Source: an uncultured virus (IMG/VR IMGVR_UViG_3300034110_001238)
Lineage: Duplodnaviria > Heunggongvirae > Uroviricota > Caudoviricetes
Length of the DNA stretch: 64,000 bases
Strand: one strand, 5' to 3'
Virus record (IMG/VR): IMGVR_UViG_3300034110_001238
Shown: piece by piece, positions 1 through 64,000 of the stretch
Position numbering within the stretch: the first letter of the stretch is position 1
How the letters are laid out: every line of letters begins with the position of its first letter
Notes under the pieces: generated by a model
The model's database searches: none
What the model was told of the DNA's origin: nothing
What the model saw: the letters and a program-made list of their open reading frames with translations, nothing else
Program-made: the position numbers and the translations under genes

Positions 1-276
1 AGTTTGTTTCACGAAATCAAAGACACTGCCAACATCAGTAGTAGGTCTACCATAATAAGCGTCTACTTCTTTTTTGTTTGTCTTCAAAAGTGTTAGAATA
101 TCACTTCTGTCTAAATATTCTTTTTTAGCCAATTCACGAAATGAATTTTGACCATCAATAGTAAAGGCTATCTTTGCTTTGTCATCATTGATGTGTCTTA
201 TTGTGCCGATTGTCTGTTTCTTGCCATTTATATCATAATAAGCAATTTCTTCGCCAATTAATTTGTAATAATCCAT
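1..276 (-). CDS. Hypothetical protein, partial (runs off window start)
   Basis: Manual translation: ATG at 276, MDYYKLIGEEIAYYDINGKK..., open to position 1. Confidence 0.6.
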   Translation of the reverse strand, partial: MDYYKLIGEEIAYYDINGKKQTIGTIRHINDDKAKIAFTIDGQNSFRELAKKEYLDRSDILTLLKTNKKEVDAYYGRPTTDVGSVFDFVKQT

Positions 277-333
277 TGTTATTTTCTATTGTTTTCTATA
301 TAATAGTGTAGCACATAAAGGTAAATATAAAAG

Positions 334-786
334 ATGGATAATATAATATTTCTAGATATTGATGGTGTTTTAAAACATCCAACAAAGAATGTTTGGTATC
401 CAGAGGCTATTTCCTACTTGAATGCTTACTGCAGCCATAATAACATCAACATCGTTATCTCATCAACATGGAGATTTCTTAAAGACTTAGAATTCTTCAA
501 TCAGATTCTTAATAATAAAGTAATAGGGATAACCGATGACCTATCGGAACGATACAAAGAGTATACACGTCAGTATGAATGTTTAAATTTTGTGTCGAAA
601 AATAAAATAAAAAACTATATCATGCTGGATGATAAAATATCAGAGTATAAAGATATACCCTATCTTATTGCTGTCAATGCTAATGTGGGTATTGATTTGA
701 GCACTGTGTTTAAGATAAATAGTATATTCAAAGGCAATCTTGATTATTTAATTACTGAAACTATTAATATTACGGATAAGTTTTAA
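334..786 (+). CDS. HAD-superfamily phosphatase (HAD_SAK_2 / RNA-repair-associated type)
   Basis: Motifs FLDIDGVL, VISSTWR and MLDD. Confidence 0.8.
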   Translation: MDNIIFLDIDGVLKHPTKNVWYPEAISYLNAYCSHNNINIVISSTWRFLKDLEFFNQILNNKVIGITDDLSERYKEYTRQYECLNFVSKNKIKNYIMLDDKISEYKDIPYLIAVNANVGIDLSTVFKINSIFKGNLDYLITETINITDKF

Positions 787-820
787 TACTGATTAAAAAA
801 ATATATCACAAAATAAATAA

Positions 821-849
821 AAAAAAGAGAACTATGAAGTTCTCTTTTT
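821..849. terminator. Bidirectional intrinsic terminator
   Basis: AAAAAGAGAAC-TATGAA-GTTCTCTTTTT between convergent genes. Confidence 0.8.
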
Positions 850-862
850 GTATTGTCTTCAA

Positions 863-1648
863 TTATTTAAACATGAATTGAATTTGACCGATTGTTTTTC
901 TTTCTTCGCAAGAAGTCTTTTCAAACTTATCAGACAAAGGATTGACACCATGCACTTCAACGGCTGCAAATTCTTTATAAACAGGGTTTTCAGAATTTGT
1001 TAAGTCTCTGCAAAAACTGCCTAAATAATTTTTATACGTGAGAATATTCGGTTTTTCTTCGGTTACAGTTGTTGATTTACCATCTTTATGGCTGGTGGTG
1101 CTATACTGGCCTGCTTTTAACAAATAAACATTACCCGGTAGTGTGCCTTTCACTGTTCCACAACTTGAAACATCGGTAAAATAGCCAATTCCTTTGTTGG
1201 GTGATGGCAAACATTTTCCACCTAAAACACTTTGTTTAATACTCAATAATTTGTTTTCAATAAATGTATTATTTTTATTTTCATAAAAGCTATTTAATGC
1301 AAACGTAGTAATACAGAAAAAAAGTAGTAAACAAAGTGAAGTTGTCATACTCATTATATTAATACAAGAACCTGATTTTTCCATAATGTCTTTTACAACA
1401 CTGCGTCTAACAAAATTATAAATCGTCACCAATACCATAAAGGCAATCGCAAATAATTGAATCATTCTAAATCCATGTGAGAAATCTATGTATTCAGATC
1501 TTTGTCCATTAACCACTTGATTGAATGTATAGCTTTCAATTAACATCGGCCCAAATCCTAACACAATAATAAGGCTGGGAACCAATGATATTATTGCCAT
1601 GATAATCGTTTTATCATGTTTTTCTATAAATTTTTTTAACTTGCTCAT
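863..1648 (-). CDS. Membrane protein with three N-terminal TM segments and a Cys-containing extracytoplasmic domain
   Basis: Hydrophobic segments in the N-terminal half; AGGAG SD. Confidence 0.6.
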   Translation of the reverse strand: MSKLKKFIEKHDKTIIMAIISLVPSLIIVLGFGPMLIESYTFNQVVNGQRSEYIDFSHGFRMIQLFAIAFMVLVTIYNFVRRSVVKDIMEKSGSCINIMSMTTSLCLLLFFCITTFALNSFYENKNNTFIENKLLSIKQSVLGGKCLPSPNKGIGYFTDVSSCGTVKGTLPGNVYLLKAGQYSTTSHKDGKSTTVTEEKPNILTYKNYLGSFCRDLTNSENPVYKEFAAVEVHGVNPLSDKFEKTSCEERKTIGQIQFMFK

Positions 1649-1723
1649 GCTTGATCTCCTTAAGTCTACATCAATAATACTTTTTAAAAGCTATTTTACA
1701 AGCTCAGTTCAAAAATATTGTAA

Positions 1724-2677
1724 TTAAATCAAAGTCATTTTTAAAATATTAAAGTTGTCAACCACATTTTGTTTGGCTTCTGGTTCAAATGTATCATCTA
1801 ATTTATAGAAAATAGCTATCTTTTTGTTAATAAGTACACCAATTTCCATCATCCATTTATCAAAAATACTTTCTAATTCTGAAAAAGTCTTAATCGGATC
1901 TTGTTGGTTAATATTCATCAATGAATAACTCTCATCATTATTTAAAGCATGAAAAGCAATATCTGGTTGTTTTTTATCGAAACCTAATATTTTTGCTTGT
2001 ATTGAATGCATATGAAAAGGCCAAGCATTAAATTTAAAAGCAACATTAGCAGTATTCAAATCTTTAAATGTTTCACTATTTACAAATTGAAGCTCTCCAA
2101 AATGAAGGCATTGCGTATCATAGTCATAGTAAAGAATCAAGCTTCCAAAATCATCAAACTCAAAATGAAATTTCATTCGAGGTTTTAACATAAAGCTTTC
2201 ATTAACGTAATATTGAAAGCTAATAGAAATATGTAATCCAGCCGGGGCTAACCTGTTAAATGTTTCGTTAACATGCAAACGTTTAACACACTCCTTGTTA
2301 ACTATAAACATATCTTCTGTTACGGTTAAAGGCTCCAAGTCAACTTCAAACAATTCTTTAAAAATTGCGTTCTTATGAAGAAGATCAAAGACTTGCTGAT
2401 AATACTTAATATGTTCTTTGGTGTGCATTTCTGGAAAATTCTTTTCATAATACGCATGGTATTTAGGAGAATCATCATAACCTATCAGAATAGCTCCATC
2501 TTCTGGTACATACTTAAACTCAGCAACATGTTCTTTGTTGAAGTCTTTAATAACAATATACGTGCCAGCAAAATCTGCAAAATCTAATTTAGTTTTTAAG
2601 AGGGTTGAGACATCAAAAGGTTTTGGATATTTCTTTCTAATATTTTTTGTAATATTTTTTAATGAATTTCGAATCAT
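1724..2677 (-). CDS. Hypothetical protein, paralog of 2704..3534, MxxI tail
   Basis: Shares EDGAI, QYY, PRMK and LxxYYDY with the neighbour; ends KMTLI. Confidence 0.75.
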   Translation of the reverse strand: MIRNSLKNITKNIRKKYPKPFDVSTLLKTKLDFADFAGTYIVIKDFNKEHVAEFKYVPEDGAILIGYDDSPKYHAYYEKNFPEMHTKEHIKYYQQVFDLLHKNAIFKELFEVDLEPLTVTEDMFIVNKECVKRLHVNETFNRLAPAGLHISISFQYYVNESFMLKPRMKFHFEFDDFGSLILYYDYDTQCLHFGELQFVNSETFKDLNTANVAFKFNAWPFHMHSIQAKILGFDKKQPDIAFHALNNDESYSLMNINQQDPIKTFSELESIFDKWMMEIGVLINKKIAIFYKLDDTFEPEAKQNVVDNFNILKMTLI

Positions 2678-2703
2678 GTGGATATCCTTATATTTTAATA
2701 GTG

Positions 2704-3534
2704 TTAGATAAGTGCCATTTTAATCAAACTTAAATGTTCAAGCACTTTTTTTGTATCAGTAACTTCAATGAGTTCATCCATTTTGTAGGCAACAAAAGCC
2801 TGTTTATTTAGCCGAGAACCCATTTCCAACATCCAACAAGTGAATACTAGGTTTAAATGTTCATCATCACTGAATGAATCATTCGCCTTCATATTAAATA
2901 ATTCAATGGTTTGTGTATCATCAAGTTTAACAATATTATTGGATTCAATAAGGCTGGCCTTGCCAAAATGGAAGCTGTTAGATGAATAATCATAATAGAT
3001 AACAAGACTACCACAACTGCTAAATGAAAACTCAATTTTCATGCGTGGGGTGATTTTGCCATGTTCATTAATATAGTATTGAAGGCCGATTGAACTATCA
3101 GAACGACCACTGTTGCCTAAAAAATAGAAACAGTCAATTAATGAAACGCCACGTCTATGCTCATCACTGATATCAAACATATTTTTATTAATATGACCTA
3201 ATGAATGTTTTAGAACATACTCTTTAACAAGCGGATTATCATAAAACAAATCGAATGCTTTTTGATAGATATCCAAGTATTGTTCATCATAATATTCTGG
3301 AAAATGTTGTTCACGTTCTTGTTTATATAATTGTGAGTTATTGTAACCTGAAATAATTGCACCATCTTCTTTAAGGTATTGAAAACGAGCAAGAGTTCGC
3401 TTATTAATATCTTCAATAACAACAAAGTCTATCATTTCGCCTTCAAGTTCTTCCTTATAATTGGATACTTTAAAAGGGCTTTTGTAGTGTGTCTTTAGTG
3501 TTTTATTAATATCTTTCAATGAACTTTTAATCAC
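2704..3534 (-). CDS. Hypothetical protein, paralog of 1724..2677, MxxI tail
   Basis: GTG start with GAGG SD; ends KMALI. Confidence 0.75.
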   Translation of the reverse strand: MIKSSLKDINKTLKTHYKSPFKVSNYKEELEGEMIDFVVIEDINKRTLARFQYLKEDGAIISGYNNSQLYKQEREQHFPEYYDEQYLDIYQKAFDLFYDNPLVKEYVLKHSLGHINKNMFDISDEHRRGVSLIDCFYFLGNSGRSDSSIGLQYYINEHGKITPRMKIEFSFSSCGSLVIYYDYSSNSFHFGKASLIESNNIVKLDDTQTIELFNMKANDSFSDDEHLNLVFTCWMLEMGSRLNKQAFVAYKMDELIEVTDTKKVLEHLSLIKMALI

Positions 3535-3593
3535 AATAATTCCTCATAGTAAAATAATGATTAATTATAACACAAAACAAAAAAACAGGCAAT

Positions 3594-3619
3594 AAAAAAG
3601 AGAACTATGAAGTTCTCTT
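3594..3619 (-). terminator. Intrinsic terminator of the tRNA array
   Basis: AAGAGAAC-TTCATA-GTTCTCTT plus T run on the minus strand, just after the last tRNA. Confidence 0.8.
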
Positions 3620-3628
3620 GATTTGATT

Positions 3629-3704
3629 TGGTGGAGAAGATGGGATTCGAACCCACGACCTCTTGTATGCCATACAAGCGTTCTACCAACTGAACTACGA
3701 CCCC
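3629..3704 (-). tRNA. tRNA-Ala(GGC)
   Basis: Cloverleaf; anticodon arm CTTGT-ATGGCAT-ACAAG; G3:U70; encoded CCA; two acceptor-stem mismatches. Confidence 0.85.
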
Positions 3705-3713
3705 ATAATAAAG

Positions 3714-3835
3714 TAGAAAGGAATGGATTCGAACCATTACCACTATCACATGGCCTATAAATTACTAGAATTTATCTGACATATGATTTACGTTACCGGG
3801 TCATCCCGGCTGCTCTCCCGTTAAGCTACCTTTCT
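3714..3835 (-). ncRNA. tRNA-like RNA with a non-canonical anticodon loop and a ~55-nt hairpin in the variable-arm position
   Basis: Acceptor AGAAAGG/CCTTTCT, D arm TAGCTTAACGGGAGAGC, T arm AATGG-TTCGAAT-CCATT; no encoded CCA. Confidence 0.7.
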
Positions 3836-3842
3836 ATTAATC

Positions 3843-3917
3843 TGGTGGTTCTGCAAGGAATCGAACCTTAATCATCCCGTTATGAGCGGGGTGCATTTAC
3901 CGTTATGCTACAGAACC
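3843..3917 (-). tRNA. tRNA with CAT anticodon (Met or Ile2)
   Basis: Acceptor GGTTCTG/CAGAACC; loop CT-CAT-AA; CCA. Confidence 0.85.
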
Positions 3918-3934
3918 ATAATTTACATCTAATT

Positions 3935-4011
3935 TGGTGGGACTTGTAAGACTTGAACTTACGACCTGCCGATTATGAGTCGGATGCTCTAACCAACTGA
4001 GCTAAAATCCC
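3935..4011 (-). tRNA. tRNA-Ile2(CAT), lysidine type, reads AUA (Met not excluded)
   Basis: TAGCTCAGTTGGTTAGAGCATCCGACTCATAATCGG..GGTC resembles enterobacterial tRNA-Ile2; CCA. Confidence 0.8.
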
Positions 4012-4082
4012 ATAGTGAATGAATGCCCCCGTAAACCACGGCTTCAATCCAGTCTTACCTTTACAGTAAAACTCCCTTATTC

Positions 4083-4159
4083 TGGCGTCCGTGATAGGAT
4101 TTGAACCTACGACCTTCCGCTTAGGAGGCAGACGCTCTATCCAACTGAGCTACACGGAC
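4083..4159 (-). tRNA. tRNA-Arg(CCT)
   Basis: TCTGC-CTCCTAA-GCGGA; A20 in D loop; GCCA end. Confidence 0.9.
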
Positions 4160-4169
4160 AAAACAAAAC

Positions 4170-4244
4170 TGGTGGACCGTCAGGGACTCGAACCCAGCAC
4201 TCCTGCGTGCAAGGCAGGTATTTTCCCAGCTAAACTAACAGCCC
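4170..4244 (-). tRNA. tRNA-Ala(TGC)
   Basis: CCTGC-CTTGCAC-GCAGG; G3:U70; ACCA. Confidence 0.9.
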
Positions 4245-4441
4245 ATAATAGTATTTCCGCTAACGCTTCAACGATAATAAATATCTCCACGCTTCGAGGT
4301 AACGGTAAATACTTACCGGATATACTTATCAGAAGTCATACTGCAGTGATTAAGCTGCTTCAATCATACGTGACCAGTATACTAGTTGCTAATCAGGCAA
4401 CATGTATCGTTTAAATAAGTTGAATAATCAACTAACTAATT

Positions 4442-4517
4442 TGGCATTCCCAGTAGGACTCGAACCTACAACCGATGACTTAGAAGGTCATTGCTCTTCC
4501 AGTTGAGCTATGAGAAT
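4442..4517 (-). tRNA. tRNA-Arg(TCT)
   Basis: ATGAC-CTTCTAA-GTCAT; GCCA. Confidence 0.9.
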
Positions 4518-4533
4518 ATAAAAAACTATTATT

Positions 4534-4607
4534 TGGTGGAGTCTGAAAGTTTTGACCTTTCATTTACAAGTTGCCTTGTTGTTTTCCGATAGTTAAACTA
4601 AAACCCC
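4534..4607 (-). ncRNA. tRNA-Ala-like RNA with the anticodon loop replaced by a GCAA tetraloop
   Basis: Acceptor GGGGTTT/AGACTCC-ACCA with G3:U70; arm ACAAG-GCAA-CTTGT; T arm GAAAG-GTCAAAA-CTTTC. Confidence 0.75.
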
Positions 4608-4624
4608 TTATAAAACTTTAAAAC

Positions 4625-4701
4625 TGGTGGACACATATGAGATTTGAACTCATGACATCCTGCTTGCAAGGCAGGCGTTCTACCAACTGAACTAATGGCC
4701 C
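4625..4701 (-). tRNA. tRNA-Ala(TGC)
   Basis: CCTGC-CTTGCAA-GCAGG; G3:U70; one-base bulge in acceptor stem. Confidence 0.85.
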
Positions 4702-4716
4702 ATAAAACTTATAAAC

Positions 4717-4791
4717 TGGTGGAGCTATATGGACTCGAACCATATTCTTTAGAAAAAATCCCAAGGTTTTGCCAGTTAAACTAAAAGCCCC
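4717..4791 (-). ncRNA. tRNA-Ala-like RNA with a degenerate U-rich anticodon arm
   Basis: GGGGCT...AGCTCC-ACCA acceptor, intact D and T arms; arm TTGGGATTTTTTCTAA has no 7-nt loop. Confidence 0.7.
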
Positions 4792-4808
4792 ATTGTATTA
4801 CTTAAATC

Positions 4809-4883
4809 TGGTGGACCGACAGAGAATCGAACTCTGAACTCCTGCGTGCAAGGCAAGTGTTTTCCCAGTTAAACTATCAGCCC
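4809..4883 (-). tRNA. tRNA-Ala(TGC)
   Basis: CTTGC-CTTGCAC-GCAGG; G3:U70; ACCA. Confidence 0.9.
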
Positions 4884-4903
4884 ATATCTGGTTACATCTA
4901 ATT

Positions 4904-4980
4904 TGGTGTCTACGGTTGGATTCGAACCAACGACCATCCGCTTAGAAGGCGGATGCTCTATCCAACTGAGCTACGCAGAC
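4904..4980 (-). tRNA. tRNA-Arg(TCT)
   Basis: TCCGC-CTTCTAA-GCGGA; ACCA. Confidence 0.9.
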
Positions 4981-5004
4981 ATATTTCTTTCTATACAACT
5001 AATC

Positions 5005-5079
5005 TGGTGGACCGTCAGAGAATCGAACTCTGAACATCTGCGTGCAAGGCAGGTATTTTCCCAGTTAAACTAACAGCCC
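5005..5079 (-). tRNA. tRNA-Ala(TGC)
   Basis: Near-copy of 4170..4244 and 4809..4883. Confidence 0.9.
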
Positions 5080-5120
5080 ATATTTTAAATTTGATCTAAA
5101 ACAAATCAAGCCAACAAATT

Positions 5121-5198
5121 TGGTGGAGACAAAGAGAATCGAACTCTTCACAGTCTGCGTGCAAGGCAAACTCGCCATCCCTTGGAACATGTGCCCCC
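5121..5198 (-). tRNA. tRNA-Ala(TGC) with an atypical D arm
   Basis: Acceptor GGGGGCA/TGTCTCC; loop CTTGCAC; D region CATGTTCCAAGGGATGGCG. Confidence 0.8.
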
Positions 5199-5254
5199 AT
5201 ATTTATTCTTTATGAAGTGTTTTTCTTTTTGCTTCTCAACTCTTCATGTTTAAC

Positions 5255-5283
5255 ATCATACCAACTCTTTTCTTCTTTGTCAA
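5255..5283 (-). promoter_or_regulatory. Sigma70 promoter P2, proximal to the tRNA array
   Basis: TTGACA-17 nt-TATGAT with TG extended -10. Confidence 0.8.
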
Positions 5284-5374
5284 CAACTATTTTAAATTAT
5301 TTTAAACTATTTTTCTTTTAAAATCAACAATATACATTTATTAGGGTAATACACTACCCTTCTCAAAAAGGCAT

Positions 5375-5408
5375 AAAAAAAGCCTTTGAGTTATTACCCT
5401 CAAAGGCT
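5375..5408 (-). terminator. Attenuator terminator
   Basis: AGCCTTTGAG-GGTAATAA-CTCAAAGGCT plus T6. Confidence 0.85.
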
Positions 5409-5467
5409 CCACATTCGTTTGCCAGAGGGTTTAGCGTGTGCTAACCCCTCTCAATGAGATTAGCTCA

Positions 5468-5509
5468 CTAAGATATCGCTCTGGCTCTTATAGTTAATTG
5501 AATGTTCAT
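5468..5509 (-). CDS. Leader peptide MNIQLTIRARAIS (tRNA-array attenuator)
   Basis: AGGAA SD 8 nt upstream; codons ATA AGA GCC AGA GCG ATA; followed by alternative hairpins and a terminator. Confidence 0.75.
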   Translation of the reverse strand: MNIQLTIRARAIS

Positions 5510-5537
5510 AAAATAAATTCCTATTTAATATTTTTCA

Positions 5538-5566
5538 ATTATAAACCTATTTTCAAAAAAAGTCAA
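5538..5566 (-). promoter_or_regulatory. Sigma70 promoter P1 of the leader and tRNA array
   Basis: TTGACT-17 nt-TATAAT. Confidence 0.8.
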
Positions 5567-5585
5567 TGAAATAAGATCATTTTAT

Positions 5586-6842
5586 TTAAATGGTGAATGT
5601 TTTCTCAACAATCTGTGGTTTATTGAGATATCCAGCCAAGTTTTGACCTTTTTTCTTATTATAGCATTTAGGACACCAAGACTTTCTATGTCGAATAGAT
5701 GAATAGGTTGTATTCCATGTATGTCCGTCAGCACATTCAAACATTAAAGGTGATGTTGAATTGACATAAACAGTCGAAAGAAATTTCCCACCCTTTAGTT
5801 TTGCATGAGCATGCATATCAGCCATAGGATCAACCAATTTATTCTTAGCACAATAGGGACACCATTTGTCACCATAAATAATGGAATCACTGGCTGTATC
5901 AAAAGAATGGCCCTTAGCACAAACAAAACTCTGTTTTTCTTTTAAATTTTTAACACTAACAGATAGACATTGACCACCTTTTGAACGTGCAATTTCTGAA
6001 ATTTCTTCTAATGTGTTACTTTCTCTTAGTCTCCCATTACAATAAGGACACCAATGACCCTTTTTGATAGATTTTGGTACAGCTTCCCATTCATGTCCTT
6101 TCTCACACTTCCATTTAGCTTTTGAATGGGCACCTAAATATTTAACTGATAAACATTCACCTTTCATTTTGTTTGCCAATTCTTTTAATTCATTAATTTT
6201 TGAACTTGCAAAAGGTAACTTTTTAAATTTAGTAATATGTTGTTCAGTAACTTCAACACCTAATTCTACTTTGAAAATTTCAGTTAGGTATGAAATAAAG
6301 TTTTCACGAGAATAGCCATCTTCTAAATACTTAATCTCAATAAGGTTGATATCATTAGCTGCACAAAGCGTTCTTACTTTCAAGTCGCGTTCCTGTTGGT
6401 ATTCAAATGATTTATTGGCACGGTCATGAAAATGAGGTATATAATGATAATGTTGTTCGCCATGATACTCAAAGGCAATCTTTAAATCAGCATTAAAACC
6501 ATCCAGAATACACTTTCTTTCACCATCAATGTGAAGCCATTCAGGGCTAGATCCCTTAAAGGGTTTATTAAAAACAGTTTCGAAGAATTGTCGAACAAGG
6601 TTTTCAGTTTTATTTGAGCGACATGATGGGCACCATGTGCCACGTTTAATATCATTAGGTCGTGCTGACCATTCATGATTATCAATGCATCTAAAATTCA
6701 TCTTGATATTGCTTGCCATATACTCATTATCCAAGCATTCACCACCATTTTCGGTAGCAATAGCAATGATTTCAAGATAATGATCAGCTTTCGTTTTCAA
6801 CGATTTGCTTTTATTAGGCGACAATTCAGTTTTTTTAACCAT
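5586..6842 (-). CDS. Zn-ribbon-repeat endonuclease (putative free-standing homing endonuclease)
   Basis: Four C..xHxW/F...WCPxC repeats plus a restriction-fold-like LDGFN...AFEYHGEQHY motif. Confidence 0.7.
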   Translation of the reverse strand: MVKKTELSPNKSKSLKTKADHYLEIIAIATENGGECLDNEYMASNIKMNFRCIDNHEWSARPNDIKRGTWCPSCRSNKTENLVRQFFETVFNKPFKGSSPEWLHIDGERKCILDGFNADLKIAFEYHGEQHYHYIPHFHDRANKSFEYQQERDLKVRTLCAANDINLIEIKYLEDGYSRENFISYLTEIFKVELGVEVTEQHITKFKKLPFASSKINELKELANKMKGECLSVKYLGAHSKAKWKCEKGHEWEAVPKSIKKGHWCPYCNGRLRESNTLEEISEIARSKGGQCLSVSVKNLKEKQSFVCAKGHSFDTASDSIIYGDKWCPYCAKNKLVDPMADMHAHAKLKGGKFLSTVYVNSTSPLMFECADGHTWNTTYSSIRHRKSWCPKCYNKKKGQNLAGYLNKPQIVEKTFTI

Positions 6843-6951
6843 AATACAATTCCTTAAATTTGGATTATTATACCATAATACTATTCAATTATCTAGAGTT
6901 TTTTATTTGATTTATTTTATGATTATGTTAATATTATAGGAATTTAGGAGC

Positions 6952-7617
6952 ATGAGCATGACAGTCAACGATTTTCCACCAATTCTCAGCCATTTAGGTA
7001 CACAAGTGGGTAAAAAAGATGAATTAATTTTAGTAATCCCTAAGACAAGTAAGCTTTATTATATATTCACAAAAGAAGAAGACACTTACAAAAATAATAC
7101 TAATCAGTTTATCAATAGTTTAAAATCATTAATAGCTTATGAAGATATTGAAGAACATATCACCAGTATTGAAAAAAATGAAACATCAATTACGGTAATC
7201 ATTAATCTTAAACATATAAAATATCAAACAATCACAGTAGGTGATGACTACAATTCAAAGAACCCATTTGTATTTGAATATACGATTGGACATGGCTATG
7301 TAATCAATATACAAATGATAACCATTCGTTATACACAAGACGATATTGTTGAATTATATCAAGAAACAAAACAGTTAGTCAAAAAATGCAAAGACGCTTT
7401 AATTAGAATTGGCTATACTTCCCATTTTTATTCATCCAAATACAAAAATGATAAAAATATAGTACAAGTTTGGATTCGGCCTGAAAAAATCTCGTGTACA
7501 TTAACGTTATCAATCTATGAAAAATATGTATATAAAAATTATAACAACTTAGACAAACTAATGAAAGAAAATAACCTTGATAAACAATACCAAATACTTG
7601 ACACCATTTTAAAATAG
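6952..7617 (+). CDS. Hypothetical protein, paralog of 7630..8394
   Basis: Shared FPPI/FPMI, VGxKx, IPxTSxL and LDxxY...ILK. Confidence 0.7.
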   Translation: MSMTVNDFPPILSHLGTQVGKKDELILVIPKTSKLYYIFTKEEDTYKNNTNQFINSLKSLIAYEDIEEHITSIEKNETSITVIINLKHIKYQTITVGDDYNSKNPFVFEYTIGHGYVINIQMITIRYTQDDIVELYQETKQLVKKCKDALIRIGYTSHFYSSKYKNDKNIVQVWIRPEKISCTLTLSIYEKYVYKNYNNLDKLMKENNLDKQYQILDTILK

Positions 7618-7629
7618 GAGAAAAATATA

Positions 7630-8394
7630 ATGATAAAAAAAACATTAATAATGCTACTATCAATCTATTCGCTAAATACTTATGCGGATGATAAAAAAAC
7701 AGAAACCCAAAAGACACTTGAAAACTTTCCAATGATTTTTACTCAAATGTCAAAAATGGTTGGCGAAAAAGAAACTGTTGATATCTTTATACCAGACACA
7801 TCCTACTTAATAGATACCTTCTATCCTAAAAAAGAGTTAGAAGATAGTAGTCATCTTGTTGTTAGTTTTGCAAGATTGCGTAGAGGCTTAGGATCAAGCA
7901 CCAGTCCTGATATCGCAAAAAGAATTATCAATACAGTAGATACTGAAAATGGTAAATTGATTACTATTGATCTGAAAGGATTAAAACGACAAACATTCAG
8001 AGTGGTCGCTGATAATTCTTTTAATGATTTTTTTAACGAATATGAATTTGCTGATGGTAAAGTGCTTAAAGCTAAACTGATTTTATCAAAAACTAGTATG
8101 TCTAATGATTTTGAAGAAACAGAGAGAGACTACAAATATTTAGCAAAAAGATATAATACCTTTCTAGATAACCAACATTTTAACAAATCATTATTTAACA
8201 ATGGTCGTATCAATGATAAAGAAAAACTCTATGTATCAACCAGTATCGACAAAGATAAAAATTATGCAATAAACAGTATTACATTGACCATAATGAACAG
8301 TAATATACAGGAAAATTACGATAAAATTATTGAAGATTTAGATGAAAAAGACCTAGATAATAAGTATAAAGAATTAAATGATATTCTAAAATGA
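7630..8394 (+). CDS. Secreted hypothetical protein
   Basis: Signal peptide ending TYA; paralog of the upstream gene. Confidence 0.7.
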   Translation: MIKKTLIMLLSIYSLNTYADDKKTETQKTLENFPMIFTQMSKMVGEKETVDIFIPDTSYLIDTFYPKKELEDSSHLVVSFARLRRGLGSSTSPDIAKRIINTVDTENGKLITIDLKGLKRQTFRVVADNSFNDFFNEYEFADGKVLKAKLILSKTSMSNDFEETERDYKYLAKRYNTFLDNQHFNKSLFNNGRINDKEKLYVSTSIDKDKNYAINSITLTIMNSNIQENYDKIIEDLDEKDLDNKYKELNDILK

Positions 8395-8432
8395 CAAAAT
8401 TTTTAATAAAGTTTTATTGAAAATAAAAAAAT

Positions 8433-8457
8433 AAAAACCGCATAAGCGGTTTTTTTA
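8433..8457. terminator. Bidirectional terminator
   Basis: AAAAACCGC-ATAA-GCGGTTTTTTT. Confidence 0.8.
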
Positions 8458-8470
8458 TACTCAAATTATA

Positions 8471-9004
8471 TTATTTAAAAACACCAGCTTTTAACCATGT
8501 CTTATAACGTTCTTGAACCTTGTCAGATGCTTCTGGGTGTAGTTTGTCACAGACGGCTAATGTATCTTGTCCACTATCAACAACGGCTATTTTGTAGTCA
8601 AACTGTCTATCTTCGCAATCCTTTTTAGATCCCAACAAGTAAAGTCTTCTAGCGTCAGGTTGGTCGTAACCAAAATAAGCTCTGCATTCAAACGTTAATG
8701 ATTCACCTTTGTTTTGAAATGAGTAGATATTTGTTCTTGGACTATATTTACTAATGGTGGTACATGGAGATGATTCCATTGTGTAGTCATAATCTGCGAA
8801 TAAACGTTTATCACCATTTTCATTAAAGTCAGCTTGAACATACATAGTTCTCAAATAAATTTTATAATCATTCGTTGACCATTTCAAACTACCCAAGGTA
8901 GGTTCCTTCTCAACGTGTTGAGCTAAGTGATTATCAATGCTTGAACAACCTGCTCCTAAGAGTGCAATAGCAAGTGCCGAAAAAATTTTCATTGTTTGTT
9001 TCAT
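8471..9004 (-). CDS. Lipoprotein
   Basis: Start MKQTMKIF with GGAG SD; lipobox GAGC. Confidence 0.7.
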   Translation of the reverse strand: MKQTMKIFSALAIALLGAGCSSIDNHLAQHVEKEPTLGSLKWSTNDYKIYLRTMYVQADFNENGDKRLFADYDYTMESSPCTTISKYSPRTNIYSFQNKGESLTFECRAYFGYDQPDARRLYLLGSKKDCEDRQFDYKIAVVDSGQDTLAVCDKLHPEASDKVQERYKTWLKAGVFK

Positions 9005-9139
9005 TTTTATCTCCAATAATAATAAAATATTAACTGTTAACGATTTAAAGTCAAGTCTTATGCCCGGTTTGATATAGATTTTAAATGATATTGTTTTGAT
9101 GAATTTAATAAAAAAGACCACTGAGTGTGGTCTTAGTTT

Positions 9140-9745
9140 TTATTTGTAATTATTTACATCGTTTTTAATGCGTATTTCAATATAGCTTATGGTAGGATCA
9201 ATCAATTGTGGTACTGGGATAGATTCTTGTTTATACACTATCTTGTCAGGATTAACTCGTCGGGATAGTAAATAGTCAGTCGCAATACGTGCTCTTGCCT
9301 CAATAATATTAAAATTAGGGTTGTGATAAGTGCTTAAACCATCATAAACGCCTAATGTAAATTCACTAAATTCTTGATCTAACAAATTGATAGCGATTTT
9401 ATTTAATACAGTGTAACCATAACCTGTTAATTGAAATCCATTGTAACTGTAAGCTTCTGCAACAGGAATGTATAGCAATAAGTCATTGCCCTGTTTATTA
9501 ATGATAACCCCTGTTTTATCTAAGTCCTTTGTAAATTCAGCTTGTTGAGTTTCAAGGTAAGCTCGTTTCTCAATGCTCATTTCTGCTGGAATAGGGGTAG
9601 GAGCTACTACGGGTGGTGTTACCACTTGCTCATTACTGATAATTTCAGAGTATCCACTTTGTTCGGTATAATAGCTGGTCGTCACTGAACATCCACTGAC
9701 AGCTAGTGCCAGTGATGAACAGATAAATAAGGTCAACTTATTCAT
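9140..9745 (-). CDS. Lipoprotein with a degenerate OmpA-like domain
   Basis: Lipobox VSGC; GNDLLLYIP, RARIATDYL and IEIRI align with the neighbouring OmpA protein. Confidence 0.65.
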   Translation of the reverse strand: MNKLTLFICSSLALAVSGCSVTTSYYTEQSGYSEIISNEQVVTPPVVAPTPIPAEMSIEKRAYLETQQAEFTKDLDKTGVIINKQGNDLLLYIPVAEAYSYNGFQLTGYGYTVLNKIAINLLDQEFSEFTLGVYDGLSTYHNPNFNIIEARARIATDYLLSRRVNPDKIVYKQESIPVPQLIDPTISYIEIRIKNDVNNYK

Positions 9746-9751
9746 GCTAAA

Positions 9752-10405
9752 TTACTGCTGTTTGTTGATAATTTGAATCTCAACACGACGATTCGTTTGT
9801 TTACCTTGTTCAGTATTGTTGTCTGCAATTGGTTGACGTGGACCATACCCCACTGCTTGAACACGATCTTGTGCGACACCTTGTGCTACAAAGTAGTTAG
9901 CCACTGAATAGGCACGTTGTTCAGACAATACTTGGTTCTTTTCAAAAGATCCAGTGTTATCAGTGTGACCAATTACTACAATATTACTGGTATTATATTC
10001 TTTCAATGTAGTAGCGATAGAATTTAATACTGGGTAGAAAGATGCTGAAATGTCTGACTGTGCTGTTTTGAAAGTAATATTTCCCGGCATAATCAAACTA
10101 AGGTTTTCACCATCACGTTGTACCTGAACACCAGTACCTCTTAGCTGGTCAGATAATTTCTTTTCTTGAACATCAGTGTAATAACCATAACCCGCACCAC
10201 CCGCACCGCCCACGACTGCACCAATCAAAGCACCTTTTTTTCCGCCAGCCAAAGCACCCACTGCAGCACCACCGAGAGCACCGAAACCACCATATTTAGC
10301 ACTTTTTGCGGCCTGACTTTCTCCAGTGTAAGGATTGTTAGTACAACCTGCTAACCCACCCATTAAAAGTGCTGCTGTTAGAACTGATACTGTAATTTTA
10401 CGCAT
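9752..10405 (-). CDS. OmpA-family lipoprotein (YiaD-like, glycine zipper plus OmpA_C)
   Basis: Lipobox LAGC; Gly zipper; GHTDNTG, LSEQRA and NRRVEI; start reset to MRKITVS by AGGAG SD. Confidence 0.92.
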   Translation of the reverse strand: MRKITVSVLTAALLMGGLAGCTNNPYTGESQAAKSAKYGGFGALGGAAVGALAGGKKGALIGAVVGGAGGAGYGYYTDVQEKKLSDQLRGTGVQVQRDGENLSLIMPGNITFKTAQSDISASFYPVLNSIATTLKEYNTSNIVVIGHTDNTGSFEKNQVLSEQRAYSVANYFVAQGVAQDRVQAVGYGPRQPIADNNTEQGKQTNRRVEIQIINKQQ

Positions 10406-10430
10406 ATTGATTCTCCTGATTATTTGTTTG

Positions 10431-10970
10431 TTAAATGTTATTAATTTGTATTTCAATTCGTCTATTCTTAATCTTTTCTTCACTTGTAGGGTTTTTAATG
10501 ATTGGAAATTCATTGCCTACACCGTAAAAACTAATTCTTTTTTCTCTAATTTCTTTCGCTTGCATATAGTCTTTCAACTCTAATGCTTTACGTGTGGTAA
10601 TCACTAATCCTGTGTAATATTCTAATTCATTATCAGTATGTGATACAATTTTTAGCTGGCTGTGTGGTGAGATGACCACCATGTTGGCAATCACATCCAA
10701 ATCTTTTTTGATAGATGACTTAATTGTTTCATTGTCATCTTCAAATACATCTAAATCACTCACTGTTAAAACCAAACTTGTGGCATTTTTAGAAATATCA
10801 AATTTGTTACTCAGTTGCTTTATTAGCATTTGTTCTTGATAATCTGTCACAACACTCATTGTCACATTGTCTTCAAGTAAAAATGCAGGGGGTATTGTTG
10901 ACGTATGACTAGCACATGCTGTCATTAATAAAGAACCACACAATACTGCACCCATTATCATTTTATTCAT
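10431..10970 (-). CDS. OmpA-like lipoprotein
   Basis: Lipobox MTAC; SHTD and NRRIEI. Confidence 0.8.
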   Translation of the reverse strand: MNKMIMGAVLCGSLLMTACASHTSTIPPAFLLEDNVTMSVVTDYQEQMLIKQLSNKFDISKNATSLVLTVSDLDVFEDDNETIKSSIKKDLDVIANMVVISPHSQLKIVSHTDNELEYYTGLVITTRKALELKDYMQAKEIREKRISFYGVGNEFPIIKNPTSEEKIKNRRIEIQINNI

Positions 10971-10980
10971 TGTTATACTC

Positions 10981-11574
10981 CTAGCAGACTTTTCCACCAT
11001 GTTTATGTGGGCGGTTCACATTATATTCATGTTTAATATCAAGAACCTTTGTCATATCCCAACCTTTTTTACGGAAGAAGTACGCTATCTTAACCACTGT
11101 TTCCGCTAAAAACAAGAATTCTTTTTCAGTTTTTTTCATGTGTGATTTAGCGGCATCACAAATAGAGATTGCCACGGATATGTGAAACTCTATGTCACTT
11201 TTCAAATCTTGCAACTCTTCATAGCAACGAATATTGTTTAATTGTGATACTTCATTCATTAAATCATCAATCGTGATAATCGGATTAAAGGACACAAAAA
11301 ATTGAGTTTCCAAAAATTTAGAAAAGTTAACGTTTCTATAACCAGAATAATCAAATATACGAATTAAGACATCAACTAATTCAACAGCCTGACCTTCTGG
11401 CTTACCTTCCACGAGATAGAAATCTTCTTTTGATGATCGAACTTCTTCGGTGGCCTCGGATATTTCCGACAACATAAGAGCAAATCGTTCAATGGATGTT
11501 GTTGGTCTTTCATACCAGCCTTTATTCACTGAATTTTCATAAGATTGTTTCAAATAGTCTTGTATTTTTTTCAT
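10981..11574 (-). CDS. MazG-like NTP pyrophosphohydrolase
   Basis: SEISEATEE, ELVDVLIR and NRPHKHGGK. Confidence 0.8.
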   Translation of the reverse strand: MKKIQDYLKQSYENSVNKGWYERPTTSIERFALMLSEISEATEEVRSSKEDFYLVEGKPEGQAVELVDVLIRIFDYSGYRNVNFSKFLETQFFVSFNPIITIDDLMNEVSQLNNIRCYEELQDLKSDIEFHISVAISICDAAKSHMKKTEKEFLFLAETVVKIAYFFRKKGWDMTKVLDIKHEYNVNRPHKHGGKVC

Positions 11575-11701
11575 GTAATATATACCATTATTGATGAAAA
11601 TAATTTACTACGAATATAAAAAAAGTCAAATAAGAAAACCTATTAGTTTGACTTACCTTCTACATTAATGTATAATAATGGACATTTAAGGAGTTAGCTT
11701 A

Positions 11702-12424
11702 GTGAAAAGATTTTGTTTGTTATCTGATAAATTTCCTTTCCGTACAAGTGAAGGTGGATTATACGTGAACAATAATGCTGAGCAAAGCAACTCAATAAAG
11801 ATAGCTACGCCTTTGTTTAATGGTAAACCGCCTAATGAAAATGACTTGATTCAATTAGAAATTACTCCTGCTCAAATGATTGCCTTGAAACAGCTTGACA
11901 GTAAGCACTTCATTAGACTGAAAGATAAAACTGAAATGAATAGATCCATTCGAACAACTTATTTCAATAAGTTAGTGGAATTTGGGTGCATACAACCAGA
12001 AAAGTTTGAACGAGAATTTAAACGAAGAGGATTATCTGAAAATAGTTGTTTTACAGTTAGTGTGATGCACATGCCCTTTAATTTTAATGGTAAAACAAAG
12101 ATGTATAAAAATTTCACTCATTCTCAAATGTTTTATTATGTAAAACTGGATGTAGTGATTGAATTTTTATGGGTTGAACTCTTTGTCTATAACGCCAAAA
12201 TGACCTTTATTTTGAGTGATGTGAAAGGATTAGAATTTGCTAGGCTATTGACTGATTTAAAGTTTGTTGAAAGTCCAGAACAACAAGAAGCCATGTTGAC
12301 AAAATGTATACTACAACGACTGCATAAGAGAATGACAAAAAATATTGGGAGTACCGTAAGTTTTAACGAGTTTGAAAACAATTTTGACAGTTACAAAGCG
12401 ATATACGATATGTGGAGATTTTAA
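11702..12424 (+). CDS. Hypothetical protein, MxxF tail
   Basis: AGGAG SD, GTG start, upstream TTGACT/TATAAT; ends DMWRF. Confidence 0.7.
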   Translation: MKRFCLLSDKFPFRTSEGGLYVNNNAEQSNSIKIATPLFNGKPPNENDLIQLEITPAQMIALKQLDSKHFIRLKDKTEMNRSIRTTYFNKLVEFGCIQPEKFEREFKRRGLSENSCFTVSVMHMPFNFNGKTKMYKNFTHSQMFYYVKLDVVIEFLWVELFVYNAKMTFILSDVKGLEFARLLTDLKFVESPEQQEAMLTKCILQRLHKRMTKNIGSTVSFNEFENNFDSYKAIYDMWRF

Positions 12425-12426
12425 TT

Positions 12427-13455
12427 ATGTATTTTATTGAATTTGAAAAATTAAGTAAACAAATGCCAATGGATTGGAAGAATTCATCTGTAGGTGTGAA
12501 TGTTCAAAATATCTTCCAGAGTCTTTATGAGAATGATAAAAACCGTGATTTTCTTATTCCCAAAGCTTCCATTCAAATTATGGAAAACATGGTTTATATC
12601 ACATCGGCTAATAAGAATGCGTTAACCTTCAACCCAACGCCTGCAGAAAGTAAAATAGAATACATGAGCTATACATTTGCTATCAATAAAAATCATAGCA
12701 AGTTCCCAACTTCAAAAATTTATGGTTTCAGGGAGCAATTAGAATCAAGTCCTAATATTTTATTAGCCAAAGATGTCTTCAAGACTACCTACAAATCAGA
12801 CATAATTCCAGAGTATAATTACAATATTACATTGGATTATATGACTAAATATAAACACAATAAGACGGAAGCACATCGAAAAATATTTACTGAGCAGATT
12901 AAACCTATTGCTGATCACTGTATCAAAGAAATTTTGGAAGTGTTTGCTCAATACGGTGAAGTAGAGTTATCACCCCCACGAAAAAATAGCAAAGTGCTTC
13001 ATTACTTTATTAAGAACTCTATCAACTTTATTTTGGAAATTGCTCAAAAAGAAGAATTTAAAATAGGATCAAATGGTGAACTAATACCTAATTTAAAACT
13101 TGAAGTCAGATTACAGCAATCAGAAAGTTATGACAAAGAAGTAAAAGACAAAGCGGGTAACATCAGTATAAAAAAAGTGAACCAACGCTATATCACATCC
13201 AGTGGCTACAAAAACTTTACTGTTGAAATTAGAAATTTCGAATTTTTAAAGAAACCTGCTTATTATGCTATTTCAATGACACCACATGGTTATCTTCGTT
13301 TAAAGAAAACGTATTCAAAAGAATTCTTCAAAAAAATTATCTTTCATTATCAATTTAAGAAATATTTTGAAAAATATGAAATTGAAATGGAAATGGATGA
13401 ATTAGAAGATAACCCACAAGCGTTTTTTGATTTAGTAGCTATGTTGAATTTTTAA
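12427..13455 (+). CDS. Hypothetical protein, MxxF tail
   Basis: GGAG SD; ends AMLNF. Confidence 0.7.
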   Translation: MYFIEFEKLSKQMPMDWKNSSVGVNVQNIFQSLYENDKNRDFLIPKASIQIMENMVYITSANKNALTFNPTPAESKIEYMSYTFAINKNHSKFPTSKIYGFREQLESSPNILLAKDVFKTTYKSDIIPEYNYNITLDYMTKYKHNKTEAHRKIFTEQIKPIADHCIKEILEVFAQYGEVELSPPRKNSKVLHYFIKNSINFILEIAQKEEFKIGSNGELIPNLKLEVRLQQSESYDKEVKDKAGNISIKKVNQRYITSSGYKNFTVEIRNFEFLKKPAYYAISMTPHGYLRLKKTYSKEFFKKIIFHYQFKKYFEKYEIEMEMDELEDNPQAFFDLVAMLNF

Positions 13456-13517
13456 CAAATTTAACTTGATATTTATTGAAAAATACTTTAAGATAGTAGA
13501 ATATTCACAAAATTAAT

Positions 13518-13534
13518 GGAGAAATCTCATGTAA
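13518..13534 (+). promoter_or_regulatory. SD-ATG-TAA start-stop element
   Basis: GGAG-AAATCTC-ATG-TAA downstream of a TTGAAA...TAGAAT promoter. Confidence 0.55.
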
Positions 13535-13661
13535 CTAATTATATCACGCTAATAAATGACGAAAGCATAACTACAATAGTAATCACTCTACGTCCATTAT
13601 TTGGATAGATTATCTATTACATATAAACGTCAATTATTGCTTAATAATTAGGAGATTTCAC

Positions 13662-14411
13662 ATGTATAATGCAGTAAGACACCTCGGCAACTCTAAATTC
13701 AAAGAGTTCAATAAAAAATTCACCAATAATATAGCACATGAGATCTGGTATGACGATATGGATTGTTATCCTTGTTGTTGCTGTTATGACGACGATGATT
13801 ACAATGATGACCAGTATGAATGGCAATACGAGTATATGGAAAAAAGAAGTCATTTATTTTATGAAAACATTTACAGTTTGAAAACAATCTTCACCAGAGA
13901 GTTCTTGGATCGTATTAAAAAAGAACAATCTGCAGAAGTGGATTCATTGTGTGTCTATTTTAAAATTAAAGAAAAAGATTTAATAGATGGGTATAATTCA
14001 GAGTTCTTTGCACAATTTTTTGATGAAGGTAATAAGTATAATCTTGAATTATATGCAACCATTAATTATAAGGATTTTGATTTAACAAAAATAAGAAGTG
14101 TTGATATATCAGTAATGAATCCATTTACAGATGTAGATGGGCATGATTTAGGGGGGATGGGACGTAATTCTATGTATAAGTTTAATGTTTATTACGAAAA
14201 ACATACAAACATTATGTTCTCTACCATTTCATTCTTTTATAGAAATATGCAAAGAAGAGAAATTCCTGAATGGTGTGAAACAATGGAAGATACCATCATG
14301 TATATGTATTTGGATGATCCGAAATATAAAAAATTAAAAGAAATTTTTGATATAAAAGAAGTTATAAAAGATTTAAGTGTATTTGATGTATTGAAGATGT
14401 ATATGGTTTAA
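13662..14411 (+). CDS. Hypothetical protein with a Cys/Asp-rich N-terminal patch, MxxV tail
   Basis: AGGAG SD; DCYPCCCCYDDDD; ends KMYMV. Confidence 0.7.
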   Translation: MYNAVRHLGNSKFKEFNKKFTNNIAHEIWYDDMDCYPCCCCYDDDDYNDDQYEWQYEYMEKRSHLFYENIYSLKTIFTREFLDRIKKEQSAEVDSLCVYFKIKEKDLIDGYNSEFFAQFFDEGNKYNLELYATINYKDFDLTKIRSVDISVMNPFTDVDGHDLGGMGRNSMYKFNVYYEKHTNIMFSTISFFYRNMQRREIPEWCETMEDTIMYMYLDDPKYKKLKEIFDIKEVIKDLSVFDVLKMYMV

Positions 14412-14597
14412 GATAATCCCTCAGTAGAGGGATTATTGATTTATTAGCCTTTTATTTTTTAGATAAATACTTGTATTTATTTTTAATAGAAGTGCAACGT
14501 AAATTAATAAATATCATTATTTTAATAGTATTTTAATATTTTGTTTTAGTTTTTTTGTAGTATAATAATACTATAAAACAATAAAAAAATAGTTGGT

Positions 14598-15215
14598 ATG
14601 ATTTACGAGCATTATAAGGTAAGAAAAAAACGCTTTTATGAAGATATGACAAAAGCAACAATGATAAAAGTGTCCGTGTTAGTTTTATTATTAGTTATTT
14701 TAGCTTCTATCTTAATTACAAGAGATGTTATTAATTATAAGCAAAGCATTAATCAAACAATATTGAAAAGCTATTTACAATCATTAGAATTGAAAACAGC
14801 CTACGGATATAATCATCCAGAACAAAAAGTCGATATTGCGTTAACAGAATATGCATGGAACTACTTAGTCAATGACAGTCAATTGTGTAATCAAAAGAGT
14901 CAGTTAACCTTAAAACCAGAAGACAAGAAAATAAATTTTATAGAATGTAATGAAATAAAGAGAATCAGTGAAGACCCATTAGGTAAACATGTGAGTATCT
15001 TTATACCACAAAAAAATAACAATGATCAATATTCAAGTGAACCTACGCCAATATCAGAATACAGATTTTTTATTGATTTCCTTGAAGGTGATCCCTCATT
15101 GCTCAATTATAAATGGAACTTAATTGATAGAAAAGGGAAATTAAGATCCTTTGAATTTTGTACAAATAGGCCAAATTTATGTAAATATATCTATGTTGCA
15201 AGAGGAAAAAAATAA
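14598..15215 (+). CDS. Membrane-anchored hypothetical protein
   Basis: One N-terminal TM helix. Confidence 0.6.
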   Translation: MIYEHYKVRKKRFYEDMTKATMIKVSVLVLLLVILASILITRDVINYKQSINQTILKSYLQSLELKTAYGYNHPEQKVDIALTEYAWNYLVNDSQLCNQKSQLTLKPEDKKINFIECNEIKRISEDPLGKHVSIFIPQKNNNDQYSSEPTPISEYRFFIDFLEGDPSLLNYKWNLIDRKGKLRSFEFCTNRPNLCKYIYVARGKK

Positions 15216-15232
15216 GCCCGAATGGGCTTGTT

Positions 15233-15832
15233 TTATTTTAGATTACCAATCAATTTTTCGTTGATAAAGTTATAGGATGTATATAAGTAGTCATCAGCTA
15301 TCTCAAGTTCTAGACCATAATGTTTAGAATCATCGAGTTTGAGTAACAAATCGTTCATTTTTAATTGATATTCTATGGAATCCGTAATTAATAGAAAATC
15401 TTTTTGATTATCAAAAACAGTCTTTAATTGCTCAACCAGCAATTGTGTCTTTTTAGTGTTTTTCTTAAACTTTCGAGTAGTCCTGTAATAGTTAAAAAAT
15501 CTAATGAAAAGTTTTAATGAAATAATTGAAAACACACCACCTACAATAAATATTAAAGCTTTACTTAAATAGTCAAAATTATAGTTATTGATTTGTGGAA
15601 CAACAGGTACAGCTATCTCTTTTTGAACAGGATTAGGCAGTTGCTTTTGATCAATTATTGTTTTTTTCTCTAACAGGTTCTCTAATTTCTTTTCATTGCT
15701 ATGCTCAGCTACAACACGATTAGATTCTACTTGGTTTACCTGCTCTGTCTTTTGTGGCACATATGTTACGACTGATATTGACATCATTAAAACAGTCATA
15801 AGAGAAAATATTATAACAACAAAGAAAATCAT
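15233..15832 (-). CDS. Two-TM membrane protein, paralog family 15233-18123
   Basis: NNYNFDYL motif before TM2. Confidence 0.7.
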   Translation of the reverse strand: MIFFVVIIFSLMTVLMMSISVVTYVPQKTEQVNQVESNRVVAEHSNEKKLENLLEKKTIIDQKQLPNPVQKEIAVPVVPQINNYNFDYLSKALIFIVGGVFSIISLKLFIRFFNYYRTTRKFKKNTKKTQLLVEQLKTVFDNQKDFLLITDSIEYQLKMNDLLLKLDDSKHYGLELEIADDYLYTSYNFINEKLIGNLK

Positions 15833-16839
15833 ATTAATTCACCTTTCAAATTCTTGATTAAATGATCATTTATGAAACTGTTAGTGTCTTTTAATTTCTC
15901 ATTAATCGCTATTAATTCTACTACATTATTATTGCTTGACAAGCGTTCAATGAAGATATTGTTCAATATAATTTGTTCGGATATCAATTGACTGGTTTCC
16001 AACTGATTATTGTTGCTGTTAATTAACATCTTAAATTGAGTCAGCAATGCATTGCTCTTTTTGATTTCTTTTTTAAGTCTACGTGAGCGACCCCAAAATG
16101 AAAGTCCTTTAAACGACAGAAAAGCCGCTAAACACCCCAGTAAGGAATAGCCTAATGTTGTCAATCCTGTATTCAATTGTTCAAAATTATAATTGTTTAC
16201 AATAGATGGAGCCACAACTTTTGATTCTTCTCTTGGAACTACCTTAGCAGGTTCTACTAATGGTTTATTAACAATGACAGCAGTATCTTTACTGATTTGC
16301 TGTCTTAAATCGTGAATATCACTTAAAGCTGAAGCAGAACTAACAGCCCCTGTTTTATGATCAATATAAATAGCATCACTAGCCATATTATAAAACGTTA
16401 TATAAACAGTCACCAATACAATCGAAACCATTAAGATACCTGATACAATAACACGATTTACCATTTCTTCTTTCTGTTTGTAATTGGCTTCGATATTTGC
16501 ATTGTAATAAGTTTTAACTCGTTCAAATCCAGCGATTTCATCATCACTTAAACGGTAGCTAATGTTTTTTGATTTTGAAGATTCTTTTTTACTTCGGCTT
16601 TCATTCTCAAATAAATGATCATAATGTTCTTCACAAGATTCTTCATCTAAACAAGTGTCATCAACAGATTCAAGGAAAACATCCATATCGTAAATGTCAT
16701 TACCGTAATCATATGACTTACCTACGTCATATTCTTCATAGTCAAAGTCAAAATCATTTATTTTGATTCCAATATCGCCTCTTGCTCTGATATCAGCTTG
16801 ACAATATTTATCCAGTTTATATTTTTTATCTTTTTTCAT
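15829..16839 (-). CDS. Two-TM membrane protein with an acidic N-terminus, same family
   Basis: NNYNFEQLNTGL motif. Confidence 0.7.
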   Translation of the reverse strand: MKKDKKYKLDKYCQADIRARGDIGIKINDFDFDYEEYDVGKSYDYGNDIYDMDVFLESVDDTCLDEESCEEHYDHLFENESRSKKESSKSKNISYRLSDDEIAGFERVKTYYNANIEANYKQKEEMVNRVIVSGILMVSIVLVTVYITFYNMASDAIYIDHKTGAVSSASALSDIHDLRQQISKDTAVIVNKPLVEPAKVVPREESKVVAPSIVNNYNFEQLNTGLTTLGYSLLGCLAAFLSFKGLSFWGRSRRLKKEIKKSNALLTQFKMLINSNNNQLETSQLISEQIILNNIFIERLSSNNNVVELIAINEKLKDTNSFINDHLIKNLKGELI

Positions 16840-17555
16840 GAGTCATTACTCATCTCAGCAATAAACATGCGTTCAATAAAACTAAGATTTCTTGACAAAT
16901 GTTCATTATGTATTTTTAACTCTCCAGCATAATAGTTATTACTATATTGCTCAATAATTAGTCTGTTCAAACTTAACTGTTCATTATGTTTTCTACTATA
17001 ATCAAGATAAGTAGTATGATCATTTACATCTTCAGTGAACGATTTCGAAATGAGTTTACTATTTTTTATAGCTTTTTTTATAGTAAGCGTTACTAGCAAT
17101 TTACTAGCTCCTTTAAATGAATAAAAAAGACCAAATATTGTGAGAACAACACTACCCAAATACATAAGTCCTGTATTCAAATCTTCAAAATGATAATGGT
17201 TTTCAGTCTGCTTAATAACAGGTGCTGGTGGTGGCGTTACAACAACAGGCTCTGGAGCTACTGGTTGAATAGGCTCTGTTCTCATTTCAGGATTGACAAC
17301 GGGTGTCAATTTGAAATCTTTGTTTTGTTTAGGCTGTCTTCTATAATCAATAATTTCAGTCACTATTGGCTGTATCCGCTCATATTTAACGACTGGTTTC
17401 ACTTCTTGTTTTACAGCAATGGTTTCTGATTGCTTTGGTGTGTCTGGTTTATTGACGCCCATAGAAGCAAAAATAAAAGTAATAATAAAGAAAAAACTAA
17501 ATAATACCATTATTTCTAATAACGAGAATCCTTTTTGTTTATTTTTTGAAATCAT
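16836..17555 (-). CDS. Membrane protein with a prepilin-type N-terminal cleavage/methylation motif, same family
   Basis: KNKQKG|FSLLEIMV; NHYHFEDLNTGL. Confidence 0.75.
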   Translation of the reverse strand: MISKNKQKGFSLLEIMVLFSFFFIITFIFASMGVNKPDTPKQSETIAVKQEVKPVVKYERIQPIVTEIIDYRRQPKQNKDFKLTPVVNPEMRTEPIQPVAPEPVVVTPPPAPVIKQTENHYHFEDLNTGLMYLGSVVLTIFGLFYSFKGASKLLVTLTIKKAIKNSKLISKSFTEDVNDHTTYLDYSRKHNEQLSLNRLIIEQYSNNYYAGELKIHNEHLSRNLSFIERMFIAEMSNDS

Positions 17556-18123
17556 TTAAAATTTTCCTTTCAATGAAATTATATTGATCCTTCATGATTT
17601 GATTGCTTAAAATTAAACAATTCATCGAAGGGTTTTCTTTATTAAGCTCAATCAGTAGATTATTAAGGCATGTTTGCTCCATAATTTTGTTATTATGTTC
17701 AAGACAATGTTTTACATCATCAATAATCGAATCAAACGCTGAAATAAGGATAATACTTTTCTTCCGAGCGATTGTCAGCATTAATGTTCTGCGGCCAATA
17801 CCAAAACATTTGTAAATAATAAAAACCAGTAAAGCAAAACCACCCAGACCAGCTACGGCCATTAAACCATCGTTTAATTCTTTCAAATCATAGTGCTTTT
17901 CAACAACTACACTAGTAACAGGTGCAGTGTTCACAACATCAACAGGCTTAGCTGGAAGTGTTTTAGTCTCAAGAGAATGCGATTTATTATCCACACAAGT
18001 CCCATGCTCACAATGATGTTCTTGTGCAGCTTTCTCTTTTGATATTTTTTCTATTTGACCAAAACCAATAATTGACACAATGGCTGTAATCATCATAGCT
18101 ATAACCACTTCAAAAAAATACAT
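17539..18123 (-). CDS. Membrane protein, same family
   Basis: Pilin-like MYFFEVVIAMMI; KHYDLKELNDGL. Confidence 0.7.
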   Translation of the reverse strand: MYFFEVVIAMMITAIVSIIGFGQIEKISKEKAAQEHHCEHGTCVDNKSHSLETKTLPAKPVDVVNTAPVTSVVVEKHYDLKELNDGLMAVAGLGGFALLVFIIYKCFGIGRRTLMLTIARKKSIILISAFDSIIDDVKHCLEHNNKIMEQTCLNNLLIELNKENPSMNCLILSNQIMKDQYNFIERKILNDFKK

Positions 18124-18286
18124 AAAAAACTCCTTAACGATATCTATTCGATTAAAAACAGATGAGTGAAATGATAGCAGATTGAAACACTATTTTCAAT
18201 GCCGTAAGGTATTATTTTTCAATTATTGTCAATTATTTTAATAGATAATATTTTAAAGTATTTTAATAATAAATAAAAAAAAAATG

Positions 18287-18315
18287 TTGACTTCTTAAAA
18301 AATAGAGCGTAGAAT
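18287..18315 (+). promoter_or_regulatory. Sigma70 promoter of the Pth2/HD operon
   Basis: TTGACT-17 nt-TAGAAT. Confidence 0.75.
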
Positions 18316-18348
18316 TATAACTGTAAATCAAACAAAGGAGATTACATC

Positions 18349-18810
18349 ATGTTGTAGATTGATAATAACGAATTCGACTTCATCACCAAAGAGGCTATCC
18401 TTAGCCAATACACTCAATTTGTTCCTTCGGACAAAGACTCACATTACTACATCTATTCAATTATTCGCGGCGATTTAAACATGCCAACGGGTAAGCTTGC
18501 TGCTCAAGCTGGTCACGCTTATACGGATGCATTGACAAACGCACAAGAATCGCACCCAGAAAACGTTAAACTTTACAGAAATCGTCAATCGGGCGGATCT
18601 AAGGTTACGTTAAAAGCTAAAAACGAAGATCACTTAATTAAAGCATACAACCAAGCTATTGCTGCGGGATTGCCATGTTCAATTGTTGTCGATCAAGATC
18701 ACATCTTGCCACCACACTTTGATGGTTCACCTATCATTACCGCACTCGGTATTGGTCCTTGCACTAAAGAAGAAGTGAAACAAATCACCAAGAAATTTCA
18801 GTGTGTGTAA
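18349..18810 (+). CDS. pth2: Peptidyl-tRNA hydrolase, Pth2 family, with an in-frame TAG at codon 3
   Basis: YSIIRGDLNMPTGKLAAQAGHA, KVTLK and TALGIGP; AAGGAG SD 8 nt before ATG TTG TAG, in frame with 18481. Confidence 0.85.
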
Positions 18811-18819
18811 GGGGGATTT

Positions 18820-19587
18820 ATGAATAAAGAATTAATATTAACCCTAATTAATGAACACACAATCAAACTGAGTGATTCATCTATTCAACGATTAATCGAG
18901 TTGTCTGAAATTAAAGCCAACTGGGATGGTCGTGATGCTGAACCTATGAATGAAAATTCTTGCAGAGAGATGTTGTATTTTCTTAATAAAATAAGTGACA
19001 GTATCCCTAACGATATCGGGTTCTTCTTCAACCATGAAGGGATGATGAGTATCAACTGGATGTTGAACAATCAGTTAGTAGACGTTTCTTTTGAACCAGA
19101 AGCAACTTATCTATACATGACAGGTTATGATGATGGTATTGCACTCCCTCGATCAGTGTTTAAACATTTCAAATACACCGATCCAGAAAGCTGTTTTGTC
19201 AAGTACAAAACAAAATTAGAAATGGTTTCTGGATTATTATATAAGTTAGAACACGATACAGCGAAAAATTTAGTTGAAAGGATTGCTTATGACTATGGTT
19301 GGGGCGAACATGGAGATGAATTAGAAATTAATACAGATGCCTTACATTCCTTTGTTCATTTTATAGACAACTTAGAGGTATTGCCAGAAAAAATCCTTAT
19401 TTTTCTCACTCATGAAGGGTATTTAGAAGTCGTGCTGATGGATTATGATCCACGTCACGAAATAGAATTTACACCAGAAGGGTTGCTGTTTTTCTTAGCC
19501 CCTGAATATGACATGACTGAAGTCAGTAAAAATAATTTCAACCAATATAAAGATATTAATGATTTTCTAAAAGGAGAAATAAAATGA
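18820..19587 (+). CDS. Hypothetical protein with an internal duplication
   Basis: NWDGRDAEPMN...FFNHEG and GWGEHGDELEIN...FLTHEG. Confidence 0.7.
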   Translation: MNKELILTLINEHTIKLSDSSIQRLIELSEIKANWDGRDAEPMNENSCREMLYFLNKISDSIPNDIGFFFNHEGMMSINWMLNNQLVDVSFEPEATYLYMTGYDDGIALPRSVFKHFKYTDPESCFVKYKTKLEMVSGLLYKLEHDTAKNLVERIAYDYGWGEHGDELEINTDALHSFVHFIDNLEVLPEKILIFLTHEGYLEVVLMDYDPRHEIEFTPEGLLFFLAPEYDMTEVSKNNFNQYKDINDFLKGEIK

Positions 19588-19946
19588 GTAGATTAGCAAT
19601 GATAAACACCATGAAAACATTTTTAAAAACAGAACGTCCCTATCGCGATGATAAAGGACATAAAGTCAAAGTCTTGTTCTTAAAAGACTATATGCTGTAT
19701 GCTTTACTAAGAGAAACAAAAGATTTTACGAAATGTGCAACGGACAAATCGGAAGCTATTTCTATTGCTCTCGACTGGTTAAGTGCTGTCGAAAAATCCA
19801 GAAAACAACTAGAACTTAATAACTTAGAATCTTGGGATTTAAAAGCATTAAAATATAAAATAGGCGTTGACTTTACAGTAGATGATTTGGTACAATTAGA
19901 GCATGCAATAAAGAACCAAATAGAAACATTTAATGCTTCAAAATAA
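19584..19946 (+). CDS. Hypothetical protein
   Basis: AGGAG SD; overlaps the previous stop. Confidence 0.65.
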   Translation: MSRLAMINTMKTFLKTERPYRDDKGHKVKVLFLKDYMLYALLRETKDFTKCATDKSEAISIALDWLSAVEKSRKQLELNNLESWDLKALKYKIGVDFTVDDLVQLEHAIKNQIETFNASK

Positions 19947-19976
19947 CACAATTCATTACTTATTAGGAGAACGACC

Positions 19977-20576
19977 ATGACTATGTAGATTGATAACATT
20001 GAAAACCTTAGCTTCAAAGATCTTGTTAAAGAGATGAAAGCCTGTGAACAAACACAAGGCATGAACGTTCTTCAACATGGATTATCAGTCAATAAATACT
20101 TTCAAGATTTGAAAGATCACATTATTGATGGCAAACCATTAACGCTCGAATGGAGACTTCCTGAGTGGATTTATAACAAATCTATTTGGAATAACTTAGT
20201 AGACGAAAAAGACATAAAAACTTATCAGATTTATCACGACTGTGGTAAACCCTTCTGTTTGACTGTTGATGAAAATGGTAACCGTCACTTCCCTGACCAT
20301 GCACAAGCATCTGGTCTAATCTGGCGTAAAATCGGTGGCACTGAACTTCAAGCTCAATTGATGGAGCATGATATGGACATTCATTTGCTTAAAATGGATG
20401 ATTTTGAAACGTTCTATGCACTACCATTCGCTGCAACCCTTTTGATTACTGGCTTCTGTGAGATTCATAGTAATGCTTCCATGTTTGGTGGTATTGAATC
20501 CACGAGCTTTAAAATCAAATGGAAAAAAATTAACAAAATCGGCAAAAAATTTAATGATAAACTATTAGGAGAATAA
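19977..20576 (+). CDS. HD-domain phosphohydrolase with an in-frame TAG at codon 4
   Basis: QHG, YHDCGKP, HFPDHA and HDMDIH; AGGAGA SD before ATG ACT ATG TAG, in frame with 20034. Confidence 0.8.
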
Positions 20577-20578
20577 TC

Positions 20579-21013
20579 ATGAACGCTATTGAACAAAACA
20601 AAACTAACGAAGTCACTGAAACTGAAATGAACAAAAGAGATTTAATTAAAAAAGCAGTGGTCACCTTTCGAGAAGGTTACCAAGAGAATAAACACAACTG
20701 CAGTTTAGAAATATTTATGTTGTATGCGATTATTAAAGGTAAACATGTCGATGTCACCATTAGAGATAATCGTTACAAAGTTGGGGTTAATCCTTTTGAT
20801 TACCATCCAGTCTTTAAATACAACATTGAAAAGATTGCTAATATCAATGCAGGTATTTTAATTGAATATGGTCAGGGTGCAGTAAGAATCATCTCAAAAA
20901 GCAATTACGTGGTAAATTCGGTCAATGAAAAAGTTAAATACTTCTTTGGTTTATCACCAACTGAATTTGAGTTCTTACTTAACCAGTATGTAGATGAAAG
21001 AAAAGCCTCTTAA
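20579..21013 (+). CDS. Hypothetical protein
   Basis: AGGAG SD; last gene of the operon. Confidence 0.65.
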   Translation: MNAIEQNKTNEVTETEMNKRDLIKKAVVTFREGYQENKHNCSLEIFMLYAIIKGKHVDVTIRDNRYKVGVNPFDYHPVFKYNIEKIANINAGILIEYGQGAVRIISKSNYVVNSVNEKVKYFFGLSPTEFEFLLNQYVDERKAS

Positions 21014-21741
21014 TGAGGCTTTCTTTTTGAGATGTGTGGTAATTCATAATTGATAACCGATACAACAGTGTTGGGCAAAAATTCGAAAGCATTTTCATCA
21101 TGGGCATAATGTAAATCAATAAGATTAGTTTGCGTATATTCTTTAAACTCAGCCGCATTATTGAAAACAATGCCATTGATAGGTTTCTTTTCCATAATGA
21201 TTTGATTGACAACTTTCTCATAATCATGTGGATAAGATGCTGTTGGGTTTTGAATCGGAATTAACTGACCCACTCTAAAACTGGTGAAGTTAGGATAACC
21301 ATATTCAAATGGAATGCCATAGGGAGCAGCTTGTCTCATCTCTTCGGTAGAATAAGAATGAGTGTTACCATTGATAAAGAATAATGAATGTCCAGACTGT
21401 CCTTGCCATTCGCCATTTTTAGGAATGTTATTGGTATCTAACTCAACAATGTTTTGACTGATGTAGTCAACAATAAATTTAATATTTTTTCCTTTCTTGT
21501 CATTCTTAGTGGCACTCATTGAAAACTTATTGATCACATATCCTCTCACTTCTGAGTTTCGATTGACATAATCCACCAATCGAATTAAAGTGTCAGGCTT
21601 TTCATAATCAAATTTTTTCATCAAATATACTATTTCCTGATCCAGTTCTTCCTGAGAAGTGATCCTTTGATGTCTGTTATCTTGAGCAAATGAGGTGGTT
21701 GAAATTAAAAATAAACTTGTAATTAATATGCGTTTTAACAT
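21010..21741 (-). CDS. Secreted hypothetical protein
   Basis: Signal peptide MLKRILITSLFLISTTSFA. Confidence 0.65.
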   Translation of the reverse strand: MLKRILITSLFLISTTSFAQDNRHQRITSQEELDQEIVYLMKKFDYEKPDTLIRLVDYVNRNSEVRGYVINKFSMSATKNDKKGKNIKFIVDYISQNIVELDTNNIPKNGEWQGQSGHSLFFINGNTHSYSTEEMRQAAPYGIPFEYGYPNFTSFRVGQLIPIQNPTASYPHDYEKVVNQIIMEKKPINGIVFNNAAEFKEYTQTNLIDLHYAHDENAFEFLPNTVVSVINYELPHISKRKPH

Positions 21742-21892
21742 TATTTTTCTATATGAGTTTATATAAAATTGTATACTAAAATACTTAAAAGTCAAAAAGT
21801 AAACAACTATTTGATTATTATTTTTTTGTGATATTATAAAATTGTAAACAGATGGATCGCCAAATGATGATATTGATAAAAGGTGGTAATAT

Positions 21893-22552
21893 ATGATTTT
21901 TAAAACCTTGGCTGAAAGTGAAGAACATTCTAACCTATTAGTCGTTGCTCAAAACATGACAATGGACACATCAAATAAATTTCCAGAAAAATTTTTGTTT
22001 TACATGTTCTCTAAATATTATCCATTTAACTTAACACTCGAATTTAGAAACAAAAAGACAATTCCTATAAGAACTAGAATTAATGGGAAACTCAACGAAG
22101 TAGCCTTACTTGAATACATGACTAATGGTCAATCAGTCATCATAGCGGATGAACTTCTTTTTGAACCGGGTGAAATAAAAACAATCAGTGACATACTGCT
22201 CACTAAAAATGGATTTGAAACCTATAACAATTACAATAATAACAAAAAATTAACCATACCCTATTTTGGTGAATTAGAATACAAATCGTATGCTTGCAGG
22301 GCTGAACCACATGGTGGTGATATCGAACTACGCTTCAACCGATACACTAAGACCACTGAATGGCATCTTATTACACATATTATATTAGACCACATTGATA
22401 GATCCAAAGCACAATTATCGCAGGAAAATATAAACTCACTAAAAATACTTGTCTCTGATTTATTATCAATTGATTTAAAGAGTGAAAGTAATGAATCATT
22501 TTTAAGAAATATAAATAGTTATAATAAACTTATAGAAATGATCAATATATAA
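21893..22552 (+). CDS. Hypothetical protein, MxxI tail
   Basis: Ends EMINI. Confidence 0.7.
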   Translation: MIFKTLAESEEHSNLLVVAQNMTMDTSNKFPEKFLFYMFSKYYPFNLTLEFRNKKTIPIRTRINGKLNEVALLEYMTNGQSVIIADELLFEPGEIKTISDILLTKNGFETYNNYNNNKKLTIPYFGELEYKSYACRAEPHGGDIELRFNRYTKTTEWHLITHIILDHIDRSKAQLSQENINSLKILVSDLLSIDLKSESNESFLRNINSYNKLIEMINI

Positions 22553-22646
22553 TATAATTTAAAGAAAAAATGATTCTTTAAAACCTGTAAAATTGACATT
22601 TTTCGTAAATCTTCTAGTATAATAGTAATAAACTTGGAGTTATAAA

Positions 22647-23156
22647 ATGATAAACAATACTGGTGTACTCACTATCAATACAAACCTCGAAGTTAAATTA
22701 TTGGTGTTATCAGTTTATGATAATATTACTGAAGAAATAAAAAGAATGGATACGATTGCTTATTCACATACAGAAGATCCTATTGATGTAGAGCTTTTGA
22801 TTAAATTAAGAAATGTGTTTTTTGTGATCGGTGTGAGAGATAAGTTTAAGGAATTGAACTCTGAAATTTATGGTTATCATGAAAGTGATGTCTTACCTAT
22901 ATATCGAAACATTGCAGTGTATCAAGAGCAAACAGAGCATTCATCTGTGCCTGATGGTAAACATTCTTTACACCCAAAAGAGAATTTTGTAAAAATTCAA
23001 GAATACACTTGTCATTTAGCTCTTCATAAAATCTATGAGAAATCAAAAGATGAGCACGTTAGAAAAGAAGTCCAGAAAGATATCTACCATAACGTGTTAA
23101 ACAGTGCTCGTGATTATCTATGGTATATCATGGAAGAATATTTTAATGAAGAGTAA
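22647..23156 (+). CDS. Hypothetical protein
   Basis: TTGACA promoter and GGAG SD. Confidence 0.65.
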   Translation: MINNTGVLTINTNLEVKLLVLSVYDNITEEIKRMDTIAYSHTEDPIDVELLIKLRNVFFVIGVRDKFKELNSEIYGYHESDVLPIYRNIAVYQEQTEHSSVPDGKHSLHPKENFVKIQEYTCHLALHKIYEKSKDEHVRKEVQKDIYHNVLNSARDYLWYIMEEYFNEE

Positions 23157-23267
23157 TTTTTAAGTTTGTTATAGCCTATTACCGAATAAGAAAAAAGATA
23201 ACATTTTTTTATTGAATTGTTTTTTGCTTTGTGTTAAGCTAAAGATACTTTTTTAGGGGCTTTAAGA

Positions 23268-24137
23268 ATGTTAGAACTGCATATCGAAAATTACAAAGAG
23301 TTTCTTGAACAAAAACAGGAAACTATCAGTAATGAACAATACAAAATAGTTGAATACGAACAATTATTATTGGTAAAAAAGTCCGAACACGTTAAACGTT
23401 CTTTCATGAAAAAGTTTTTTGATAAAAATGAACACAACAGTGTGAATGAGATTGTGGAATCTATTCAATTATCGACTCATACGATTAATGAAATCAAAAA
23501 AGAAATAGAAGAACGTAAAATTCATATTATTGAATATGCTAAAAACAGTATTATTTCTGGAAGTGATGAAAGTTCATTGAAAAATAAAAGATTAATTTCT
23601 GAAAAAGAAATGTATTTTGAAATTAATAGAGTCACCAAAGAAATTGAAGACATTTGTATAATCTCTATCAATGCACTTGAACATGGTGTTAAATTACTCA
23701 ATGAGTTAAATATTAGATACCATAACGGAATTAATGAACAAAACTATCAAATATTGATGGTCGATATCAACAAGCACTTTGGTGAAGCCATTGCGGCTGT
23801 TTCAAGATTTAAAAAGTCAATAAAGTATAGCAAAGAACAAATCTTGACCTATGATTCAACAGTAGATGTTGCTTATTACGAGCCTCTAATGAATATTATT
23901 AGTGATGATAAATCAGAAGAAATTGTGCTCCAAGACAACATGACAGCTTCTAATAAAAATATACCTACAATTAACAATACGTTATCAGTTATTCACGCTA
24001 GTTATAAACTGGTTAAAAACTTAAATGATAAACATACTAAGCGATATAAGGAAAAAGAAGCTGAGCTAAGTAACTATGCGATGGATATAGAACTATTGGC
24101 TAAGAAGAAATTAAAAGACAGTGGCATAAAACTATAA
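23268..24137 (+). CDS. Coiled-coil hypothetical protein
   Basis: 289 aa, helical composition. Confidence 0.6.
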   Translation: MLELHIENYKEFLEQKQETISNEQYKIVEYEQLLLVKKSEHVKRSFMKKFFDKNEHNSVNEIVESIQLSTHTINEIKKEIEERKIHIIEYAKNSIISGSDESSLKNKRLISEKEMYFEINRVTKEIEDICIISINALEHGVKLLNELNIRYHNGINEQNYQILMVDINKHFGEAIAAVSRFKKSIKYSKEQILTYDSTVDVAYYEPLMNIISDDKSEEIVLQDNMTASNKNIPTINNTLSVIHASYKLVKNLNDKHTKRYKEKEAELSNYAMDIELLAKKKLKDSGIKL

Positions 24138-24144
24138 GGAGCTA

Positions 24145-24954
24145 TCAAGCTCCTTTTTTATTTTTAAACTTCTCAACCAGTTCATTAGCTTGTTCAATCA
24201 AGGTAGGTAACAATTCAGTCAACCCATTAACGGCTGTTTCTTTAACATGCTTAAATTTGTGTCGATACATTGTTTCTACATCACTAGGATCAACCAAATA
24301 GAATTCTCTCATGCCATTACCTTCGGCAACCAACGAAGCGGCTGGATTAACTTGTAAACTACTTCCAACCACTATAAGCAAATCAGATTCTCTAATATGG
24401 CGTCTTGCTTCATAAAAAATATCTTCATCTAATTTTTCATTAAATAAGATAACATGAGGTCTTAATTGTGAATTAGTAGCAGGACATCTATCACCCACAT
24501 TGATATCATCAGTCTGATCATAAAATATTTTGGTGTTAGCAACAGGGCGGGATTTCATAATTTCACCATGAAGGTGCAAAACTTTTGAACTTCCTGCTTT
24601 TTCATGCAAATTATCCACGTTCTGAGTAATAATAATTACTTCAAAATGTTCTTCAAGTTGTTTAAGAATTAGATGAGCTTGATTAGGTTCAGCAGCAAGC
24701 ACTTCACGGCGTCTCATGTTATAAAAATTATTGACTTTCGGAAAATCTTTTCGAATGGCACTGGCGGTTGCAATTTCTTCAATAGAATGATTATTCCACA
24801 AACCATCACTGTCCCTGAATGTTTCAAGGCCACTGTCACGAGAAATACCAGCACCCGTAAAAATGGTTATTTTTGGTTTATAGTCTGCAATGCTTGCATT
24901 ATCTGCTAGATTTTTCTCATATTTTTTCTTGATGCTTAATATTTTTGTGATCAT
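24145..24954 (-). CDS. cobB: Sir2-family NAD-dependent deacylase
   Basis: TGAGIS, TQNVDNLHEKAG, HGE and GSSLQV. Confidence 0.9.
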   Translation of the reverse strand: MITKILSIKKKYEKNLADNASIADYKPKITIFTGAGISRDSGLETFRDSDGLWNNHSIEEIATASAIRKDFPKVNNFYNMRRREVLAAEPNQAHLILKQLEEHFEVIIITQNVDNLHEKAGSSKVLHLHGEIMKSRPVANTKIFYDQTDDINVGDRCPATNSQLRPHVILFNEKLDEDIFYEARRHIRESDLLIVVGSSLQVNPAASLVAEGNGMREFYLVDPSDVETMYRHKFKHVKETAVNGLTELLPTLIEQANELVEKFKNKKGA

Positions 24955-25071
24955 TAGATGCCCTTTTTTATATTTTTGTATTATACAGCTTTACGTCAAT
25001 TAAGTCAATTAAGCCAAATTGACAGCACATATAAATCGTTATATACTTCTTTAACTATTCGAGGAAATAAC

Positions 25072-25362
25072 ATGACTTATTTTATGAAAATACAATATGC
25101 GGCAACGGGGGAAGGTGCTAGAAATTATTACGTGTTAGCCAATGCCAGCAGCAAAGAAGATCTTTATGACAAATGTATTGAAGATGGAATTGATAGCTAT
25201 TTTATGCAGTGTGCTGAATTTATTCATGTTGATGACTTAACAGAAAATGATTTAAAATTCATTTTAGCGAACGTGCCTAGAATGCATACGGTTATTCAAA
25301 ATAAGATTTACAAAAAAGGAGTTGTTTGGATAAGGTATGATGACTATTTTAATTTCTCTTAA
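25072..25362 (+). CDS. Hypothetical protein
   Basis: GAGGA SD; YAATGEG. Confidence 0.6.
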   Translation: MTYFMKIQYAATGEGARNYYVLANASSKEDLYDKCIEDGIDSYFMQCAEFIHVDDLTENDLKFILANVPRMHTVIQNKIYKKGVVWIRYDDYFNFS

Positions 25363-25446
25363 AATATTTTTAAAATAATAGACTACGCTAATTGATATAA
25401 TTACAGTTTGTTGTATAATAATTCAAAACAATGAACGAGTACAAAA

Positions 25447-26049
25447 ATGAAAATAGTTAAAGGATTTTTAAATCCCTTACTGCTTGCTTTTGCCTTTCTA
25501 ACAGTAGCAGGTTGCTCCACACCCAGTAAAACAACATCATTTGACTTTACAAAGCTATCTTGTGGTGTTGGTTTTGTTAAAAATTTCAAATATGATGAAG
25601 TAGAAATCTTAAAATTTAAAAGCCACAAAAATAAATCTGTTCTCTTAACAGGTAAAATTGATGGTGTTCAAGAATGTAAAACCTATCCATGTACAACATG
25701 TAAACTATTTATGTGTAAAGATCCTCAGTTTACAGAAATTAAATATTACAATGAAGCTGAAAACAAGATTTTCAGCATGGCCGGTAAAAAAACAAATGAT
25801 AAAAATACTAACTATGTAGACAAGTGGATACATAAAGATGCAATTAAAGACAGTAATGCTGATTATGTATTTAATATAACTCATAGAGACGGTTATGAAT
25901 ATGAACAAGTCTTTAATATTAATAATGGATACTTAGTATATGAAATAGCTACACCGATTAAAGTGGATAAAGAAATCTACATTAGTCCTTGTGATGTAAA
26001 AGCCCTCGATACTTACAGTGGTTTTTATACATCCTATCAAATACAATAA
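25447..26049 (+). CDS. Lipoprotein
   Basis: Lipobox VAGC. Confidence 0.65.
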   Translation: MKIVKGFLNPLLLAFAFLTVAGCSTPSKTTSFDFTKLSCGVGFVKNFKYDEVEILKFKSHKNKSVLLTGKIDGVQECKTYPCTTCKLFMCKDPQFTEIKYYNEAENKIFSMAGKKTNDKNTNYVDKWIHKDAIKDSNADYVFNITHRDGYEYEQVFNINNGYLVYEIATPIKVDKEIYISPCDVKALDTYSGFYTSYQIQ

Positions 26050-26126
26050 GAACCTGATGGTTCTTTTTTGTTTCATTGACAAAAATATATATAAATAGTA
26101 TTATTTGATTTTTACAGGAGTTTAAC

Positions 26127-26756
26127 ATGACATCAAGAGAAAAAAATGTTGTAACTGGAATGATATTATTTGTAATAGTATTAGCTATAATTACAATAGG
26201 TTATGGTATATACAGAGTTAATGAATTACAATCAGTGGTTACAAAAAATGAGCCTATCGGTGGTATATATGGTGTTAATTTAGGTGATAATATTGAGACA
26301 TTATCAAAAAATACAGAATTGAAAGCACTTGATTCATATCTTGATAGAGATTTTGAGTATAATTTTTTTAATGCAAGTGTTGCTAGTGATAACGTTGATG
26401 CTAATGCATGGAAAACTAATAAAATAACTGTGTATGCTACCAAAAAAAGTGGAACTATTTACAAAATAATCTATAAAAATTATGTTACAGATGCTTGTGA
26501 TGTAGCAGGTATTACAATGGATTCATTAAGAAACAAATATGGATTAGGGCAGTACACCTTTTTAGACGCTGCTTTTCATGCAAAAAAAATAATTAAAGAT
26601 AATCGTTCAATTTACATTAACTGCGGAACTAGTTTTGGTGATTCAAACGAGAAAGTAACAATTACTTATAAAGACAGTAAAATAGAAGAATTAATTGTTG
26701 AAGAATACAAACAGTATATTATTGAAAACACCAACAATAATTTGAAGTTGAATTAA
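26127..26756 (+). CDS. Membrane-anchored protein, paralog of 26807..27418
   Basis: TM helix; IGGIYGVNLGD. Confidence 0.7.
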   Translation: MTSREKNVVTGMILFVIVLAIITIGYGIYRVNELQSVVTKNEPIGGIYGVNLGDNIETLSKNTELKALDSYLDRDFEYNFFNASVASDNVDANAWKTNKITVYATKKSGTIYKIIYKNYVTDACDVAGITMDSLRNKYGLGQYTFLDAAFHAKKIIKDNRSIYINCGTSFGDSNEKVTITYKDSKIEELIVEEYKQYIIENTNNNLKLN

Positions 26757-26806
26757 CTATATATTTTACTAAAATAGTAACATTCTTATTTTACAGGAGT
26801 TTAAAA

Positions 26807-27418
26807 GTGGATAAAACAAAAAAACAAAAAATAACCCTATTATCAATTGGCCTTATTGTATTGATGACTTACCTATTAATGTTAACCATTGCAGCTATTG
26901 GTAAATTAAACGAAAGCAAAACTATTCAATCAAAAAATTTAAACATTGGTGGTATTTTTGGTGTTAATCTTGGAGATTCGATTGAAAGTCTTAAAAGGAA
27001 TAATGAATTTTCTGAGATCAATGAATATCCAGATCTTTATAAATCCAATTACATAGCAGCAAAATTAAAAAATAATGAATATCAAAGAATTCACTTCTAT
27101 GCCCTACCAGAAAGTAACAAAATATATAAAATGATCTATGATACTAATGATTCTAAGTGTGATAATCTGGCTGGCACTTTTAATAAGTTGAGATCTATTT
27201 ATGGTGTTGGAGATTATTCGTTTTTTGACGCCTTTGGTGGATCAAATATTATTAGCAAAGACAATAAATCAATAAAAGTTATCTGTTCTTCTAAATACTT
27301 CACGGGAAAAGAATCAGAAAATATAATTTACTTAGATGAAACGTTGCAGAGTCATCTTGAAGACGAATACTTGAATAAAAAAAATAAAGAACTAGACAAG
27401 ACAACATCGTTCAATTAA
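26807..27418 (+). CDS. Membrane-anchored protein, paralog of 26127..26756
   Basis: IGGIFGVNLGD; same TTTTACAGGAGTTTAA RBS region. Confidence 0.7.
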   Translation: MDKTKKQKITLLSIGLIVLMTYLLMLTIAAIGKLNESKTIQSKNLNIGGIFGVNLGDSIESLKRNNEFSEINEYPDLYKSNYIAAKLKNNEYQRIHFYALPESNKIYKMIYDTNDSKCDNLAGTFNKLRSIYGVGDYSFFDAFGGSNIISKDNKSIKVICSSKYFTGKESENIIYLDETLQSHLEDEYLNKKNKELDKTTSFN

Positions 27419-27501
27419 ATATATATGTGCAATATACTTGACAGTTTTTTGCCTAAATGGTAATATCGTTGGTAAATAGATATACAATTAGGAGCTTTAA
27501 A

Positions 27502-27651
27502 ATGAAACGCCAAGAAAAAGAAACAAACTATGTTTGTGACTTTATAAGTAAAATTTTTGAATCTTTCTTTCCTGCCGAACCATATAATATTATGGAATCA
27601 AAAGAAAATAAACGTAAAAAAGAACGTTATTACAAAATGGAACAACGATAA
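27502..27651 (+). CDS. Small hypothetical protein
   Basis: AGGAG SD; followed by a terminator. Confidence 0.45.
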   Translation: MKRQEKETNYVCDFISKIFESFFPAEPYNIMESKENKRKKERYYKMEQR

Positions 27652-27734
27652 GGCACTTAGGTGCTTTATTTTTTTTACAATTGATTATTTTTTTTAAAAC
27701 TGTAAACTTATAGAATTCTATAAGGAACTTATTA

Positions 27735-28112
27735 ATGATACCAAAAGAGAAAATATTAAGTGAACTGCAAACATACAGCAATGATGACGAATTGTTGTAT
27801 GACTATATCTTATCCAGAAAAAGAGATCTCAATATCCTTCCTGAATCTGAACGAGATAGCCATAATAAGATATCAGGTTGTATGAGCATTGTTCACATCA
27901 CTGTCACTAAAACTGATGAAGGCACTTTATTACAAGGTTTTTCAGATTCTGAAATTATTAGTGGCATATTAGGTATAATGTGTGCTATAATAAAGACAGA
28001 TAAAGACCCAAAATACAAAGAATATGAAGATATTTTGAGTGAGATTAAATTGGCATTGAGTCAAAATAGACGATTAGGGTTTTCAAGCATTATTAGTAAG
28101 ATATTCCATTAA
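27735..28112 (+). CDS. sufE: SufE-family sulfur acceptor
   Basis: ISGCMSIV, FSDSEIISG and LSQNRRLGF. Confidence 0.75.
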   Translation: MIPKEKILSELQTYSNDDELLYDYILSRKRDLNILPESERDSHNKISGCMSIVHITVTKTDEGTLLQGFSDSEIISGILGIMCAIIKTDKDPKYKEYEDILSEIKLALSQNRRLGFSSIISKIFH

Positions 28113-28208
28113 AAAGGTATTGAATTAAATATCTAAGTAGTGTAATATAATATAAAAGGTAGCGAATCATTTCGAAGCCTTTTAAATGGCTATAAATGAG
28201 GAAAATCT

Positions 28209-28379
28209 ATGAGTAAAATTGATGTGAAGGATATTGACCTTGACAGACTTGATGAACTTGCTTCCGATGATTACTTCCACTCTAAAGAAAGAGTTGCGAA
28301 AGGTCAAAGAGCAGTTGAAGAGTTGAAAGACAATGGAAAACACAAAAAACAAAGTCAAAGAAAAATTAAAACTCAATAA
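28209..28379 (+). CDS. Small charged protein (56 aa, not in the ORF track)
   Basis: GAGG SD; MSKIDVKDIDLDRLDEL...KIKTQ. Confidence 0.55.
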   Translation: MSKIDVKDIDLDRLDELASDDYFHSKERVAKGQRAVEELKDNGKHKKQSQRKIKTQ

Positions 28380-28450
28380 CCACGATTTAACAGAAAAACA
28401 ATGCACTCGAAAGAGAGCATTTTTTAATAAACAAATTGGAGATATACATC

Positions 28451-29581
28451 ATGACTACTGCTGTTTACGCACTATCTGGCGACCCTATCACCTTCGGTCA
28501 TATTGACATCATTAACCGTGCTGCTGCAGGCTTTGACAAGCTTATTGTTGGTCTAGGTGTAAACCCTAACAAAAAGTACATGCTAACCCCTGATGAACGT
28601 TTGACCGTTGCCAAGCAATCACTCTCTCATCTGTCGAACGTTACCGTCATGTTCTTTGAAGGTCTGTTGGTTGACTTCGCGTTTGAACAAGGAGCTAGTA
28701 TTATTGTTCGTGGCATTCGAAATGCTTCTGATGCAGTAGATGAACAAGCCCTTGACCAGATCAACGGTTCTCAAATGGATATTGATACGTTCTTTATGTT
28801 TTCACGCTCCAAGCTCGCTCATGTGAGTTCTAGCAATGTCAAAGCAATTCAAGCTGAGAATGGTCTGATTCATGAGTATGTTCCACTCCCAGTTAAAAAA
28901 CTGCTTGAACGTAAAATTTCAAGTCAACTCGTCTATGGTATTACTGGTGTGATGGGTTCTGGTAAGTCGTATGTTGCTGACCAACTGGCTTTGTTTTCTG
29001 AACAACAACATGCTGAGTCTGAAGACAATCCGCTGGTGTTTAACATTGAGCTAGATAAACTGGCACATCAGGTATATAGCTCAGATAAACCACGTTATAA
29101 AGAAATCCGTGAACGCATTCGTAAACGTTTCGGCACGCTTGACCGTGCTAAAATTGGTCAAATTGCTTTTGGTACAGAAGACAGTAAAGAACACGTTGAC
29201 TTCTTGAATGAAATCTTCAAAGAACCTGTAATGGTTCTACTTCGTAAAGAACTTCGTGGTAAAAAAGGTATTGTGCTGATTAACTCTGCCTTGCTGGTAG
29301 AAAGCGATATGCTAAACCTGTGCAACAACCACGTTATTCTGGTCGATGCTGAAGAGTCTGTTCGTCATGCTCGACTGGTAGAATTCAGAAACATCGATCC
29401 AGTTGTCGCTGAAAACCGTATCAAGCACATGAAAAGTAATGGAGCGAAGAAAGCACAAATCAAAGCGGCCATTGCCAGTGTACACTTTGGTAAAATTGTT
29501 AAATTTAACAATACTGCCAGTGAGTTGTCTGATATTGAAAAATTGTATGAACAATTAAAATCTGAATACAATGAAAAATAA
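28451..29581 (+). CDS. coaD: Phosphopantetheine adenylyltransferase / dephospho-CoA kinase fusion
   Basis: DPITFGHIDII, IVRGIR and VSSS; C-terminal GITGVMGSGKS P-loop and LDRAKIG. Confidence 0.88.
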   Translation: MTTAVYALSGDPITFGHIDIINRAAAGFDKLIVGLGVNPNKKYMLTPDERLTVAKQSLSHLSNVTVMFFEGLLVDFAFEQGASIIVRGIRNASDAVDEQALDQINGSQMDIDTFFMFSRSKLAHVSSSNVKAIQAENGLIHEYVPLPVKKLLERKISSQLVYGITGVMGSGKSYVADQLALFSEQQHAESEDNPLVFNIELDKLAHQVYSSDKPRYKEIRERIRKRFGTLDRAKIGQIAFGTEDSKEHVDFLNEIFKEPVMVLLRKELRGKKGIVLINSALLVESDMLNLCNNHVILVDAEESVRHARLVEFRNIDPVVAENRIKHMKSNGAKKAQIKAAIASVHFGKIVKFNNTASELSDIEKLYEQLKSEYNEK

Positions 29582-29642
29582 GTAATCTACGAAAACAAAA
29601 AAACCACTGAGAAGTGGTTTTTTATTGTCTACTTATTTATAA

Positions 29643-30389
29643 TTAAAGATTAGCTGCCAAAATTTTATCATTATCAGCATTTGTTTTAATTTCGGCTGTT
29701 AACGAATGTAGAATACTGTTGGTTGTATTATTTTTAAATTTGTCATATTCTTCAATAGTGATGTAACGATCAGCATAGATAGAATCAAATTCGTTTCTTA
29801 CTGACTGGTTAGATATACCTTGAACTGTCAATAATTTATTAAACATATCAGCTTCACTTAGACCTCTAATATTTTTTGGATTATTGATATAAGGTTTGAG
29901 TTCTTCAAAATTTTTGTTATTTAATGCTAATTTGAAATTTTTAGCAGGTATAGAATTAGTAAATGTAGTTGGATCTTCATATCGTTTTGAGATGTTATTA
30001 TAAATTTCTTCACTAAAATTAACAAATAATTCATTTTTATTTTCAAATTTAACCACCAAAACAGCAAAGACTGCCATTGCTATTGGAATAGTTATTAAAA
30101 ATTTATTAAAACCCGATTTAATGTTTTCTTTAAAAACAGCAAGAGCAAACAAAATAAAAGTAATCCCTAAAGCTAGAACAAGAAAGCCGAGTGAAAAAAA
30201 ATACATAGGATCGGCTTTAACTAAAATTGTTGTAAAATCAAAGCCTTCGCTTTTAAGTTTATAAGTATTAATTCCATCAAGGAACATAGACAGAGCATAA
30301 ATAATACCTAATGTTCCTGAAAGACTTAGAAATAAGAAAAAAAACCAAGCCATTAAATTTGGTTTTTCTTGTATGTTGGTTGTATTCAT
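29643..30389 (-). CDS. Membrane protein
   Basis: Three TM helices. Confidence 0.65.
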   Translation of the reverse strand: MNTTNIQEKPNLMAWFFFLFLSLSGTLGIIYALSMFLDGINTYKLKSEGFDFTTILVKADPMYFFSLGFLVLALGITFILFALAVFKENIKSGFNKFLITIPIAMAVFAVLVVKFENKNELFVNFSEEIYNNISKRYEDPTTFTNSIPAKNFKLALNNKNFEELKPYINNPKNIRGLSEADMFNKLLTVQGISNQSVRNEFDSIYADRYITIEEYDKFKNNTTNSILHSLTAEIKTNADNDKILAANL

Positions 30390-30521
30390 ATTAATCTCCT
30401 TTATTTTTAATATAAAAAATCTTTTATATGATAATCGAAATTAATGAATTGTCAAAAAAATGTTAGAAAAAATGAATTTAAAATGTTGCTTTTTTAAATG
30501 AATAATGTTATAATCGCTAGC

Positions 30522-31115
30522 ATGAAAAATAATATAATAGAAACACCTCAAAAAACATTCATCATTACTGACATCGAAGCCACTTGTGATGACCAAACCA
30601 ACACACAATCAACCTTTAACCGTGAATTTTCAGAACCTATCGAAATTGGTGCTGTTGCGGTGAATGAACGATTTGAAATAATTGGTGAATTCCAAACCTT
30701 TATCAAACCACTCAACTACCAGTCAGAATTGACTGCGTTTTGTAAACAGTTAACCAAGATAAAGCAAACAGATGTGGATAACGCTCCTTTGTACAAAGAA
30801 GCCTATCAATCTTTCGAAGATTGGTTAATTCAATATCCTAACCCTGAATTTTGTTCATGGGGACGATACGATTTCTATGAATTGAAAAAGTTTTGCGAAC
30901 GAAACAATCAAAAGTTTCATTTTGCTTCGGGTGTCAATTTAAAGAACCTGTTTGCGAAGAAACAAAAAATCGGACGTGAAATTGGTCTAGGTCGTGCATT
31001 AAGTAAAGCTGGATTACAATTCATTGGCACTCAACACCGTGGCATTGATGATGCTAAAAACATCGCAAGATTGTTACCATTCTCTTATTTTGATGACAAA
31101 ATAGAAACAAAATAA
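30522..31115 (+). CDS. DEDDh 3'-5' exonuclease (ERI-1/KapD-like)
   Basis: DIEATC, EIGAV, WGRYD and HRGIDDA. Confidence 0.88.
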   Translation: MKNNIIETPQKTFIITDIEATCDDQTNTQSTFNREFSEPIEIGAVAVNERFEIIGEFQTFIKPLNYQSELTAFCKQLTKIKQTDVDNAPLYKEAYQSFEDWLIQYPNPEFCSWGRYDFYELKKFCERNNQKFHFASGVNLKNLFAKKQKIGREIGLGRALSKAGLQFIGTQHRGIDDAKNIARLLPFSYFDDKIETK

Positions 31116-31192
31116 TCAATCAATTATTGAAAATCTAGTTTGATAAAATATAAACAAAGTGTTATAATTTATAGATAACTAGGAGTTCTCTA

Positions 31193-32074
31193 ATGAGCGA
31201 TATTATTAAAAAACAAAGTCAAATCGACCAATCATTAAACATTATCTATCCTGCCTCTCAAATAGGGCAATACGAAGCTCGTTTTGTTCGTCGTGAAGAT
31301 GATTATTTCATTATATATGTTTCTTCTCAATCAGGTTGCGACCAAGCCTGCAGAATGTGTCACTTAACAGCAACTGGTCAAAATAAACTTGAAAATGCTT
31401 CCTACGAAGAATTAGTAAAACAAGCCGCTCTTGTGTACGAACATTATGATATTCAATCTAAAAAAGCAAAATTAGTCCATTACAACTTCATGGCAAGAGG
31501 CGAAGCATTAAATAACCCAGTGGTTCTTAATGATAACGAACGTTTGTTGGGAACCTATGCTGCAATGGCTCAAAGTCGTGGATTGAAAGCTAAATACCTT
31601 ATTTCCACTATCATGCCTGAAAGTATGGGTGAACGTACATTGGTCGATATCTTTCCAAATACATTACCAGAGATTTACTATTCTCTGTACAGCACTGATG
31701 AAAAGTTCAGAAAGAAATGGTTAGCTAGAGCATTACCTTACGAAAGAAGTTTAGAACTTTTAAAAGAATGGCAAGATTACAATGGTAAAGTGCCAAAAAT
31801 ACACTTTGCGTTCATTGAAGGTGAAAATGATTCTGAACAAGACATGATTAATATGGCCGAAGCCATTAATAAAATTGACCTCAAAGTCAATCTAAATATT
31901 GTAAGATATAATCCATATTCCGATAAGTATGGTAAAGAGTCTGATGAATCGGTTATACATAGAAACGTCTCCATCTTGGTCGATCTTTTAAAACCAGCCC
32001 AATATAGGGTAGTACCCAAAGTAGGCTTTGATGTACAAGCTTCTTGCGGAATGTTCGTTGGTAAAAATAAATAA
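31193..32074 (+). CDS. RlmN/Cfr-like radical SAM protein
   Basis: SSQSGCDQACRMCH, MARGE, ENDS, YNP and ASCG. Confidence 0.8.
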   Translation: MSDIIKKQSQIDQSLNIIYPASQIGQYEARFVRREDDYFIIYVSSQSGCDQACRMCHLTATGQNKLENASYEELVKQAALVYEHYDIQSKKAKLVHYNFMARGEALNNPVVLNDNERLLGTYAAMAQSRGLKAKYLISTIMPESMGERTLVDIFPNTLPEIYYSLYSTDEKFRKKWLARALPYERSLELLKEWQDYNGKVPKIHFAFIEGENDSEQDMINMAEAINKIDLKVNLNIVRYNPYSDKYGKESDESVIHRNVSILVDLLKPAQYRVVPKVGFDVQASCGMFVGKNK

Positions 32075-32171
32075 ATTGAAATTACTGTACGATGAACGGT
32101 ATTGTACATAATTTGACAATATCATTATTCTATGCTAATATTTAGACAATTAACAGATAGAGGTATATGTT

Positions 32172-32408
32172 ATGAATACAGAAATTAAAGATATAAAAGG
32201 CAAGGAATTATTAAAAGACGATCAAATCTTGTATGCTACTACTCACGGAACCTTACAAATAGGTCGAGTGTTGGAGATAACAGAAGATGGATCATTGAAG
32301 GTAATCGGTAAGGGAAATAAAAGAGAACTTACCATCAAAGAGTCCGATAAACAAGTTTATCTTGTTTCGAAAGGATACTACGCCAGAGTGAAAAAACGTG
32401 CTGCTTAA
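32172..32408 (+). CDS. Small beta-rich hypothetical protein
   Basis: Related to both halves of 32514..33026. Confidence 0.6.
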   Translation: MNTEIKDIKGKELLKDDQILYATTHGTLQIGRVLEITEDGSLKVIGKGNKRELTIKESDKQVYLVSKGYYARVKKRAA

Positions 32409-32513
32409 CGTTTAATGCAAAGACCCGCCGATGCGGGTTTTTTGCTATGTGTTAATAATTTGACATTTACCGCTTGTCAAGTTAAAATTTTACAAAATGA
32501 AATGGAGATATTT

Positions 32514-33026
32514 ATGAACGAAATAGTCGATATTGTTGGTAAAGTTATTGAAAAAGAAAAAGAAGCTGTCTTTGTAAGCGAAAATGGTGTTGTTTACAAA
32601 GGCATTATCAAAGCCTTCAATAAAATAGGCCATGTACAAGTCGAAGATTCACTCACTACCAAGTTAAGTGTAGTGAAAACACCATCAAAAAGTATTTATG
32701 TCATACCAGATCCAATTGATTTGGAAGAAGTCTTTGACATGAAATTTGAGAAAAGAGAAAAGAAACCCACTGAACGTGATTTCTTCCGCCAACTGTCTGT
32801 AGCGAAATCCATTTATGGTGAAGGTGTTCTTGATGGTGATAAAGTCTTATTTACTGATGGTCAAGAACTTAGATTAGGCAGAACCATTAATGTTATGAAA
32901 GACAGTGCCGTGGTTATTATCAATAGCAACAAAGATAAAGTAGATACAACACTTGAAACAAATGGTAAAAATTTGTACGTGTTGGTTAAAGACTACTACA
33001 TCAAAGAAAAAGCAGCTTACGTTTAA
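32514..33026 (+). CDS. Hypothetical protein with two repeats related to 32172..32408
   Basis: DIVGK and SIYGE...LRLGR...YVLVKDYY. Confidence 0.6.
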   Translation: MNEIVDIVGKVIEKEKEAVFVSENGVVYKGIIKAFNKIGHVQVEDSLTTKLSVVKTPSKSIYVIPDPIDLEEVFDMKFEKREKKPTERDFFRQLSVAKSIYGEGVLDGDKVLFTDGQELRLGRTINVMKDSAVVIINSNKDKVDTTLETNGKNLYVLVKDYYIKEKAAYV

Positions 33027-33149
33027 ATTGCTTTTAAATAAACACAATGGCTTACTTAAAAAGTGGGCCATTTTTCTTTTAATCGCTTTATTATTTTGGT
33101 CATTATGCTTTATTGTGGTATAATGTAATAATAGACAAATCGAGAAAAA

Positions 33150-33812
33150 ATGACAATTCCAGAGAAATTTTATACAGGAGTGGGTTCACGAGAAACACCT
33201 GCTGAATACTTAGCTATCATGACTGAACTAGCTACCTATCTAAACAAAACTGGCTGGACGTTACGAAGTGGTGGATCATGGGGAGCTGACGAAGCTTTTC
33301 AAAAAGGGGTGTCTAACTATTCAAATATCTTTTTACCTCGATTAAACTGGCGAAAAGAAGATGGTATTGTAGGTCGTTTCATTGATGACACTGAACTAGT
33401 GAGAGAAGCTATGTATATTGTTTCAAAATTTGATTTACATGAAGACTGGGATAATTTGTTAAATAGTCGCGGCGATGGTGGATTAATGACCGTCAAGCTA
33501 CACACCAGAAATGTTTTTCAAGTCTTAGGTGATAACTTAAGAAATCCTTCTAAATTTTTGGTTTGCTATACCAACGATGGAGCCATAGATTTATCTGAAA
33601 TGACAAGAGGAACAGGTGGAACTCGAACTGCAATGAGATTAGCCTGTCATTTTAATGTGCCAATCTTTAACCTTAAACGACCAGAACATAAATTAAGAAT
33701 TTTAAACTGGATTGAAGAAATGAAGGAAAAGGATTTAAAAAAAAATCATAAAATAATTACAGATATTACTCCTGAGACTTCAATGAAAAGAACATCTAGA
33801 TTGAAAATTTAA
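33150..33812 (+). CDS. SLOG/DprA-like nucleotide-binding protein
   Basis: YTGVGSRETP, LRSGGSWGAD, GGTRTA and PIFNL. Confidence 0.75.
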   Translation: MTIPEKFYTGVGSRETPAEYLAIMTELATYLNKTGWTLRSGGSWGADEAFQKGVSNYSNIFLPRLNWRKEDGIVGRFIDDTELVREAMYIVSKFDLHEDWDNLLNSRGDGGLMTVKLHTRNVFQVLGDNLRNPSKFLVCYTNDGAIDLSEMTRGTGGTRTAMRLACHFNVPIFNLKRPEHKLRILNWIEEMKEKDLKKNHKIITDITPETSMKRTSRLKI

Positions 33813-33888
33813 TAAAAAAAACGATATATAGCGTTGATTTATAACTTTTTTTGGTCTACTATGTAAAAACAAATAAAAAGAGTAAACC

Positions 33889-34599
33889 ATGTTAAGCCTA
33901 AAATTAATATTGCCAGCAGCAATCGCTGGATTATTGTCAACGGTCACAATGGCTGATGATGCCATTCAGGTGGAAGGTGGTGCTGCAACCAATTTAACCA
34001 ATGTCACCGCACAAGGTTCAAGTAATGCAAAATTAAATTACAATACGCTAGCTCAATCATTCTACCTTGATCTTAAAACCAAAGTTGGTATGCCTAATTT
34101 CAAATTAGAATACACCAATAATGCGTATTCAACTAATTATGGTGAAGTTAACACTAACTATATCAACAACCAAGCTAACTTTGTCGATGTTAACCTTCAA
34201 TATGGCGATGCAGTCAGTTATTATACTTTATTTTCAGATAATTATAATTTTGGTGTCAATTTGGGTGGTGGTCTTAGACAATATGTTGGAGAAATTGAAA
34301 CCTCTCAATTAGGCAGTGAATCTCTTAATTCAACTATTCCATTAACCTATCTAGATATGTTTTATAGCTTGGATAAAAATGAATATGTTGGTTTGTATTC
34401 CAAAGAATCACAATTGGCTACTGAAAAAATACAAGAGTCAGGGCTATATTATAAAAACAACATTACAAAGGTTGATAATTTAAGTTTTATTGCTACTTAT
34501 GCATTGTCAAACTTATCTTTTGCTGATGATTATTCTGCTAACAAAGATGCTGGTCTTAAAACAAGTGGACTTAATTTTCAACTTAAATTCACTTACTAA
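33889..34599 (+). CDS. Outer-membrane beta-barrel protein
   Basis: Signal peptide; alternating beta strands; terminal FQLKFTY. Confidence 0.7.
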   Translation: MLSLKLILPAAIAGLLSTVTMADDAIQVEGGAATNLTNVTAQGSSNAKLNYNTLAQSFYLDLKTKVGMPNFKLEYTNNAYSTNYGEVNTNYINNQANFVDVNLQYGDAVSYYTLFSDNYNFGVNLGGGLRQYVGEIETSQLGSESLNSTIPLTYLDMFYSLDKNEYVGLYSKESQLATEKIQESGLYYKNNITKVDNLSFIATYALSNLSFADDYSANKDAGLKTSGLNFQLKFTY

Positions 34600-34677
34600 T
34601 TCATTAAAAAAATATAAATATTAAATTTAAGATAAAAAAAATAAGCCAGATGGCTTATTTTTCTATTATCACTTATT

Positions 34678-35745
34678 TTACTTTTTCAAATCTTTTTCTA
34701 AATCATCATACAAGCTGTTTTCTGCTTTAATGGCCTCTAACTTTGCAGCTTCTTTTGCAGCCGCGTCAGCTTTTATCTTGTCTTCCTTTGCTTTAATAGC
34801 TGCTTCCTTAGCTGCTTTTTCATCAGCCGCCATTTTTTTAAAGTCAACAGCAATAACAGGCTGAACATAAGGCAATACTCGACCCATTGTAATGTCTAAG
34901 TAATGTTTATCATCTACTTTGATAGATTGTTTTGAATCCGTTTCTAGTTTAATCCAGAATACGTTAGACGTAACAGATGTTTTTATAACAGGGATCTTCA
35001 CTTTCGTCAAAACACCCTCAGTCGTGACAACTTCACGTTCTTCATAAGAAGCAATAGCTTTATTAGTGTAATCTAAACGAACAGAAACTCTATTGTTTTT
35101 CTTGTCGTATTCTTTTATTTGAAGAATGTATCCATAACCATAGACCAATGTGTCTAATTCTTCTTTAACAGTTGCTTTTCCAGTATCTTTATCAATGTTA
35201 GTTTGACTGCCTACATAAACGTTTGGCTCTTCAATATAGTTTGAGAAACTAACTATTTTATTTTTGTTGGCTTCATCAATAAAAGCGACAACTTCTTTAT
35301 CTGTTTTATGGTCATCAGCTACGCCAGTCATTAAACCTAATCCGATTTCATCTTTGCTTAATGTTTTAGTGATGATGCTTTTATTCAATCGTTTAACATT
35401 CAAGACAAAATTAGTGGCGGAAACTGGAACAACAATTGTTGGATTAGTCTTGGACTTTTCGACAACAGGTGCAGCAGTAGGTTTTACTTCTTTATCCGTC
35501 ACTGCAGTCGTTTCTGGTTTTGTTATTTTTGTCTCGACGACTGGTGTAGTGGTTTTCTTCTCTGCTTTGACAGGATCTGCTTTTTTCTGTTCAACAGGTT
35601 TTGTTTTTTCCGGTGTTTTTGCTGTTGCAGTGGGTGTATCATTAAGAATATCTGTAATATCCATCAAATCATCACCAGACAATTGAGCATTCGCTTGTAA
35701 AGAGATGCCACTCAATATAGCGAGTGCCAAAATTGTTTTTCTCAT
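34678..35745 (-). CDS. Secreted protein with K/T/P-rich and Ala/Lys-rich linkers
   Basis: Signal peptide ending QANA. Confidence 0.7.
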   Translation of the reverse strand: MRKTILALAILSGISLQANAQLSGDDLMDITDILNDTPTATAKTPEKTKPVEQKKADPVKAEKKTTTPVVETKITKPETTAVTDKEVKPTAAPVVEKSKTNPTIVVPVSATNFVLNVKRLNKSIITKTLSKDEIGLGLMTGVADDHKTDKEVVAFIDEANKNKIVSFSNYIEEPNVYVGSQTNIDKDTGKATVKEELDTLVYGYGYILQIKEYDKKNNRVSVRLDYTNKAIASYEEREVVTTEGVLTKVKIPVIKTSVTSNVFWIKLETDSKQSIKVDDKHYLDITMGRVLPYVQPVIAVDFKKMAADEKAAKEAAIKAKEDKIKADAAAKEAAKLEAIKAENSLYDDLEKDLKK

Positions 35746-35795
35746 AAAATTCTCCTGAAATATATTTTATTAGTTTAATTTATAAAGAATAAAAG

Positions 35796-36005
35796 TCAAT
35801 TTATGCCGTATAGTTTTTTAACTAACTCTTCTGCCAAAGCAGGATATTCCAAAGAGAAGTTGATTTCAAAAACCACTGAAAGGTCTGTAGATTGTTCATA
35901 AGAGTAAACAAGTTGAAGTTCTGGATGGTTCTGGCTGACGGAAGTGAGAAATTTTTCACAAATATGTTGCTGGTGTAAACGTTTTTCTATATGTAGAGTA
36001 TGCAT
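35796..36005 (-). CDS. Small hypothetical protein
   Basis: Fills an intergenic gap; no clear SD. Confidence 0.35.
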   Translation of the reverse strand: MHTLHIEKRLHQQHICEKFLTSVSQNHPELQLVYSYEQSTDLSVVFEINFSLEYPALAEELVKKLYGIN

Positions 36006-36207
36006 TATTTTTAAAATATAGTTAACTTTATTTTTAGGATAGCACACACAACATAAAAAGAAAGCAAATTATTTTTTAATAATGTTATCCTTTAAAATAT
36101 CTAAAAAAATAATATCAAACCTTAACCATAATATTAAATTCCATCTAAAAACTTGATTTTTGTCTTTTTTCATGTATGATATATAACAATTAACCGGAGG
36201 ATGTCCT

Positions 36208-36501
36208 ATGAAAAAGATCATACTAGCGTTAGCAGCAATCATGACAACAAGTGTAGCATTTGCAGATGTGAGCGATTCCGAAGCGATTAAATTGAGAGAA
36301 AGTGGCACCATTAAAGATGTTAAAGTTCTCAATGATATTGCAGTCAAACAATATCCCGGTACGACCGTAGAATCAACTGAACTTGATCTTGATAATGGTA
36401 TTTATGTCTATGATGTAGATTTAGTAGACGCTAACAAAGCAGACTTCAATGTTAAAATCAATGCCGCAACAGGTGAAGTTATCAAAAAAGAAGTTGATTA
36501 A
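36208..36501 (+). CDS. PepSY-domain protein
   Basis: Signal peptide; ELDLDNGIYVYDVDL and INAATGEVI. Confidence 0.85.
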   Translation: MKKIILALAAIMTTSVAFADVSDSEAIKLRESGTIKDVKVLNDIAVKQYPGTTVESTELDLDNGIYVYDVDLVDANKADFNVKINAATGEVIKKEVD

Positions 36502-36621
36502 GTTAAATGAAATGAAATAAAAGCCTATTCGTAGGCTTTTTTTTATTTTTAAAAGCAATTAGTTTCTTTTGACTTTTAAATCAGCAAGGCTACAATAAAT
36601 TATTACTCAAGGAGTCTTCTA

Positions 36622-37353
36622 ATGACAAAAGAAAACATCATGTTATACTTTAACAATAAGTATATTTACAATACTATCATCAGTGCAGCTTTATTTATGG
36701 CAGCTCTTTCTTTCCTAGATGGAGAAAATATCAATTTATTTGTATGGTTATTGTGCGGCTTTTATGCCATTGAGTTATTGTTTAGATTACATGACCTTCA
36801 TATTTCATTAAGACACCGAATTATTTCTGTTTATCCTGAAAAAATAAAATCAGCAATCACTGAAATTTTAGGCTTCAACGTTTTAAGAGTTGCTGAATTT
36901 GTTTTATATTTTACAGTTGCTTTCTTTATGTATCATTCAAGTGGCATATTATTTGTGATTAATTTTGCTGTAGTGATGTTTGCTATTATTAGAATTATGT
37001 TAACTGTGTTTTTTACTGTTTGCGAAATTCGTGAAGAATGGAACTATCATAAAATGCCATTAGTGATGCCAGAAGAGTTCGAAAATTATATAACTAATAA
37101 TAGAGTCTTTATCAAAAGAATTGCAGATTCGATTGATGATCCTAAAAAAATCGTTGACCAAAATGTAGAGATTTTTAAAATTAATAAACCTAATCAAATA
37201 AATCTTGGCTATCATAAAACGCCAATAAAAATAAATGTACTCAGCTATAACAATCATTTGTATGATATCAAAGGTTTAAATGATTATATTAACAAGAAAA
37301 ATAAAAAATTTGAAACTTTAACAAATGCTGAACTTGATGTTTACAGAATTTAA
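36622..37353 (+). CDS. Multi-TM membrane protein related to 49127 and 49855
   Basis: TM N-terminal half; ends LTNAELDVYRI. Confidence 0.65.
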   Translation: MTKENIMLYFNNKYIYNTIISAALFMAALSFLDGENINLFVWLLCGFYAIELLFRLHDLHISLRHRIISVYPEKIKSAITEILGFNVLRVAEFVLYFTVAFFMYHSSGILFVINFAVVMFAIIRIMLTVFFTVCEIREEWNYHKMPLVMPEEFENYITNNRVFIKRIADSIDDPKKIVDQNVEIFKINKPNQINLGYHKTPIKINVLSYNNHLYDIKGLNDYINKKNKKFETLTNAELDVYRI

Positions 37354-37398
37354 AAACAAAAAAAAGAGGCCGAAGCCTCTCTAACATTTCAGGAGTAT

Positions 37399-37785
37399 TT
37401 ACTCATCGAACATACGATCCATTCTTGACAAATGGCGACCTACATTACGATCAAAGTTGCAGTCAAGCTCTTTTACTTCACCATCGTCATCATCATCATC
37501 GCGTGATTTACGGACATGAACGTACTCAGATGATGTGATACGGTTACCTAGTCTTACGTTTTCAATGTATTTTGAAATCCGTTTCATAAGAGCTTTATCT
37601 TCTGCACTCATTTCTGATTCATCATCAATGGTATCTACATCACCTTTTAATACATCTGAGTAATCAGATTCAATTTTAGCCAATTGTTTACGGGTTGGAC
37701 CACGATCATCTTTATTGACAGCTTCAAATTCTGCAAGAGCGTCTTCAAGTTCTTCGATGTCGATGTTGTTATTTTCTGTGTTCAT
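37399..37785 (-). CDS. Acidic hypothetical protein
   Basis: AGGAG SD; D/E-rich. Confidence 0.65.
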   Translation of the reverse strand: MNTENNNIDIEELEDALAEFEAVNKDDRGPTRKQLAKIESDYSDVLKGDVDTIDDESEMSAEDKALMKRISKYIENVRLGNRITSSEYVHVRKSRDDDDDDGEVKELDCNFDRNVGRHLSRMDRMFDE

Positions 37786-38033
37786 ACTAATTACTCCTGA
37801 TTTCTAATTTAGTGAGGCTATTCTAACACAACAGATAAACTAAGACAATACTTTAATACTTATTTTTTAAAAATATTTTATAAAAGGGAAAAACAAGAGG
37901 ATTTGTTTATCTCATGTTTTTCTTCTTCTATATATAGCATGGAATGATATAAAATGAATTGAAAAAAAAGATTGACATATGTGATTTTTCTATCATATAA
38001 TAGCGGAAAGAATTGAAAACAAAAGGAGATTCT

Positions 38034-40310
38034 ATGAGCAATGCTAATATGTCCGAAAGCCTAATTAAAATTTTTGAAGCAATCCGTGGTCAAGTGTTCG
38101 AAGAGAATAACGGCCTCCTGTCTCCTGAATATCTCATACTTAAAATGGTTGACCTAAGTACAGAATTCCGAAATATCCTTAATAATAACAAAATCAACGT
38201 ACACGAACTTAAAAGTAACTTGAAGTCAACTGTTGATGCTAACAAACCTCGCACATCAAGTAAAGAACTTAAGCATTCTGCGACAATGGAAAAAGCAATG
38301 CAACGTACCATTATGAAGATTTTGAGCAGTGGTCGCAACGAGCTTGATGAAATCGACTTGTTGATTACTATTCTCGAAACATCACACTTGCCAGCTCAAG
38401 AAGCTTTGACTAAAAGCAACGTTAACATTGAACAACTGGTAGAATATGATAACCAACGTAGCAAAGCTGTTATGGAAGAAGATCGTCATGGCACCAACAC
38501 CAACGTTAGTCAATTGATTCGTTCTTTTGTAACTGACCTTACTGAACAAGCAGCACAAGGTAAACTTGAACCAATGATCGGTCGTGTTGAAGAAGTGGAT
38601 CGTATTGAAGAAATTCTTTCACGCCGTAAGAAAAACAACCCAATCATCGTTGGTGATGCTGGTGTTGGTAAGACTGCCGTAGTTGAAGGTTTGGCTCAAA
38701 AAATTGCTGCTGGTAACATTCACGACTCATTGAAAGGTTTCAAAGTGCTTTCTCTTGATGTGAACGGTATGGTTGCGGGTACAAAGTTCCGTGGTGACTT
38801 AGAAGATCGTGTTAAAAAGATTATTGATGCTGTTTCCAACAACAACACTATTCTTTTCATTGACGAAATTCACAGCATTATCAGCTCTGGTAAATCAGAA
38901 GGTGGTATGGACATTGGTAACACATTGAAGCCTTACTTGTCTTCCGGTAAAATTCGTTGCATTGGTGCTACAACCACTGAGGAATATCGTCAGGTGTTTG
39001 AAAAGAACTCTGCTCTTTCTCGTCGTTTCAACAAGGTTGACTTGGATGAACTCTCACCAGAAGCTACTTTGCATGTATTGAAGCAAGTTAAAGGTCAATA
39101 TGAAAAAGGTCATGGTGTGACTTATGATGATGCGGCCATTGCAAGTATTGTGAACCTATCCGCTCGTTTCTTGCATAACAAGAAATTCCCTGACAAGGCG
39201 ATTGACGTGCTTGATGAAACAGGTGCATATGCAAAACTTCGTATGACTGAAAAAGTGGTAACTGTTGCTCTTGTAGAAGAAGTTATCTCTAAAATGGCTA
39301 AACAACCAGTTAAAGAAGTTGAAGGTGTAATTAGCGAGCAATTGAAAAATCTTGATGCTAACATTAAGAAACAGATTTTCGGTCAAGATGGTGCTGTTGA
39401 AAAGATTGTAGATGCTATTGTATTAAACAAAAGTGGTTTTGGTGCTGTTGAGAAACCTATCGGTTCTTACTTGTTCATCGGTCCTACTGGTGTTGGTAAA
39501 ACTGAGTTGGCTAAACAACTGGCTAAAGAAATGAACATGAGCTTACTACGTTTTGACATGTCAGAATACATGGAAGCTCACACTGTTTCCAAGTTGATTG
39601 GTGCTCCCGCTGGTTATGTAGGTCATGGTAAAGGTGGTTTGCTTACTGAGCAAGTTAACAAAAACCCTTACTCTGTTATCCTTTTGGATGAATTTGAGAA
39701 GGCCAACCCTGATGTATTTAACGCTTTCTTGCAAGTGCTTGATTATGGCTTCATGACGGACTCAGAAGGTCGCAAGATCGACTTCCGTAATACGCTCATC
39801 ATCATGACTTCAAACGCAGGTATCAAGTTGTCTTCACAAGAGAAAAACGGTATCGGCTTTGTACAAAACAAAGAAGCGGTCAGCAGCTTGGTAAACTGGG
39901 AACAAGTGAATAAAATCTTTGCTCCTGAGTTCCGTAACCGCTTAGATGGTATGGTTGAGTTTAAAGCGATTGATAAAGACATGATCTTGAACATCGTGAA
40001 CAAAAACCTTGCTCCAATCTATGCAGAAGCGGCAAAGAAAGGATTTACACTTGAAATTGAAAATGCAGTATTGGATGAATTGTCAGTGAAGGGTTATGAA
40101 CCAGCAATGGGTGCCCGTCCAGTAGCTCGTATTGTGAAAGAGCTTATTGCTCTGCCACTTGCTAAGCTTGTCACATTCACTCAATTGCCTGAAAATTCAG
40201 TTATTCAAGCAGTAATGAAAGATGGCAAAGTAGAATTTGTCATCGGGTGTGAAGTGGCTAAGAAAACTACCACACGCCGTTCAAGAGCAAAAGCAACTAC
40301 TACTGAGTAA
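38034..40310 (+). CDS. clpA: ATP-dependent Clp protease ATP-binding subunit (ClpA-like)
   Basis: Two AAA+ modules GDAGVGKT and [11 protein letters not shown] loop (GIGF); no ClpB middle domain. Confidence 0.9.
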
Positions 40311-40421
40311 TCATGTAGATCAGTAAAACAAGAAAGAGCCAGCAATGGCTCTTTTTTTGTCTAAATAAAATTGACAGTTTTTTACAAAATGTTTAAATGA
40401 TAAAAATAAGGTAATTAATCC

Positions 40422-41264
40422 ATGACTACTGAAAAAGATATCTGGTTAGCTGATGCTAAACACCAATTAACATTATTACTTGAATTCGAAGATCATGTTC
40501 TGATTCCTGATGCTAAAACATTGAATACATTCTTATTAAAACCTACCTTGATATTAAAGATGATGTACAAAGATCATCCTAACATGCTATCGGAAGCTTT
40601 GATTAAGTATCAAGATATGGCAGCAAGCAAAACAATTTCTCCTAATATATCGCAAGAAGATATTAATGCTTTAGAGGAAGCTTTTGTTAAAGGATTAACA
40701 CCAAATCAAGCTGCAATTGAACAAGTAAAATGGTGTGATACGCCAGAAGAAGCAGGAAAATATCTAGTCAGCCAGCAAGCTAATGTGACCCCGCTGATAA
40801 TGTTGATAGGTTTAATTGTCGGATTGGTTGCAATAACCATAACATTTTATGGTTTTGCACGCGACAAACTTAATATTCAACATGAATCTGAACATCTTTC
40901 AACTTTATACAAAAACATCACAAATGTTTATAATCAAAAAGGAACGTTAAAATTGGATAATGCCACTGCAATTAAAGAAGGTCTAATTCCAGAAACAATG
41001 ATGATAACCGATCAAAAAATAAAGAACAGTTGGGATGGCGAAGTCTTGATAACAGGCACTTCCAGTAATGCATTTGAAGTTAAATACACACACGTTGAAG
41101 ATGACATTAGTTGTATTAATTTGGTTAAAAAAGAGCAAAAAATTGGTTGGAACTCTGTTATCATTGCAAATAAAAAACTAGATAACTATAAAGAAATTAA
41201 AAATGTAGATATAGCTGAAGCGTGTAATTCGAATGGTTTTGTGGATATAACGTTTAAAAAATAA
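40422..41264 (+). CDS. Membrane protein with a C-terminal type IVb pilin (PilS-like) domain
   Basis: TM helix, then KNSWDGEV, FEVKYTHV..SCINLV and AC disulfide pattern. Confidence 0.6.
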   Translation: MTTEKDIWLADAKHQLTLLLEFEDHVLIPDAKTLNTFLLKPTLILKMMYKDHPNMLSEALIKYQDMAASKTISPNISQEDINALEEAFVKGLTPNQAAIEQVKWCDTPEEAGKYLVSQQANVTPLIMLIGLIVGLVAITITFYGFARDKLNIQHESEHLSTLYKNITNVYNQKGTLKLDNATAIKEGLIPETMMITDQKIKNSWDGEVLITGTSSNAFEVKYTHVEDDISCINLVKKEQKIGWNSVIIANKKLDNYKEIKNVDIAEACNSNGFVDITFKK

Positions 41265-41286
41265 TCTAGTCAAAAAAAAGAACTTG

Positions 41287-41727
41287 TCAAACAAGTTCTT
41301 TTTCAACCAACCCTTTTACTTTGCTCATATCTGTTTTACCATTCAATTGATTTTTGATTAATTTCATAACATCACCAAAAGCAATAACAGGTTTTTCAGA
41401 TTTAGCTTCTACAATACCAGCACGAATGATAGCTAACACATCTTCATCACTTAATTGTGTTGGCATGTATTTAGATAACAGTTCGATTTCCGCAGAATCC
41501 TTTTCAACCAACTCCTTAATGTCTTTGTATTTTTCAATAGCGTCTTTCCTCTGACGTATAAGCGTTTTTAAAATGCCAATTACATCCGCATCAGTCACTT
41601 CTTTCTTAGTGTCTACTTCTTGTTGTTTAATAGCTGCAAGGATATAACCAACCGCTGTTTTTGTGAGGTTGTCTTTTTCTCTCAACGCTTTAACTCGTGC
41701 TTGTGTTATTTCATCTTTTAATGACAT
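41287..41727 (-). CDS. GatB/YqeY domain protein
   Basis: MSLKDEI, AIKQQEVD and YMPTQLS. Confidence 0.85.
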   Translation of the reverse strand: MSLKDEITQARVKALREKDNLTKTAVGYILAAIKQQEVDTKKEVTDADVIGILKTLIRQRKDAIEKYKDIKELVEKDSAEIELLSKYMPTQLSDEDVLAIIRAGIVEAKSEKPVIAFGDVMKLIKNQLNGKTDMSKVKGLVEKELV

Positions 41728-41831
41728 GATATCCTCCTTTTGTAGTAATTGCTTACAATACACTATATGGCTTTGTTTGTAAAGGTTCTTATATGGAGTA
41801 TAATAGTATTAAAACCATAAGGAGGCTCACA

Positions 41832-42266
41832 ATGGATAAATTATATTTAGGAATGGGATGCTTTTGGAGTTCACAATACATATTTAAAAACCATTATCCC
41901 ACATTAGAAACACGAGTTGGTTATAATTCAGATGGCATAGAATTACTCGAAATTACTTACTCATCATTAAAAGAACTTGATCATTACTTGGGAACATTTT
42001 TTGAAAATCACTCATTCACATTAAAGGAAATTCCTGAAAAATATCAGAGCTATATTTTCTACACCAACATCGATCATCAATCTAGTATAGTAATGGCATT
42101 GAATAGATTTAACCAAAAGATAAAACTGGCTGGTCGTGTAGGTGAATCAAAAACAAAGATTCTAAGAATGGAAAGATTTCATCCAGCAGAAGAACACAAT
42201 CAAAACTACCTTGATAAAAATCCATCAGTCAAATGTGTATTAGGTTTTAATGGTGTATACTACTAA
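41832..42266 (+). CDS. msrA: Peptide methionine sulfoxide reductase A
   Basis: GCFW, RVGY and AEEHNQNYL. Confidence 0.8.
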   Translation: MDKLYLGMGCFWSSQYIFKNHYPTLETRVGYNSDGIELLEITYSSLKELDHYLGTFFENHSFTLKEIPEKYQSYIFYTNIDHQSSIVMALNRFNQKIKLAGRVGESKTKILRMERFHPAEEHNQNYLDKNPSVKCVLGFNGVYY

Positions 42267-42322
42267 CAATTAAGTCAAAATTAAGTCAATTAAAAAAGAA
42301 CCCGAAGGTTCTTTTTCTTATC

Positions 42323-44191
42323 TTACTTTTCAATCAACTCTTTAACTTTTTCATACAATACTTGCTTTGTCGCATCTGCTGCTGGTATTGGTTCACCTAT
42401 TTCAATTGTAATTCTTCTGAAAAACTTACGAGGCAATCTCAATTTATGTTTTCTACTAAACATGCTACCATAGACACCTTTAATAGCGACTGGAATGACT
42501 GGGACTGGAGAAGATTCAATAATTTTCTCAATACCACTTTTAAACATTTTGAGTTCACCATCGTAAGTAATGGCTCCTTCTGGAAATATGCACACTAATT
42601 CACCGTTTTCCAACGCTTCTTTTATCTTCACATAACATTCTTCCAAAATCTTAGGATCTTCTTTAATACCCGCAATAGGGATGCCACCCATTTGTCTAAA
42701 CAACCAGTTCAACACTGGAATGTTAAAGATTTTGTAATACATGATAAATCTCATCGGTCTTTTAATTTCACTGGTAATAATCAGTGCATCTACAAAGCTC
42801 ACATGGTTAACCGCAATCACCGCCGCACCTTCACTTGGAACATGAGAAAGATTGTGTGTTTTTATTCTATACATAAACGTTAAGACAAACCATGTCATAA
42901 AGCGTAGGTAGAATTCTGGTATCTTTTTATAAATGTAATAAGCCACAACCCAGTTAAACAACGACAACACTAAAAATAATTGACTTATTTTTAAGAATTT
43001 TAACAAAATAATAGCAACAATAGCGGATGCCACCATAAAGATAGAATTCAAGATGTTGTTGGCTGCAATAATACGTGACATGTGTTCTTTGATGGTTCTG
43101 GTTTGAATCATTGCATACAAAGGAACTGTATAGAAGCCGCCAAATAGTCCAATACAGAACAAGTAGGTGCAAAGATAAACGCTTCTTGGGTCTTGTTTAA
43201 ATTGTTCTAATGTTAATAAAGTGTTATTGACCACTAATGATAAGGAATCAAAACTTTGAACTTCAAAAAACATTAGGATACCAAACAAGGTGATACCAAA
43301 TGAACCAAACGCCACTAGACCGACTTCAATGTAGTCTTTTGAGATACGTTCACACAACATGGAGCCTAAACCTATACCGATAGAGAATACCACAAGAAAC
43401 AAGGTTACAACGGATTCTGAATACCCAAGTTCACTTTTTACAAACTGAGGTAATTGTGTAAGGTAAACAGCTCCTAAAAACCAAAACCATGAAACAGCAA
43501 AAATCGACATTACCACTGACTTCTGTTGTTGCTTCATGATTTTAAAGACACCAGAAGTCGCCGTAAAGATGTTGAAATTGATTTTAGTAGCTGTATTCAA
43601 TGATTGAGCTTTCGGAATAAATAAACTGGTAATAAATCCAATAATTGCAATGGCTAAAATAACCACTGAAACAAGTCCTTCTCCGTTTGTTTGTGAAATC
43701 AATCCCACTCCCAGCATAGTACCTAATAAGATAGCTAAGAAGGTGCCCATTTCAATAAATCCGTTTGCCGCCATGATTTCTTTTTCATGAAGGTGTTGTG
43801 GTAAAATACTGTATTTTAAAGGCCCAAAGAATGCCGATTGCGTCCCCATTAAGAATAAAACAGCTATCAATCCATTGATACTATTCATATAAAAGAAAAG
43901 TGCAGCAAACAACATGATGAAAATTTCTATTAATTTATTCATTTTGATGACAAATGATTTTTCATACTTATCAGCAATTTGACCAGCAACGGCTGAGAAC
44001 AAGAAAAAAGGTAAAATAAATAAAGCTGCAGCTAGGTTAACGTATAAATTCGTATCCGTAGTTAATTTGAATACTATCATCATGATTAACGCATTTTTAA
44101 AGACGTTATCATTAAAAGCCCCAAAAAACTGGGTTAAAAATAAGGGTAAGAATTTCCTATTTTTCAAAAGTGACGCGGTATGACCTTCCAT
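42323..44191 (-). CDS. MFS transporter (LplT-like) fused to a PlsC-type acyltransferase
   Basis: TQFFGAFNDNVFK; NHVSFVD and FPEG. Confidence 0.9.
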   Translation of the reverse strand: MEGHTASLLKNRKFLPLFLTQFFGAFNDNVFKNALIMMIVFKLTTDTNLYVNLAAALFILPFFLFSAVAGQIADKYEKSFVIKMNKLIEIFIMLFAALFFYMNSINGLIAVLFLMGTQSAFFGPLKYSILPQHLHEKEIMAANGFIEMGTFLAILLGTMLGVGLISQTNGEGLVSVVILAIAIIGFITSLFIPKAQSLNTATKINFNIFTATSGVFKIMKQQQKSVVMSIFAVSWFWFLGAVYLTQLPQFVKSELGYSESVVTLFLVVFSIGIGLGSMLCERISKDYIEVGLVAFGSFGITLFGILMFFEVQSFDSLSLVVNNTLLTLEQFKQDPRSVYLCTYLFCIGLFGGFYTVPLYAMIQTRTIKEHMSRIIAANNILNSIFMVASAIVAIILLKFLKISQLFLVLSLFNWVVAYYIYKKIPEFYLRFMTWFVLTFMYRIKTHNLSHVPSEGAAVIAVNHVSFVDALIITSEIKRPMRFIMYYKIFNIPVLNWLFRQMGGIPIAGIKEDPKILEECYVKIKEALENGELVCIFPEGAITYDGELKMFKSGIEKIIESSPVPVIPVAIKGVYGSMFSRKHKLRLPRKFFRRITIEIGEPIPAADATKQVLYEKVKELIEK

Positions 44192-44391
44192 TCAACAATC
44201 TCCTATTGTCTTATCTCTACAATTTACCATTGCTTTATAGGTCTTTCAAACATTTTGAAATATAATAACATTTGTATGTAAAAAAAGGTGACAAGTCTGC
44301 CATAAATATTATAGTCATTAAATAATAGATTGCTATTTATTCAGTTTTGTAATATGATAGAGCTGACTTATATACCTTAGAGGATAATTTA

Positions 44392-45357
44392 ATGGACTTG
44401 AAACCAAATTTCACCACTGAACAGTATAATGCATTAAGTCCTGACCAACGTTGGGAGAAAATGTATGATGCGGCTGTCGATTTCATAACCAAGGAAGGAA
44501 AACTACCTTCTAAAGATTATCTTATTTATGGTATTACATTGCTGAACTGGATTCGTTCACATTCTTCATCCAACCAGAAAAATGAAGCTAAACGCAATAG
44601 AATTAAGACGTTTGTGGATAATGCGGGTATCCTCTCGACCAAAGATCATTGGAACGCCTACTTCCCTATGTTGCAAGAACATTTTGTAAGCCGTATTCCA
44701 TTGCGTTATGCCACCGATAAAAAATTTCAAGAATGGTCAAGGGATCTCAAAAGACGTTGGTACGATGATAACATTGAAAAAAATAGACGCGAATTGTTGA
44801 TTGCATCTAATTATGAACATTTGATTGTCGAAGACATGTTGACCTATGAATTGTTAAAAGATTTTTTTCAAACATGTGATGACATTGAATTGTACAAATT
44901 CAATAAAGACCATGACGATGACGAAATAGAACTATCAGAAGATACATTTGATATCCTTTCATTCTTGAAAAGAGAACTGATTAAACGCGACAACAATGAA
45001 TTGAGTGCTAAAAAAGTTGAAGTATTGGAACTTTTTGATAAATTTGATTTGAAGATGACAGCTTCTCAGAAAATTATTAAAGAAATTGTGAAAGATGAAC
45101 TACAACAAAACTTTGTCATGAAAGATGTAGAACAAGCCGTAAGAAAAGTTTACCAAATTTCATTGAATACACTTTTTGATAAAAGTAATAATGAACATTA
45201 CCACATGATGATTCATATTTTGGATTCAAAAAATCAAACAGCCATTGCAGGTATGTGTGGTCTTTCCAAAGAACGAATTCGTCAACTGTTCAATATTGTA
45301 AAAGATCAATTCAGGGCCGATTTAAAAAACAACCTTGATTTGTTTAAAATCCTTTAA
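44392..45357 (+). CDS. Putative DNA-binding protein with a C-terminal sigma region-4-like HTH
   Basis: IAGMCGLSKERIRQL; Trp-repeat N-terminus resembling helicase-associated domains. Confidence 0.55.
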   Translation: MDLKPNFTTEQYNALSPDQRWEKMYDAAVDFITKEGKLPSKDYLIYGITLLNWIRSHSSSNQKNEAKRNRIKTFVDNAGILSTKDHWNAYFPMLQEHFVSRIPLRYATDKKFQEWSRDLKRRWYDDNIEKNRRELLIASNYEHLIVEDMLTYELLKDFFQTCDDIELYKFNKDHDDDEIELSEDTFDILSFLKRELIKRDNNELSAKKVEVLELFDKFDLKMTASQKIIKEIVKDELQQNFVMKDVEQAVRKVYQISLNTLFDKSNNEHYHMMIHILDSKNQTAIAGMCGLSKERIRQLFNIVKDQFRADLKNNLDLFKIL

Positions 45358-45365
45358 AATAGTAA

Positions 45366-45394
45366 TTGACTTAATCCGTCAATTGTTGTATGAT
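45366..45394 (+). promoter_or_regulatory. Sigma70 promoter of the ileS leader
   Basis: TTGACT-17 nt-TATGAT. Confidence 0.75.
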
Positions 45395-45424
45395 TGAAAT
45401 TAATTAAAAGAGATTAAATAAAAC

Positions 45425-45487
45425 ATGAAAACCTTAAATACATTCGTAAACAGCATTATTATTATCCCTAAGTTGCCAATGAGCTAA
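45425..45487 (+). CDS. ileS leader peptide MKTLNTFVNSIIIIPKLPMS
   Basis: ATT ATT ATT ATC run between the promoter and the terminator. Confidence 0.8.
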   Translation: MKTLNTFVNSIIIIPKLPMS

Positions 45488-45509
45488 CAGGATAAGTTGT
45501 TGTTAATTC

Positions 45510-45543
45510 AAAGGCACTCGGTCAAAACCAAGTGCCTTTTTTT
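45510..45543 (+). terminator. Attenuator terminator upstream of ileS
   Basis: AAGGCACT-CGGTCAAAACCA-AGTGCCTT plus T run. Confidence 0.8.
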
Positions 45544-45586
45544 ATTGCCGAAAATAAATTAAATTACTAAATCTAGGAGATTCAAA

Positions 45587-48112
45587 ATGAAATATACACT
45601 CAACATGCAAAAAGTCAGTTTCAACCTTAACGAAAAATTCTTGGATAAGTCCAGTTATCTGGAATGCTGGAATAGCCAAGAAATGAAAGACTTTTTAGAA
45701 CAACAACGTCATAAGCCTTTATTCTTGCTTCATGATGGCCCTCCATATGCGAATGGTGACCTGCATTTGGGTCATTTTACCAACAAGGTATTGAAAGATA
45801 CTGTCTTAAAATTTAAACGCCTCAATGGATACTACGCTCCCTTTAACAATGGATTTGACTGTCATGGATTACCCGTAGAATTAGCAGTAGAGAAATTGAA
45901 TAGTGGTAAAACCAATAAACAAGAATTCCTCAATCAGTGTTACCAATATTCTAATGAACAAGTCGCCAATCAATTAGCCCAGTTGAAAGAGTTTGGTATG
46001 TTGGCTGATTTTGATAATTCTTACAAGACAAATGAATTCTTCCGTGAAGCTGAGGAAATGGAAGCCGTTCTTAATTTGTTGGACAAGGACTATCTCTATC
46101 AAAAATTCAGACCTGTTCATTGGTGTAAAGACTGTCAGTCTTCTTTGGCAGAGGCTGAGGTTGAATACAAAGTCAAAACGTCCGATAGCGTAACGGTTGA
46201 ATTTAAACTCAATGATGATACTTATCTACTGGTATGGACAACAACGCCTTATACCTTACCAGCCAACCAAGCAGTTGCGTATAATAAGCGTTTTACTTAT
46301 GCCAAGTATTACAATAAAGCTCATGACAAATATTATGTCACATTGAAAAATGATGCTCTTGATTCTGAAATGGAATTTGTGACTGATGTTGATTTAGATA
46401 ATCTCGTTGTTCAAAGTCCATATAGTAAAAAAATGGTTCCTTTACTTCAAGCCGATTTTGTTGAAAATTCAGGCACTGGCTTTGTTCATGTTGCTCCATC
46501 TTTTGGGTTAGATGACTTTTATTTGGGTGAAAATCATCATCTGGATGTGAATAGCTATGTCGATAACTATGGTAAATATGACTCTGTTGAATTTCCAGAA
46601 CTACAAGGCATGAATTTGAAAGACTCTGCTGCATCTGTATTGGCTACATTACAAGCAGACAACCTTGTATTCAAATTAACCAAACTTGAGCATGAATATC
46701 CACACTGCTGGCGTCATAAGTCTCCCTTGTTCTCAAAAGCTTCGAAAGAATGGTTTATGGATCTCTCTAATGTAAAAGAAAAAGCTCTTGAAGAAGTCGA
46801 AGATGTTAGATTCTTCCCAAGCAATGGTAAGAATAGACTAACCTCTATGCTGGCTACTCGCAATAGCTGGTGTGTATCCAGAAATAGACTTTGGGGAGTT
46901 CCATTGCCAAAAGACAAGACACCCGAAGCTCTTAATGAATATAGAACGTGGGTCACCTTTGTTAAACATAACGGATTATCATCACTTTATACTGAGGACT
47001 TCTCTGCTCAAACACTTGATGTATGGTTTGATAGCGGAATGACTCATACAACTGTGATGAAAAGAAACTACGGTACCACACAATCTGATTTATACTTAGA
47101 AGGTTCTGATCAACACCGTGGATGGTTTCAATCTTCATTATTGACATCAACTGCTTTAAACAATAAAGCACCTTACAAACAAGTGTTTACACATGGATTT
47201 GTTGTAGATTCAAAAGGGATGAAGTTTTCTAAGTCATTAGGTAACTATGTCGCTTTGCAAGACTTGTTGAAACAACACAGTCCTGATGTATTAAGATTGT
47301 GGTGTCTAAACCAAGACTATCATAAAGAACTGACCTATTCGGAAAGCACATTACAAGCCGCGACTGAAATGTATAAGAAATTTAGAAATACATACAGATT
47401 CATGTTGCAAAACCTATATGATTACACACCAGAAAGCGTCTTAAAAACACAAGAGATGGACTTGTTGGATAAATATGTGCTCCATGAAACAAACGAGCTT
47501 AAAAAGACCGTTTTAAAGCTCGGTGATGAATACAAGTTTAATGAAGCCTTAACCGTTTTGTATGCTTTTTGTGATAGATTAAGTGTTCTTTACTTTGAAG
47601 CGAACAAAGACAGATTATATTGTTTAGCTCCTGACGCACCAAGAAGACGATTGACACAATCTGTTTTAAACTATGTTCAACATAATTTAATGGTATTGTT
47701 GTCTACTTACCTTCCGTATTCGACAGAAGAATACTACAGAAGCCTTAACAGCTATTCTGGGTTGAGTGTATTTATGGAAGAACTTCTTGATGATGTTACA
47801 GTTGATTTTGATCAAACCAGCTTTAATAAAGTCTTAGAACTCAGGGATGTAGCGAATAAATTGTTTGAAGAAGGTAGAACAAGCAAAGTAATGTCTAAAA
47901 ACAACGAAATGGTGCTTCACTTAAATAGCGATTTAAATGATGAACAACAAACAGTCCTATCTGTATTGTTGGGAAGTGTTAGCGTTGTTAAACATAACAA
48001 AACTGAACTGTTCAAACATGATTTCAAGAAGTGTGATCGTTGTTGGAACTACTTTAAACAGTTGTGCAACGATAACTTATGCCAGAGTTGCAATGATGTA
48101 GAAAAACAATAA
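45587..48112 (+). CDS. ileS: Isoleucyl-tRNA synthetase (type 1)
   Basis: DGPPYANGDLHLGH, WTTTP, EGSDQHRGWF, KFSKS and C-terminal CDRCW...CQSC. Confidence 0.93.
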   Translation: MKYTLNMQKVSFNLNEKFLDKSSYLECWNSQEMKDFLEQQRHKPLFLLHDGPPYANGDLHLGHFTNKVLKDTVLKFKRLNGYYAPFNNGFDCHGLPVELAVEKLNSGKTNKQEFLNQCYQYSNEQVANQLAQLKEFGMLADFDNSYKTNEFFREAEEMEAVLNLLDKDYLYQKFRPVHWCKDCQSSLAEAEVEYKVKTSDSVTVEFKLNDDTYLLVWTTTPYTLPANQAVAYNKRFTYAKYYNKAHDKYYVTLKNDALDSEMEFVTDVDLDNLVVQSPYSKKMVPLLQADFVENSGTGFVHVAPSFGLDDFYLGENHHLDVNSYVDNYGKYDSVEFPELQGMNLKDSAASVLATLQADNLVFKLTKLEHEYPHCWRHKSPLFSKASKEWFMDLSNVKEKALEEVEDVRFFPSNGKNRLTSMLATRNSWCVSRNRLWGVPLPKDKTPEALNEYRTWVTFVKHNGLSSLYTEDFSAQTLDVWFDSGMTHTTVMKRNYGTTQSDLYLEGSDQHRGWFQSSLLTSTALNNKAPYKQVFTHGFVVDSKGMKFSKSLGNYVALQDLLKQHSPDVLRLWCLNQDYHKELTYSESTLQAATEMYKKFRNTYRFMLQNLYDYTPESVLKTQEMDLLDKYVLHETNELKKTVLKLGDEYKFNEALTVLYAFCDRLSVLYFEANKDRLYCLAPDAPRRRLTQSVLNYVQHNLMVLLSTYLPYSTEEYYRSLNSYSGLSVFMEELLDDVTVDFDQTSFNKVLELRDVANKLFEEGRTSKVMSKNNEMVLHLNSDLNDEQQTVLSVLLGSVSVVKHNKTELFKHDFKKCDRCWNYFKQLCNDNLCQSCNDVEKQ

Positions 48113-48206
48113 GACGAACAGCCACTGCGAAGTGGCTTTTTTTCGCCCTTGAATATTGATTAAATATTACACAATTGATATACTGGAAAAAATTATATAT
48201 GCCTGA

Positions 48207-49118
48207 ATGGATAGTGTCGAAAGTGTGATAAAAGATTGGAAAGATAAAACCATTGATTTCAATCTTTTTAGAAAAAAAATAGTATTACATTTAGACATTA
48301 AAGATGATGTTTTAAAACTTATTGATAAAAATTATATATCCTTGAATGATGTCAGTGACCGATTGAAAGCCGACAGAGATGTAGTGTTGAAAGCTATATC
48401 ACAAAATGGAGACAATCTTTTATTTGCAAACAAAAAGTTTCTGGCTGACCGAGACATTGTGCTTGCCGCTATGAAAAAGACAGGTTATTTAAGCAATAAC
48501 ATTTTTGAAAAATTATCAACCATCTTAAAGAACGATGATGAAATTGTTCACATGACATTAAAACACTCACCAGAATGTTTAGTGCATTTGACTGAAAAGT
48601 ATTCAAACAATAAAGAATTGCTACTAAGATTAAAAGTATGGAAATTAGAAGGTTGTTCTGATTTGTTGAAGAATGATAGAGATGTCGTGTTGATGACAGT
48701 AAAAGCAAATGGATTAAATCTTCAATACGCCAGTAAAGAAATGCAAGATGACTATGAAGTGGTCTTAAATGCAGTCAAAAATCACGGAAAAGCGTTAGAA
48801 TTTGCTTCATCTCGTTTGAAAAGTGATAAAAAAATAATTAAAACGGCTATAAAAAATAATATAGCTGCAGTTTACTATATTTCTGATGGAGCCAGAGACA
48901 ACAAACAAATTATTTTGTCTATTTTAGAACAAGACGGACAATATTTTCATTTAGCCAGTGAAAGACTGAGAAAAGACTTTAAAGTCATAAGAACAGCTCT
49001 TGCTCATAGTGTAGATGGTCTAGTAATTCCATTTTTGTGTCCTGATATATTAGAGCATATGGGGTATGGCAATCCTATAGATCATTTTATGCAAAAAAAA
49101 CATATAAAGACAAAATAA
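48207..49118 (+). CDS. DUF4116-repeat protein
   Basis: Repeats of type LKxDRDVVLxAVxxNGxxLxYAS. Confidence 0.8.
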   Translation: MDSVESVIKDWKDKTIDFNLFRKKIVLHLDIKDDVLKLIDKNYISLNDVSDRLKADRDVVLKAISQNGDNLLFANKKFLADRDIVLAAMKKTGYLSNNIFEKLSTILKNDDEIVHMTLKHSPECLVHLTEKYSNNKELLLRLKVWKLEGCSDLLKNDRDVVLMTVKANGLNLQYASKEMQDDYEVVLNAVKNHGKALEFASSRLKSDKKIIKTAIKNNIAAVYYISDGARDNKQIILSILEQDGQYFHLASERLRKDFKVIRTALAHSVDGLVIPFLCPDILEHMGYGNPIDHFMQKKHIKTK

Positions 49119-49126
49119 GATTAATA

Positions 49127-49852
49127 TTAGATTCCTAACATTTCTATGATGGCTATATCTTCATCAGTTAAATCATTAATCTTACATTTTTTACTATTCA
49201 TATAGAACTTGAACGAATCCAGATTGAGCGGTTTATTATTGAATATTAGTTCATTCTCTTTTTCATTAACAATAAAACCTTTAAAATAAATGCCTATAAC
49301 TTTACCTTCTTCTTGATAGGTTTTAACATTTCTTATCTGTTTTTCATTCATAAATTCAAATGTCCAATGACTGTTTACTTTAACATGTTTTATTCTGTTT
49401 TTAATACTTATCATACCAAAATATATAAATAAGATAGAAGCGATACAATAGATAGCAAAGAAACATCCAATAACAATATGAACAGTGATGTTCATATAAT
49501 CTTTCTCAAAGACACCAATCCATATAAAGAACATTAATATCATAATACATACCTTAAACGACAACATGATAATGAAACTAATGATTTGATAGATATCATT
49601 TTGAGTTTCATTGATACTGGTATAGGTCTTTACCAGAATAGATTTAATTAATAAAACAATATTTAAGAAAATCATTAAAATTAAAGAATACTTAATGATA
49701 GGATGTATAAATGAAACAGCTTCAAAGTAATCATCTCTTCCAATAGCTTGTAGACCAAGAAATAGAATACATACTACTATATTGATTGCATGATAATTGT
49801 AAATATAGAGAGTTGGCAACATGATTGGGGCTTTTATTTTATTTAAATACAT
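49127..49852 (-). CDS. Four-TM membrane protein, MxxI tail
   Basis: Paralog of 49855; YFKGF; ends IIEMLGI. Confidence 0.7.
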   Translation of the reverse strand: MYLNKIKAPIMLPTLYIYNYHAINIVVCILFLGLQAIGRDDYFEAVSFIHPIIKYSLILMIFLNIVLLIKSILVKTYTSINETQNDIYQIISFIIMLSFKVCIMILMFFIWIGVFEKDYMNITVHIVIGCFFAIYCIASILFIYFGMISIKNRIKHVKVNSHWTFEFMNEKQIRNVKTYQEEGKVIGIYFKGFIVNEKENELIFNNKPLNLDSFKFYMNSKKCKINDLTDEDIAIIEMLGI

Positions 49853-49854
49853 CG

Positions 49855-50562
49855 TTATATTCCCAACATTTCAATGACTTTCAGTTCGTCATCATTCAAA
49901 TCATCTAATTTTAAATTATTGAGTGTTATATAGTCTCGAAATGCATTCAATTCAAGTTTATGATTTCTAATTACAACACTTTTATCTATTTCATTAAGAA
50001 GGAAACCTTTAAAATAGACGGAAACTATTTTTCCATTTTCATCAAGTCGTTTACTTTTATTCAGTTGTTGTGTATCTAAATGATCATTAATCCAATGATA
50101 CTTGTCAACAGGAATTAATAAATGATAAAAAATTCCTTTAATTGATAAAAAAATAAATAATCCAACCAAACAAACAAGAGCAGTCATCTGCATTATATAA
50201 TAACAATTGGCAATTTCAAACCAATCTTCTGTTAAATTACCTTCTGCGTTAGCACTTCCAAATACCAAAATATAATGTGAAAATTTTAAAAAAATCATAA
50301 CATAAATTGGAAAAAGTGATATAGTGACAGTTCGATATGTTTTATCAAAAAAACTTTTAATATACATAAATATATTTAGAACAGCTAGCACGCTTAATAC
50401 ATATATCATAGGAATTTCTACATATTTTCTAAGTGATAATATTTCTTTATGAATATTATGTGGCAATGGAATAGAAAGAACAATAACTAAAAGAGATCCA
50501 AAAAACACAAAAGAGTAATAATTCTTGAAATAAAAAAATGGCAATATTGATCTAATATTCAT
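49855..50562 (-). CDS. Four-TM membrane protein, MxxI tail
   Basis: YFKGF; ends VIEMLGI. Confidence 0.7.
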   Translation of the reverse strand: MNIRSILPFFYFKNYYSFVFFGSLLVIVLSIPLPHNIHKEILSLRKYVEIPMIYVLSVLAVLNIFMYIKSFFDKTYRTVTISLFPIYVMIFLKFSHYILVFGSANAEGNLTEDWFEIANCYYIMQMTALVCLVGLFIFLSIKGIFYHLLIPVDKYHWINDHLDTQQLNKSKRLDENGKIVSVYFKGFLLNEIDKSVVIRNHKLELNAFRDYITLNNLKLDDLNDDELKVIEMLGI

Positions 50563-50689
50563 AAATACTCCATAACAGTCAAAGAAGTATAATATATAAT
50601 CTTAAATAAGACAATATTTTTTTACAAAAAAGCCTTTATTTTAGTAAAATACTATGATATTATAGGGAAATAACTAGGAGAGTAGTGAA

Positions 50690-50890
50690 ATGAAAAAGAA
50701 AAAGAATCAACAGCAACAAGAGTCAAGAAATTTCGTTGCTAAATATATGCATGAAATGGGTAACTGTGGTCTTCGTGTTGTAGAAGATAAAAAAGCTAAA
50801 TCAAAACGTGGAGAAGGTAAAAACTCCTTTAATAAGGCTTCTTTGAGAAAAGACTCACATGAAGCCTCTGCACGCTCATCAAACGCATAA
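50690..50890 (+). CDS. Small basic protein, possibly ArfA-like
   Basis: AGGAG SD; RNFVAK...RVVEDKKAKSKRG. Confidence 0.55.
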   Translation: MKKKKNQQQQESRNFVAKYMHEMGNCGLRVVEDKKAKSKRGEGKNSFNKASLRKDSHEASARSSNA

Positions 50891-50896
50891 ACGCAA

Positions 50897-51403
50897 TCAG
50901 AATTGCTTTTCTTTCTCAATATCTAACAATCTCTTCTTTCTAAACACATCCCATCTATAACCTGTATTCTTATCACTCTTACTGACAACTCTATGACACG
51001 GCACCAATACGGCTATCTTATTCTTGCTGCAGGCTGTTGCAACGGCTCGGACAGATTGTGGTTTACCTAATGATTCAGCTATTTCAGTATAACTAGCCGT
51101 TTTACCAGCAGGTATTTTCATGATCTTATTCCAGACAGCTATTTGAAAATCTGAGCCATCCATGTGTATTTCTACGGAATGAGGTCTAACTGGATTTTTG
51201 ACGTGATTAAAGATTTCTCTCATATTGTCATTAAGAATACCTTCTTCTATTTTGAAATTAGGATACTCTTTTTTTAAATTATAAATGTTATCTTCTTTTG
51301 TGTTATCAAGACTGACAAAAACAACTTGATTGGCTGAGTTGATGGCTATCAATATATTGTCCAAGTTTAGACTGTCTTCCAAAAAATAAGTGAGTGTTTT
51401 CAT
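50897..51403 (-). CDS. ogt: Methylated-DNA--protein-cysteine methyltransferase
   Basis: FQIAVW, RAVATAC and PCHRV. Confidence 0.9.
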   Translation of the reverse strand: MKTLTYFLEDSLNLDNILIAINSANQVVFVSLDNTKEDNIYNLKKEYPNFKIEEGILNDNMREIFNHVKNPVRPHSVEIHMDGSDFQIAVWNKIMKIPAGKTASYTEIAESLGKPQSVRAVATACSKNKIAVLVPCHRVVSKSDKNTGYRWDVFRKKRLLDIEKEKQF

Positions 51404-51519
51404 AATTTTCTCGATAGTTAGGTGATGATATAATAACACCAATCGAAAAAAAAACAACCCGAAGGTTGTTCTATGTTGATGTATGGTAATCTTGTAACAA
51501 TAACGATATAATTAGGACA

Positions 51520-52368
51520 TCAGCTATGTAAATCAAGCTTATAATCAGCCGGTTCATATTCTTGTATTATACCATCAATAGATGTCCAAAAACGTGAAAG
51601 TAAGCATTTTGGATAATCTTGTCCGACTTCATAATAATATTCAATAGCGATAGAATCATTTTTCTTTATCTGATGTAGAGCAATGTCTTTACTATCATCA
51701 TCAAAACCCGGATATCTATCACTTTTCATGATACAGTATTCACCAGAAGGATGCAGTTTCTTTACAATGGATTTGAATCCCTGATCAGTCACAACCATAT
51801 AACGTTTTGAATAAACGGCCCCATCAATCATTTTTTCGTAACTGAATAATTTATTTTTGAAATAAATAGTCCCACTGCTGCCTGTTTCAGCTTGCATAAT
51901 TTTTCTAACATTTGAACCAAATAGCAAACCTGCATATTTTTCGACTGGATTGTACTCATTGAACAACTTAACTAACTTTTCTGATGTTTCAAGTGGAACG
52001 CCTATTTTCTTAAAGTCATCTAATTTATCAATATGTTCGCTGCCAAAATAAATAGAGTAGCCTTCATCTTCATTCCAGCCGATAATGTCAATAATCATAT
52101 TACCAAAATCTACATAGATACGAGATTTCGCAATAGCCTTTTCGTTATTGATAATGTCTTTGTATTTTTGAATGAATTCAGCTTCTCTGGAAATCGACTC
52201 TTTTTCAAGGATGGCTTGTAGTTCAAAATAGTTAGCGGCTCCTAATGTTTCAGAAAACAGTTCCTGAGCTTGTGCTAGTGTAATTTTTAGACCATATTTT
52301 TCTGCATTTTTTTGAAGTCTTTTGGTGTAGCGATTAAAATTTTTCGAATTGATACTGATGTTTGACAT
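51520..52368 (-). CDS. Protein with an N-terminal glyoxalase-superfamily-like (Glyoxalase_8-type) helical domain
   Basis: KRLQK...ITLAQAQELFSETLGAANYFEL. Confidence 0.5.
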   Translation of the reverse strand: MSNISINSKNFNRYTKRLQKNAEKYGLKITLAQAQELFSETLGAANYFELQAILEKESISREAEFIQKYKDIINNEKAIAKSRIYVDFGNMIIDIIGWNEDEGYSIYFGSEHIDKLDDFKKIGVPLETSEKLVKLFNEYNPVEKYAGLLFGSNVRKIMQAETGSSGTIYFKNKLFSYEKMIDGAVYSKRYMVVTDQGFKSIVKKLHPSGEYCIMKSDRYPGFDDDSKDIALHQIKKNDSIAIEYYYEVGQDYPKCLLSRFWTSIDGIIQEYEPADYKLDLHS

Positions 52369-52623
52369 AATTATTCTCCATTAAAATAGTTTTATAATTC
52401 GACAAATAGGAATCAACTTATTTTAAGGATCAATTAAGTTGGTTGTTTGATTAATTAAAGTTTAATCATTGATACCAGTTCGGTTTCGCCATCTAGCCTA
52501 TTTAGCACGCTCTCAATAAAGCATTGAACCAATTATAGCTAAAATATAAAAAAAGTCAACAAAAACTTGATAAAAATAGTCGGTTCATGTATAATCCATA
52601 ACAATATATAGAGGTATCTGACG

Positions 52624-53199
52624 ATGACACTTGAAGAAAAAATTTTAGACATTCTTAAAAAAGATAAAAAAGATGTGAGAATACCTGAACCTGACAATAA
52701 AACAGATTCAGAGATTTGGCTTTATACTCATAAAGACAAAGATAATTCATTCCAGATTTTTTTTGCAAATTTAACTGATGGAAATATGGCCCATATCAGA
52801 AGAGATGAGGACTCAGAAAATTATGATAAAGTTTTTGAAGCGTCGAATAAGGAATTCTATGATAAAATTATTGAAGTCTATGAAGAAAACATGGCTTTTT
52901 TCAATAAATATAAATCCATTATAAAAAATGATAGAAACGTTCGTATTTATCTAGAAGATCCTTATTTTTACTACAACAAGCGTTCTAAAACATTGTATGC
53001 TATTCCCACAATAAAAGTTAAAACGATTGCTGCGTCATTTTCGTTTTATCTCTATCCAAGTCAACTAAAAAAAATAAATATTGCTGTTGATAAAATTTAC
53101 GAAGATTTTTATCAGCACCTTTTTCAATGCTTTTTACAAAAACCACTGAATAAGTATTCGGAAGAAGAATTGACATTGTTCCATATGATTAAAATTTAA
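52624..53199 (+). CDS. Hypothetical protein, MxxI tail
   Basis: Ends HMIKI. Confidence 0.7.
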   Translation: MTLEEKILDILKKDKKDVRIPEPDNKTDSEIWLYTHKDKDNSFQIFFANLTDGNMAHIRRDEDSENYDKVFEASNKEFYDKIIEVYEENMAFFNKYKSIIKNDRNVRIYLEDPYFYYNKRSKTLYAIPTIKVKTIAASFSFYLYPSQLKKINIAVDKIYEDFYQHLFQCFLQKPLNKYSEEELTLFHMIKI

Positions 53200-53211
53200 G
53201 GATTCTCTAGA

Positions 53212-54000
53212 ATGAAAGAACAAGATATCAAACACATTGAAGCTATTAATGATTTTTTTGGAAAATCTATTCGCTCTGAATACAGCACTGTAAGAAATGA
53301 ACGTGGTGATTACCATGTCATGAATATTTCACCGTTTGACAATAAAATAATTCGTTGTCATTTTAAAAAGTTTGCATATCCTGTAACAATAGCGGAAACA
53401 ATCTATAAGAATAATTGTAGTTTTCATTTAACTAATATGAGCGATGTCGATGTTTCATACATTTTTAGAGACAACGATTATAATTATGATATAGTTGAAA
53501 AAGTTATCAACGCTTTATTTAAGTTAGGTCAAGAATTTAGCTTTTATACTGAAATGTCACCTATTCAAAACATTAAATTGGAAAATAACTTCAACAAGAA
53601 TGGTATTCAAAAGGCTGTAATTGTTCCAACGGTAACAAAATTGACACTTTCATCAATACTAGCGGATAAAAGTGCCAGTGGGATGCCCACAAAGAAAACG
53701 GCAATCGTTCATTTGGCGTTCATGGTTTCAAATGACAATCAACTTCACCCCGTATTAGAATTAGCAATACCCTACTCAGTCTCAAAATTTACTCGATTTT
53801 CAATTCATCTTCACCCATCCAAAAGAGATGAACAAATTAAGCATATTCCTGTTATTTTGAAAGAATTTGAAAATTTACTTATAACACATTTGGATTTTGT
53901 GTTAACCAAATTTTTAAAAATTAAGAAAAATGAATTAGCTACCATGACCTTAGAAGATAAAAAGAACTATCTATCTGTTGTTGAGATGGCTAGAATTTAA
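53212..54000 (+). CDS. Paralog array member 1
   Basis: YNY, GQEF, HPV, PY and TLEDK.NY. Confidence 0.8.
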   Translation: MKEQDIKHIEAINDFFGKSIRSEYSTVRNERGDYHVMNISPFDNKIIRCHFKKFAYPVTIAETIYKNNCSFHLTNMSDVDVSYIFRDNDYNYDIVEKVINALFKLGQEFSFYTEMSPIQNIKLENNFNKNGIQKAVIVPTVTKLTLSSILADKSASGMPTKKTAIVHLAFMVSNDNQLHPVLELAIPYSVSKFTRFSIHLHPSKRDEQIKHIPVILKEFENLLITHLDFVLTKFLKIKKNELATMTLEDKKNYLSVVEMARI

Positions 54001-54084
54001 ATTTAACGATATTAAAGAAGGTGTCAAAAAATGAATGAACCCAATTATAAAATAGCTTTTGATAAACTACTAAGTGGATATTAG

Positions 54085-54888
54085 ATGACAGAGTTCGATA
54101 AAGAAAAAAAATACAAAAAAGCTTTTCATCATTTCTTGGGAAAAATGTTAAATCCTGCTTATACAAGAATTGAGAGTGGGATGACTGATAGTTTAACGCA
54201 TATTTTAAAAAATGATAACTTTCCTAATCGCAAAGCGATTTCGTGTGTTTTCACTCATCATGCTAAATTAGAAAAAGTAGGTGAGACATATTATGATACG
54301 TCCTGCAAGTTTCAGTTTCAAAACATGCCAAGTGATGATTTAACAAAACTATTCAATAACAATACTTATAATTATGAATTAATTCAACAAGTTTTAATGG
54401 AATTTATAAAAATAGGTCAAGAATTTAAATTTTTTACAACATACACACCTATTAACGATTTTAAAATAAGTGACAGTTACAGTAAAGGCGTCTATTATTG
54501 TTCGGAATCTGTAAGAGCATTGACAAAGATAACATTAACCAGTTTGATTGCAGCAAAAACCCTCAATGGTCATGAAAAGAAAAAAACAGTCATTTATCAT
54601 CTTGGATTTAAAGTATCAGTGAATAATAGAATCGAGCCTGTCTTGAGTCTATCTATCCCTTATACAATGAACAAGTCTATGCTGGTTTCAATTAACATTC
54701 ACCCTTCAAAAAAAGAAGAAATGATAAAAACAATACCGTCAATATTAAGTGATTTCAAAATATTGTTAACTGAGCATATCGATATTCTTTTAAATAAATC
54801 GCTAAAACTCAAAAAAGCAGATATACTGAAATTAACCTTAGAAGAAAAAATGAGCTATCTGCCATTAGTAGAGATGGTTAAATTTTAA
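54085..54888 (+). CDS. Paralog array member 2
   Basis: Same motifs. Confidence 0.8.
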   Translation: MTEFDKEKKYKKAFHHFLGKMLNPAYTRIESGMTDSLTHILKNDNFPNRKAISCVFTHHAKLEKVGETYYDTSCKFQFQNMPSDDLTKLFNNNTYNYELIQQVLMEFIKIGQEFKFFTTYTPINDFKISDSYSKGVYYCSESVRALTKITLTSLIAAKTLNGHEKKKTVIYHLGFKVSVNNRIEPVLSLSIPYTMNKSMLVSINIHPSKKEEMIKTIPSILSDFKILLTEHIDILLNKSLKLKKADILKLTLEEKMSYLPLVEMVKF

Positions 54889-54912
54889 AAATTAGGACAA
54901 TAGGATTTAAAC

Positions 54913-55686
54913 ATGAATAAAGAAAATAGGTATAAAGAAGCCTTTAATAAACTGTTAGCGGCAAAAACACCAGAAAATCGTGTTGTTTACAGACAACATG
55001 GGATTCAACATGAGTTAGTGAGTATTAACGATTCAGTTAACTATTATATAAATGCTAGCTTTTATCCGAGTAGGCCAAATAGTCAAGAAATTTATCAAAC
55101 TGACTGCCAAATAAATACACGAGGTGTGCCTTATGATGTATTAAAAGACATTTTTGAATCTCAAAACTACAATTACGAACTAGTTGAAAAAGCCCTACTC
55201 GATTGCTTTGAAATAGGTCAATCATTTAGTTTCTTCAACACGATGCAAGATATCAAAAACATTAAGCTACATGACAGCTTTGATTATAGCTACGATGAGC
55301 CACGTATCACGGTTAAAAATATAAGTAAATTAAACTTAGCCAGTTTTTTGAAACCTAGAAATGATGGTAAACCACTCAACAAGGTTGTCAGTCATAGTGT
55401 TCGTTTTTTTGTAAGCGATGATAATGAAATACATCCTGTTATGTATTTAACAATTCCTTATTGTTCATCATCTAGCTTCACGATAAAAATTTACTTACAT
55501 TCATCTCAAAAAGAAAGTCAATTAAATAATTTAGAGTTGCAAATAAATGACTTTAAAAGACTGTTAGAATACCATTTAGATTTTTTGTTAAACAAAAGAA
55601 TTAAGTTAGCCAAAGATGAAATAGCTCGCCTAACATTAAAAGAAAAATTAAATTATATACCAATATTAGAAATGAACGCATTTTAG
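54913..55686 (+). CDS. Paralog array member 3
   Basis: Same motifs; ends at TAG. Confidence 0.8.
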   Translation: MNKENRYKEAFNKLLAAKTPENRVVYRQHGIQHELVSINDSVNYYINASFYPSRPNSQEIYQTDCQINTRGVPYDVLKDIFESQNYNYELVEKALLDCFEIGQSFSFFNTMQDIKNIKLHDSFDYSYDEPRITVKNISKLNLASFLKPRNDGKPLNKVVSHSVRFFVSDDNEIHPVMYLTIPYCSSSSFTIKIYLHSSQKESQLNNLELQINDFKRLLEYHLDFLLNKRIKLAKDEIARLTLKEKLNYIPILEMNAF

Positions 55687-55740
55687 TTGATTAAAGTTGT
55701 TTTTTTTGATATAATAGACCTCACGATAGAGGTTTATGAA

Positions 55741-56541
55741 ATGGATGAATCAACAATGTACTTGAATGCTTTTAATAAAATGACACAAAATTTAGTGCCT
55801 TCTGAAAATGAAATTGTTTTAACAGAAGGTGATTTTATAATGACTAATATTAAAAGTATCTATAAACATAAAGGAGAAAATACTAGCACTAGCTTACAAT
55901 ATAACTTTTATCGCTCGAATAGAGCCAAGATTCATGGACACTCATATCCATATATGTGTGAAATAATTGGTAATGATATTAAAGAAGACGTATTAAAAGA
56001 GTTTTTTAATGCTCAAAATTATAATTATCAAGCTATTCATGATACCGTTAAAGCCCTTTTTGAAATTGGTCAAAAGTTTGGCTTCTACAAAGAAATTACC
56101 GACTTAAAACATACAAAAATTGAAGAATTATACACACCTGTAAGAAAAGTTTCCAAAAGTGAGCAAAAACATTTAACAAAAATAACATTTTCTCCCATGA
56201 TGACTGAAAAACGATCAGCCGATAACTTGAAAAAGAAAGTAGCAAAAATTCATAACAACTTTTATCTTTATCAAAATAATGAGATTCAACCTATAGTCAG
56301 TATATCGTTGCCATATAGCTCATCCTACGATTTCTTGGTGAAACTAAATTTACATCCATCACAAGAAGCGGCTCAAAAAGAACATCTAGAACAGGAAAAG
56401 ATTCGTTTTTCGAAGGTCTTAGAAGAACATTTTGAAAGTGTTTTGAAAAGAAAACTTAAAATGAAAAAAGAAGATATTGCGGCCATGACTTTAGAAGAAA
56501 AATTAAATTATCTCATTGTTATAGACATGAACACAATTTGA
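55741..56541 (+). CDS. Paralog array member 4
   Basis: Same motifs; GAGG SD before MDEST. Confidence 0.8.
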   Translation: MDESTMYLNAFNKMTQNLVPSENEIVLTEGDFIMTNIKSIYKHKGENTSTSLQYNFYRSNRAKIHGHSYPYMCEIIGNDIKEDVLKEFFNAQNYNYQAIHDTVKALFEIGQKFGFYKEITDLKHTKIEELYTPVRKVSKSEQKHLTKITFSPMMTEKRSADNLKKKVAKIHNNFYLYQNNEIQPIVSISLPYSSSYDFLVKLNLHPSQEAAQKEHLEQEKIRFSKVLEEHFESVLKRKLKMKKEDIAAMTLEEKLNYLIVIDMNTI

Positions 56542-56577
56542 ATATAATCAAAAAATAAAATACTACTGGAGATATTA

Positions 56578-57396
56578 ATGAGCGAAGAACAAAACAATCT
56601 TATTCAAGTCTGTAAAGACTTTTTTAAAGATCAAGAAATTGATCAAATCAATACAGGTGAAAGCAACCATTATTTTAACAATGCTTTCATCGTAGATATA
56701 AAAGAATCTTCATCTAAGGTAATATTTAGATTTAAGGGTAAAGTTGGATATCCAAATAAATGTGTAGATTATGAAAAAGAGTGTGTTATTGGATTCGAAA
56801 ACATGAACAAAAAAACAGTAAGTGAACTCTTAGGTCCACAACAATATAATTATGCATTCATTGAAAAAGCTATAAAACATTTATATACACTGGGTGAAAA
56901 CTATAAGCTATTTAAAACGTTAAAGCCAGTTAAAAACCTTAGAATTGAACAAACCTTAGTATCAAGAGATTTGTGGACACATTACGAAAACACGCAATTT
57001 GCCAGCACACAAAATATTTCAAATATACAATTCTCAAATTTCTATAAGACTGAATTGCATAAACTAGAAAGAGGTGCAAAAAAATTGAAAGGTAAAAATA
57101 TGACCTTATGCTATCATTTTGTTGTAAGAAACAATGAACTTCATCCAATAGCAATAATTGATTATCCTGTAGCACCAAATGCCAGTATAGAACTCGCATT
57201 TGATATCCACCCTGCTCAGCAACAAGAAGCTGAAGAAAGATTGATCAAATACTCATCTGAACTAAAAGAAAGATTGATTAAACGAGTCAATCAGGTCTTA
57301 AAAAAAGAATTGCAATTTACTAATAAAACATTAGTAACGCTAACAACAGAAGATAAAATTAACTATTTGACAGTTGCTGAAATGTCGGAAATATGA
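56578..57396 (+). CDS. Paralog array member 5
   Basis: Same motifs. Confidence 0.8.
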   Translation: MSEEQNNLIQVCKDFFKDQEIDQINTGESNHYFNNAFIVDIKESSSKVIFRFKGKVGYPNKCVDYEKECVIGFENMNKKTVSELLGPQQYNYAFIEKAIKHLYTLGENYKLFKTLKPVKNLRIEQTLVSRDLWTHYENTQFASTQNISNIQFSNFYKTELHKLERGAKKLKGKNMTLCYHFVVRNNELHPIAIIDYPVAPNASIELAFDIHPAQQQEAEERLIKYSSELKERLIKRVNQVLKKELQFTNKTLVTLTTEDKINYLTVAEMSEI

Positions 57397-57426
57397 TACT
57401 GTTACTGTTAAATTATGGAGCCTTAC

Positions 57427-58272
57427 ATGAATGAAAGTCAAATAACCTGCTTAGACGCCTATTTAAAACTTTTTGAAGGAACCGCTTTTGATAAGCCTTC
57501 GTTTTACGAAGCAAACTCTAGCACAAGCACGGGTGTCGTTGGGGTTATTAAATCAAGAAATAAAGCAGTTAAGCAAAAAGAAATTGATGAAGAAAACGAA
57601 GAAATATATATGGCGTTTAGTTATAATACTGGTTATCGACAAGAAAAAGATGATTTTCAGTATAATGCTTTTTTACAGTTTTCAAATCTCAACAAGAAAT
57701 TTGTAAGTTCGCTGTTTAGTCAAGTTAATTATAATTATGAAATTGTGAATAAAGTCATCAATGATTGTTTCTTAATGGGGCAACAACATGCTTTATTTGA
57801 ATCACTTGAAACAATTAAAGATCCTGCCATTCATCATTACTTCAAAAAAGCGTATCAATTTAAAGGTATATCTCGAAAACTTATTTCAACTGAAACCAAG
57901 ATATCCGAAGTTAATTTTGCCGATTTTTTCAAAACTAAAAACAACACCAAAAATGGTAAGTTAAGAAGTCGAAGAATTACAATAGACTATAAATTTGGTA
58001 TCAGTAATGGTGTTATTCACCCACTGGCAGAAATAACATTTCCCATTTCTATCAGTGACAAAATGCTCATTACCGTTGATATTCATCCAGATGGTCAAGC
58101 GTTTAATGAACGACAACTCGAAAAAACAATGTCTAAGTTAAATATCGTATTAAAAGAAAGAGTTGATATGATTTTAAGAAAAGAATTAAAATTAAAAAAT
58201 AAATATTTATCAACGTTAACTTTTGAAGATAAATTGAATTACTTGAAAGTTGCTGAAATGTCCATGATTTAA
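57427..58272 (+). CDS. Paralog array member 6
   Basis: Same motifs. Confidence 0.8.
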   Translation: MNESQITCLDAYLKLFEGTAFDKPSFYEANSSTSTGVVGVIKSRNKAVKQKEIDEENEEIYMAFSYNTGYRQEKDDFQYNAFLQFSNLNKKFVSSLFSQVNYNYEIVNKVINDCFLMGQQHALFESLETIKDPAIHHYFKKAYQFKGISRKLISTETKISEVNFADFFKTKNNTKNGKLRSRRITIDYKFGISNGVIHPLAEITFPISISDKMLITVDIHPDGQAFNERQLEKTMSKLNIVLKERVDMILRKELKLKNKYLSTLTFEDKLNYLKVAEMSMI

Positions 58273-58283
58273 TCGGAGTATCT

Positions 58284-59072
58284 ATGATCAATGCAGATGT
58301 GGTATTAGCAGCCTATCATGAGATGTTTGATAATACATCCTTTGAAAAGTATTTAAGTCCCAAAGACAAGTATTCCATTTATGAAGTTGTAGGCATTGAT
58401 GAAACAGTTAAATACAATACCAGTACCGTAGCCTGTGTGTTTGCTAAACCTCAACGATTGATTCCCAATATGTTGTATGAATATCATTGTTCGATGAAAT
58501 TTAGATATGTAGAAAATGAAACCATTGATCAGTTATTTGGAAATAAAAACTATGACTATACTTATGTCAGTAATGTTTTTAATGAGTTCAATATTATTGG
58601 CGAACGTTATGGATTTGTCAAAAAAATTGAAATAAAAGATTATTCAGTAGAAGGACAATTTAAAAGTATATTGATTGAAAAAAATAGCTCATTCAAACCG
58701 GCTGGTGTCGTTACTCTTTCAAATGCATTGGTTCAATTCGATCCAGATTATAAAAAAATGGTGTATGCTTGTACAATCAATATCGAGTTGACATTCATAG
58801 TTAAGAATAACAAATTACAGCCAGTATTGATAGTTTCCTATCCTGTATCTGCAAAAAAACGTTACTACCTATATTTAAACATTCATCAGGATAACAAATG
58901 CAATCAAAAAATAGAATTGTTAGAATTTAAAAATGGTTATGAAGTCAAAGTTAAAGAACATATGGATGTTTTACTAAAAAATAATTTTAAAATGACAGTG
59001 GCTGATTTAAAACAACTAACGATGGACGATAAAATAGACTACATGAAAATTATTGAAATGGGCACTATTTAA
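58284..59072 (+). CDS. Paralog array member 7
   Basis: Same motifs. Confidence 0.8.
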   Translation: MINADVVLAAYHEMFDNTSFEKYLSPKDKYSIYEVVGIDETVKYNTSTVACVFAKPQRLIPNMLYEYHCSMKFRYVENETIDQLFGNKNYDYTYVSNVFNEFNIIGERYGFVKKIEIKDYSVEGQFKSILIEKNSSFKPAGVVTLSNALVQFDPDYKKMVYACTINIELTFIVKNNKLQPVLIVSYPVSAKKRYYLYLNIHQDNKCNQKIELLEFKNGYEVKVKEHMDVLLKNNFKMTVADLKQLTMDDKIDYMKIIEMGTI

Positions 59073-59115
59073 AAACCGCTCGGGAGCGGTTTATAGTATT
59101 CAATTTAACTAAGTG

Positions 59116-59304
59116 TTAACCACCATAACAAGATGCAGTTGCATAATACAAATCATTCAACAAATCGACTATTTCATCTTATGTCAAACCTTTTTCAGCT
59201 AACAATGCACCTGCGTCAAGAAAGCTATCTTCTGCACTTGATTTCCAAAAACCATCTTCTGGTATTGCTAATATTGCGTTTTTTAAACTTGTTGATATCG
59301 CCAT
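59116..59304 (-). pseudogene. Small gene with an internal TAA at codon 42
   Basis: AGGAG SD; MAISTSLK...AEKGLT*DEIVDLLNDLLYATASCYGG*. Confidence 0.55.
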
Positions 59305-59367
59305 AATGTATACTCCTAAATTAGTGTGTAAATCATAGCTTATTTAAATAAAATGTCAATATATACG

Positions 59368-60177
59368 CTAGAATAATAACATAGAGATTAAGGCTTTATC
59401 ATTATCGGAAAAATTAAAAATATCTTCTTTCGATTGATATTCGAGATTAAATTTAAGTTTGTAATAATTAAAGGAATAATAGAGCCTTAGCAAGATTAGG
59501 TCATTCACCGAAAGCAATTCATTATCAATCATCACTTTATGTTCTTCCAAATTAAAAGAAGCCTTTTTCTTAGTGATATTTTCTATTAAAGCTAAGTGAT
59601 CTTTATAAGGAGCAACAATAAAGGTGGTATTCTTTCTATGTATTGAGAAATAAGAATTTTCTTCATCTAGTTCTCCAAATTCATTGTAGGCAATAAACTT
59701 AGGTGTGGTATGACAGGATGCATTGTAATAATTTAAATCCGACTGATTAGGATCAACATCCAAATAGGTTAAGTTTTTTACTATGCCTAATTCATCATAA
59801 ACAGTTCTAACAGGTTTGTTGACATTATCCTTGTATAAGCCATAGATACCTTTTGGTATAAATTTTACGCTCATTAATTGAAAATAAGGGTCAAAACCAA
59901 TAACCAGTGGCTTTACTGAGCTATCAATGGTTTTAAAGAGTGTTGTCAAATCACTATCAAAGATGTTAAATCTAAAGAGTTTAGTTTCATGATCAACCAA
60001 CAAGTAAATATTTAGTCCAACTACTTTTGTTTCTTCAAAGTCATCGTCAACTAAAATAACAACCTTTTCAATGTCTTCATAGACAAATGGGAAGTCAGTA
60101 TTGTCAAAAGTAACGCCAGCAACACTTAATATTTCCTTATTAGCTGCAGTAAATGACATATCGACATGCTTTGACAT
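59368..60177 (-). CDS. Hypothetical protein, paralog of 60229, MxxF tail
   Basis: EDIxKVVI, KPV and NExG; ends SMLLF. Confidence 0.7.
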   Translation of the reverse strand: MSKHVDMSFTAANKEILSVAGVTFDNTDFPFVYEDIEKVVILVDDDFEETKVVGLNIYLLVDHETKLFRFNIFDSDLTTLFKTIDSSVKPLVIGFDPYFQLMSVKFIPKGIYGLYKDNVNKPVRTVYDELGIVKNLTYLDVDPNQSDLNYYNASCHTTPKFIAYNEFGELDEENSYFSIHRKNTTFIVAPYKDHLALIENITKKKASFNLEEHKVMIDNELLSVNDLILLRLYYSFNYYKLKFNLEYQSKEDIFNFSDNDKALISMLLF

Positions 60178-60228
60178 GATTAAACCTCCTATTATTATGT
60201 TAGGTTTATATTATTATAATGTCAATTA

Positions 60229-61038
60229 TTAAATTACTTGCATTTGTAATACTGTTCGTTCATCAGGTGTTAAATGAAACAGATAATCTCTATTGTTAAA
60301 TGTTATTTCTTTATTTGTTTTATAATCATCAAAGTAAAAATACATATCAATAATTAATTCATCTACTAAATTTAATGTGTAGTTTTCAAATTCAAATTCA
60401 TATGTTTGATAATTTAATTTAAGCTTTTGACCTATCAATGCATTCATTATTCTTATATATTCGTCAATTTTAATATTTTCCATTTTCTTGTTACGTCTAC
60501 GATCTTCGAAGCAAATACAGGAATGTTGTTCTTTAATTGTCCCATCTTCATTGAAATATAAAACTCGTGGTTTTTGCCATTGTTTGAATTGTGTGTAATC
60601 AGTAATAGTATAACAATAATCGATCATCATGAATTCTAAAACATCCAGAGTCCCATTTTTATATGATTGGATAACAGGTTTATCAGGAATACGCCGAGCA
60701 AATCCGTGACTAAGTTTTTGCATTAACGAAAATGAAAATTGAAAGCTTTCGAATACGGCTACTGATATTTGTTCTGTTGGATTCGTTTCATTTAAGAATT
60801 CAAATAAACGCTTATAACAAAGATCATTACCATTAATAGTAATAATATTATGATGACTGAAAAAAGAGAACTCAACTTTTATATCATACTTTACATAGCA
60901 GTCGCCAAAATCTATCACAACCTTTTTAATATCTTCAAGATAATCTGGAAATTTGATTGGTTCTAAACATTGACTAGGTATGCTGACTAATTCAACATCA
61001 CCGACACAAAGTGAAAGATCTATATTATAAAAAGACAT
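60229..61038 (-). CDS. Hypothetical protein, paralog of 59368, MxxI tail
   Basis: Ends QMQVI. Confidence 0.7.
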   Translation of the reverse strand: MSFYNIDLSLCVGDVELVSIPSQCLEPIKFPDYLEDIKKVVIDFGDCYVKYDIKVEFSFFSHHNIITINGNDLCYKRLFEFLNETNPTEQISVAVFESFQFSFSLMQKLSHGFARRIPDKPVIQSYKNGTLDVLEFMMIDYCYTITDYTQFKQWQKPRVLYFNEDGTIKEQHSCICFEDRRRNKKMENIKIDEYIRIMNALIGQKLKLNYQTYEFEFENYTLNLVDELIIDMYFYFDDYKTNKEITFNNRDYLFHLTPDERTVLQMQVI

Positions 61039-61074
61039 TAAAAACTCCAAATAAAAATAACTATAGTTTTGTCA

Positions 61075-61410
61075 TTATTTATTAGGCATTTGAACTATAG
61101 GTGTTGGACTGTAATAATTCATCTTATGGTAATTAGTTGCATACTTCATTGAAAGCAAAATAACCAATACAATGATGGCTGAAACTCTAAAAACATTAGC
61201 CGCCATGACTGTTTTACTTTTCATTGCTAATAAAATAAGAACAGCGAATACGCATAAAAATAATAATGATGTGATGAGGGTGACTTTTAACACATCAGGG
61301 TTGATGTAGTCACCTTGTTCGATTGTTCTGTTAACTGCAGTACTCACTGCGGCCATAACAGATGAAGATGACATAAATAGTGAGAGTGATATAATCGCTT
61401 TATTAAACAT
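61075..61410 (-). CDS. Small membrane protein
   Basis: Signal peptide plus two TM helices. Confidence 0.6.
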   Translation of the reverse strand: MFNKAIISLSLFMSSSSVMAAVSTAVNRTIEQGDYINPDVLKVTLITSLLFLCVFAVLILLAMKSKTVMAANVFRVSAIIVLVILLSMKYATNYHKMNYYSPTPIVQMPNK

Positions 61411-61559
61411 AATAATTCTCTTTTAGTCCTTACCTATATTTTAGATCTTTTAAAATAGAATACAACATATAAACAAATATTTATTTTTACTGAATAAATA
61501 ATAAAATAAAAATAAAAAAAGACGATAATTATCGTCTTTATTTCATTAACATTTAAATC

Positions 61560-62306
61560 TTAAATGTCATAAAGGTCAGGTTCAAACCAGTTAACACATT
61601 TCAAGAATTTGTGTGCTCTGTATACTTTTCCGCCAACTGTTTGTTCTGATGATGAGTAAACCACTTGGAATGGTTTTCCATTAGCTTGAATCAATGGAGA
61701 ATCTTTTGAATATACATCAACACCTTTGTCACGATAGAATTTTAATGTTGCGGCAGTGTCTTCATCATTCAAACACAATTTGCTCATATTACTGTCAGTC
61801 ACTTTTTGAACTAACCTAGTCACATCAACTTTATAGAAAGCAGCTAATGACATAAGGTAAGTGTCTAAACTAACAATTTCTGCCATGATTTCTGAAGCTG
61901 TTGCTTTTTCTTGAATGCTTTCAATAACAGCGTCAATGAGGTTCTTAATGTCATCATAGACAGTGGTATACAATTCTGGTGTTGGTATCTCACCTAAAAA
62001 CTCTACTATGTGTTGATTAGCCGTTGCTTCAACATACTGAACATTTAAGAAGTGAGGTAAGCCATAAAGAAATACGAGTAAATCAGCAACAGCGTCAACC
62101 ATTTCTTTACGACCATCTTTATCATTAGGATCTTTAATTAAAACAGCAAAACCATCATCACGCAATTCGTCAAGTTCATCATAAAGGTTCTTAGCTTGGT
62201 TATAAAGCTTTTCATAGTTAGTAACAGTATTACCAGTAATGCTTGAACCAAATAGGTTACCGAAAGCAGTGTTGGTGTCAGATATATTTTTATACGGTTT
62301 GTTCAT
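61560..62306 (-). CDS. MazG-like / all-alpha NTP pyrophosphohydrolase
   Basis: DELDEL, DAVADLLVFLYG, SNMSKLC and FEPDL. Confidence 0.75.
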   Translation of the reverse strand: MNKPYKNISDTNTAFGNLFGSSITGNTVTNYEKLYNQAKNLYDELDELRDDGFAVLIKDPNDKDGRKEMVDAVADLLVFLYGLPHFLNVQYVEATANQHIVEFLGEIPTPELYTTVYDDIKNLIDAVIESIQEKATASEIMAEIVSLDTYLMSLAAFYKVDVTRLVQKVTDSNMSKLCLNDEDTAATLKFYRDKGVDVYSKDSPLIQANGKPFQVVYSSSEQTVGGKVYRAHKFLKCVNWFEPDLYDI

Positions 62307-62457
62307 TTATATTTCCTCTTTAATAATAGGAAATAAGTTAACATCAAAAAACGAAAAGTCAAAAAAAAGATTATTAAAAAAAAGACAATAAGCATTGATT
62401 TATCAATAATTAATGATACTCTTTTGTGTGTAAAGATTATAAATAGAGGATTTTTTA

Positions 62458-63102
62458 ATGGCAAAATATGGCGAATTTAACCAGTTACTAGATAAAGAAG
62501 AAATACAAATAGAAATACAAAAGTTAGGTAAACATCACGATTTGAAGTTTATTCAGACTTACATGGCAATGGCGTTTCAAGCCAGTCGCTTGTCTTATTG
62601 TGCTCGTTTAAAAGTGGGATCATTGATTGTAACGCCTAACAATGAAATGTTAATGGGATACAATGGAACACCTTCTGGTTATGACAACGTGTGTGAGTTA
62701 CCCGGTCAAGATGTTACTAATCCGATTACTTTGCATGGTGAAGCAAATGGCATGTCAAAAGCAGAGCAAAGCACACTGAGTATTAAAAACGCTTCTTTAT
62801 TTGTAACGCATATTCCCTGTATAGAATGTTCTAAAAGAATTATTCAGAGCGGCATGAAACGAGTATTTTATGTCAACGATTACCGATTGACAGATGGATT
62901 AGAGCTATTGACCGATTTTCGTTCCAAAATTCAAGTGATTAAGCTTACTGCTGAAACCTATGAAATAGAAAGAATACATGGCTATTATGCACCAAGTCTT
63001 ACCATCGAAAGTGAATATGTTTACAATGTATTACTTAAAGAGATCGATGATTTAAGGAAAGAACTCAGAGAATCAAAATGCGGTTGTGTGAGATGTAAAT
63101 AA
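62458..63102 (+). CDS. dCMP deaminase
   Basis: GYNGTPSG, HGEAN and PCIEC. Confidence 0.9.
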   Translation: MAKYGEFNQLLDKEEIQIEIQKLGKHHDLKFIQTYMAMAFQASRLSYCARLKVGSLIVTPNNEMLMGYNGTPSGYDNVCELPGQDVTNPITLHGEANGMSKAEQSTLSIKNASLFVTHIPCIECSKRIIQSGMKRVFYVNDYRLTDGLELLTDFRSKIQVIKLTAETYEIERIHGYYAPSLTIESEYVYNVLLKEIDDLRKELRESKCGCVRCK

Positions 63103-63148
63103 ACCATAAGACAATATTTCGGTATTGTCTTTTTTTTGGGAGGTCATC

Positions 63149-63436
63149 ATGATAGATATACATATCGGTTTAATCAGTATTTCATTATTTATCTTTGGTA
63201 TCGTGTGTTACAAATATTTTAAATACAACTCTTTGATAGTGACCAGTTCTGTATACGATATTGAAATGATAGGAATTGTTTTGCTTAGCTTTTTAAATGC
63301 TTGTGTGTGTATTATCATTTTAAAAGAGCATTTAGATTCAGTATTCTTATTGGGATCTGCACTGAATTACATCGGTATCTTCACATTAGGATCAAAAGTT
63401 ACCACTGCACGATTAAATCAAATGGATACAGAATAA
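63149..63436 (+). CDS. Small membrane protein
   Basis: GGAGG SD; three TM helices. Confidence 0.55.
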   Translation: MIDIHIGLISISLFIFGIVCYKYFKYNSLIVTSSVYDIEMIGIVLLSFLNACVCIIILKEHLDSVFLLGSALNYIGIFTLGSKVTTARLNQMDTE

Positions 63437-63481
63437 GAAAAGGTCACCGAAGTGACCTTATTCTATATCTATCAATTACAA

Positions 63482-64000
63482 TTAAGCAACCTTATGCTCT
63501 TTAATAAGTTTCTTAGGCATTCTTGGTTTCTTAATTTCTTTGCACACTGTCTTAAATTGAATAGACACTGGCGTTTTACTTGAATCCATTACATTCACTT
63601 CAAAAACATAACCAATCTTGGTAAAGTATTCAATCAATGAATCAACTGAAAACTTGTCAATCTTTTTATTAACCAAGTCACTAACTCGTGGTTGTTTAAT
63701 ATCAAGAATTTCTTGAACCTGACGTTGTTTGAATTTATTAGCAACAATAATTTCACCAATGGATGTCACCAAACGTGTTTTAATTGTGTTGATATAGTTA
63801 ACATCATCAGCCGGGTAACCCTCAATTACATAACCGATTTTGTTTAAATACTCCAACAAAGAATCTATTGAAAACTTCTCAACTTTACCATTTACTAAAT
63901 CACTAACACGCGGCTGTTTAATGTTTAAAAGCTGTTCAACTTCTCTTTGTTTTAGTTTCTTATGAGCAATAAGTCTTGCGATGGTTTTCGCTAATTTTTG
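63482..64000 (-). CDS. XRE/HigA-like protein with tandem HTH domains (5' partial)
   Basis: Frame open to the window end; IKQPRVSDLVN.K..KFS.DSL occurs twice. Confidence 0.8.
   Translation of the reverse strand, partial: QKLAKTIARLIAHKKLKQREVEQLLNIKQPRVSDLVNGKVEKFSIDSLLEYLNKIGYVIEGYPADDVNYINTIKTRLVTSIGEIIVANKFKQRQVQEILDIKQPRVSDLVNKKIDKFSVDSLIEYFTKIGYVFEVNVMDSSKTPVSIQFKTVCKEIKKPRMPKKLIKEHKVA

Follow-up and report, generated by a model that had tools for sequence, protein, structure and literature searches.

Does this locus encode one system that senses the state of translation and induces the matching remedies, or several separate controls? The stretch of DNA that we analyzed (the window; 64,000 nucleotides) is the accessory region of the genome of a huge, AT-rich phage. 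A relative, G001, is a 181-kb IMG/VR contig that is ~88-90% identical to the window. According to the original prediction, four ribosome-dependent cis elements (a leader with Ile, Arg and Ala codons before a tRNA array, a leader with four Ile codons before ileS, early amber codons in pth2 and an HD gene, and an ATG-TAA leader) belong to a single surveillance system. Three of these elements are real and non-random, and the ATG-TAA element exists but may be a chance occurrence. In the explanation that we find best, and probably correct, ileS and the tRNA array have leader-peptide attenuators, and an early TAG in pth2 and the HD gene is decoded by a suppressor tRNA.

Leaders before ileS and the tRNA array

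The leader before ileS is where it was predicted to be. A promoter (TTGACT-17-TATGAT; 45366..45394, + strand) precedes a short ORF encoding MKTLNTFVNSIIIIPKLPMS and a stop (45425..45487, +), with a weak Shine-Dalgarno sequence (SD; AAGAGA) and four Ile codons (IIII; 45455-45466). Folding of the RNA after these codons (45471..45543, +) gives the 5' arm of an antiterminator (AGUUGCC, 45471-45477), a hairpin after the stop codon, and a terminator (GGCACUCGGU..ACCAAGUGCC plus U7; 45510-45543, +). ileS itself (45587..48112, +; ATG at 45587) encodes 841 amino acids and matches TIGR00392 (653 bits; cut-off 621) and Pfam tRNA-synt_1.

The same design is found in two phage relatives, L130 and L131, whose IleRS is only 59-62% identical. 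Both have TTGAC-type promoters in the same place and corresponding leaders (MNTVQYYTNIIIISTLPLG in L130 and MNNQNNSIIIIYMLPSG in L131, each followed by a stop). IIII is invariant across the three, and the flanking leader residues diverge. The outer stem, UGCC(UU):(AA)GGCA, is kept in both relatives, and the inner hairpin and the pairing with the Ile codons have compensatory changes. Cognate codons and stems are thus kept while other residues drift, and the ileS leader withstands the test of conservation that came with the prediction. Among 146 ileS loci screened, IIII and a terminator in such a layout occur in the three phage relatives only.

The leader before the tRNA array is also at its predicted location, on the minus strand. 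Promoter P1 (TTGACT-17-TATAAT, 5538..5566; -35 TTGACT at 5566-5561 and -10 TATAAT at 5543-5538) and the leader ORF (5468..5509; SD AGGA) were read from the sequence. The ORF encodes MNIQLTIRARAIS and a stop, and includes the codons ATA AGA GCC AGA GCG ATA. The attenuator RNA (5375..5485, -; fold z = -5.7) contains segment 1 (GCCAGAG, 5485-5479), segment 2 (ACCCUCUGGC, 5430-5421), and a terminator formed by segments 3 and 4 (GGAGCCUUUGAG...CUCAAAGGCU plus a U-run, 5410-5375), and has the 1:2/2:3/3:4 set of hairpins. A second promoter, P2 (TTGACA-17-TATGAT; 5255..5283, -), follows the terminator, ahead of the tRNA that opens the array at 5196. The array (3629..5196, -; ARAGORN and Rfam) comprises 12 tRNAs: five Ala-tgc, one Ala-ggc, two Arg-tct, one Arg-cct, one Lys-ttt and two with anticodon CAT. 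The anticodons tct (two), ggc, tgc (five) and cat (two) fit the leader codons AGA, GCC, GCG and possibly ATA.

The design is found three more times in G001, each time before matching genes. A Leu cassette (MFTTIRLSLLLLSSLLLSLG; nine Leu codons of all six kinds) precedes 11 tRNA-Leu genes with five anticodons. An Asp/Asn leader (MTIRFIADNNDNF..., with DNNDN) stands before the gene of a non-discriminating AspRS, aspartate--tRNA(Asn) ligase (428 bits; cut-off 353). A Pro leader (MKTNIALFKTIRPLPLMLGV, with PLPL), which has just two Pro codons, precedes ProRS. All five leaders are separated from their genes by a GC-rich hairpin and U-run terminator, and in four of the five T-I-R stands immediately before the cognate codons. 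These cassettes have the parts expected of attenuators: a promoter and short ORF, a cluster of cognate codons, and an intrinsic terminator.

Such ORFs are rare by chance. Among the 1770 ATG-initiated ORFs of 10-30 codons in G001, IIII occurs in six, a Leu content of at least 45% in three, and a run of five Asp or Asn ([DN]5) or of four Ala or Arg ([AR]4) in one each. Overall, the background frequencies of ORFs of these kinds are 0.06-1.2%. The lone [DN]5 and [AR]4 ORFs are the leaders themselves. In the window, the [AR]4 leader is one of two such ORFs among 580. The leader regions are also better conserved than their surroundings, with 97.4% and 100% identity to G001 compared to 88-90% for coding sequence; the 100% applies to 5372-5565, next to which an HNH coding sequence is 87.8% identical. 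The leaders before tRNA arrays were seen solely in the window and its ~90% relative G001, and the comparison set for the window's array leader is the 100%-identical G001 copy and one paralogue. In two further huge phages, 11 regions upstream of tRNA clusters had nothing resembling these leaders.

We infer stalling-dependent read-through from this anatomy, conservation and paralogy, and from predicted alternative folds. Transcription from a sigma-70-type promoter would produce a short leader ORF that is translated. A ribosome stalled on the cognate codons (IIII, or AGA-GCC-AGA-GCG flanked by ATA) would free or leave the antiterminator, which would compete with the intrinsic terminator and allow read-through into ileS or, at the tRNA leader, past the second, constitutive promoter into the array. 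A ribosome that reaches the leader stop codon would mask the antiterminator, and transcription would end. The ileS attenuator would thereby sense charged tRNA-Ile, and at the array the supply of the encoded tRNAs would feed back on their own synthesis.

When a mask stood in for the ribosome, the L130 ileS leader and the Ala/Arg, Leu and Pro leaders folded with the expected switch, and the aspS leader showed none. In the tRNA-array leader, the predicted pairing of the terminator 5' arm with upstream sequence rose from 0.04 in ribosome-free RNA to 0.53-0.59 when a ribosome occupied the Arg/Ala codons, and was 0.19 when the ribosome had reached the stop. For L130, the arm was occupied at 0.12 in free RNA and at 0.74-0.79 when a ribosome stalled on Ile codon 1, 2 or 3; stalling on codon 4 gave 0.36, and a ribosome at the stop gave 0.02. 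The ileS leader of the window (antiterminator -7.3 kcal/mol) gave only a weak switch in this crude model, and the terminators always win in full-length equilibrium folds.

Transcription of the array may not require read-through, because a near-consensus P2 follows the attenuator ahead of each set of tRNA genes; the ~50-nt P2 block of the window's array also precedes the Leu array of G001. The units before the arrays could be self-contained, encoding a small RNA or a peptide or acting as insulators, with P2 alone driving the arrays. The strength of P2 downstream of each array terminator, and the high stability of these terminators (-16 to -18 kcal/mol), are compatible with this, but we think it unlikely. 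In each of two independent arrays, the leader codons correspond to the tRNAs encoded downstream (six Leu codons and 11 tRNA-Leu genes; AGA, GCC and GCG and the tRNAs Arg-tct, Ala-ggc and Ala-tgc), exactly those cognate codons make up segment 1 in the predicted switch, and the same type of cassette is found at aminoacyl-tRNA synthetase (aaRS) genes that have no intervening second promoter.

Early stop codons in pth2 and an HD-like gene

The early ambers are present in both genes as predicted, each in the form SD-ATG-(1-2 codons)-TAG. Upstream of pth2 (18287..18357, +) are a promoter (TTGACT-17-TAGAAT), an SD (AAGGAG, 18335-18340) and ATG TTG TAG (18349-18357). The PTH2 coding region continues in frame after the TAG (18358..18810, +), and its first canonical ATG is at 18481. 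It matches PF01981 (72.5 bits; cut-off 23) from profile position 13 at the 18481 Met, and NCBIfam Pth2 models at 67-77 bits, under their cut-offs of 82-126. The PHROG and NCBIfam alignments begin 7-15 residues upstream of that Met, and homology to Pth2 of phage Atu_ph07 spans the full 150 residues.

The second gene (start region 19965..19988, +) has an SD (AGGAG, 19965-19969) and ATG ACT ATG TAG (19977-19988). The protein encoded in frame after the TAG (19989..20576, +) belongs to phrog_14850 (PHROG, 5e-65 from residue 7). It has no Pfam match at E<=1, and none of the 120 listed among its at least 1202 homologues has a Pfam family. Its AF2 model (pLDDT 96.4) has as its best PDB match in Foldseek the class II tRNA A-adding enzyme (3wfo/3wfr; TMq 0.58-0.60, E 3e-3), with weak matches to the HD proteins PhnZ, PgpH and YfbR. 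H30, H44, H83-D84, H104, D128 and H132 are invariant in 37 sequences. We refer to it as HD-like.

The starts of both genes are identical in G001 and share an exact 13-mer, TGTAGATTGATAA, of which the window has just two exact copies. In both, profile homology begins before the first canonical ATG and reaches back to the TAG, and the stop lies in frame inside conserved coding sequence. The early stops recur in related genomes and also withstand the test of conservation. For pth2 they are found in 11 phage lineages, 10 with TAG and one with TGA: the window and G001, Atu_ph07 (TGA), eight further IMG/VR contigs (TAG), and Salmonella phage Arash (ATG CTG TAG). The HD-like gene has an early TAG in four of six lineages.

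Several related phages with these genes carry tRNAs that could read the stops. All eight of the complete or near-complete genomes that were checked, each with an early stop or a pth2/HD pair, encode a tRNA with the matching anticodon. Atu_ph07, whose pth2 stop is TGA, has tRNA(UCA), and G004, G005, G006 and RsoM2USA have tRNA(CUA). In ME3 and Arash tRNA(CUA) is beside the HD-like gene, which in ME3 starts normally. In a ninth genome, LR745206.1, which was covered in part, none of 50 of the 59 tRNAs matches. Neither the window nor the 181-kb G001 contig (58% complete) has a tRNA(CUA). The report on phage XacN1 (PMC5852040), one of the eight genomes, describes two tRNA(CUA) whose target is not known, and states that the authors could not find suppressor-tRNA targets. 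One candidate target is the early TAG that lies ahead of the annotated ORF364 start in XacN1.

The agreement between stop type and phage tRNA (TGA in Atu_ph07 with tRNA(UCA), TAG in phages with tRNA(CUA)) points to decoding by phage suppressors. A phage-encoded amber suppressor tRNA would decode the early TAG of pth2 and of the HD-like gene, and synthesis of these two tRNA-linked proteins would depend on, and scale with, the activity of the suppressor. We infer this decoding from the sequence anatomy and the matching tRNAs in relatives; related phages can probably read the early stop with their own suppressor tRNA.

Alternatively, ribosomes could terminate after a mini-ORF of 2-7 codons and re-initiate at the next codon (AUU or AUC), with no suppressor tRNA, which predicts low expression that is sensitive to IF3 or to termination. 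Re-initiation, and discrimination by IF3 against non-canonical starts, are established as described in PMC2268962. ATT or ATC directly follows the stop in pth2 of the window and of Atu_ph07 and in the HD-like genes of the window, LR745206.1 and RsoM2USA; the ME3 HD-like protein begins with ATG where the window has ATT; and the lack of a CUA tRNA in the window and G001 would fit as well. However, the codon after the pth2 TAG is GAA or GAC in eight contigs and AAC in Arash, and in these there is no start-like codon before the end of the conserved first PTH2 strand. The mini-ORF peptide (MLTNSFL in the pth2 contigs) is conserved despite many synonymous changes, as expected for part of a protein, and the stop type agrees with the phage suppressor anticodon. 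We therefore doubt that re-initiation accounts for the early stops.

Two other kinds of recoding do not fit. Both genes continue in the zero frame, with no frameshift of the prfB type at the early stops. Genome-wide reassignment (code 15-like) is not seen in the window, G004 or G005, where TAG is still an ordinary terminator: it ends five of 71 ORFs in the window (TAA 55, TGA 11), which are intact, and 13 of 78 around pth2 in G004 and G005. The remaining TAG-joined ORF pairs each have their own promoter and start.

Separate controls and the ATG-TAA element

The ambers had been predicted to monitor termination by RF1, and all four elements to make up a single surveillance system whose remedies are induced under attack. 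An early in-frame stop does resemble autoregulation of the prfB type, and there are many translation and tRNA-repair genes here and in G001. But the TGA of Atu_ph07 is read by RF2, not RF1, relatives carry matching suppressor tRNAs, and no frameshift is needed. The ambers appear to be gates opened by suppressor tRNAs rather than sensors of RF1. The elements are spread over 47 kb among unrelated genes, in separate transcription units with no shared regulator, and look like several independent cis-controls, not one system. We consider the surveillance model very improbable. What stands of the proposed wiring of sensors to cognate remedies is the match of Ile codons with ileS and of Ala/Arg (and perhaps Ile) codons with the Ala/Arg tRNA array, but not the ambers as monitors. 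Any induction of these controls by anticodon-nuclease attack or by a mismatch in codon usage, and any link to host defense, would be hypothetical.

The fourth element is an SD (GGAG) followed by ATG TAA (13517..13534, +) in the 5' UTR of an ORF at 13662-14411. It is conserved in G001, where this UTR is 95.6% identical and the flanking coding sequences are 89-94%. However, nine of ~180 ATG-stop sites in the window pass a loose SD test, and the element may be a chance occurrence; dependence on ribosomes would be hypothetical.

Of the genes that the prediction names as accompanying these elements, the HAD phosphatase (HAD_SAK_2, 334-786), YqeY (41287-41763) and PTH2 are supported by Pfam. The "RlmN-like" gene has a weak radical-SAM/RlmN-Cfr match (50-57 bits) that is below the cut-offs of 290-633, and no ArfA-like gene was located in the window.

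Genes for translation and tRNA repair abound in the window and G001, and include RtcB and an RNA ligase-phosphoesterase fusion along with the three above.

Relation to known systems and implications

Attenuators of aaRS genes are of a known kind. E. coli pheM-pheST is a leader-peptide attenuator of this type. A His leader is described before hisS paralogues in bacilli (PMC2965389). The phage cassettes share this layout, in which a promoter and a short ORF with clustered cognate codons are followed by an antiterminator, a terminator and the aaRS gene, and would likewise sense through a stalled ribosome. Unlike these, they are phage-encoded, form five paralogous cassettes with a common T-I-R motif and terminator sequence, and would regulate IleRS, a non-discriminating AspRS (with mixed Asp/Asn codons) and ProRS.

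trpL, leuL, hisL and ilvL are the classical attenuators of amino-acid operons. Their 1:2/2:3/3:4 architecture is predicted by mask folding in the phage Ala/Arg and Leu leaders. However, the phage leaders would regulate a block of tRNAs rather than biosynthetic enzymes, the molecule sensed would be the product induced (the same tRNAs), and the array has a second promoter behind the terminator. Like T-box riboswitches, the leaders would make read-through into aaRS genes depend on the state of one particular tRNA, but through translation of the leader and not direct binding of tRNA. In Rfam searches, only tRNAs reached the gathering score in the window, and at E<=1 only tRNAs, with no T-box or leader family, were found in 49 kb of relatives' loci containing all five leaders.

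The early stops also have parallels. The Streptomyces tRNA-Leu(UAA) encoded by bldA controls TTA-containing genes, and prfB is autoregulated through an in-frame UGA. Expression in the phage would similarly require a single dedicated tRNA or the decoding of a stop near the start. Unlike in bldA control, the gated codon is a stop and not a rare sense codon, and unlike in prfB, no frameshift is needed. The starts of pth2 and the HD-like gene have the form of lambda bar minigenes (SD-ATG-1-2 codons-stop), whose products are dealt with by Pth. Phage stop-codon recoding, as described in 10.1101/2021.08.26.457843, and the orphan suppressors reported for XacN1 (PMC5852040) share with our case a phage tRNA(CUA) or tRNA(UCA) and in-frame stops in phage genes. 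Compared to the recoding described there, there is no genome-wide recoding here and TAG still ends ordinary genes; there is a single stop at codon 3-8 of pth2 and/or the HD-like gene, often adjoining the suppressor tRNA. Attenuators of tRNA arrays and the link between pth2 and suppressors appear to be undescribed so far.

We speculate, tentatively, that huge phages might carry a self-contained regulon for translation homeostasis, in which amino-acid-specific tRNA arrays and aaRS genes each stand behind a leader written in the codons they serve, and a dedicated suppressor tRNA activates translation of a conserved module of pth2, an HD-like tRNA enzyme and tRNA(CUA). If so, tRNA supply and charging would be under closed-loop control during infection, recycling of peptidyl-tRNA would be coupled to the level of stop-codon read-through that the phage itself causes, and the long-missing targets of jumbo-phage suppressor tRNAs would be named.

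An isoleucine leader upstream of ileS

The ileS gene of the window is preceded by a promoter (TTGACT-17-TATGAT, 45366-45394), a leader ORF encoding MKTLNTFVNSIIIIPKLPMS (45425-45487), a terminator (45510-45543) and an SD ahead of its ATG at 45587. The IleRS itself (45587-48112) is short, at 841 aa. G001, an IMG/VR relative about 90% identical to the window, has the same leader save for one synonymous change, too small a divergence to be informative. Scanning metagenomes yielded two large contigs, L130 and L131 (274 kb and 443 kb; IleRS 59% and 62% identical), in both of which promoter, leader and terminator are retained upstream of ileS. The leader peptides are MNTVQYYTNIIIISTLPLG in L130 and MNNQNNSIIIIYMLPSG in L131. 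The window, L130 and L131 all retain the four Ile codons and, two codons on, TTG-CC without change, and the rest of the peptide drifts.

UGCC(UU) of the leader can pair with (AA)GGCA of the terminator 5' arm, with eight perfect pairs in L130. The hairpin 3' of the leader stop carries compensatory changes (UAACA/UGUUA, GACG/CGUC and UGAC/GUCA), and pairing between its loop and the Ile codons is likewise kept by compensatory changes (UUAUCC:GGAUAA, AUAAUUA:UAAUUAU and UAAUCUA:UAGAUUA). We modeled transcripts that ended just past the terminator 5' arm, masked the ribosome footprint, and scored pairing of that arm with upstream sequence. For L130, arm pairing is 0.12 with no ribosome, 0.74-0.79 with a ribosome on Ile codons 1-3, 0.36 on the fourth and 0.02 at the stop. 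The leaders of the window and L131 have the same topology as L130, and their switching in this mask model is weak.

As a control, 146 ileS loci for which 300 nt or more of upstream sequence was available were screened. A short ORF with at least three consecutive Ile codons was present in six, and IIII with a terminator in this layout occurred only in the three phage relatives. Between the window and G001, identity is 97.4% in the leader region, compared with 89.0% for ileS. No leader was found at two more distant phage ileS loci (L082 and L083, 31-36% identity), and the nearest cellular relatives of the phage IleRS (43%), which are additional ileS copies of Achromobacter and Kerstersia, are without an Ile leader. 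Separately, a 3-Mb bacterial metagenome contig (L192, at about 1214) has a MIIIINKADRI ORF and a terminator-like hairpin upstream of a bacterial ileS, which may be an independent Ile attenuator.

Leader-peptide attenuators of aminoacyl-tRNA synthetase (aaRS) genes are known, for example that of pheST. A passage of PMC2965389 describes hisS paralogues in bacilli that are under such attenuators. The ileS element resembles these systems but differs in being phage-borne. Because the class is already known, we regard the ileS element as a new member of it, in a phage.

The tRNA-array leader and related cassettes in G001

The tRNA array of the window (12 genes, 3629-5196, minus strand) contains Arg-tct (two), Ala-ggc, Ala-tgc (five), CAT (two), Arg-cct and Lys-ttt. 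Upstream of the first tRNA, which starts at 5196, and on the same strand are a promoter, P1 (TTGACT-17-TATAAT, 5566-5538), a leader ORF encoding MNIQLTIRARAIS (5509-5468), a structured RNA followed by a terminator (5410-5375), and a second, near-consensus promoter, P2 (5283-5255). The central leader codons are ATA AGA GCC AGA GCG ATA. Initiator tRNAs are marked by a first-pair mismatch and a GGG/CCC anticodon stem. The two CAT tRNAs have neither, and each may be Ile2 (lysidine-type, reading ATA) or elongator Met.

GCCAGAG, in the Ala-Arg-Ala codons, pairs with CUCUGGC, and ACCCUCUGGC can alternatively pair with the terminator arm GCCUUUGAGGGU, so that the predicted layout is the classical 1:2, 2:3 and 3:4 arrangement. 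In the mask model, arm pairing is 0.04 in free RNA, 0.53-0.59 with a ribosome stalled on the Arg and Ala codons, and 0.19 at the stop; the fold has a z-score of -5.7. P1, leader and terminator are 100% identical between the window and G001 over 194 nt, compared with 87.8% for the adjoining HNH gene. That gene, homing-endonuclease-like (HNH/DUF4379), lies immediately upstream of the leader (5586-6842, minus strand). P2 is located between the attenuator and the array, and therefore read-through could only add to P2-driven transcription. A scan with a P2 18-mer returned 31 loci, of which only the two arrays of G001 are related; L110 and L111 come from phages that are not. No comparable leader was present in any of 11 regions upstream of tRNA clusters in phage Atu_ph07 (five) and a huge-phage contig (G003; six).

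Several features of the arrays were noted in passing. Both the window (5197-5254, minus strand) and G001 (L084, about 3002-3060, minus strand) have a conserved hairpin between P2 and the first tRNA, with arms AUGAAGAGU...ACUUCAU in the window and GAAGAGUG...CACUCUU in L084, which may be a processing signal. Relaxed ARAGORN settings revealed an additional tRNA-Arg(tct)-like sequence within the window array (3713-3797, minus strand); its counterpart in G001 (158038-158161) is a 124-nt tRNA match in Rfam, and the sequence may be a degenerate or intron-bearing tRNA. The G001 copy of the tRNA-Lys (L085, 2010-2084) is assigned a two-base anticodon, 'tt', by ARAGORN.

G001 contains a second array, outside the window, of 13 tRNAs: 11 tRNA-Leu (anticodons tag, taa, caa, cag and aag), one Gln and one odd tRNA. 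ARAGORN gives one tRNA in this array (L084, 2733-2818) a four-base anticodon, 'cgct', which, like the 'tt' above, marks an odd anticodon loop. Upstream are, in order, a promoter, a leader, alternative hairpins, a terminator and a P2 block as in the window. The leader, MFTTIRLSLLLLSSLLLSLG, has nine Leu codons and uses all six of the Leu codons. In the mask model, arm pairing is 0.24 in free RNA, 0.06 with a ribosome at the stop, and mostly 0.62-0.94 with a ribosome stalled on Leu codons 7-15, the later ones being lower. This cassette is the strongest support for a tRNA-array attenuator.

Two further cassettes in G001 precede synthetase genes. An aspartate--tRNA(Asn) ligase gene (NF003483, 428 bits, cut-off 353) is behind leader MTIRFIADNNDNFAQLSVGLSVA, whose Asp and Asn codons belong to the two codon families served by the tRNAs that a non-discriminating AspRS charges. 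The gene for a short ProRS (TIGR00409, 338 bits, cut-off 307) is behind leader MKTNIALFKTIRPLPLMLGV, the final codons of which, UUGGGCGU, make an antiterminator against ACGCCCAA. T-I-R occurs right before the cognate codons in four of the five leaders, and the terminators of ileS and aspS have AAAGGCACUC in common. We therefore class the cassettes as paralogous. Among 1770 ATG-initiated ORFs of 10-30 codons in G001, IIII occurs in 6, a Leu content of at least 45% in 3, and PxP in 22; a [DN]5 run and an [AR]4 run each occur once, in the leader itself. Equilibrium folds of the full-length leaders always favor the terminator, and the mask model of the aspS leader gave no switch. No Rfam family matches any of the leaders, and scans of viral contigs with ProRS and AspRS found no locus besides G001.

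Early stop codons in pth2 and the HD-like gene

The pth2 gene of the window (18358-18810) has a promoter, AAGGAG and ATG TTG TAG (18349-18357), followed in frame by ATT GAT AAT. The neighboring HD-like gene (19989-20576, phrog_14850) has AGGAG and ATG ACT ATG TAG (19977-19988), followed in frame by ATT GAT AAC. The two starts have in common a 13-mer, TGTAGATTGATAA, found nowhere else in the window as an exact copy, and both are identical in G001. In the window and the 181 kb of G001, these are the only genes in which an SD, a start, at most four codons and a stop precede an open stretch of 80 codons or more that lacks a nearby start. The sequence 3' of the pth2 TAG is coding. By the first canonical Met, the Pfam PTH2 profile has reached position 13, the PHROG and NCBIfam alignments start 7-15 residues upstream of it, and no ATG, GTG or TTG is present between the TAG and that Met.

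Early stops in pth2 are present in 11 phage lineages, including two cultured phages. In Agrobacterium phage Atu_ph07, the PTH2 has 44% identity along its full 150 residues. The gene has an SD and ATG ATT GGC GAA CAC TTT TGA, followed in frame by ATT AAT TAT..., and its GenBank start is placed 32 codons too far downstream. In Salmonella phage Arash, GAGGAA is followed by ATG CTG TAG AAC AAA..., and the only annotation is a 50-aa "peptidyl-tRNA hydrolase" fragment (L237, OQ632216.1, 753-905), the frame of which starts upstream. An alignment-based scan found eight further huge-phage IMG/VR contigs with an early-stop pth2. All eight have an SD, ATG, 4-6 codons, TAG and then the PTH2 frame, in which ...RIYSIIRGDLDM is reached before any canonical start; M-[LI]-[TSI]-N-S-F-L precedes the TAG in seven, with many synonymous differences, and the codon 3' of the TAG is GAA or GAC. 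The more distant pth2 genes of RsoM2USA and XacN1 have ordinary annotated starts.

In these last two cultured phages it is the HD-like gene that has the early stop. XacN1 has ATG AAG TAG ACC ATT, with AGG..ATG AAG TAG in frame ahead of ORF364, the HD-like gene (L238, AP018399.1, 392-427). RsoM2USA has ...ATG AAA TCG TAG ATC, in which the TAG terminates a long upstream ORF. The HD-like gene of LR745206.1 begins ATG AAT ACT TAG ATT, and those of ME3 and Arash have normal starts. The HD alignment scan matched only G001 and ME3. In 2 x 20 kb around pth2 of two of the huge-phage contigs (G004 and G005), no other early-amber gene was convincing; the candidates there, for example a CysRS-like ORF (by motifs), have ordinary starts just downstream.

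How might ribosomes pass these stops? A ribosomal hop or frameshift at the TAG is ruled out by the reading frames of both genes, and genome-wide recoding is ruled out by the continued use of TAG as an ordinary terminator in these genomes. Re-initiation at an ATT or ATC directly 3' of the stop may account for the five cases in which one of these codons is found there, but it is unable to explain the cases with GAA, GAC or AAC.

Several related phages encode tRNAs that match the stops. The contigs G004, G005 and G006 have three, two and one tRNA(CUA) genes, in each case with one located 2-5 kb from pth2, and RsoM2USA has one. In both ME3 and Arash, a tRNA(CUA) gene lies within about 0.5-0.8 kb of the HD-like gene; the Arash copy (L237, 1891-1962) is labeled tRNA-Phe in GenBank and has anticodon CTA by ARAGORN. 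In Atu_ph07, with TGA as its early stop, ARAGORN finds 30 tRNAs, one of which (75 nt) has anticodon TCA and none CTA. Where complete genomes were checked, an early stop co-occurs with a matching suppressor tRNA. Relaxed ARAGORN and BLAST with the relatives' suppressors found no tRNA(CUA) in the window or in the 181 kb of G001 (58% complete), and LR745206.1 showed none among the 50 of its 59 tRNAs that were screened. A passage of PMC5852040 reports two tRNA(CUA) genes in XacN1 for which its authors were unable to find targets, and ORF364 is a candidate target of both. Because the type of stop appears to track the phage's own tRNA set, and because TAG is otherwise an ordinary terminator, the best reading is that pth2, the HD-like gene and tRNA(CUA) would make up a conserved module under a suppressor-tRNA gate.

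The HD-like protein has at least 1202 homologues, and a precomputed Pfam family is assigned to 0 of the 120 listed; the protein itself has no Pfam match. H30, H44, H83-D84, H104, D128 and H132 do not vary among 37 sequences. A PDB sequence search gave matches at chance level only. The AF2 model (pLDDT 96.4) best matches chains 3wfo and 3wfr of the class II tRNA A-adding enzyme (TMq 0.58-0.60, E 3e-3), and HD proteins match the fold weakly. Both gated genes are thus linked to tRNA, the enzymatic function of the HD-like protein being putative.

A third short element, GGAG-N8-ATG-TAA (13517-13534), is in the 5' UTR of ORF 13662-14411, downstream of a promoter-like site (TTGATA-17-TAAGAT) and inside a 75-nt core that is invariant between the window and G001, the only relative compared. 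Nine ATG-stop sites in the window satisfy a loose SD test. We cannot say that the element is more than a conserved UTR.

Genome setting and implications

The window is AT-rich (GC 27-40%), with dense ORFs of 100-840 aa, the majority without a Pfam family, and sigma-70-like promoters. The genetic code is standard; ORFs of at least 120 aa end in TAA (55), TGA (11) or TAG (5). PHROG matches include the HNH homing endonuclease beside the array, MazG, dCMP deaminase, a DprA-like protein and Sir2, with strong families phrog_27142 and phrog_14850, and suggest that the window is the accessory region of a phage of very large genome. It aligns collinearly with G001 98,671-161,841 (82-90% nucleotide identity), and the two IleRS proteins are 93% identical, the next-best bacterial IleRS being 43%. 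G001 is a contig of 181,270 bp that CheckV scores as 58% complete and that is classed as "provirus". Contigs from four DNA runs span window positions 3600-20600 at about 95-97% identity. No RNA run was among those listed as sharing sequence with the window. DNA runs with 20-43% of the window's words are from freshwater, food, dairy and plant metagenomes, and some homologues of the HD-like protein bear Pseudomonas genome names; both are hints about host range.

The window also has cell-like genes that are unusual in a phage: a CoaD-like/CoaE fusion (28436-29581), SufE (27735-28112), a ClpB-type double AAA ATPase (38013-40310), an MFS-acyltransferase fusion (42323-44191), a PilS-domain protein (40422-41264) and two OmpA-domain proteins (9752-11000). 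Eight successive same-strand ORFs of 191-285 aa (52624-59072, plus strand) have no Pfam or PHROG match. Outside the window, G001 encodes RtcB (L087, 8791-10227), a phosphoesterase-T4-type RNA ligase fusion (L091, 15908-18259), asparagine synthase (L089, 8948-10804) and a protein kinase (L087, 3425-5278). RtcB and the ligase fusion make up a tRNA-repair set, in line with the translation theme.

The original prediction was of a translation-surveillance system in which ribosome-dependent elements sense decoding, charging and termination and induce the matching remedy. The cis elements that it noted are largely upheld. The wiring of sensor to remedy holds for the attenuators, which have cognate codons ahead of ileS and the tRNA array, but not for the ambers, for which gating by suppressor tRNAs is the better explanation. 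Nothing in the analysis points to a single integrated system, and the proposed 'ArfA-like' gene was not located.

In the open-access literature, we found no description of a leader peptide that uses the codons served by a tRNA array downstream of it, of a paralogous family of such cassettes within one phage, or of a link between an early stop in a phage pth2 and suppressor tRNAs of phages. The early stops are testable targets for the suppressor tRNAs left unassigned by the authors of the XacN1 study, and they expose a systematic mis-annotation in which such genes are entered as truncated or split. Phage tRNAs and aaRS are usually viewed as constitutive aids to codon usage or as counter-measures to tRNA-cleaving defenses. 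Judging from the sequences, expression of these phage tRNA and aaRS genes appears to be feedback-controlled by the very state of translation that they repair.

Follow-up and report, generated by a model that had tools for sequence, protein, structure and literature searches.

A putative leader-peptide attenuator ahead of a tRNA array, with control codons read by tRNAs of the array

Introduction

The locus described here raises the question of whether a tRNA array can be switched by a leader peptide written in the very codons that its tRNAs decode. tRNA genes are usually regarded as constitutive or controlled by growth rate, and where phages or plasmids carry spare tRNA arrays, these are discussed as helpers in codon usage or as a counter to tRNA-cleaving defences. 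The locus lies within a window of 64,000 nucleotides (the whole stretch of DNA that was analysed) from an uncultured virus, IMG/VR record IMGVR_UViG_3300034110_001238. A preliminary description of this window had proposed that a short unit on the minus strand follows the logic of the his and trp attenuators and controls the tRNA array located downstream. We conclude that the segment 5566-5372 (minus strand) probably acts as a ribosome-mediated leader-peptide transcription attenuator by which read-through toward the tRNA array (5196-3629) is gated. Sequence features, conservation, the codon match of two arrays, three synthetase leaders and in-silico folding together make this reading probable.

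Results

Organization of the leader unit

The promoter P1 starts 19 nt past the stop codon of an upstream HNH endonuclease ORF and opens a compact unit, the parts of which are collected in Table 1. A base-by-base check recovered the promoter, the Shine-Dalgarno sequence (SD), the 13-codon ORF, helices A, B and C, the closing helix and the terminator, each at the coordinates first given for it. The hairpin H1 was absent from the helix list of the preliminary description. H1 is part of the MFE structure and covers the final sense codon and the stop codon of the leader ORF; without a ribosome it keeps 5464-5456, which would otherwise be the 5' strand of helix A, in its own stem. Helix A is the alternative to both H1 and helix B, and helix B ties up the antiterminator strand. 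SD-like motifs were observed ahead of 42 of the 71 window ORFs, compared with 7% of random positions.

P1 and P2 were the two best among the 22 promoter-like sites present between positions 3000 and 7200. On the minus strand from 7200 to 3000, the terminator closing the array was the sole terminator-like site besides that of the leader. From the attenuator (5372) to the last tRNA gene of the array, the minus strand holds no terminator, so that a transcript reading through would extend into the tRNAs. A second promoter below the terminator had been raised as a caveat, and this caveat stands: P2, with 11 of the 12 consensus positions and an extended -10, sits between the attenuator and the array, so that the array need not depend on read-through from P1.

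Table 1. Features of the leader unit, of the tRNA array and of the related leaders. Coordinates are those of the window except where a record is named.
Feature	Coordinates	Strand	Description
Promoter P1	5566-5538	minus	TTGACT-17-TATAAT, consensus matches 11/12
Shine-Dalgarno sequence	5522-5518	minus	AGGAA, 8 nt upstream of ATG 5509
Leader ORF	5509-5468	minus	13 sense codons + TAG; peptide MNIQLTIRARAIS
Control block	5491-5474	minus	six codons: ATA x2, AGA x2, GCC x1, GCG x1
Closing helix	5485-5479/5427-5421	minus	7 bp, -9.3 kcal/mol
Hairpin H1	5473-5464/5458-5449	minus	10 bp, -10.5 kcal/mol
Helix A (segments 1:2)	5464-5456/5448-5440	minus	9 bp, -11.2 kcal/mol
Helix B (segments 2:3)	5451-5440/5435-5424	minus	11/12 positions paired, -16.3 kcal/mol
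Antiterminator C (segments 3:4)	5430-5421/5407-5396	minus	6+3 bp, -12.9 kcal/mol
Intrinsic terminator	5410-5379 (stem-loop), to 5372 with U run	minus	12 bp, 8-nt loop, -18.1 kcal/mol
Promoter P2	5283-5255	minus	TTGACA-17-TATGAT with TG (extended -10), 11/12; directly upstream of array
tRNA array	5196-3629	minus	12 tRNAs by ARAGORN
Array-closing terminator	3619-3598	minus	ends array transcription unit
Terminator of the Leu module	1686-1670 (record L085)		
IleRS leader			IIII
Non-discriminating AspRS leader			DNNDN
ProRS leader			P-L-P

The tRNA array and the codons of the leader

ARAGORN assigned the array genes to Ala-TGC (five copies), Ala-GGC, Arg-TCT (two copies), Arg-CCT, CAT (two copies) and Lys-TTT, the last of which is a degenerate, Lys-TTT-like gene. 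Rfam added a tRNA-like element at 3835-3714 with an insert of approximately 50 nt. For the CAT tRNA at 4011-3935 the best match was to E. coli genes annotated as tRNA-Ile (83%), which is consistent with the earlier assignment of this gene to Ile2(CAT). The control codons of the leader are read by the array tRNA-Ile2(CAT), Arg(TCT), Ala(GGC) and Ala(TGC). The match first described between the leader codons and the array extends over six consecutive codons and exceeds chance as computed from the codon usage of the window. Six of 12 leader sense codons fall within the decoding set of the array (p = 0.021 with a broad set and 2.4e-4 with a narrow set), and the run of six consecutive matching codons has a probability of 5e-4 (broad) or 2.8e-6 (narrow). 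At the amino-acid level the corresponding chance was 8e-5. The leader uses AGA and ATA instead of CGT and ATT, although the latter are also frequent in the window. The match is incomplete, as AGG (for Arg-CCT), an internal ATG and Lys codons are all missing from the leader.

Conservation of the leader unit and a second array behind a Leu-rich leader

The strongest support for the attenuator reading comes from the comparison with related sequences. A relative (record G001), which is approximately 88% identical overall, carries the leader unit (5585-5372) with 214 identical positions out of 214, including 29/29 for P1, 42/42 for the leader ORF and 39/39 for the terminator. The flanks were less conserved, with 87.4% identity in the upstream ORF and 89.8% in the spacer 5371-5284, and the tRNAs of the array were 97-100% identical. 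The leader is thus conserved in the relative, as the initial proposal implied; this conservation is measured on the one accessible ortholog, which is identical in sequence and carries no changes to score as compensatory.

The same relative possesses a second array made of 11 tRNA-Leu, one tRNA-Gln and one odd tRNA-like gene. This array is headed by a paralog of P2, 86% identical over approximately 120 nt, and the module comprises a P2-like promoter, a terminator and a P1-like promoter with its SD. Its leader ORF of 20 codons is unrelated in sequence to that of the window. Leu accounts for 9 of its 19 sense codons (p = 2.1e-5) and all six Leu codons are present (p = 0.038). When both leaders were scored on the codon set of the window array, the window leader had 6 matches out of 12 and the Leu leader 0 out of 19 (Fisher p = 0.0013). 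Here too the correspondence is imperfect: the array includes a tRNA-Gln and no tRNA-Ser, but its leader lacks Gln codons and contains four Ser codons. The comparison of leader codons with array anticodons in related genomes, which had been suggested as a check, was consequently positive, with a Leu array located behind a Leu-rich leader; this covariation rests on two tRNA-array modules.

The folding of the Leu leader was in agreement with a switch. Without a ribosome the full-length MFE contained the terminator. With the A site on the Leu codons (masks 1795-1771), a 16-bp antiterminator formed, and the terminator returned once the ribosome had reached the last Leu codon or the stop codon. This off/on/off pattern was observed in 0 of 300 shuffles, and the antiterminator duplex, at -25.6 kcal/mol, was reached by 1 of 2000.

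Leaders of the aminoacyl-tRNA synthetase genes

Three aminoacyl-tRNA synthetase genes were found in the same replicon by a Pfam search of 72 of the 78 window ORFs of at least 100 aa and of 110 ORFs of at least 110 aa of G001 outside the window. All three are preceded by a promoter, a short ORF and a terminator, and in each case the ORF holds cognate codons (Table 1). In silico, the ProRS leader changed from antiterminator to terminator once the A site reached the second Pro codon. Both the window and G001 contain other short ORFs adjoining terminators, but most of these lie within genes or at convergent gene ends and were set aside; in G001, 8 of the 19 flagged terminator sites were examined by their next gene. 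The IleRS was at most 43% identical to any of the 80 best genome loci.

In-silico folding of the window leader

The whole leader RNA folded at -49.3 kcal/mol, compared with -29.65 +/- 3.52 for shuffled sequences (z = -5.58), and 0 of 200 shuffles was as stable. The MFE structure was a stable three-way junction followed by the terminator. In the initial proposal, a ribosome at the stop codon blocks helix A, leading to helix B and the terminator, and a ribosome stalled on the control codons permits helices A and C. On growing transcripts this dependence on the ribosome position was reproduced. For a transcript ending at 5440, helix A was the MFE when the ribosome A site was on GCC, on the second AGA or on GCG, the corresponding masks being 5472-5466 (+13 footprint). 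Helix A shrank to a 7-bp remnant (-4.7) when the A site was on the second ATA, and it was gone once the ribosome stood at the stop codon. For transcripts ending at 5396 or 5392, helices A and C together made up the MFE with the masks 5476-5467, which bring in the first ATA and the first AGA if the footprint extends to +15; helix B was the MFE element when no ribosome was present or when it stood at the stop codon. At the intermediate end 5436, an extended helix A was the MFE even without a ribosome, so that the ribosome-free and stalled states are not cleanly separated at that length.

At equilibrium, the terminator prevailed. It was in the full-length MFE for every ribosome position tried, and antiterminator C, at -12.9 against -18.1 for the terminator, is the less stable of the two. 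The attenuator model consequently requires kinetic trapping. The antiterminator duplex taken alone was modest, being reached by 241 of 2000 shuffles, which is not beyond chance, and the on/off folding pattern as a whole appeared in 9-15 of 400 shuffles.

It is at this point that the attenuator reading meets its most serious alternative, namely that P1, the leader and the terminator constitute a small gene of their own, coding for a structured sRNA or for the mRNA of a 13-residue peptide. The terminator would then only insulate the array from upstream transcription, P2 alone would drive the array and the codon match would be incidental. Such a gene would account for the stable three-way junction with its terminator, for a terminator that stays in the full-length MFE whatever the position of the ribosome, for an antiterminator duplex that is within chance and for the strong consensus promoter just ahead of the array. 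Attenuator RNAs are also able to act in trans (PMC7968998, PMC7298713). It would have to treat as coincidence, however, that an unrelated leader in front of the Leu array is also cognate, being Leu-rich, and switches in silico, that three synthetase genes carry cognate leaders as well, and that the cross-match between the two arrays reaches its low p value; in addition, neither leader matches an Rfam family. We consider this small-gene explanation unlikely.

Discussion

A proposed model of the putative attenuator

We propose the following model for the attenuator. P1 would start an RNA of approximately 160 nt, the 13-codon ORF of which would be translated during RNA synthesis. Under fast translation, the ribosome would arrive at the stop codon (5470-5468) and mask segment 1 (5464-5456). 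With segment 1 masked, helix B would form between segments 2 and 3, the terminator (5410-5379) would follow and transcription would end. The outcome would be the same without translation, as H1 would occupy segment 1 and be followed by helix B and then by the terminator. During slow decoding of the codons ATA, AGA, GCC, AGA and GCG, the paused ribosome would melt the 5' arm of H1 and segment 1 would stay free. It could then pair with segment 2 to form helix A, releasing segment 3. Helix C, between segment 3 and the 5' side of the terminator, would form in turn, and the RNA polymerase would continue through P2 into the array. As the array encodes tRNAs for these codons, the circuit would be a closed loop, in which more tRNA would lead to fast decoding and termination would be restored.

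We infer that the leader ORF is translated, that helices A and C are kinetically trapped and that read-through from P1 adds usefully to the output of P2. The slow decoding may have as its natural cause a mismatch with the codon usage of the host, a depletion of tRNAs or an attack by an anticodon nuclease. The signal would be a shortage or cleavage of tRNA and not the supply of amino acids.

The last point is where a second alternative applies, in which the element is a true attenuator that reports amino-acid supply through tRNA charging (for Ala, Arg and Ile, or for Leu) instead of the abundance or integrity of the tRNAs, the arrays and synthetases together forming a starvation regulon. The mechanism by itself is blind to the difference between an uncharged and a missing tRNA, as is generally known from trp and his attenuation, and the synthetase leaders, with IIII, DNNDN and P-L-P, would suit the classical sensing of charged tRNA. 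Extra tRNA does not relieve starvation, however, so that there would be no obvious benefit in controlling an array in this manner. The control codons also appear to be picked by codon, with AGA and ATA over CGT and ATT in one leader and six Leu codons in the other, which fits sensing at the level of isoacceptors. We regard amino-acid supply as an improbable signal, a little more so than the small gene discussed above.

Returning to the attenuator as a sensor of the tRNAs themselves, a wider reading can be put forward, although tentatively and with appreciably less confidence than the attenuator at this locus. The replicon might carry a modular translation-supply regulon, in which every synthetase gene and isotype-sorted tRNA array would have its own codon-matched leader as a sensor. 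The loss of host tRNAs, by scarcity or by the cuts of anticodon nucleases, would be detected codon by codon and made good by a large phage or symbiont. If true, an attenuator written in the codons of its own array would sense the decoding capacity for each codon directly, in a feedback that involves no protein. It would also provide ready-made codon-specific sensors for synthetic biology, and the signature itself, that is the composition of a short ORF compared with the downstream anticodons, would serve to predict the tRNAs whose loss in the host a mobile element anticipates.

Comparison with known systems

The pheM leader controls the E. coli pheST (phenylalanyl-tRNA synthetase) operon. T-box elements recognize uncharged tRNA by direct binding and work without an ORF. 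The thr and ilv leaders carry mixed codon blocks, which the I-R-A-R-A-I block of the window leader resembles. Like pheM-pheST, the present element would be a leader-peptide attenuator on a gene of the translation apparatus, and the IleRS, AspRS and ProRS leaders are of that type. The E. coli operon is protein-coding and a single case, whereas here three synthetases and two tRNA arrays of one replicon have this layout in common. The T-box riboswitches likewise couple translation-supply genes to one specific tRNA through the choice between terminator and antiterminator. In contrast to them, the window element has an ORF led by an SD and no specifier or T-box sequence, and a search of Rfam at E <= 10 in 3400-5900 gave no T-box match.

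The element also resembles the attenuators of the enterobacterial amino-acid operons (trp, his, leu, thr, ilv, pheA), as these are generally described (PMC1183508). The promoter-proximal short ORF with regulatory codons is common to them and to the window leader. They further share a stop codon beside the first switching segment, a series of helices that exclude one another and, after these, an intrinsic terminator. The window element differs in that the regulated genes would be tRNA genes and the sensed species would be the product itself. It is further distinguished by five segments (H1, A, B, C and terminator) instead of four, by the second promoter behind the terminator and by the lack of an Rfam leader match. 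In the same interval 3400-5900 and at E <= 10, the sole Rfam match within the leader was Ms_IGR-8 (15.8 bits), on the terminator hairpin, and for the Leu leader the best match was an unrelated sRNA (15.3 bits, E = 1.6). No covariance-model match reached the gathering score, and the element, although it would function in the manner of the Rfam leader families (Leu, His, Thr, Trp and similar), belongs to none of these.

A degenerate tRNA-like remnant or a processing signal with an accidental ORF was considered as a third explanation of the three-way junction, in which the 7-bp closing helix is followed by an unpaired A; this is very improbable, because the resemblance of the closing helix and two hairpins to a shortened cloverleaf, and the existence of other degenerate tRNA-like pieces within the array, are outweighed by loop sizes unsuited to an anticodon arm or a T arm, by the lack of any tRNA or tRNA-like match at 5375-5566 with Rfam (E <= 10) or ARAGORN, and by the promoter, the SD, the codon match and the analogous unrelated Leu and synthetase leaders, all of which it leaves unexplained.

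As regards the novelty of an attenuator acting on tRNA genes, the preliminary description knew of no such control, and our literature search, the coverage of which is thin for subscription journals and old scans, agreed with it in finding no paper on leader-peptide attenuation of tRNA genes or arrays. Leader-peptide control is known for amino-acid genes and is apparently undescribed for tRNA genes. Phe-rich leaders before the E. coli tRNA-Phe genes pheV and pheU, considered as a possible precedent, were rejected, the upstream regions of approximately 100 nt in K-12 holding a promoter and no such ORF. The switching of spare tRNA arrays was found in one known case, the trn array of Anabaena sp. 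PCC 7120, which is silent and induced under translational stress. It is likewise a spare tRNA array turned on when translation is impaired, although its control is exerted by a protein repressor in response to a global stress signal and not by a codon-specific sensor (PMC8421152, PMC10272220). The words attenuat-, leader and terminator have no occurrence in PMC8421152.

Distribution of the leader and of the P2 cassette

A 30-mer of the leader, searched also in a form with a free loop, matched one IMG/VR record and one metagenome contig identical to that record, and gave no match in either form among species-representative genomes. Protein-anchored scans returned the same single IMG/VR record and no further relatives. 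For the core of P2, the sole matches were the two copies that this record contains. More than 123 matches were obtained with a 17-mer of P2; among the 80 loci listed, none was P2-like beyond the seed, and the best agreed at 75 of 144 positions. The P2 region was multicopy in run X4, with a depth of 660-800 compared with 59. This read depth suggests about 11-13 copies of the P2 cassette and hence the existence of about a dozen tRNA arrays with it. The variant present in runs X4 and X2 is that of the IMG/VR relative, so that these runs do not count as independent.

Two contigs assembled from RNA-labelled runs extend over the leader. Contig X16 record 16 covers 5354-5589, and X15 record 6 covers 5232-5754 and therefore passes across the terminator. 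Strand and transcript ends are not visible in either of these assembled contigs and DNA carry-over is possible, so that they are given no weight as evidence of expression. Among the differences listed for runs X15 and X16, none is apparent within 5369-5587.

As to whether the replicon belongs to a huge phage or to a cell, the 181-kb relative yielded no SSU rRNA, and there was no Terminase_6C match. One radical-SAM protein was 44-50% identical to jumbo-phage proteins. The relatives include a metagenome contig of 1.86 Mb. The same element that carries the synthetase genes also encodes RtcB and Rnl1-type RNA repair genes.

Organization of the Leader and the tRNA Array

The promoter P1, the Shine-Dalgarno motif AGGAA, the short ORF with its TAG codon, and the terminator were all found, by reading of the sequence and by a promoter/terminator scan, where the preliminary description had placed them. 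The second promoter, mentioned there as a caveat, was confirmed as the near-consensus P2 between the attenuator and the array. The control block of the short ORF was made of six consecutive codons (ATA and AGA twice each, GCC and GCG once each), and the tRNAs of the array read all six. The proposed Ile2(CAT) assignment was supported by the CAT tRNA at 4011-3935 (minus strand), which best matched E. coli genes annotated as tRNA-Ile; the other CAT tRNA of the array resembled a phage tRNA-Met. Computed from the window's own codon usage, the chance of 6 matching codons out of 12 was 0.021 with a broad codon set and 2.4e-4 with a narrow one, and that of six matching codons in a row ranged from 5e-4 to 2.8e-6. 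The leader is probably a functional attenuator gating the tRNA array.

Features of the leader, the tRNA array, and the leader of the isoleucyl-tRNA synthetase (IleRS) gene, with identity to the 181-kb relative G001
Feature	Position	Strand	Identity to G001	Remarks
HNH/zinc-ribbon homing-endonuclease-like ORF	6842-5586	minus	87.4%	adjoins leader promoter
Leader unit	5585-5372	minus	214/214	
P1, TTGACT-17-TATAAT	5566-5538	minus		near-consensus, 11/12 matches; 19 bases past stop of HNH ORF
Shine-Dalgarno AGGAA	5522-5518	minus		8 nt ahead of ATG 5509
Leader ORF, 13 codons	ATG 5509, TAG 5470-5468	minus		MNIQLTIRARAIS
Intrinsic terminator	5410-5379, U run to 5372	minus		
Spacer, terminator to P2		minus	89.8%	
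P2	5283-5255	minus		near-consensus, extended -10; 88 bases beyond attenuator terminator
tRNA array, n = 12 (ARAGORN)	5196-3629	minus	tRNAs 97-100%	Ala-TGC x5, Ala-GGC, Arg-TCT x2, Arg-CCT, CAT x2, weak Lys-TTT
tRNA-like element	3714-3835	minus		~50-nt insert; Rfam 41.7 bits; missed by ARAGORN
Terminator closing the array unit	3619-3598	minus		
IleRS-leader promoter, TTGACT-17-TATGAT	45366-45394	plus		
IleRS leader ORF, 20 codons	45425-45487	plus		peptide with IIII
IleRS-leader terminator	45513-45543	plus		hairpin and U run

Conservation in Relatives

A 30-mer of the leader had no match in species-representative genomes. It matched one IMG/VR record of 181 kb (G001), which is labelled as a provirus, yet the same sequence sits within a 1.86-Mb metagenome contig that was also matched and that was identical to G001 across the compared stretch. 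The identity between G001 and the window was about 88% in the leader/array region. The leader was kept without a single change and is thus as constrained as the array tRNAs, and this invariance offers no compensatory changes to score. Part of the leader/array stretch was present in public runs from 17 studies; the two DNA runs compared show the variant of G001, from which they are not independent. In the region preceding the leader, one contig of a run labelled RNA did not resemble the window, so the HNH ORF may be a mobile insertion beside the conserved leader. Within the array, the weak Lys-TTT call (4717-4791, minus strand) was returned as undetermined by ARAGORN in the relative, and the stretches 4518-4628 and 4245-4441 (minus strand), 111 and 197 nt long and without annotation, were about 95% conserved. 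In the relative, the Arg-CCT gene was separated from the Ile2-like tRNA gene by some 570 extra bases (4370-4942 in stretch L001), absent at window position 4082/4083.

Folding of the Leader RNA and Proposed Mechanism

Every helix listed earlier was recovered at its place, with energies of -11.2 (A), -16.3 (B), -12.9 (antiterminator C), -18.1 (terminator), and -9.3 kcal/mol (closing helix, the protector pairing of the preliminary description). An extra hairpin, H1 (5473-5464/5458-5449, -10.5 kcal/mol), includes the stop codon and occupies the 5' strand of helix A. The whole leader RNA was far more structured than shuffled sequences (z = -5.58, 0/200 shuffles). The switch by ribosome position was reproduced on growing transcripts, but on the full-length RNA the terminator stayed in the minimum-energy fold whichever part the ribosome covered. 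When transcription had reached 5440, an A site placed on GCC, GCG or the second AGA gave helix A as the best fold; this helix was cut to a remnant with the A site on the second ATA, impossible with the ribosome at the stop codon, and replaced by H1 as the best fold without a ribosome. Four nucleotides later, with the 3' end at 5436, an extended form of helix A was the best fold without a ribosome too. Once the 5' arm of the terminator had emerged (transcripts ending at 5396/5392), A and C together were the best fold for masks 5476-5467, a mask being the segment treated as ribosome-covered, and B was the best fold without a ribosome or with one at the stop codon. The off/on/off pattern was also seen in 9-15 of 400 shuffles and the duplex C was equalled in 241 of 2000; taken alone, the structural switch of the window is less impressive.

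We propose a ribosome-mediated attenuator organized as a five-segment chain of H1, A, B, C, and the terminator. In this model, fast translation to the stop codon, or no translation, would leave B and the terminator in place. Stalling of the ribosome on the ATA/AGA/GCC/AGA/GCG block would free segment 1 for helix A, which would in turn free segment 3 for antiterminator C, so that the polymerase would proceed through P2 into the array. As the array encodes tRNAs for exactly the control codons, the circuit would be a negative-feedback sensor of decoding capacity. The model supposes that the leader ORF is translated, that A and C are kinetically trapped, and that read-through from P1 has quantitative weight beside P2. 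The natural trigger may be codon-usage mismatch, tRNA depletion or attack by an anticodon nuclease. RNA and tRNA maintenance genes were present in the window (334-786 and 18481-18810) and in G001 (8791-10227 and 95908-98259), namely a HAD "Swiss Army Knife" RNA repair domain, a PTH2 peptidyl-tRNA hydrolase, an RtcB ligase, and a T4 Rnl1-like ligase-phosphoesterase fusion; their presence is compatible with tRNA damage being important to the replicon, but is no proof of it.

The Leu Array of the Relative

Comparison of leader codons with array anticodons in a related genome, suggested in the preliminary description, gave a positive result. G001 contains a second array of 11 tRNA-Leu genes (anticodons TAA, CAA, CAG, AAG, and TAG), one tRNA-Gln gene, and one odd tRNA-like gene, headed by a paralogous P2 cassette (86% identity). 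Upstream of this cassette were a P1-like promoter, GAGGA, a 20-codon ORF, MFTTIRLSLLLLSSLLLSLG, and a terminator. Leu accounted for 9 of the 19 sense codons (p = 2.1e-5), with all six Leu codons represented (p = 0.038). The two leaders could not be aligned, the similarity of the modules starting only from the U run of the terminator, and codons of the Ala/Arg/Ile set made up 6/12 in the window leader versus 0/19 in the Leu leader (Fisher p = 0.0013). Folded at full length, the Leu leader formed the terminator without a ribosome. When the A site lay on Leu codons 1808 to 1784 (positions in stretch L085), a 16-bp antiterminator replaced the terminator, which returned once the A site had moved to the last Leu codon or the stop codon. 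This pattern occurred in 0/300 shuffles, and the antiterminator duplex was equalled in 1/2000. In silico, this full-length RNA shows textbook attenuator behavior already at equilibrium.

The P2 cassette (window 5221-5322) was multicopy in relatives, with a depth of 660-800 versus about 59 for flanking sequence in X4, a public DNA run carrying the G001 variant, and with matches on several long contigs. Together with the second copy in G001, this suggests that the full genome of the relatives has about a dozen arrays. One Leu-like tRNA of the Leu array (L094 3176-3261, minus strand) has an eight-base anticodon loop, and ARAGORN gives it a four-base anticodon, cgct.

Leaders Preceding Aminoacyl-tRNA Synthetase Genes

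A scan for further promoter/short-ORF/terminator units found one before the window IleRS gene (45587-48112, plus strand; TIGR00392, 653 bits versus a cut-off of 621). Its ORF differed from the G001 ortholog by a single, synonymous change, and with a ribosome on the first Ile codon an antiterminator combining the ORF tail and the terminator 5' arm formed in silico. In G001, a non-discriminating AspRS (5308-6576; NF003483, 428 bits) lay behind a leader with DNNDN (L224 6799-6632, minus strand) and a ProRS (62396-63526; TIGR00409, 338 bits) behind a leader with P-L-P (L227 2169-2331, plus strand), whose fold passed from antiterminator to terminator once the A site got to the second Pro codon. The tail of each of the three ORFs contains a sequence almost identical to the 3' arm of the terminator. 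Under G001 amino-acid usage, the chance was about 8e-4 for IIII, about 8e-4 for five consecutive Asp/Asn, and 0.085 for two or more Pro. These three synthetase genes were those found among the ORFs submitted to Pfam: 72 of the 78 ORFs in the window that reach 100 aa, and 110 G001 ORFs outside the window part that reach 110 aa. A cognate leader was thus present in all five translation-supply units found in the replicon (two tRNA arrays and three synthetase genes).

Alternative Explanations and Known Systems

The serious rival, because P2 sits ahead of the array and the window antiterminator is weak, is an independent gene for a small RNA or peptide, with a terminator that does no more than insulate the array; it leaves the Leu paralog and the synthetase leaders unexplained, and we consider it unlikely. 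A classical amino-acid-starvation sensor appears quite improbable, and a tRNA-like remnant very improbable. The attenuator gating the array would work like those of trp, his, leu, thr, and ilv, and through its synthetase-gene cousins it may be likened to pheM-pheST. Neither the window leader nor the Leu leader belonged to an Rfam leader family, and the Rfam search gave no T-box match for the window leader. A possible leader precedent at E. coli pheV/pheU was not borne out in the K-12 sequence. In the literature searched, whose coverage excludes most subscription journals, nothing relevant to leader-peptide attenuation of tRNA genes was found, and the only regulated spare tRNA array was the Anabaena trn operon. 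The latter is described as being under the control of the repressor TrcR and of repeats in the promoter (PMC8421152, PMC10272220); the words attenuat-, leader, and terminator are absent from PMC8421152.

Character of the Replicon

Expression signals are bacterial: promoters are of the sigma-70 type, terminators are intrinsic, and SD motifs precede 42 of 71 ORFs. Some two thirds of the submitted ORFs had no Pfam family, and a search with IleRS gave no close cellular relative among the best 80 genome loci. Some proteins resembled those of jumbo phages, and the window and G001 also held cellular- or eukaryote-looking genes (GAPDH, Asn synthase, Ser/Thr kinase, NIF phosphatase, Fpg, and UvdE). Eight tandem ORFs of 191-285 aa (52624-59072, plus strand), without Pfam or PHROG match, look like a local paralog family.

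Follow-up and report, generated by a model that had tools for sequence, protein, structure and literature searches.

A putative stop-codon gate at the start of a phage Pth2 gene and its pairing with suppressor tRNAs

The locus

The window, i.e., the whole stretch of DNA that was analysed, comprises 64,000 nucleotides (64 kb) of an uncultured virus of the Caudoviricetes (IMG/VR record IMGVR_UViG_3300034110_001238). It is AT-rich (31.7% GC) and, under the standard code, densely filled: ORFs of at least 100 amino acids cover 61.4 kb of the 64 kb. Among its genes are several of the jumbo-phage type, encoding a protease-like ATPase, a Sir2 protein, a DprA-like protein, a YqeY/tRNA amidotransferase-like protein and a dCMP deaminase, and it contains a tRNA array.

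All features of the region discussed here lie on the plus strand. A sigma-70-like promoter, TTGACT-17-TAGAAT, is predicted at 18287–18315; it is a consensus match only, with 10 of 12 positions in agreement. It is followed by the Shine-Dalgarno sequence AAGGAG (18335–18340), a spacer of 8 nt, and, as read from the sequence, a leader of just two codons, ATG TTG (18349–18354), and an in-frame amber codon, TAG (18355–18357), with a purine (A) as the next base. Beyond this stop, here called the gate, the frame continues with ATT (18358), GAT and AAT and stays open down to the TAA at 18808–18810, in phase with the ATG at 18481. Our reading confirms this arrangement, AAGGAG-8 nt-ATG TTG TAG ATT and an open frame into the Pth2 ORF, as it had been given in a preliminary description of the window. 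Equally confirmed is the statement that the part skipped by the annotation holds no in-frame ATG, GTG or TTG; downstream of the TAG, a canonical start comes only with ATG 18481, 41 codons on. The spacing of the AAGGAG suits ATG 18349. Its distance to ATT 18358 is 17 nt, which by the established spacing rules is too far for direct initiation there.

The open frame encodes an N-terminal extension, IDNNEFDFITKEAILSQYTQFVPSDKDSHYY (18358–18450), which is homologous down to residue 1 to a protein of the Agrobacterium phage Atu_ph07 (tblastn), and the Pth2 domain proper with its stop codon (18451–18810). ATG 18481 lies inside this domain. If translated from the ATT, residues 32–148 match positions 3–113 of the Pfam profile PTH2 (PF01981) with an E value of 4.4e-24; the score of 85.4 bits, compared with a curated cut-off of 23, places the protein in the family. 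If translated from ATG 18481, the match begins at profile position 13 only. The solved Pth2 structure 2zv3 gives the same picture (E 3.4e-16, query residues 34–146 on chain residues 5–111). The methionine of ATG 18481 aligns inside its 'DLxMxxGK' motif, with an internal methionine, so that a start at this codon would delete strand 1 of the fold; the R-x-D motif is lost as well. A complete PTH2 domain with its first strand and the R-x-D-L motif is thus obtained only if the TAG is passed. The earlier claim that the skipped part contains the first strand was accurate. The predicted activity of the product is peptidyl-tRNA hydrolysis.

Whether the skipped part looks like translated sequence can be read from its nearest distinct relative, an IMG/VR locus (L089) with 70% identity. 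The 37 aligned codons of the 41-codon leader (18358–18480) comprise 10 identical, 11 synonymous and 16 non-synonymous ones, a split typical of translated sequence. Judged by this codon comparison, the stretch after the gate is under purifying selection at the protein level.

The gate is not alone in the window. Two ORFs (18820–19587 and 19584–19946), neither with a family match, separate the Pth2 gene from a second gated gene that lies 1.6 kb downstream of the first gate. A promoter, TTGACT-18-TACAAT, is predicted at 19867–19896, again as a consensus match only. The second gate (19965–19988) reads AGGAG, 7 nt, ATG ACT ATG TAG, with the ATG at 19977; it shares TAGATTGATAA with the first one and continues with ATT GAT AAC (to 19994), in frame with an ORF annotated from 20034. 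Its product (phrog_14850; 195 codons past the gate, 19989–20576) has an HD-type helical fold with the conserved H...HD...H...D residues, and the folds nearest to it are tRNA-binding HD-type domains. By sequence, this protein is elusive. It belongs to no Pfam family at E values up to 0.1, the HD family (PF01966) included, a sequence search against the PDB returned nothing significant, and in the nearest named ESM Atlas cluster only 15% of the members carry an HD assignment. The two intervening ORFs are not found at the corresponding place in three relatives (L089, L090 and L092), where the HD-fold gene directly follows the Pth2 gene and the starts are coupled.

How easily would such a gate arise by chance? 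The whole window was scanned with a loose rule (Shine-Dalgarno sequence, start codon, up to 10 codons, stop, at least 90 open codons), which returned four rows. Two of them are the Pth2 gate itself, counted from ATG 18349 and from TTG 18352. The third is the second gate at 19977, with the TAGATTGATAA common to both gates, and the fourth is a GTG/TAA case with a usual start 2 codons past the stop. Judged from these rows, the Pth2 gate is beyond chance. A ribosomal hop from TTG 18352 to TTG 18359 was considered and rejected; the landing frame closes at 18478.

Persistence of the gate

The preliminary description had asked for a check on sequencing error, and the gate is no such error. The same 12 bases, ATG TTG TAG ATT, recur in L001, a 181-kb IMG/VR contig whose protein is 99% identical, while its upstream region differs. 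Contigs assembled from four public runs of four different studies show many differences in the flanks and none listed between 18276 and 18399; the table of differences retains the best-supported ones only, rare variants being possible.

A megablast search of the region against GenBank phages found no match, and an exact-pattern scan of IMG/VR with 24 gate bases found the 181-kb relative only. A profile-guided scan of IMG/VR yielded 67 Pth2 loci. A gate is present in 28 of them; the remaining 39 start normally. The gate is mostly simple, an ATG, one to seven codons and a stop (23 of the 28). In three loci (L108, L110, L111) a second in-frame stop follows the first within a few codons, and in two others (L093, L103) the leader is one base out of frame, so that a +1 step at the TAG would be needed. 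Five further loci (L121, L138, L142, L144, L146) had been flagged by the automatic rule. They were rejected and are counted as ungated, having a normal start between stop and domain and, in most cases, no Shine-Dalgarno sequence.

The closest relatives are all gated; a distant clade, characterised by 'KQVIVVRKDLNMRKGK', is ungated. The early stop is retained over lineages with 26–70% protein identity. An alignment of homologs, proposed earlier as a check for a conserved TAG, did not refute the gate: the close homologs keep a stop, not a sense codon. Of course, there is relatedness among the loci (L090 hardly differs from L091, L088 and the L001 contig are one and the same, and L100 stands for Atu_ph07), and the counts are therefore counts of loci, not of independent events. 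Taken together, the sequences compared argue that the early stop is a conserved design. In RsoM2USA (see below), in L098–L101 and in others, there is no internal start at all before strand 1.

In 33 of the 34 gates collected, a purine comes next after the stop (A 19, G 14, C 1). A 3' purine favours suppression by a tRNA over release, as is known from the classical studies on the context of nonsense suppression.

Stop codons and their suppressor tRNAs

Among the 28 gated loci, 24 turned out to have a cognate suppressor tRNA, TAG going with CTA, TGA with TCA and TAA with TTA anticodons. There was not a single mismatch of stop and anticodon. The suppressor tRNA mostly resides within a few kb of the gated gene; in 12 TAG-gated loci the CTA tRNA is located at most 1.5 kb away, upstream and on the same strand. 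In the only TAA-gated locus (L110), a tRNA with TTA anticodon adjoins the gene, and Atu_ph07 (L100) combines a TGA gate with a TCA tRNA. For nine further gates it had been predicted beforehand that the nearest tRNA would be the matching suppressor, and it was so in nine out of nine. A CTA tRNA is nearest to the gate in L094, L095 (two copies), L098, L099, L101, L107 and L154, a TCA tRNA is nearest to the TGA gates of L096 and L097, and the L096 contig contains just two tRNA hits in 290 kb.

No suppressor tRNA lies within 1.5 kb of any of the 39 ungated loci. An ungated Pth2-like locus of the first scan (L002) does have a CTA tRNA in a neighbouring tRNA array. For four of the 28 gated loci no suppressor was found on their contigs, which are rated 9–58% complete. 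On the sequences at hand, the stop type co-varies with the suppressor anticodon across all three stop codons.

The two out-of-frame gates deserve a separate remark. The gate of L103 reads ATG TTG TAG-A, and its contig carries a CUA tRNA with an expanded (8-base) anticodon loop. The IMG/VR scan for such a +1 gate together with an expanded-loop tRNA recovered the same contig only, and a scan of one metagenome gave four unrelated chance matches. In L093 the +1 step would have to occur at TAG-G; the only tRNA on this 41-kb fragment is Arg(CCT)-like, with a G at position 33.

The amino acid carried by the suppressors is not evident from paralogous tRNAs, the best identities being only 0.66–0.79 and pointing to differing tRNA types. 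Rfam, applied to 16 loci, detected no ribozyme or other element adjoining the suppressor tRNAs. Promoter-like hexamers, i.e., consensus matches, were seen before the gate in L089, L092, Atu_ph07, L095 and L098 and before the suppressor tRNA in L090, L092, L103, L105 and L106; in L092, identical hexamers stand ahead of the gated gene and of the tRNA.

Gates in cultured phages

The same pairing is seen in phages that can be grown. In Atu_ph07, a tblastn search of GenBank phages revealed homology extending 32 codons upstream of the annotated start. The frame there reads ATG ATT GGC GAA CAC TTT TGA ATT, and ARAGORN confirmed a TCA tRNA; a UCA suppressor is reported in the genome paper (PMC6102473). 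The Sinorhizobium phage Phosso has ATG AAG TAT TAG GTT and, according to ARAGORN, two CTA tRNAs, one of them 4.6 kb upstream of Pth2. A CUA 'tRNA-Pyl' is mentioned in the genome paper on a Sinorhizobium jumbo phage. The Ralstonia phage RsoM2USA reads AAGGAG, 7 nt, ATG TTG TAG ATT, with 12 bases, ATGTTGTAGATT, identical to those of the window, here preceding a divergent, unannotated Pth2-like ORF. It has TAG gates on two genes and one CTA tRNA (ARAGORN), and its genome paper reports the CUA suppressor (PMC8504454). A scan of its 344 kb for gates near the start, as opposed to internal stops, found only the Pth2-like and the HD-fold families convincingly gated.

Gate and suppressor also go together in XacN1, Xoo-sp13, ME3, Arash, pT24 and GAP32, and the HD-fold gene has its part in this. 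It is separately gated in RsoM2USA, XacN1, Xoo-sp13 and LR745206. In Xoo-sp13, the Pth2 gene is ungated, a CTA tRNA is present, and the HD-fold gene is the gated one. In the Tenacibaculum phage pT24, the HD-fold protein is fused to a Pth2-like domain, and the fusion is gated by ATG AAA TAG. In GAP32, an internal TAG interrupts the HD-fold gene, with a CTA tRNA 2.3 kb away. As controls may serve Munch and A4, which have an ungated Pth2 gene; there was no suppressor among their 12 and 6 tRNAs, respectively.

The annotations have suffered accordingly. The gated genes are annotated too short in Atu_ph07, Phosso, Xoo-sp13, XacN1, ME3 and Arash and in pieces in GAP32; the Pth2-like gene of RsoM2USA was missed altogether. 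The suppressors, in turn, have been puzzling. For XacN1, with its two CUA tRNAs, the genome paper states that targets of the suppressors could not be identified (PMC5852040), and phiKp24, according to its genome paper, has a suppressor tRNA without a target that could be named (PMC8386662).

The proposed mechanism

Most likely, translation of Pth2 is gated in the sense that the full-length product is made only via a phage-encoded CUA suppressor tRNA reading the UAG. Ribosomes would initiate at ATG 18349 on the strong Shine-Dalgarno sequence, decode TTG and reach the UAG. There, the CUA suppressor tRNA of the phage would insert an amino acid and a full-length, foldable Pth2 would result; without this tRNA, only fMet-Leu would be released. 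The actual read-through by the phage tRNA is the step that we infer. The suppressor tRNA would then be a trans-acting activator of translation.

Of the two triggers that had been offered for this gene, the comparison supports one. The appearance of a suppressor tRNA is strongly favoured by the co-variation of stop type and anticodon; a failure of termination by RF1 is not supported.

The weak point is the window itself. A tRNA with CTA anticodon was not found among its 12 tRNAs, nor among the 27 tRNA hits of the 181-kb relative, which CheckV rates 58% complete, and for this reason we hold the gate reading to be probable and no longer better than that. A sequence at 4717–4791 containing TTCTAAA was inspected as a hidden amber tRNA and discarded; ARAGORN sees in it a poor Lys(TTT)-type tRNA, and its free-energy fold is not a cloverleaf. 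In L089, the CTA tRNA is found about 930 nt upstream of the ATG of the gate; at this place the window has divergently transcribed ORFs. A CUA suppressor in the phage of the window is thus a prediction, and its gene is to be expected elsewhere in the genome.

What might such a gate be good for? Two enzymes acting on the 3' ends of tRNAs would be made only after the tRNAs of the phage have been expressed, processed and charged. The arrangement would amount to an AND gate or a feed-forward timer: the mRNA is there immediately, and the protein is delayed until the charged tRNA is available. That the gated gene and the tRNA often each have host-type promoter-like sites fits this idea. The position of the stop at codons 2–8 would keep failed attempts cheap and put the inserted residue into a tolerant leader. 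A regulatory purpose of the gate is inference; a possible reason is that the level of the enzymes would be tied to the strength of suppression. Suppression has side effects such as read-through, stalled ribosomes and dropped peptidyl-tRNA, which Pth2 and the HD-fold enzyme would clear.

One may go further and see in the suppressor tRNA and its two targets, Pth2 and the HD-fold hydrolase, a translational circuit of large phages that is self-contained and portable, a thought that we offer as speculative and would not bet on. The tRNA would be the dedicated activator, and the enzymes unlocked by it would handle tRNA 3' ends, either cleaning up after suppression or acting on the suppressor tRNA itself as a homeostat. 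Codon and anticodon, both being private to the circuit, could drift together, which would account for the amber, opal and ochre versions. The L103 gate, ATG TTG TAG-A, appears to have turned into a step of four bases, which, with the 8-base loop of the CUA tRNA, may represent natural quadruplet decoding.

Alternative readings

Among the competing explanations, a feedback sensing RF1 or Pth has the most to recommend it. The mini-ORF would work like the bar minigenes or like prfB, and Pth2 would regulate itself without a dedicated tRNA; read-through would go up on a failure of termination by RF1 or on a build-up of peptidyl-tRNA. The anatomy of the gate, a Shine-Dalgarno sequence, an ATG, one to seven codons and a stop, is indeed that of a minigene, the gene product is predicted to hydrolyse peptidyl-tRNA, and no CTA tRNA was found in the window or its partial relative. 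Yet a feedback without a tRNA does not predict that the stop is tracked by the anticodon, as it is in the cultured phages and in 24 out of the 28 loci with a gate. Moreover, the same gate is found on the HD-fold gene, whose product is no Pth, and in the window neither a slippery site nor a frameshift is needed. The preliminary description had leaned on prfB and the bar minigenes as precedents. Such autoregulation found no support here, Pth2 not being a reader of stops in the first place, and we regard it as improbable. It could still modulate a tRNA-dependent gate.

Termination at the TAG followed by reinitiation at the near-cognate ATT 18358 would dispense with read-through altogether. ATT is a rare bacterial start codon, known from infC. 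It directly follows the stop in 10 of the 34 gates, both gates of the window among them, which is more than the gate reading accounts for. The other post-stop codons, however, are diverse: GAA occurs 5 times, GTT 4 times, GAT, ACT, AAC, GTG and ATC twice each, and CTG, GCT, AAA, ACC and ATA once each. In 19 of the 34 gates the codon (GAA, GTT, GAT, ACT, AAC, CTG, GCT, AAA or ACC) is unusable for initiation, and a usable start at or overlapping the stop is not a feature of the gate family. L108, L110 and L111, as mentioned, even have two in-frame stops to overcome. With such diverse post-stop codons and the double-stop gates, reinitiation is unlikely, and the co-variation with suppressor anticodons is left unexplained. 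Initiation at ATT 18358, which had been named as an outcome that would overturn the gate, accordingly deserves very little credit; GAA, GTT, ACT, AAC and GAT take the place of the ATT in relatives.

Still less can be said for a broken gene, in which the TAG would be a nonsense mutation or a sequencing error and nothing, or a truncated protein from ATG 18481, would be made. Annotators, to be sure, have used internal ATGs in Atu_ph07, Phosso, Xoo-sp13 and XacN1, and the Pth2-like gene of RsoM2USA went unannotated. But the gate is unchanged in four studies and in L001, an early stop is kept down to 26% identity, the leader codons show the split described above, and the start at ATG 18481 would sacrifice strand 1 and the R-x-D motif; where there is no internal start before strand 1, as in RsoM2USA and L098–L101, the truncated version is not even available.

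Equally far-fetched is a general change of the code (code 15 type), in which TAG would stand for an amino acid throughout the genome or in a group of late genes. It is from recoded phages, admittedly, that phage suppressor tRNAs are mainly known; but many internal TAGs and an avoidance of TAG as stop are not what is seen in the window, which is dense under code 11, has only two coding-supported in-frame TAGs in 64 kb, both at codons 3–4, and, in line with the earlier remark that TAG is a real stop elsewhere, ends 10 of its 107 ORFs of at least 80 amino acids with TAG; and the scan for start-proximal gates in the 344 kb of RsoM2USA, too, found just two convincing ones.

Significance

With the gates, the orphan suppressor tRNAs of jumbo phages gain conserved candidate targets, namely the Pth2 or Pth2-like genes and the HD-fold genes, gated at codons 2–8. 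The two adjoin in several phages and are fused in pT24. The pairing is open to direct test in phages that can be grown on their hosts and in simple reporter assays. The annotation of genes that are now short, split or missed can be corrected. Beyond that, the gate may show, in a natural setting, a tRNA serving as a switch for the translation of a specific gene, and it may mark an early step on the way to the reassignment of a stop codon.

Comparison with known systems

Phage suppressor tRNAs, stop codon recoding, the autoregulation of prfB by an early stop and the bar minigenes are all known. What appears to be new is that, in phages otherwise using the standard code, a tRNA is privately paired with a gene or two gated at the start. 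In the abstracts and passages of main text covered by a literature search, no description of such a pairing of start gate and tRNA was found.

In gut phages (crAss-like, Lak and others), TAG or TGA is recoded as an amino acid with the help of phage suppressor tRNAs (10.1101/2021.08.26.457843, PMC7886860, PMC9523058, PMC13037316), and the recoding has been proposed to time expression. Common to these and to the gated phages is a phage tRNA with a stop-reading anticodon, which in the gated phages, too, would decode in-frame stops. The gated phages, in contrast, keep the standard code otherwise: TAG still ends genes, and one or two small genes are concerned. Their stop is nearly always at codons 2–8 behind a Shine-Dalgarno sequence and ATG of its own, the tRNA usually adjoins its target, and all three stops occur with matching anticodons.

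The orphan suppressor tRNAs of XacN1, Atu_ph07, RsoM2USA and phiKp24, for which CUA, UCA or UUA anticodons are reported, are the same tRNAs. In the portions consulted of the four genome papers (PMC5852040, PMC6102473, PMC8504454, PMC8386662), read-through was sought at the ends of genes or the purpose was left open; nothing is said there of a gate near the start of Pth2 or of the HD-fold gene.

The prfB gene for RF2 resembles the Pth2 gate insofar as an early in-frame stop (UGA) decides on the full-length product of a translation factor gene. It works, however, by a +1 frameshift at CUU UGA C, and what it senses is RF2 itself. At the Pth2 gate of the window no shift is needed, the zero frame continuing through the TAG, and the product does not read stops; what decides appears to be a tRNA. 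The bar-type minigenes of phage lambda stand alone and act by sequestration of tRNA, the drop-off of peptidyl-tRNA becoming toxic where Pth is in short supply. With the Pth2 gate they share the strong start, the one to few codons, the stop and the link to Pth; unlike them, the Pth2 mini-ORF is in frame with a conserved coding sequence and abuts it.

A further analogue is man-made. In E. coli, a feed-forward 'leak dampener' has been engineered from an amber codon in the target gene and a co-expressed suppressor tRNA, which together form an AND gate against unwanted expression (PMC7969014). The phage gate would be the natural and widely conserved counterpart of this synthetic device, with a putative co-regulation of tRNA and gene.

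Shifted Gates and Expanded Anticodon Loops

In the locus L103 (IMG/VR contig G016), the Pth2 frame is offset by one base from the leader ATG TTG TAG (L103:1476-1490), and a four-base step, TAG-A, regains it. About 130 nt upstream of the leader ATG lies a tRNA with a CUA anticodon (L103:1273-1346). In the Infernal alignment of this tRNA, one additional base separates position 32 from position 33; the loop, CcUCUAAU, comprises eight bases. Judged from the sequence of this one contig, the gate and the expanded-loop tRNA could represent natural quadruplet or +1 decoding. A scan of IMG/VR and a scan of one metagenome yielded no second, independent copy of this combination, and L103 is a single contig.

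In L093 (contig G012), the leader reads ATG AAC ACA GCT ATG CAG TAG (L093:1429-1470), and the Pth2 frame is reached from it only with a +1 step, TAG-G. The sole tRNA of this 41-kb fragment is Arg(CCT)-like and has G at position 33 in the loop CGCCTAA.

Near other gated Pth2 genes, ARAGORN called tRNAs with expanded anticodon loops at L095:1944-2020 (ggaa) and L106:2874-2953 (gcaa). In L134, the gated Pth2 gene is followed, after about 0.9 kb, by a GOLLD RNA (2719-3176; Rfam RF02032, 161.5 bits) that comes immediately after two tRNAs.

TAG-Terminated Genes, tRNA Arrays and Paralogs

In the stretches 6952-8394 and 54913-56541 of the window, two of the few genes that end in TAG are each followed by the next gene in the same frame (TAG GAG AAA AAT ATA ATG and TAG TTG ATT...), and an active amber suppressor would produce fusion proteins there. 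The same-frame neighbours could also be due to chance, which is one in three for each.

The position that the suppressor tRNA has in relatives is taken in the window by three neighbouring minus-strand ORFs of 336, 239 and 194 aa (15829-18123). All three carry the motif F/L-E-x-L-N-x-G-L with a hydrophobic stretch behind it, and they look like tandem membrane-protein paralogs. A further paralogous family, by its appearance, is formed by seven tandem plus-strand ORFs of 191-285 aa (52624-59072), none of which has a PHROG match.

The tRNA array of the window (3629-5196, minus strand) contains six tRNAs of the Ala(TGC) type, two Arg(TCT), one Arg(CCT), one Ala(GGC), two Met and a degenerate Lys-like one. 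The close relative G001 also has an array (77.6-79.5 kb) of some 13 Leu-type tRNAs, among which five different anticodons occur, as well as a Gln tRNA and a tRNA for which four anticodon bases (cgct) were called. Such arrays of near-copies with differing anticodons are unusual.

Gated Genes in Cultured Phages

In the Cronobacter phage GAP32, the HD-fold gene (L189:2986-3552) has a normal start and an internal in-frame TAG (GAC ACT GGA TAG GGC); the record breaks it into small ORFs. In the relatives CBB, BF, fHe-Yen9 and the Erwinia SNUABM phages, two or three ORFs likewise lie under the match. In the Salmonella phage Arash, the tRNA at L191:3991-4065 is labelled tRNA-Phe in the record, whereas ARAGORN reads its anticodon as CTA. 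This tRNA is downstream, by about 1 kb, of a Pth2-like gene that has the gate ATG CTG TAG and just 50 annotated codons. The Tenacibaculum phage pT24 unites Pth2-like and HD-fold domains in a single ORF of 314 codons (L190:2632-3585), of which the record annotates only a part starting at an internal ATG; the TAG gate is at codon 3, and a tRNA-Sup is located 2.5 kb upstream.
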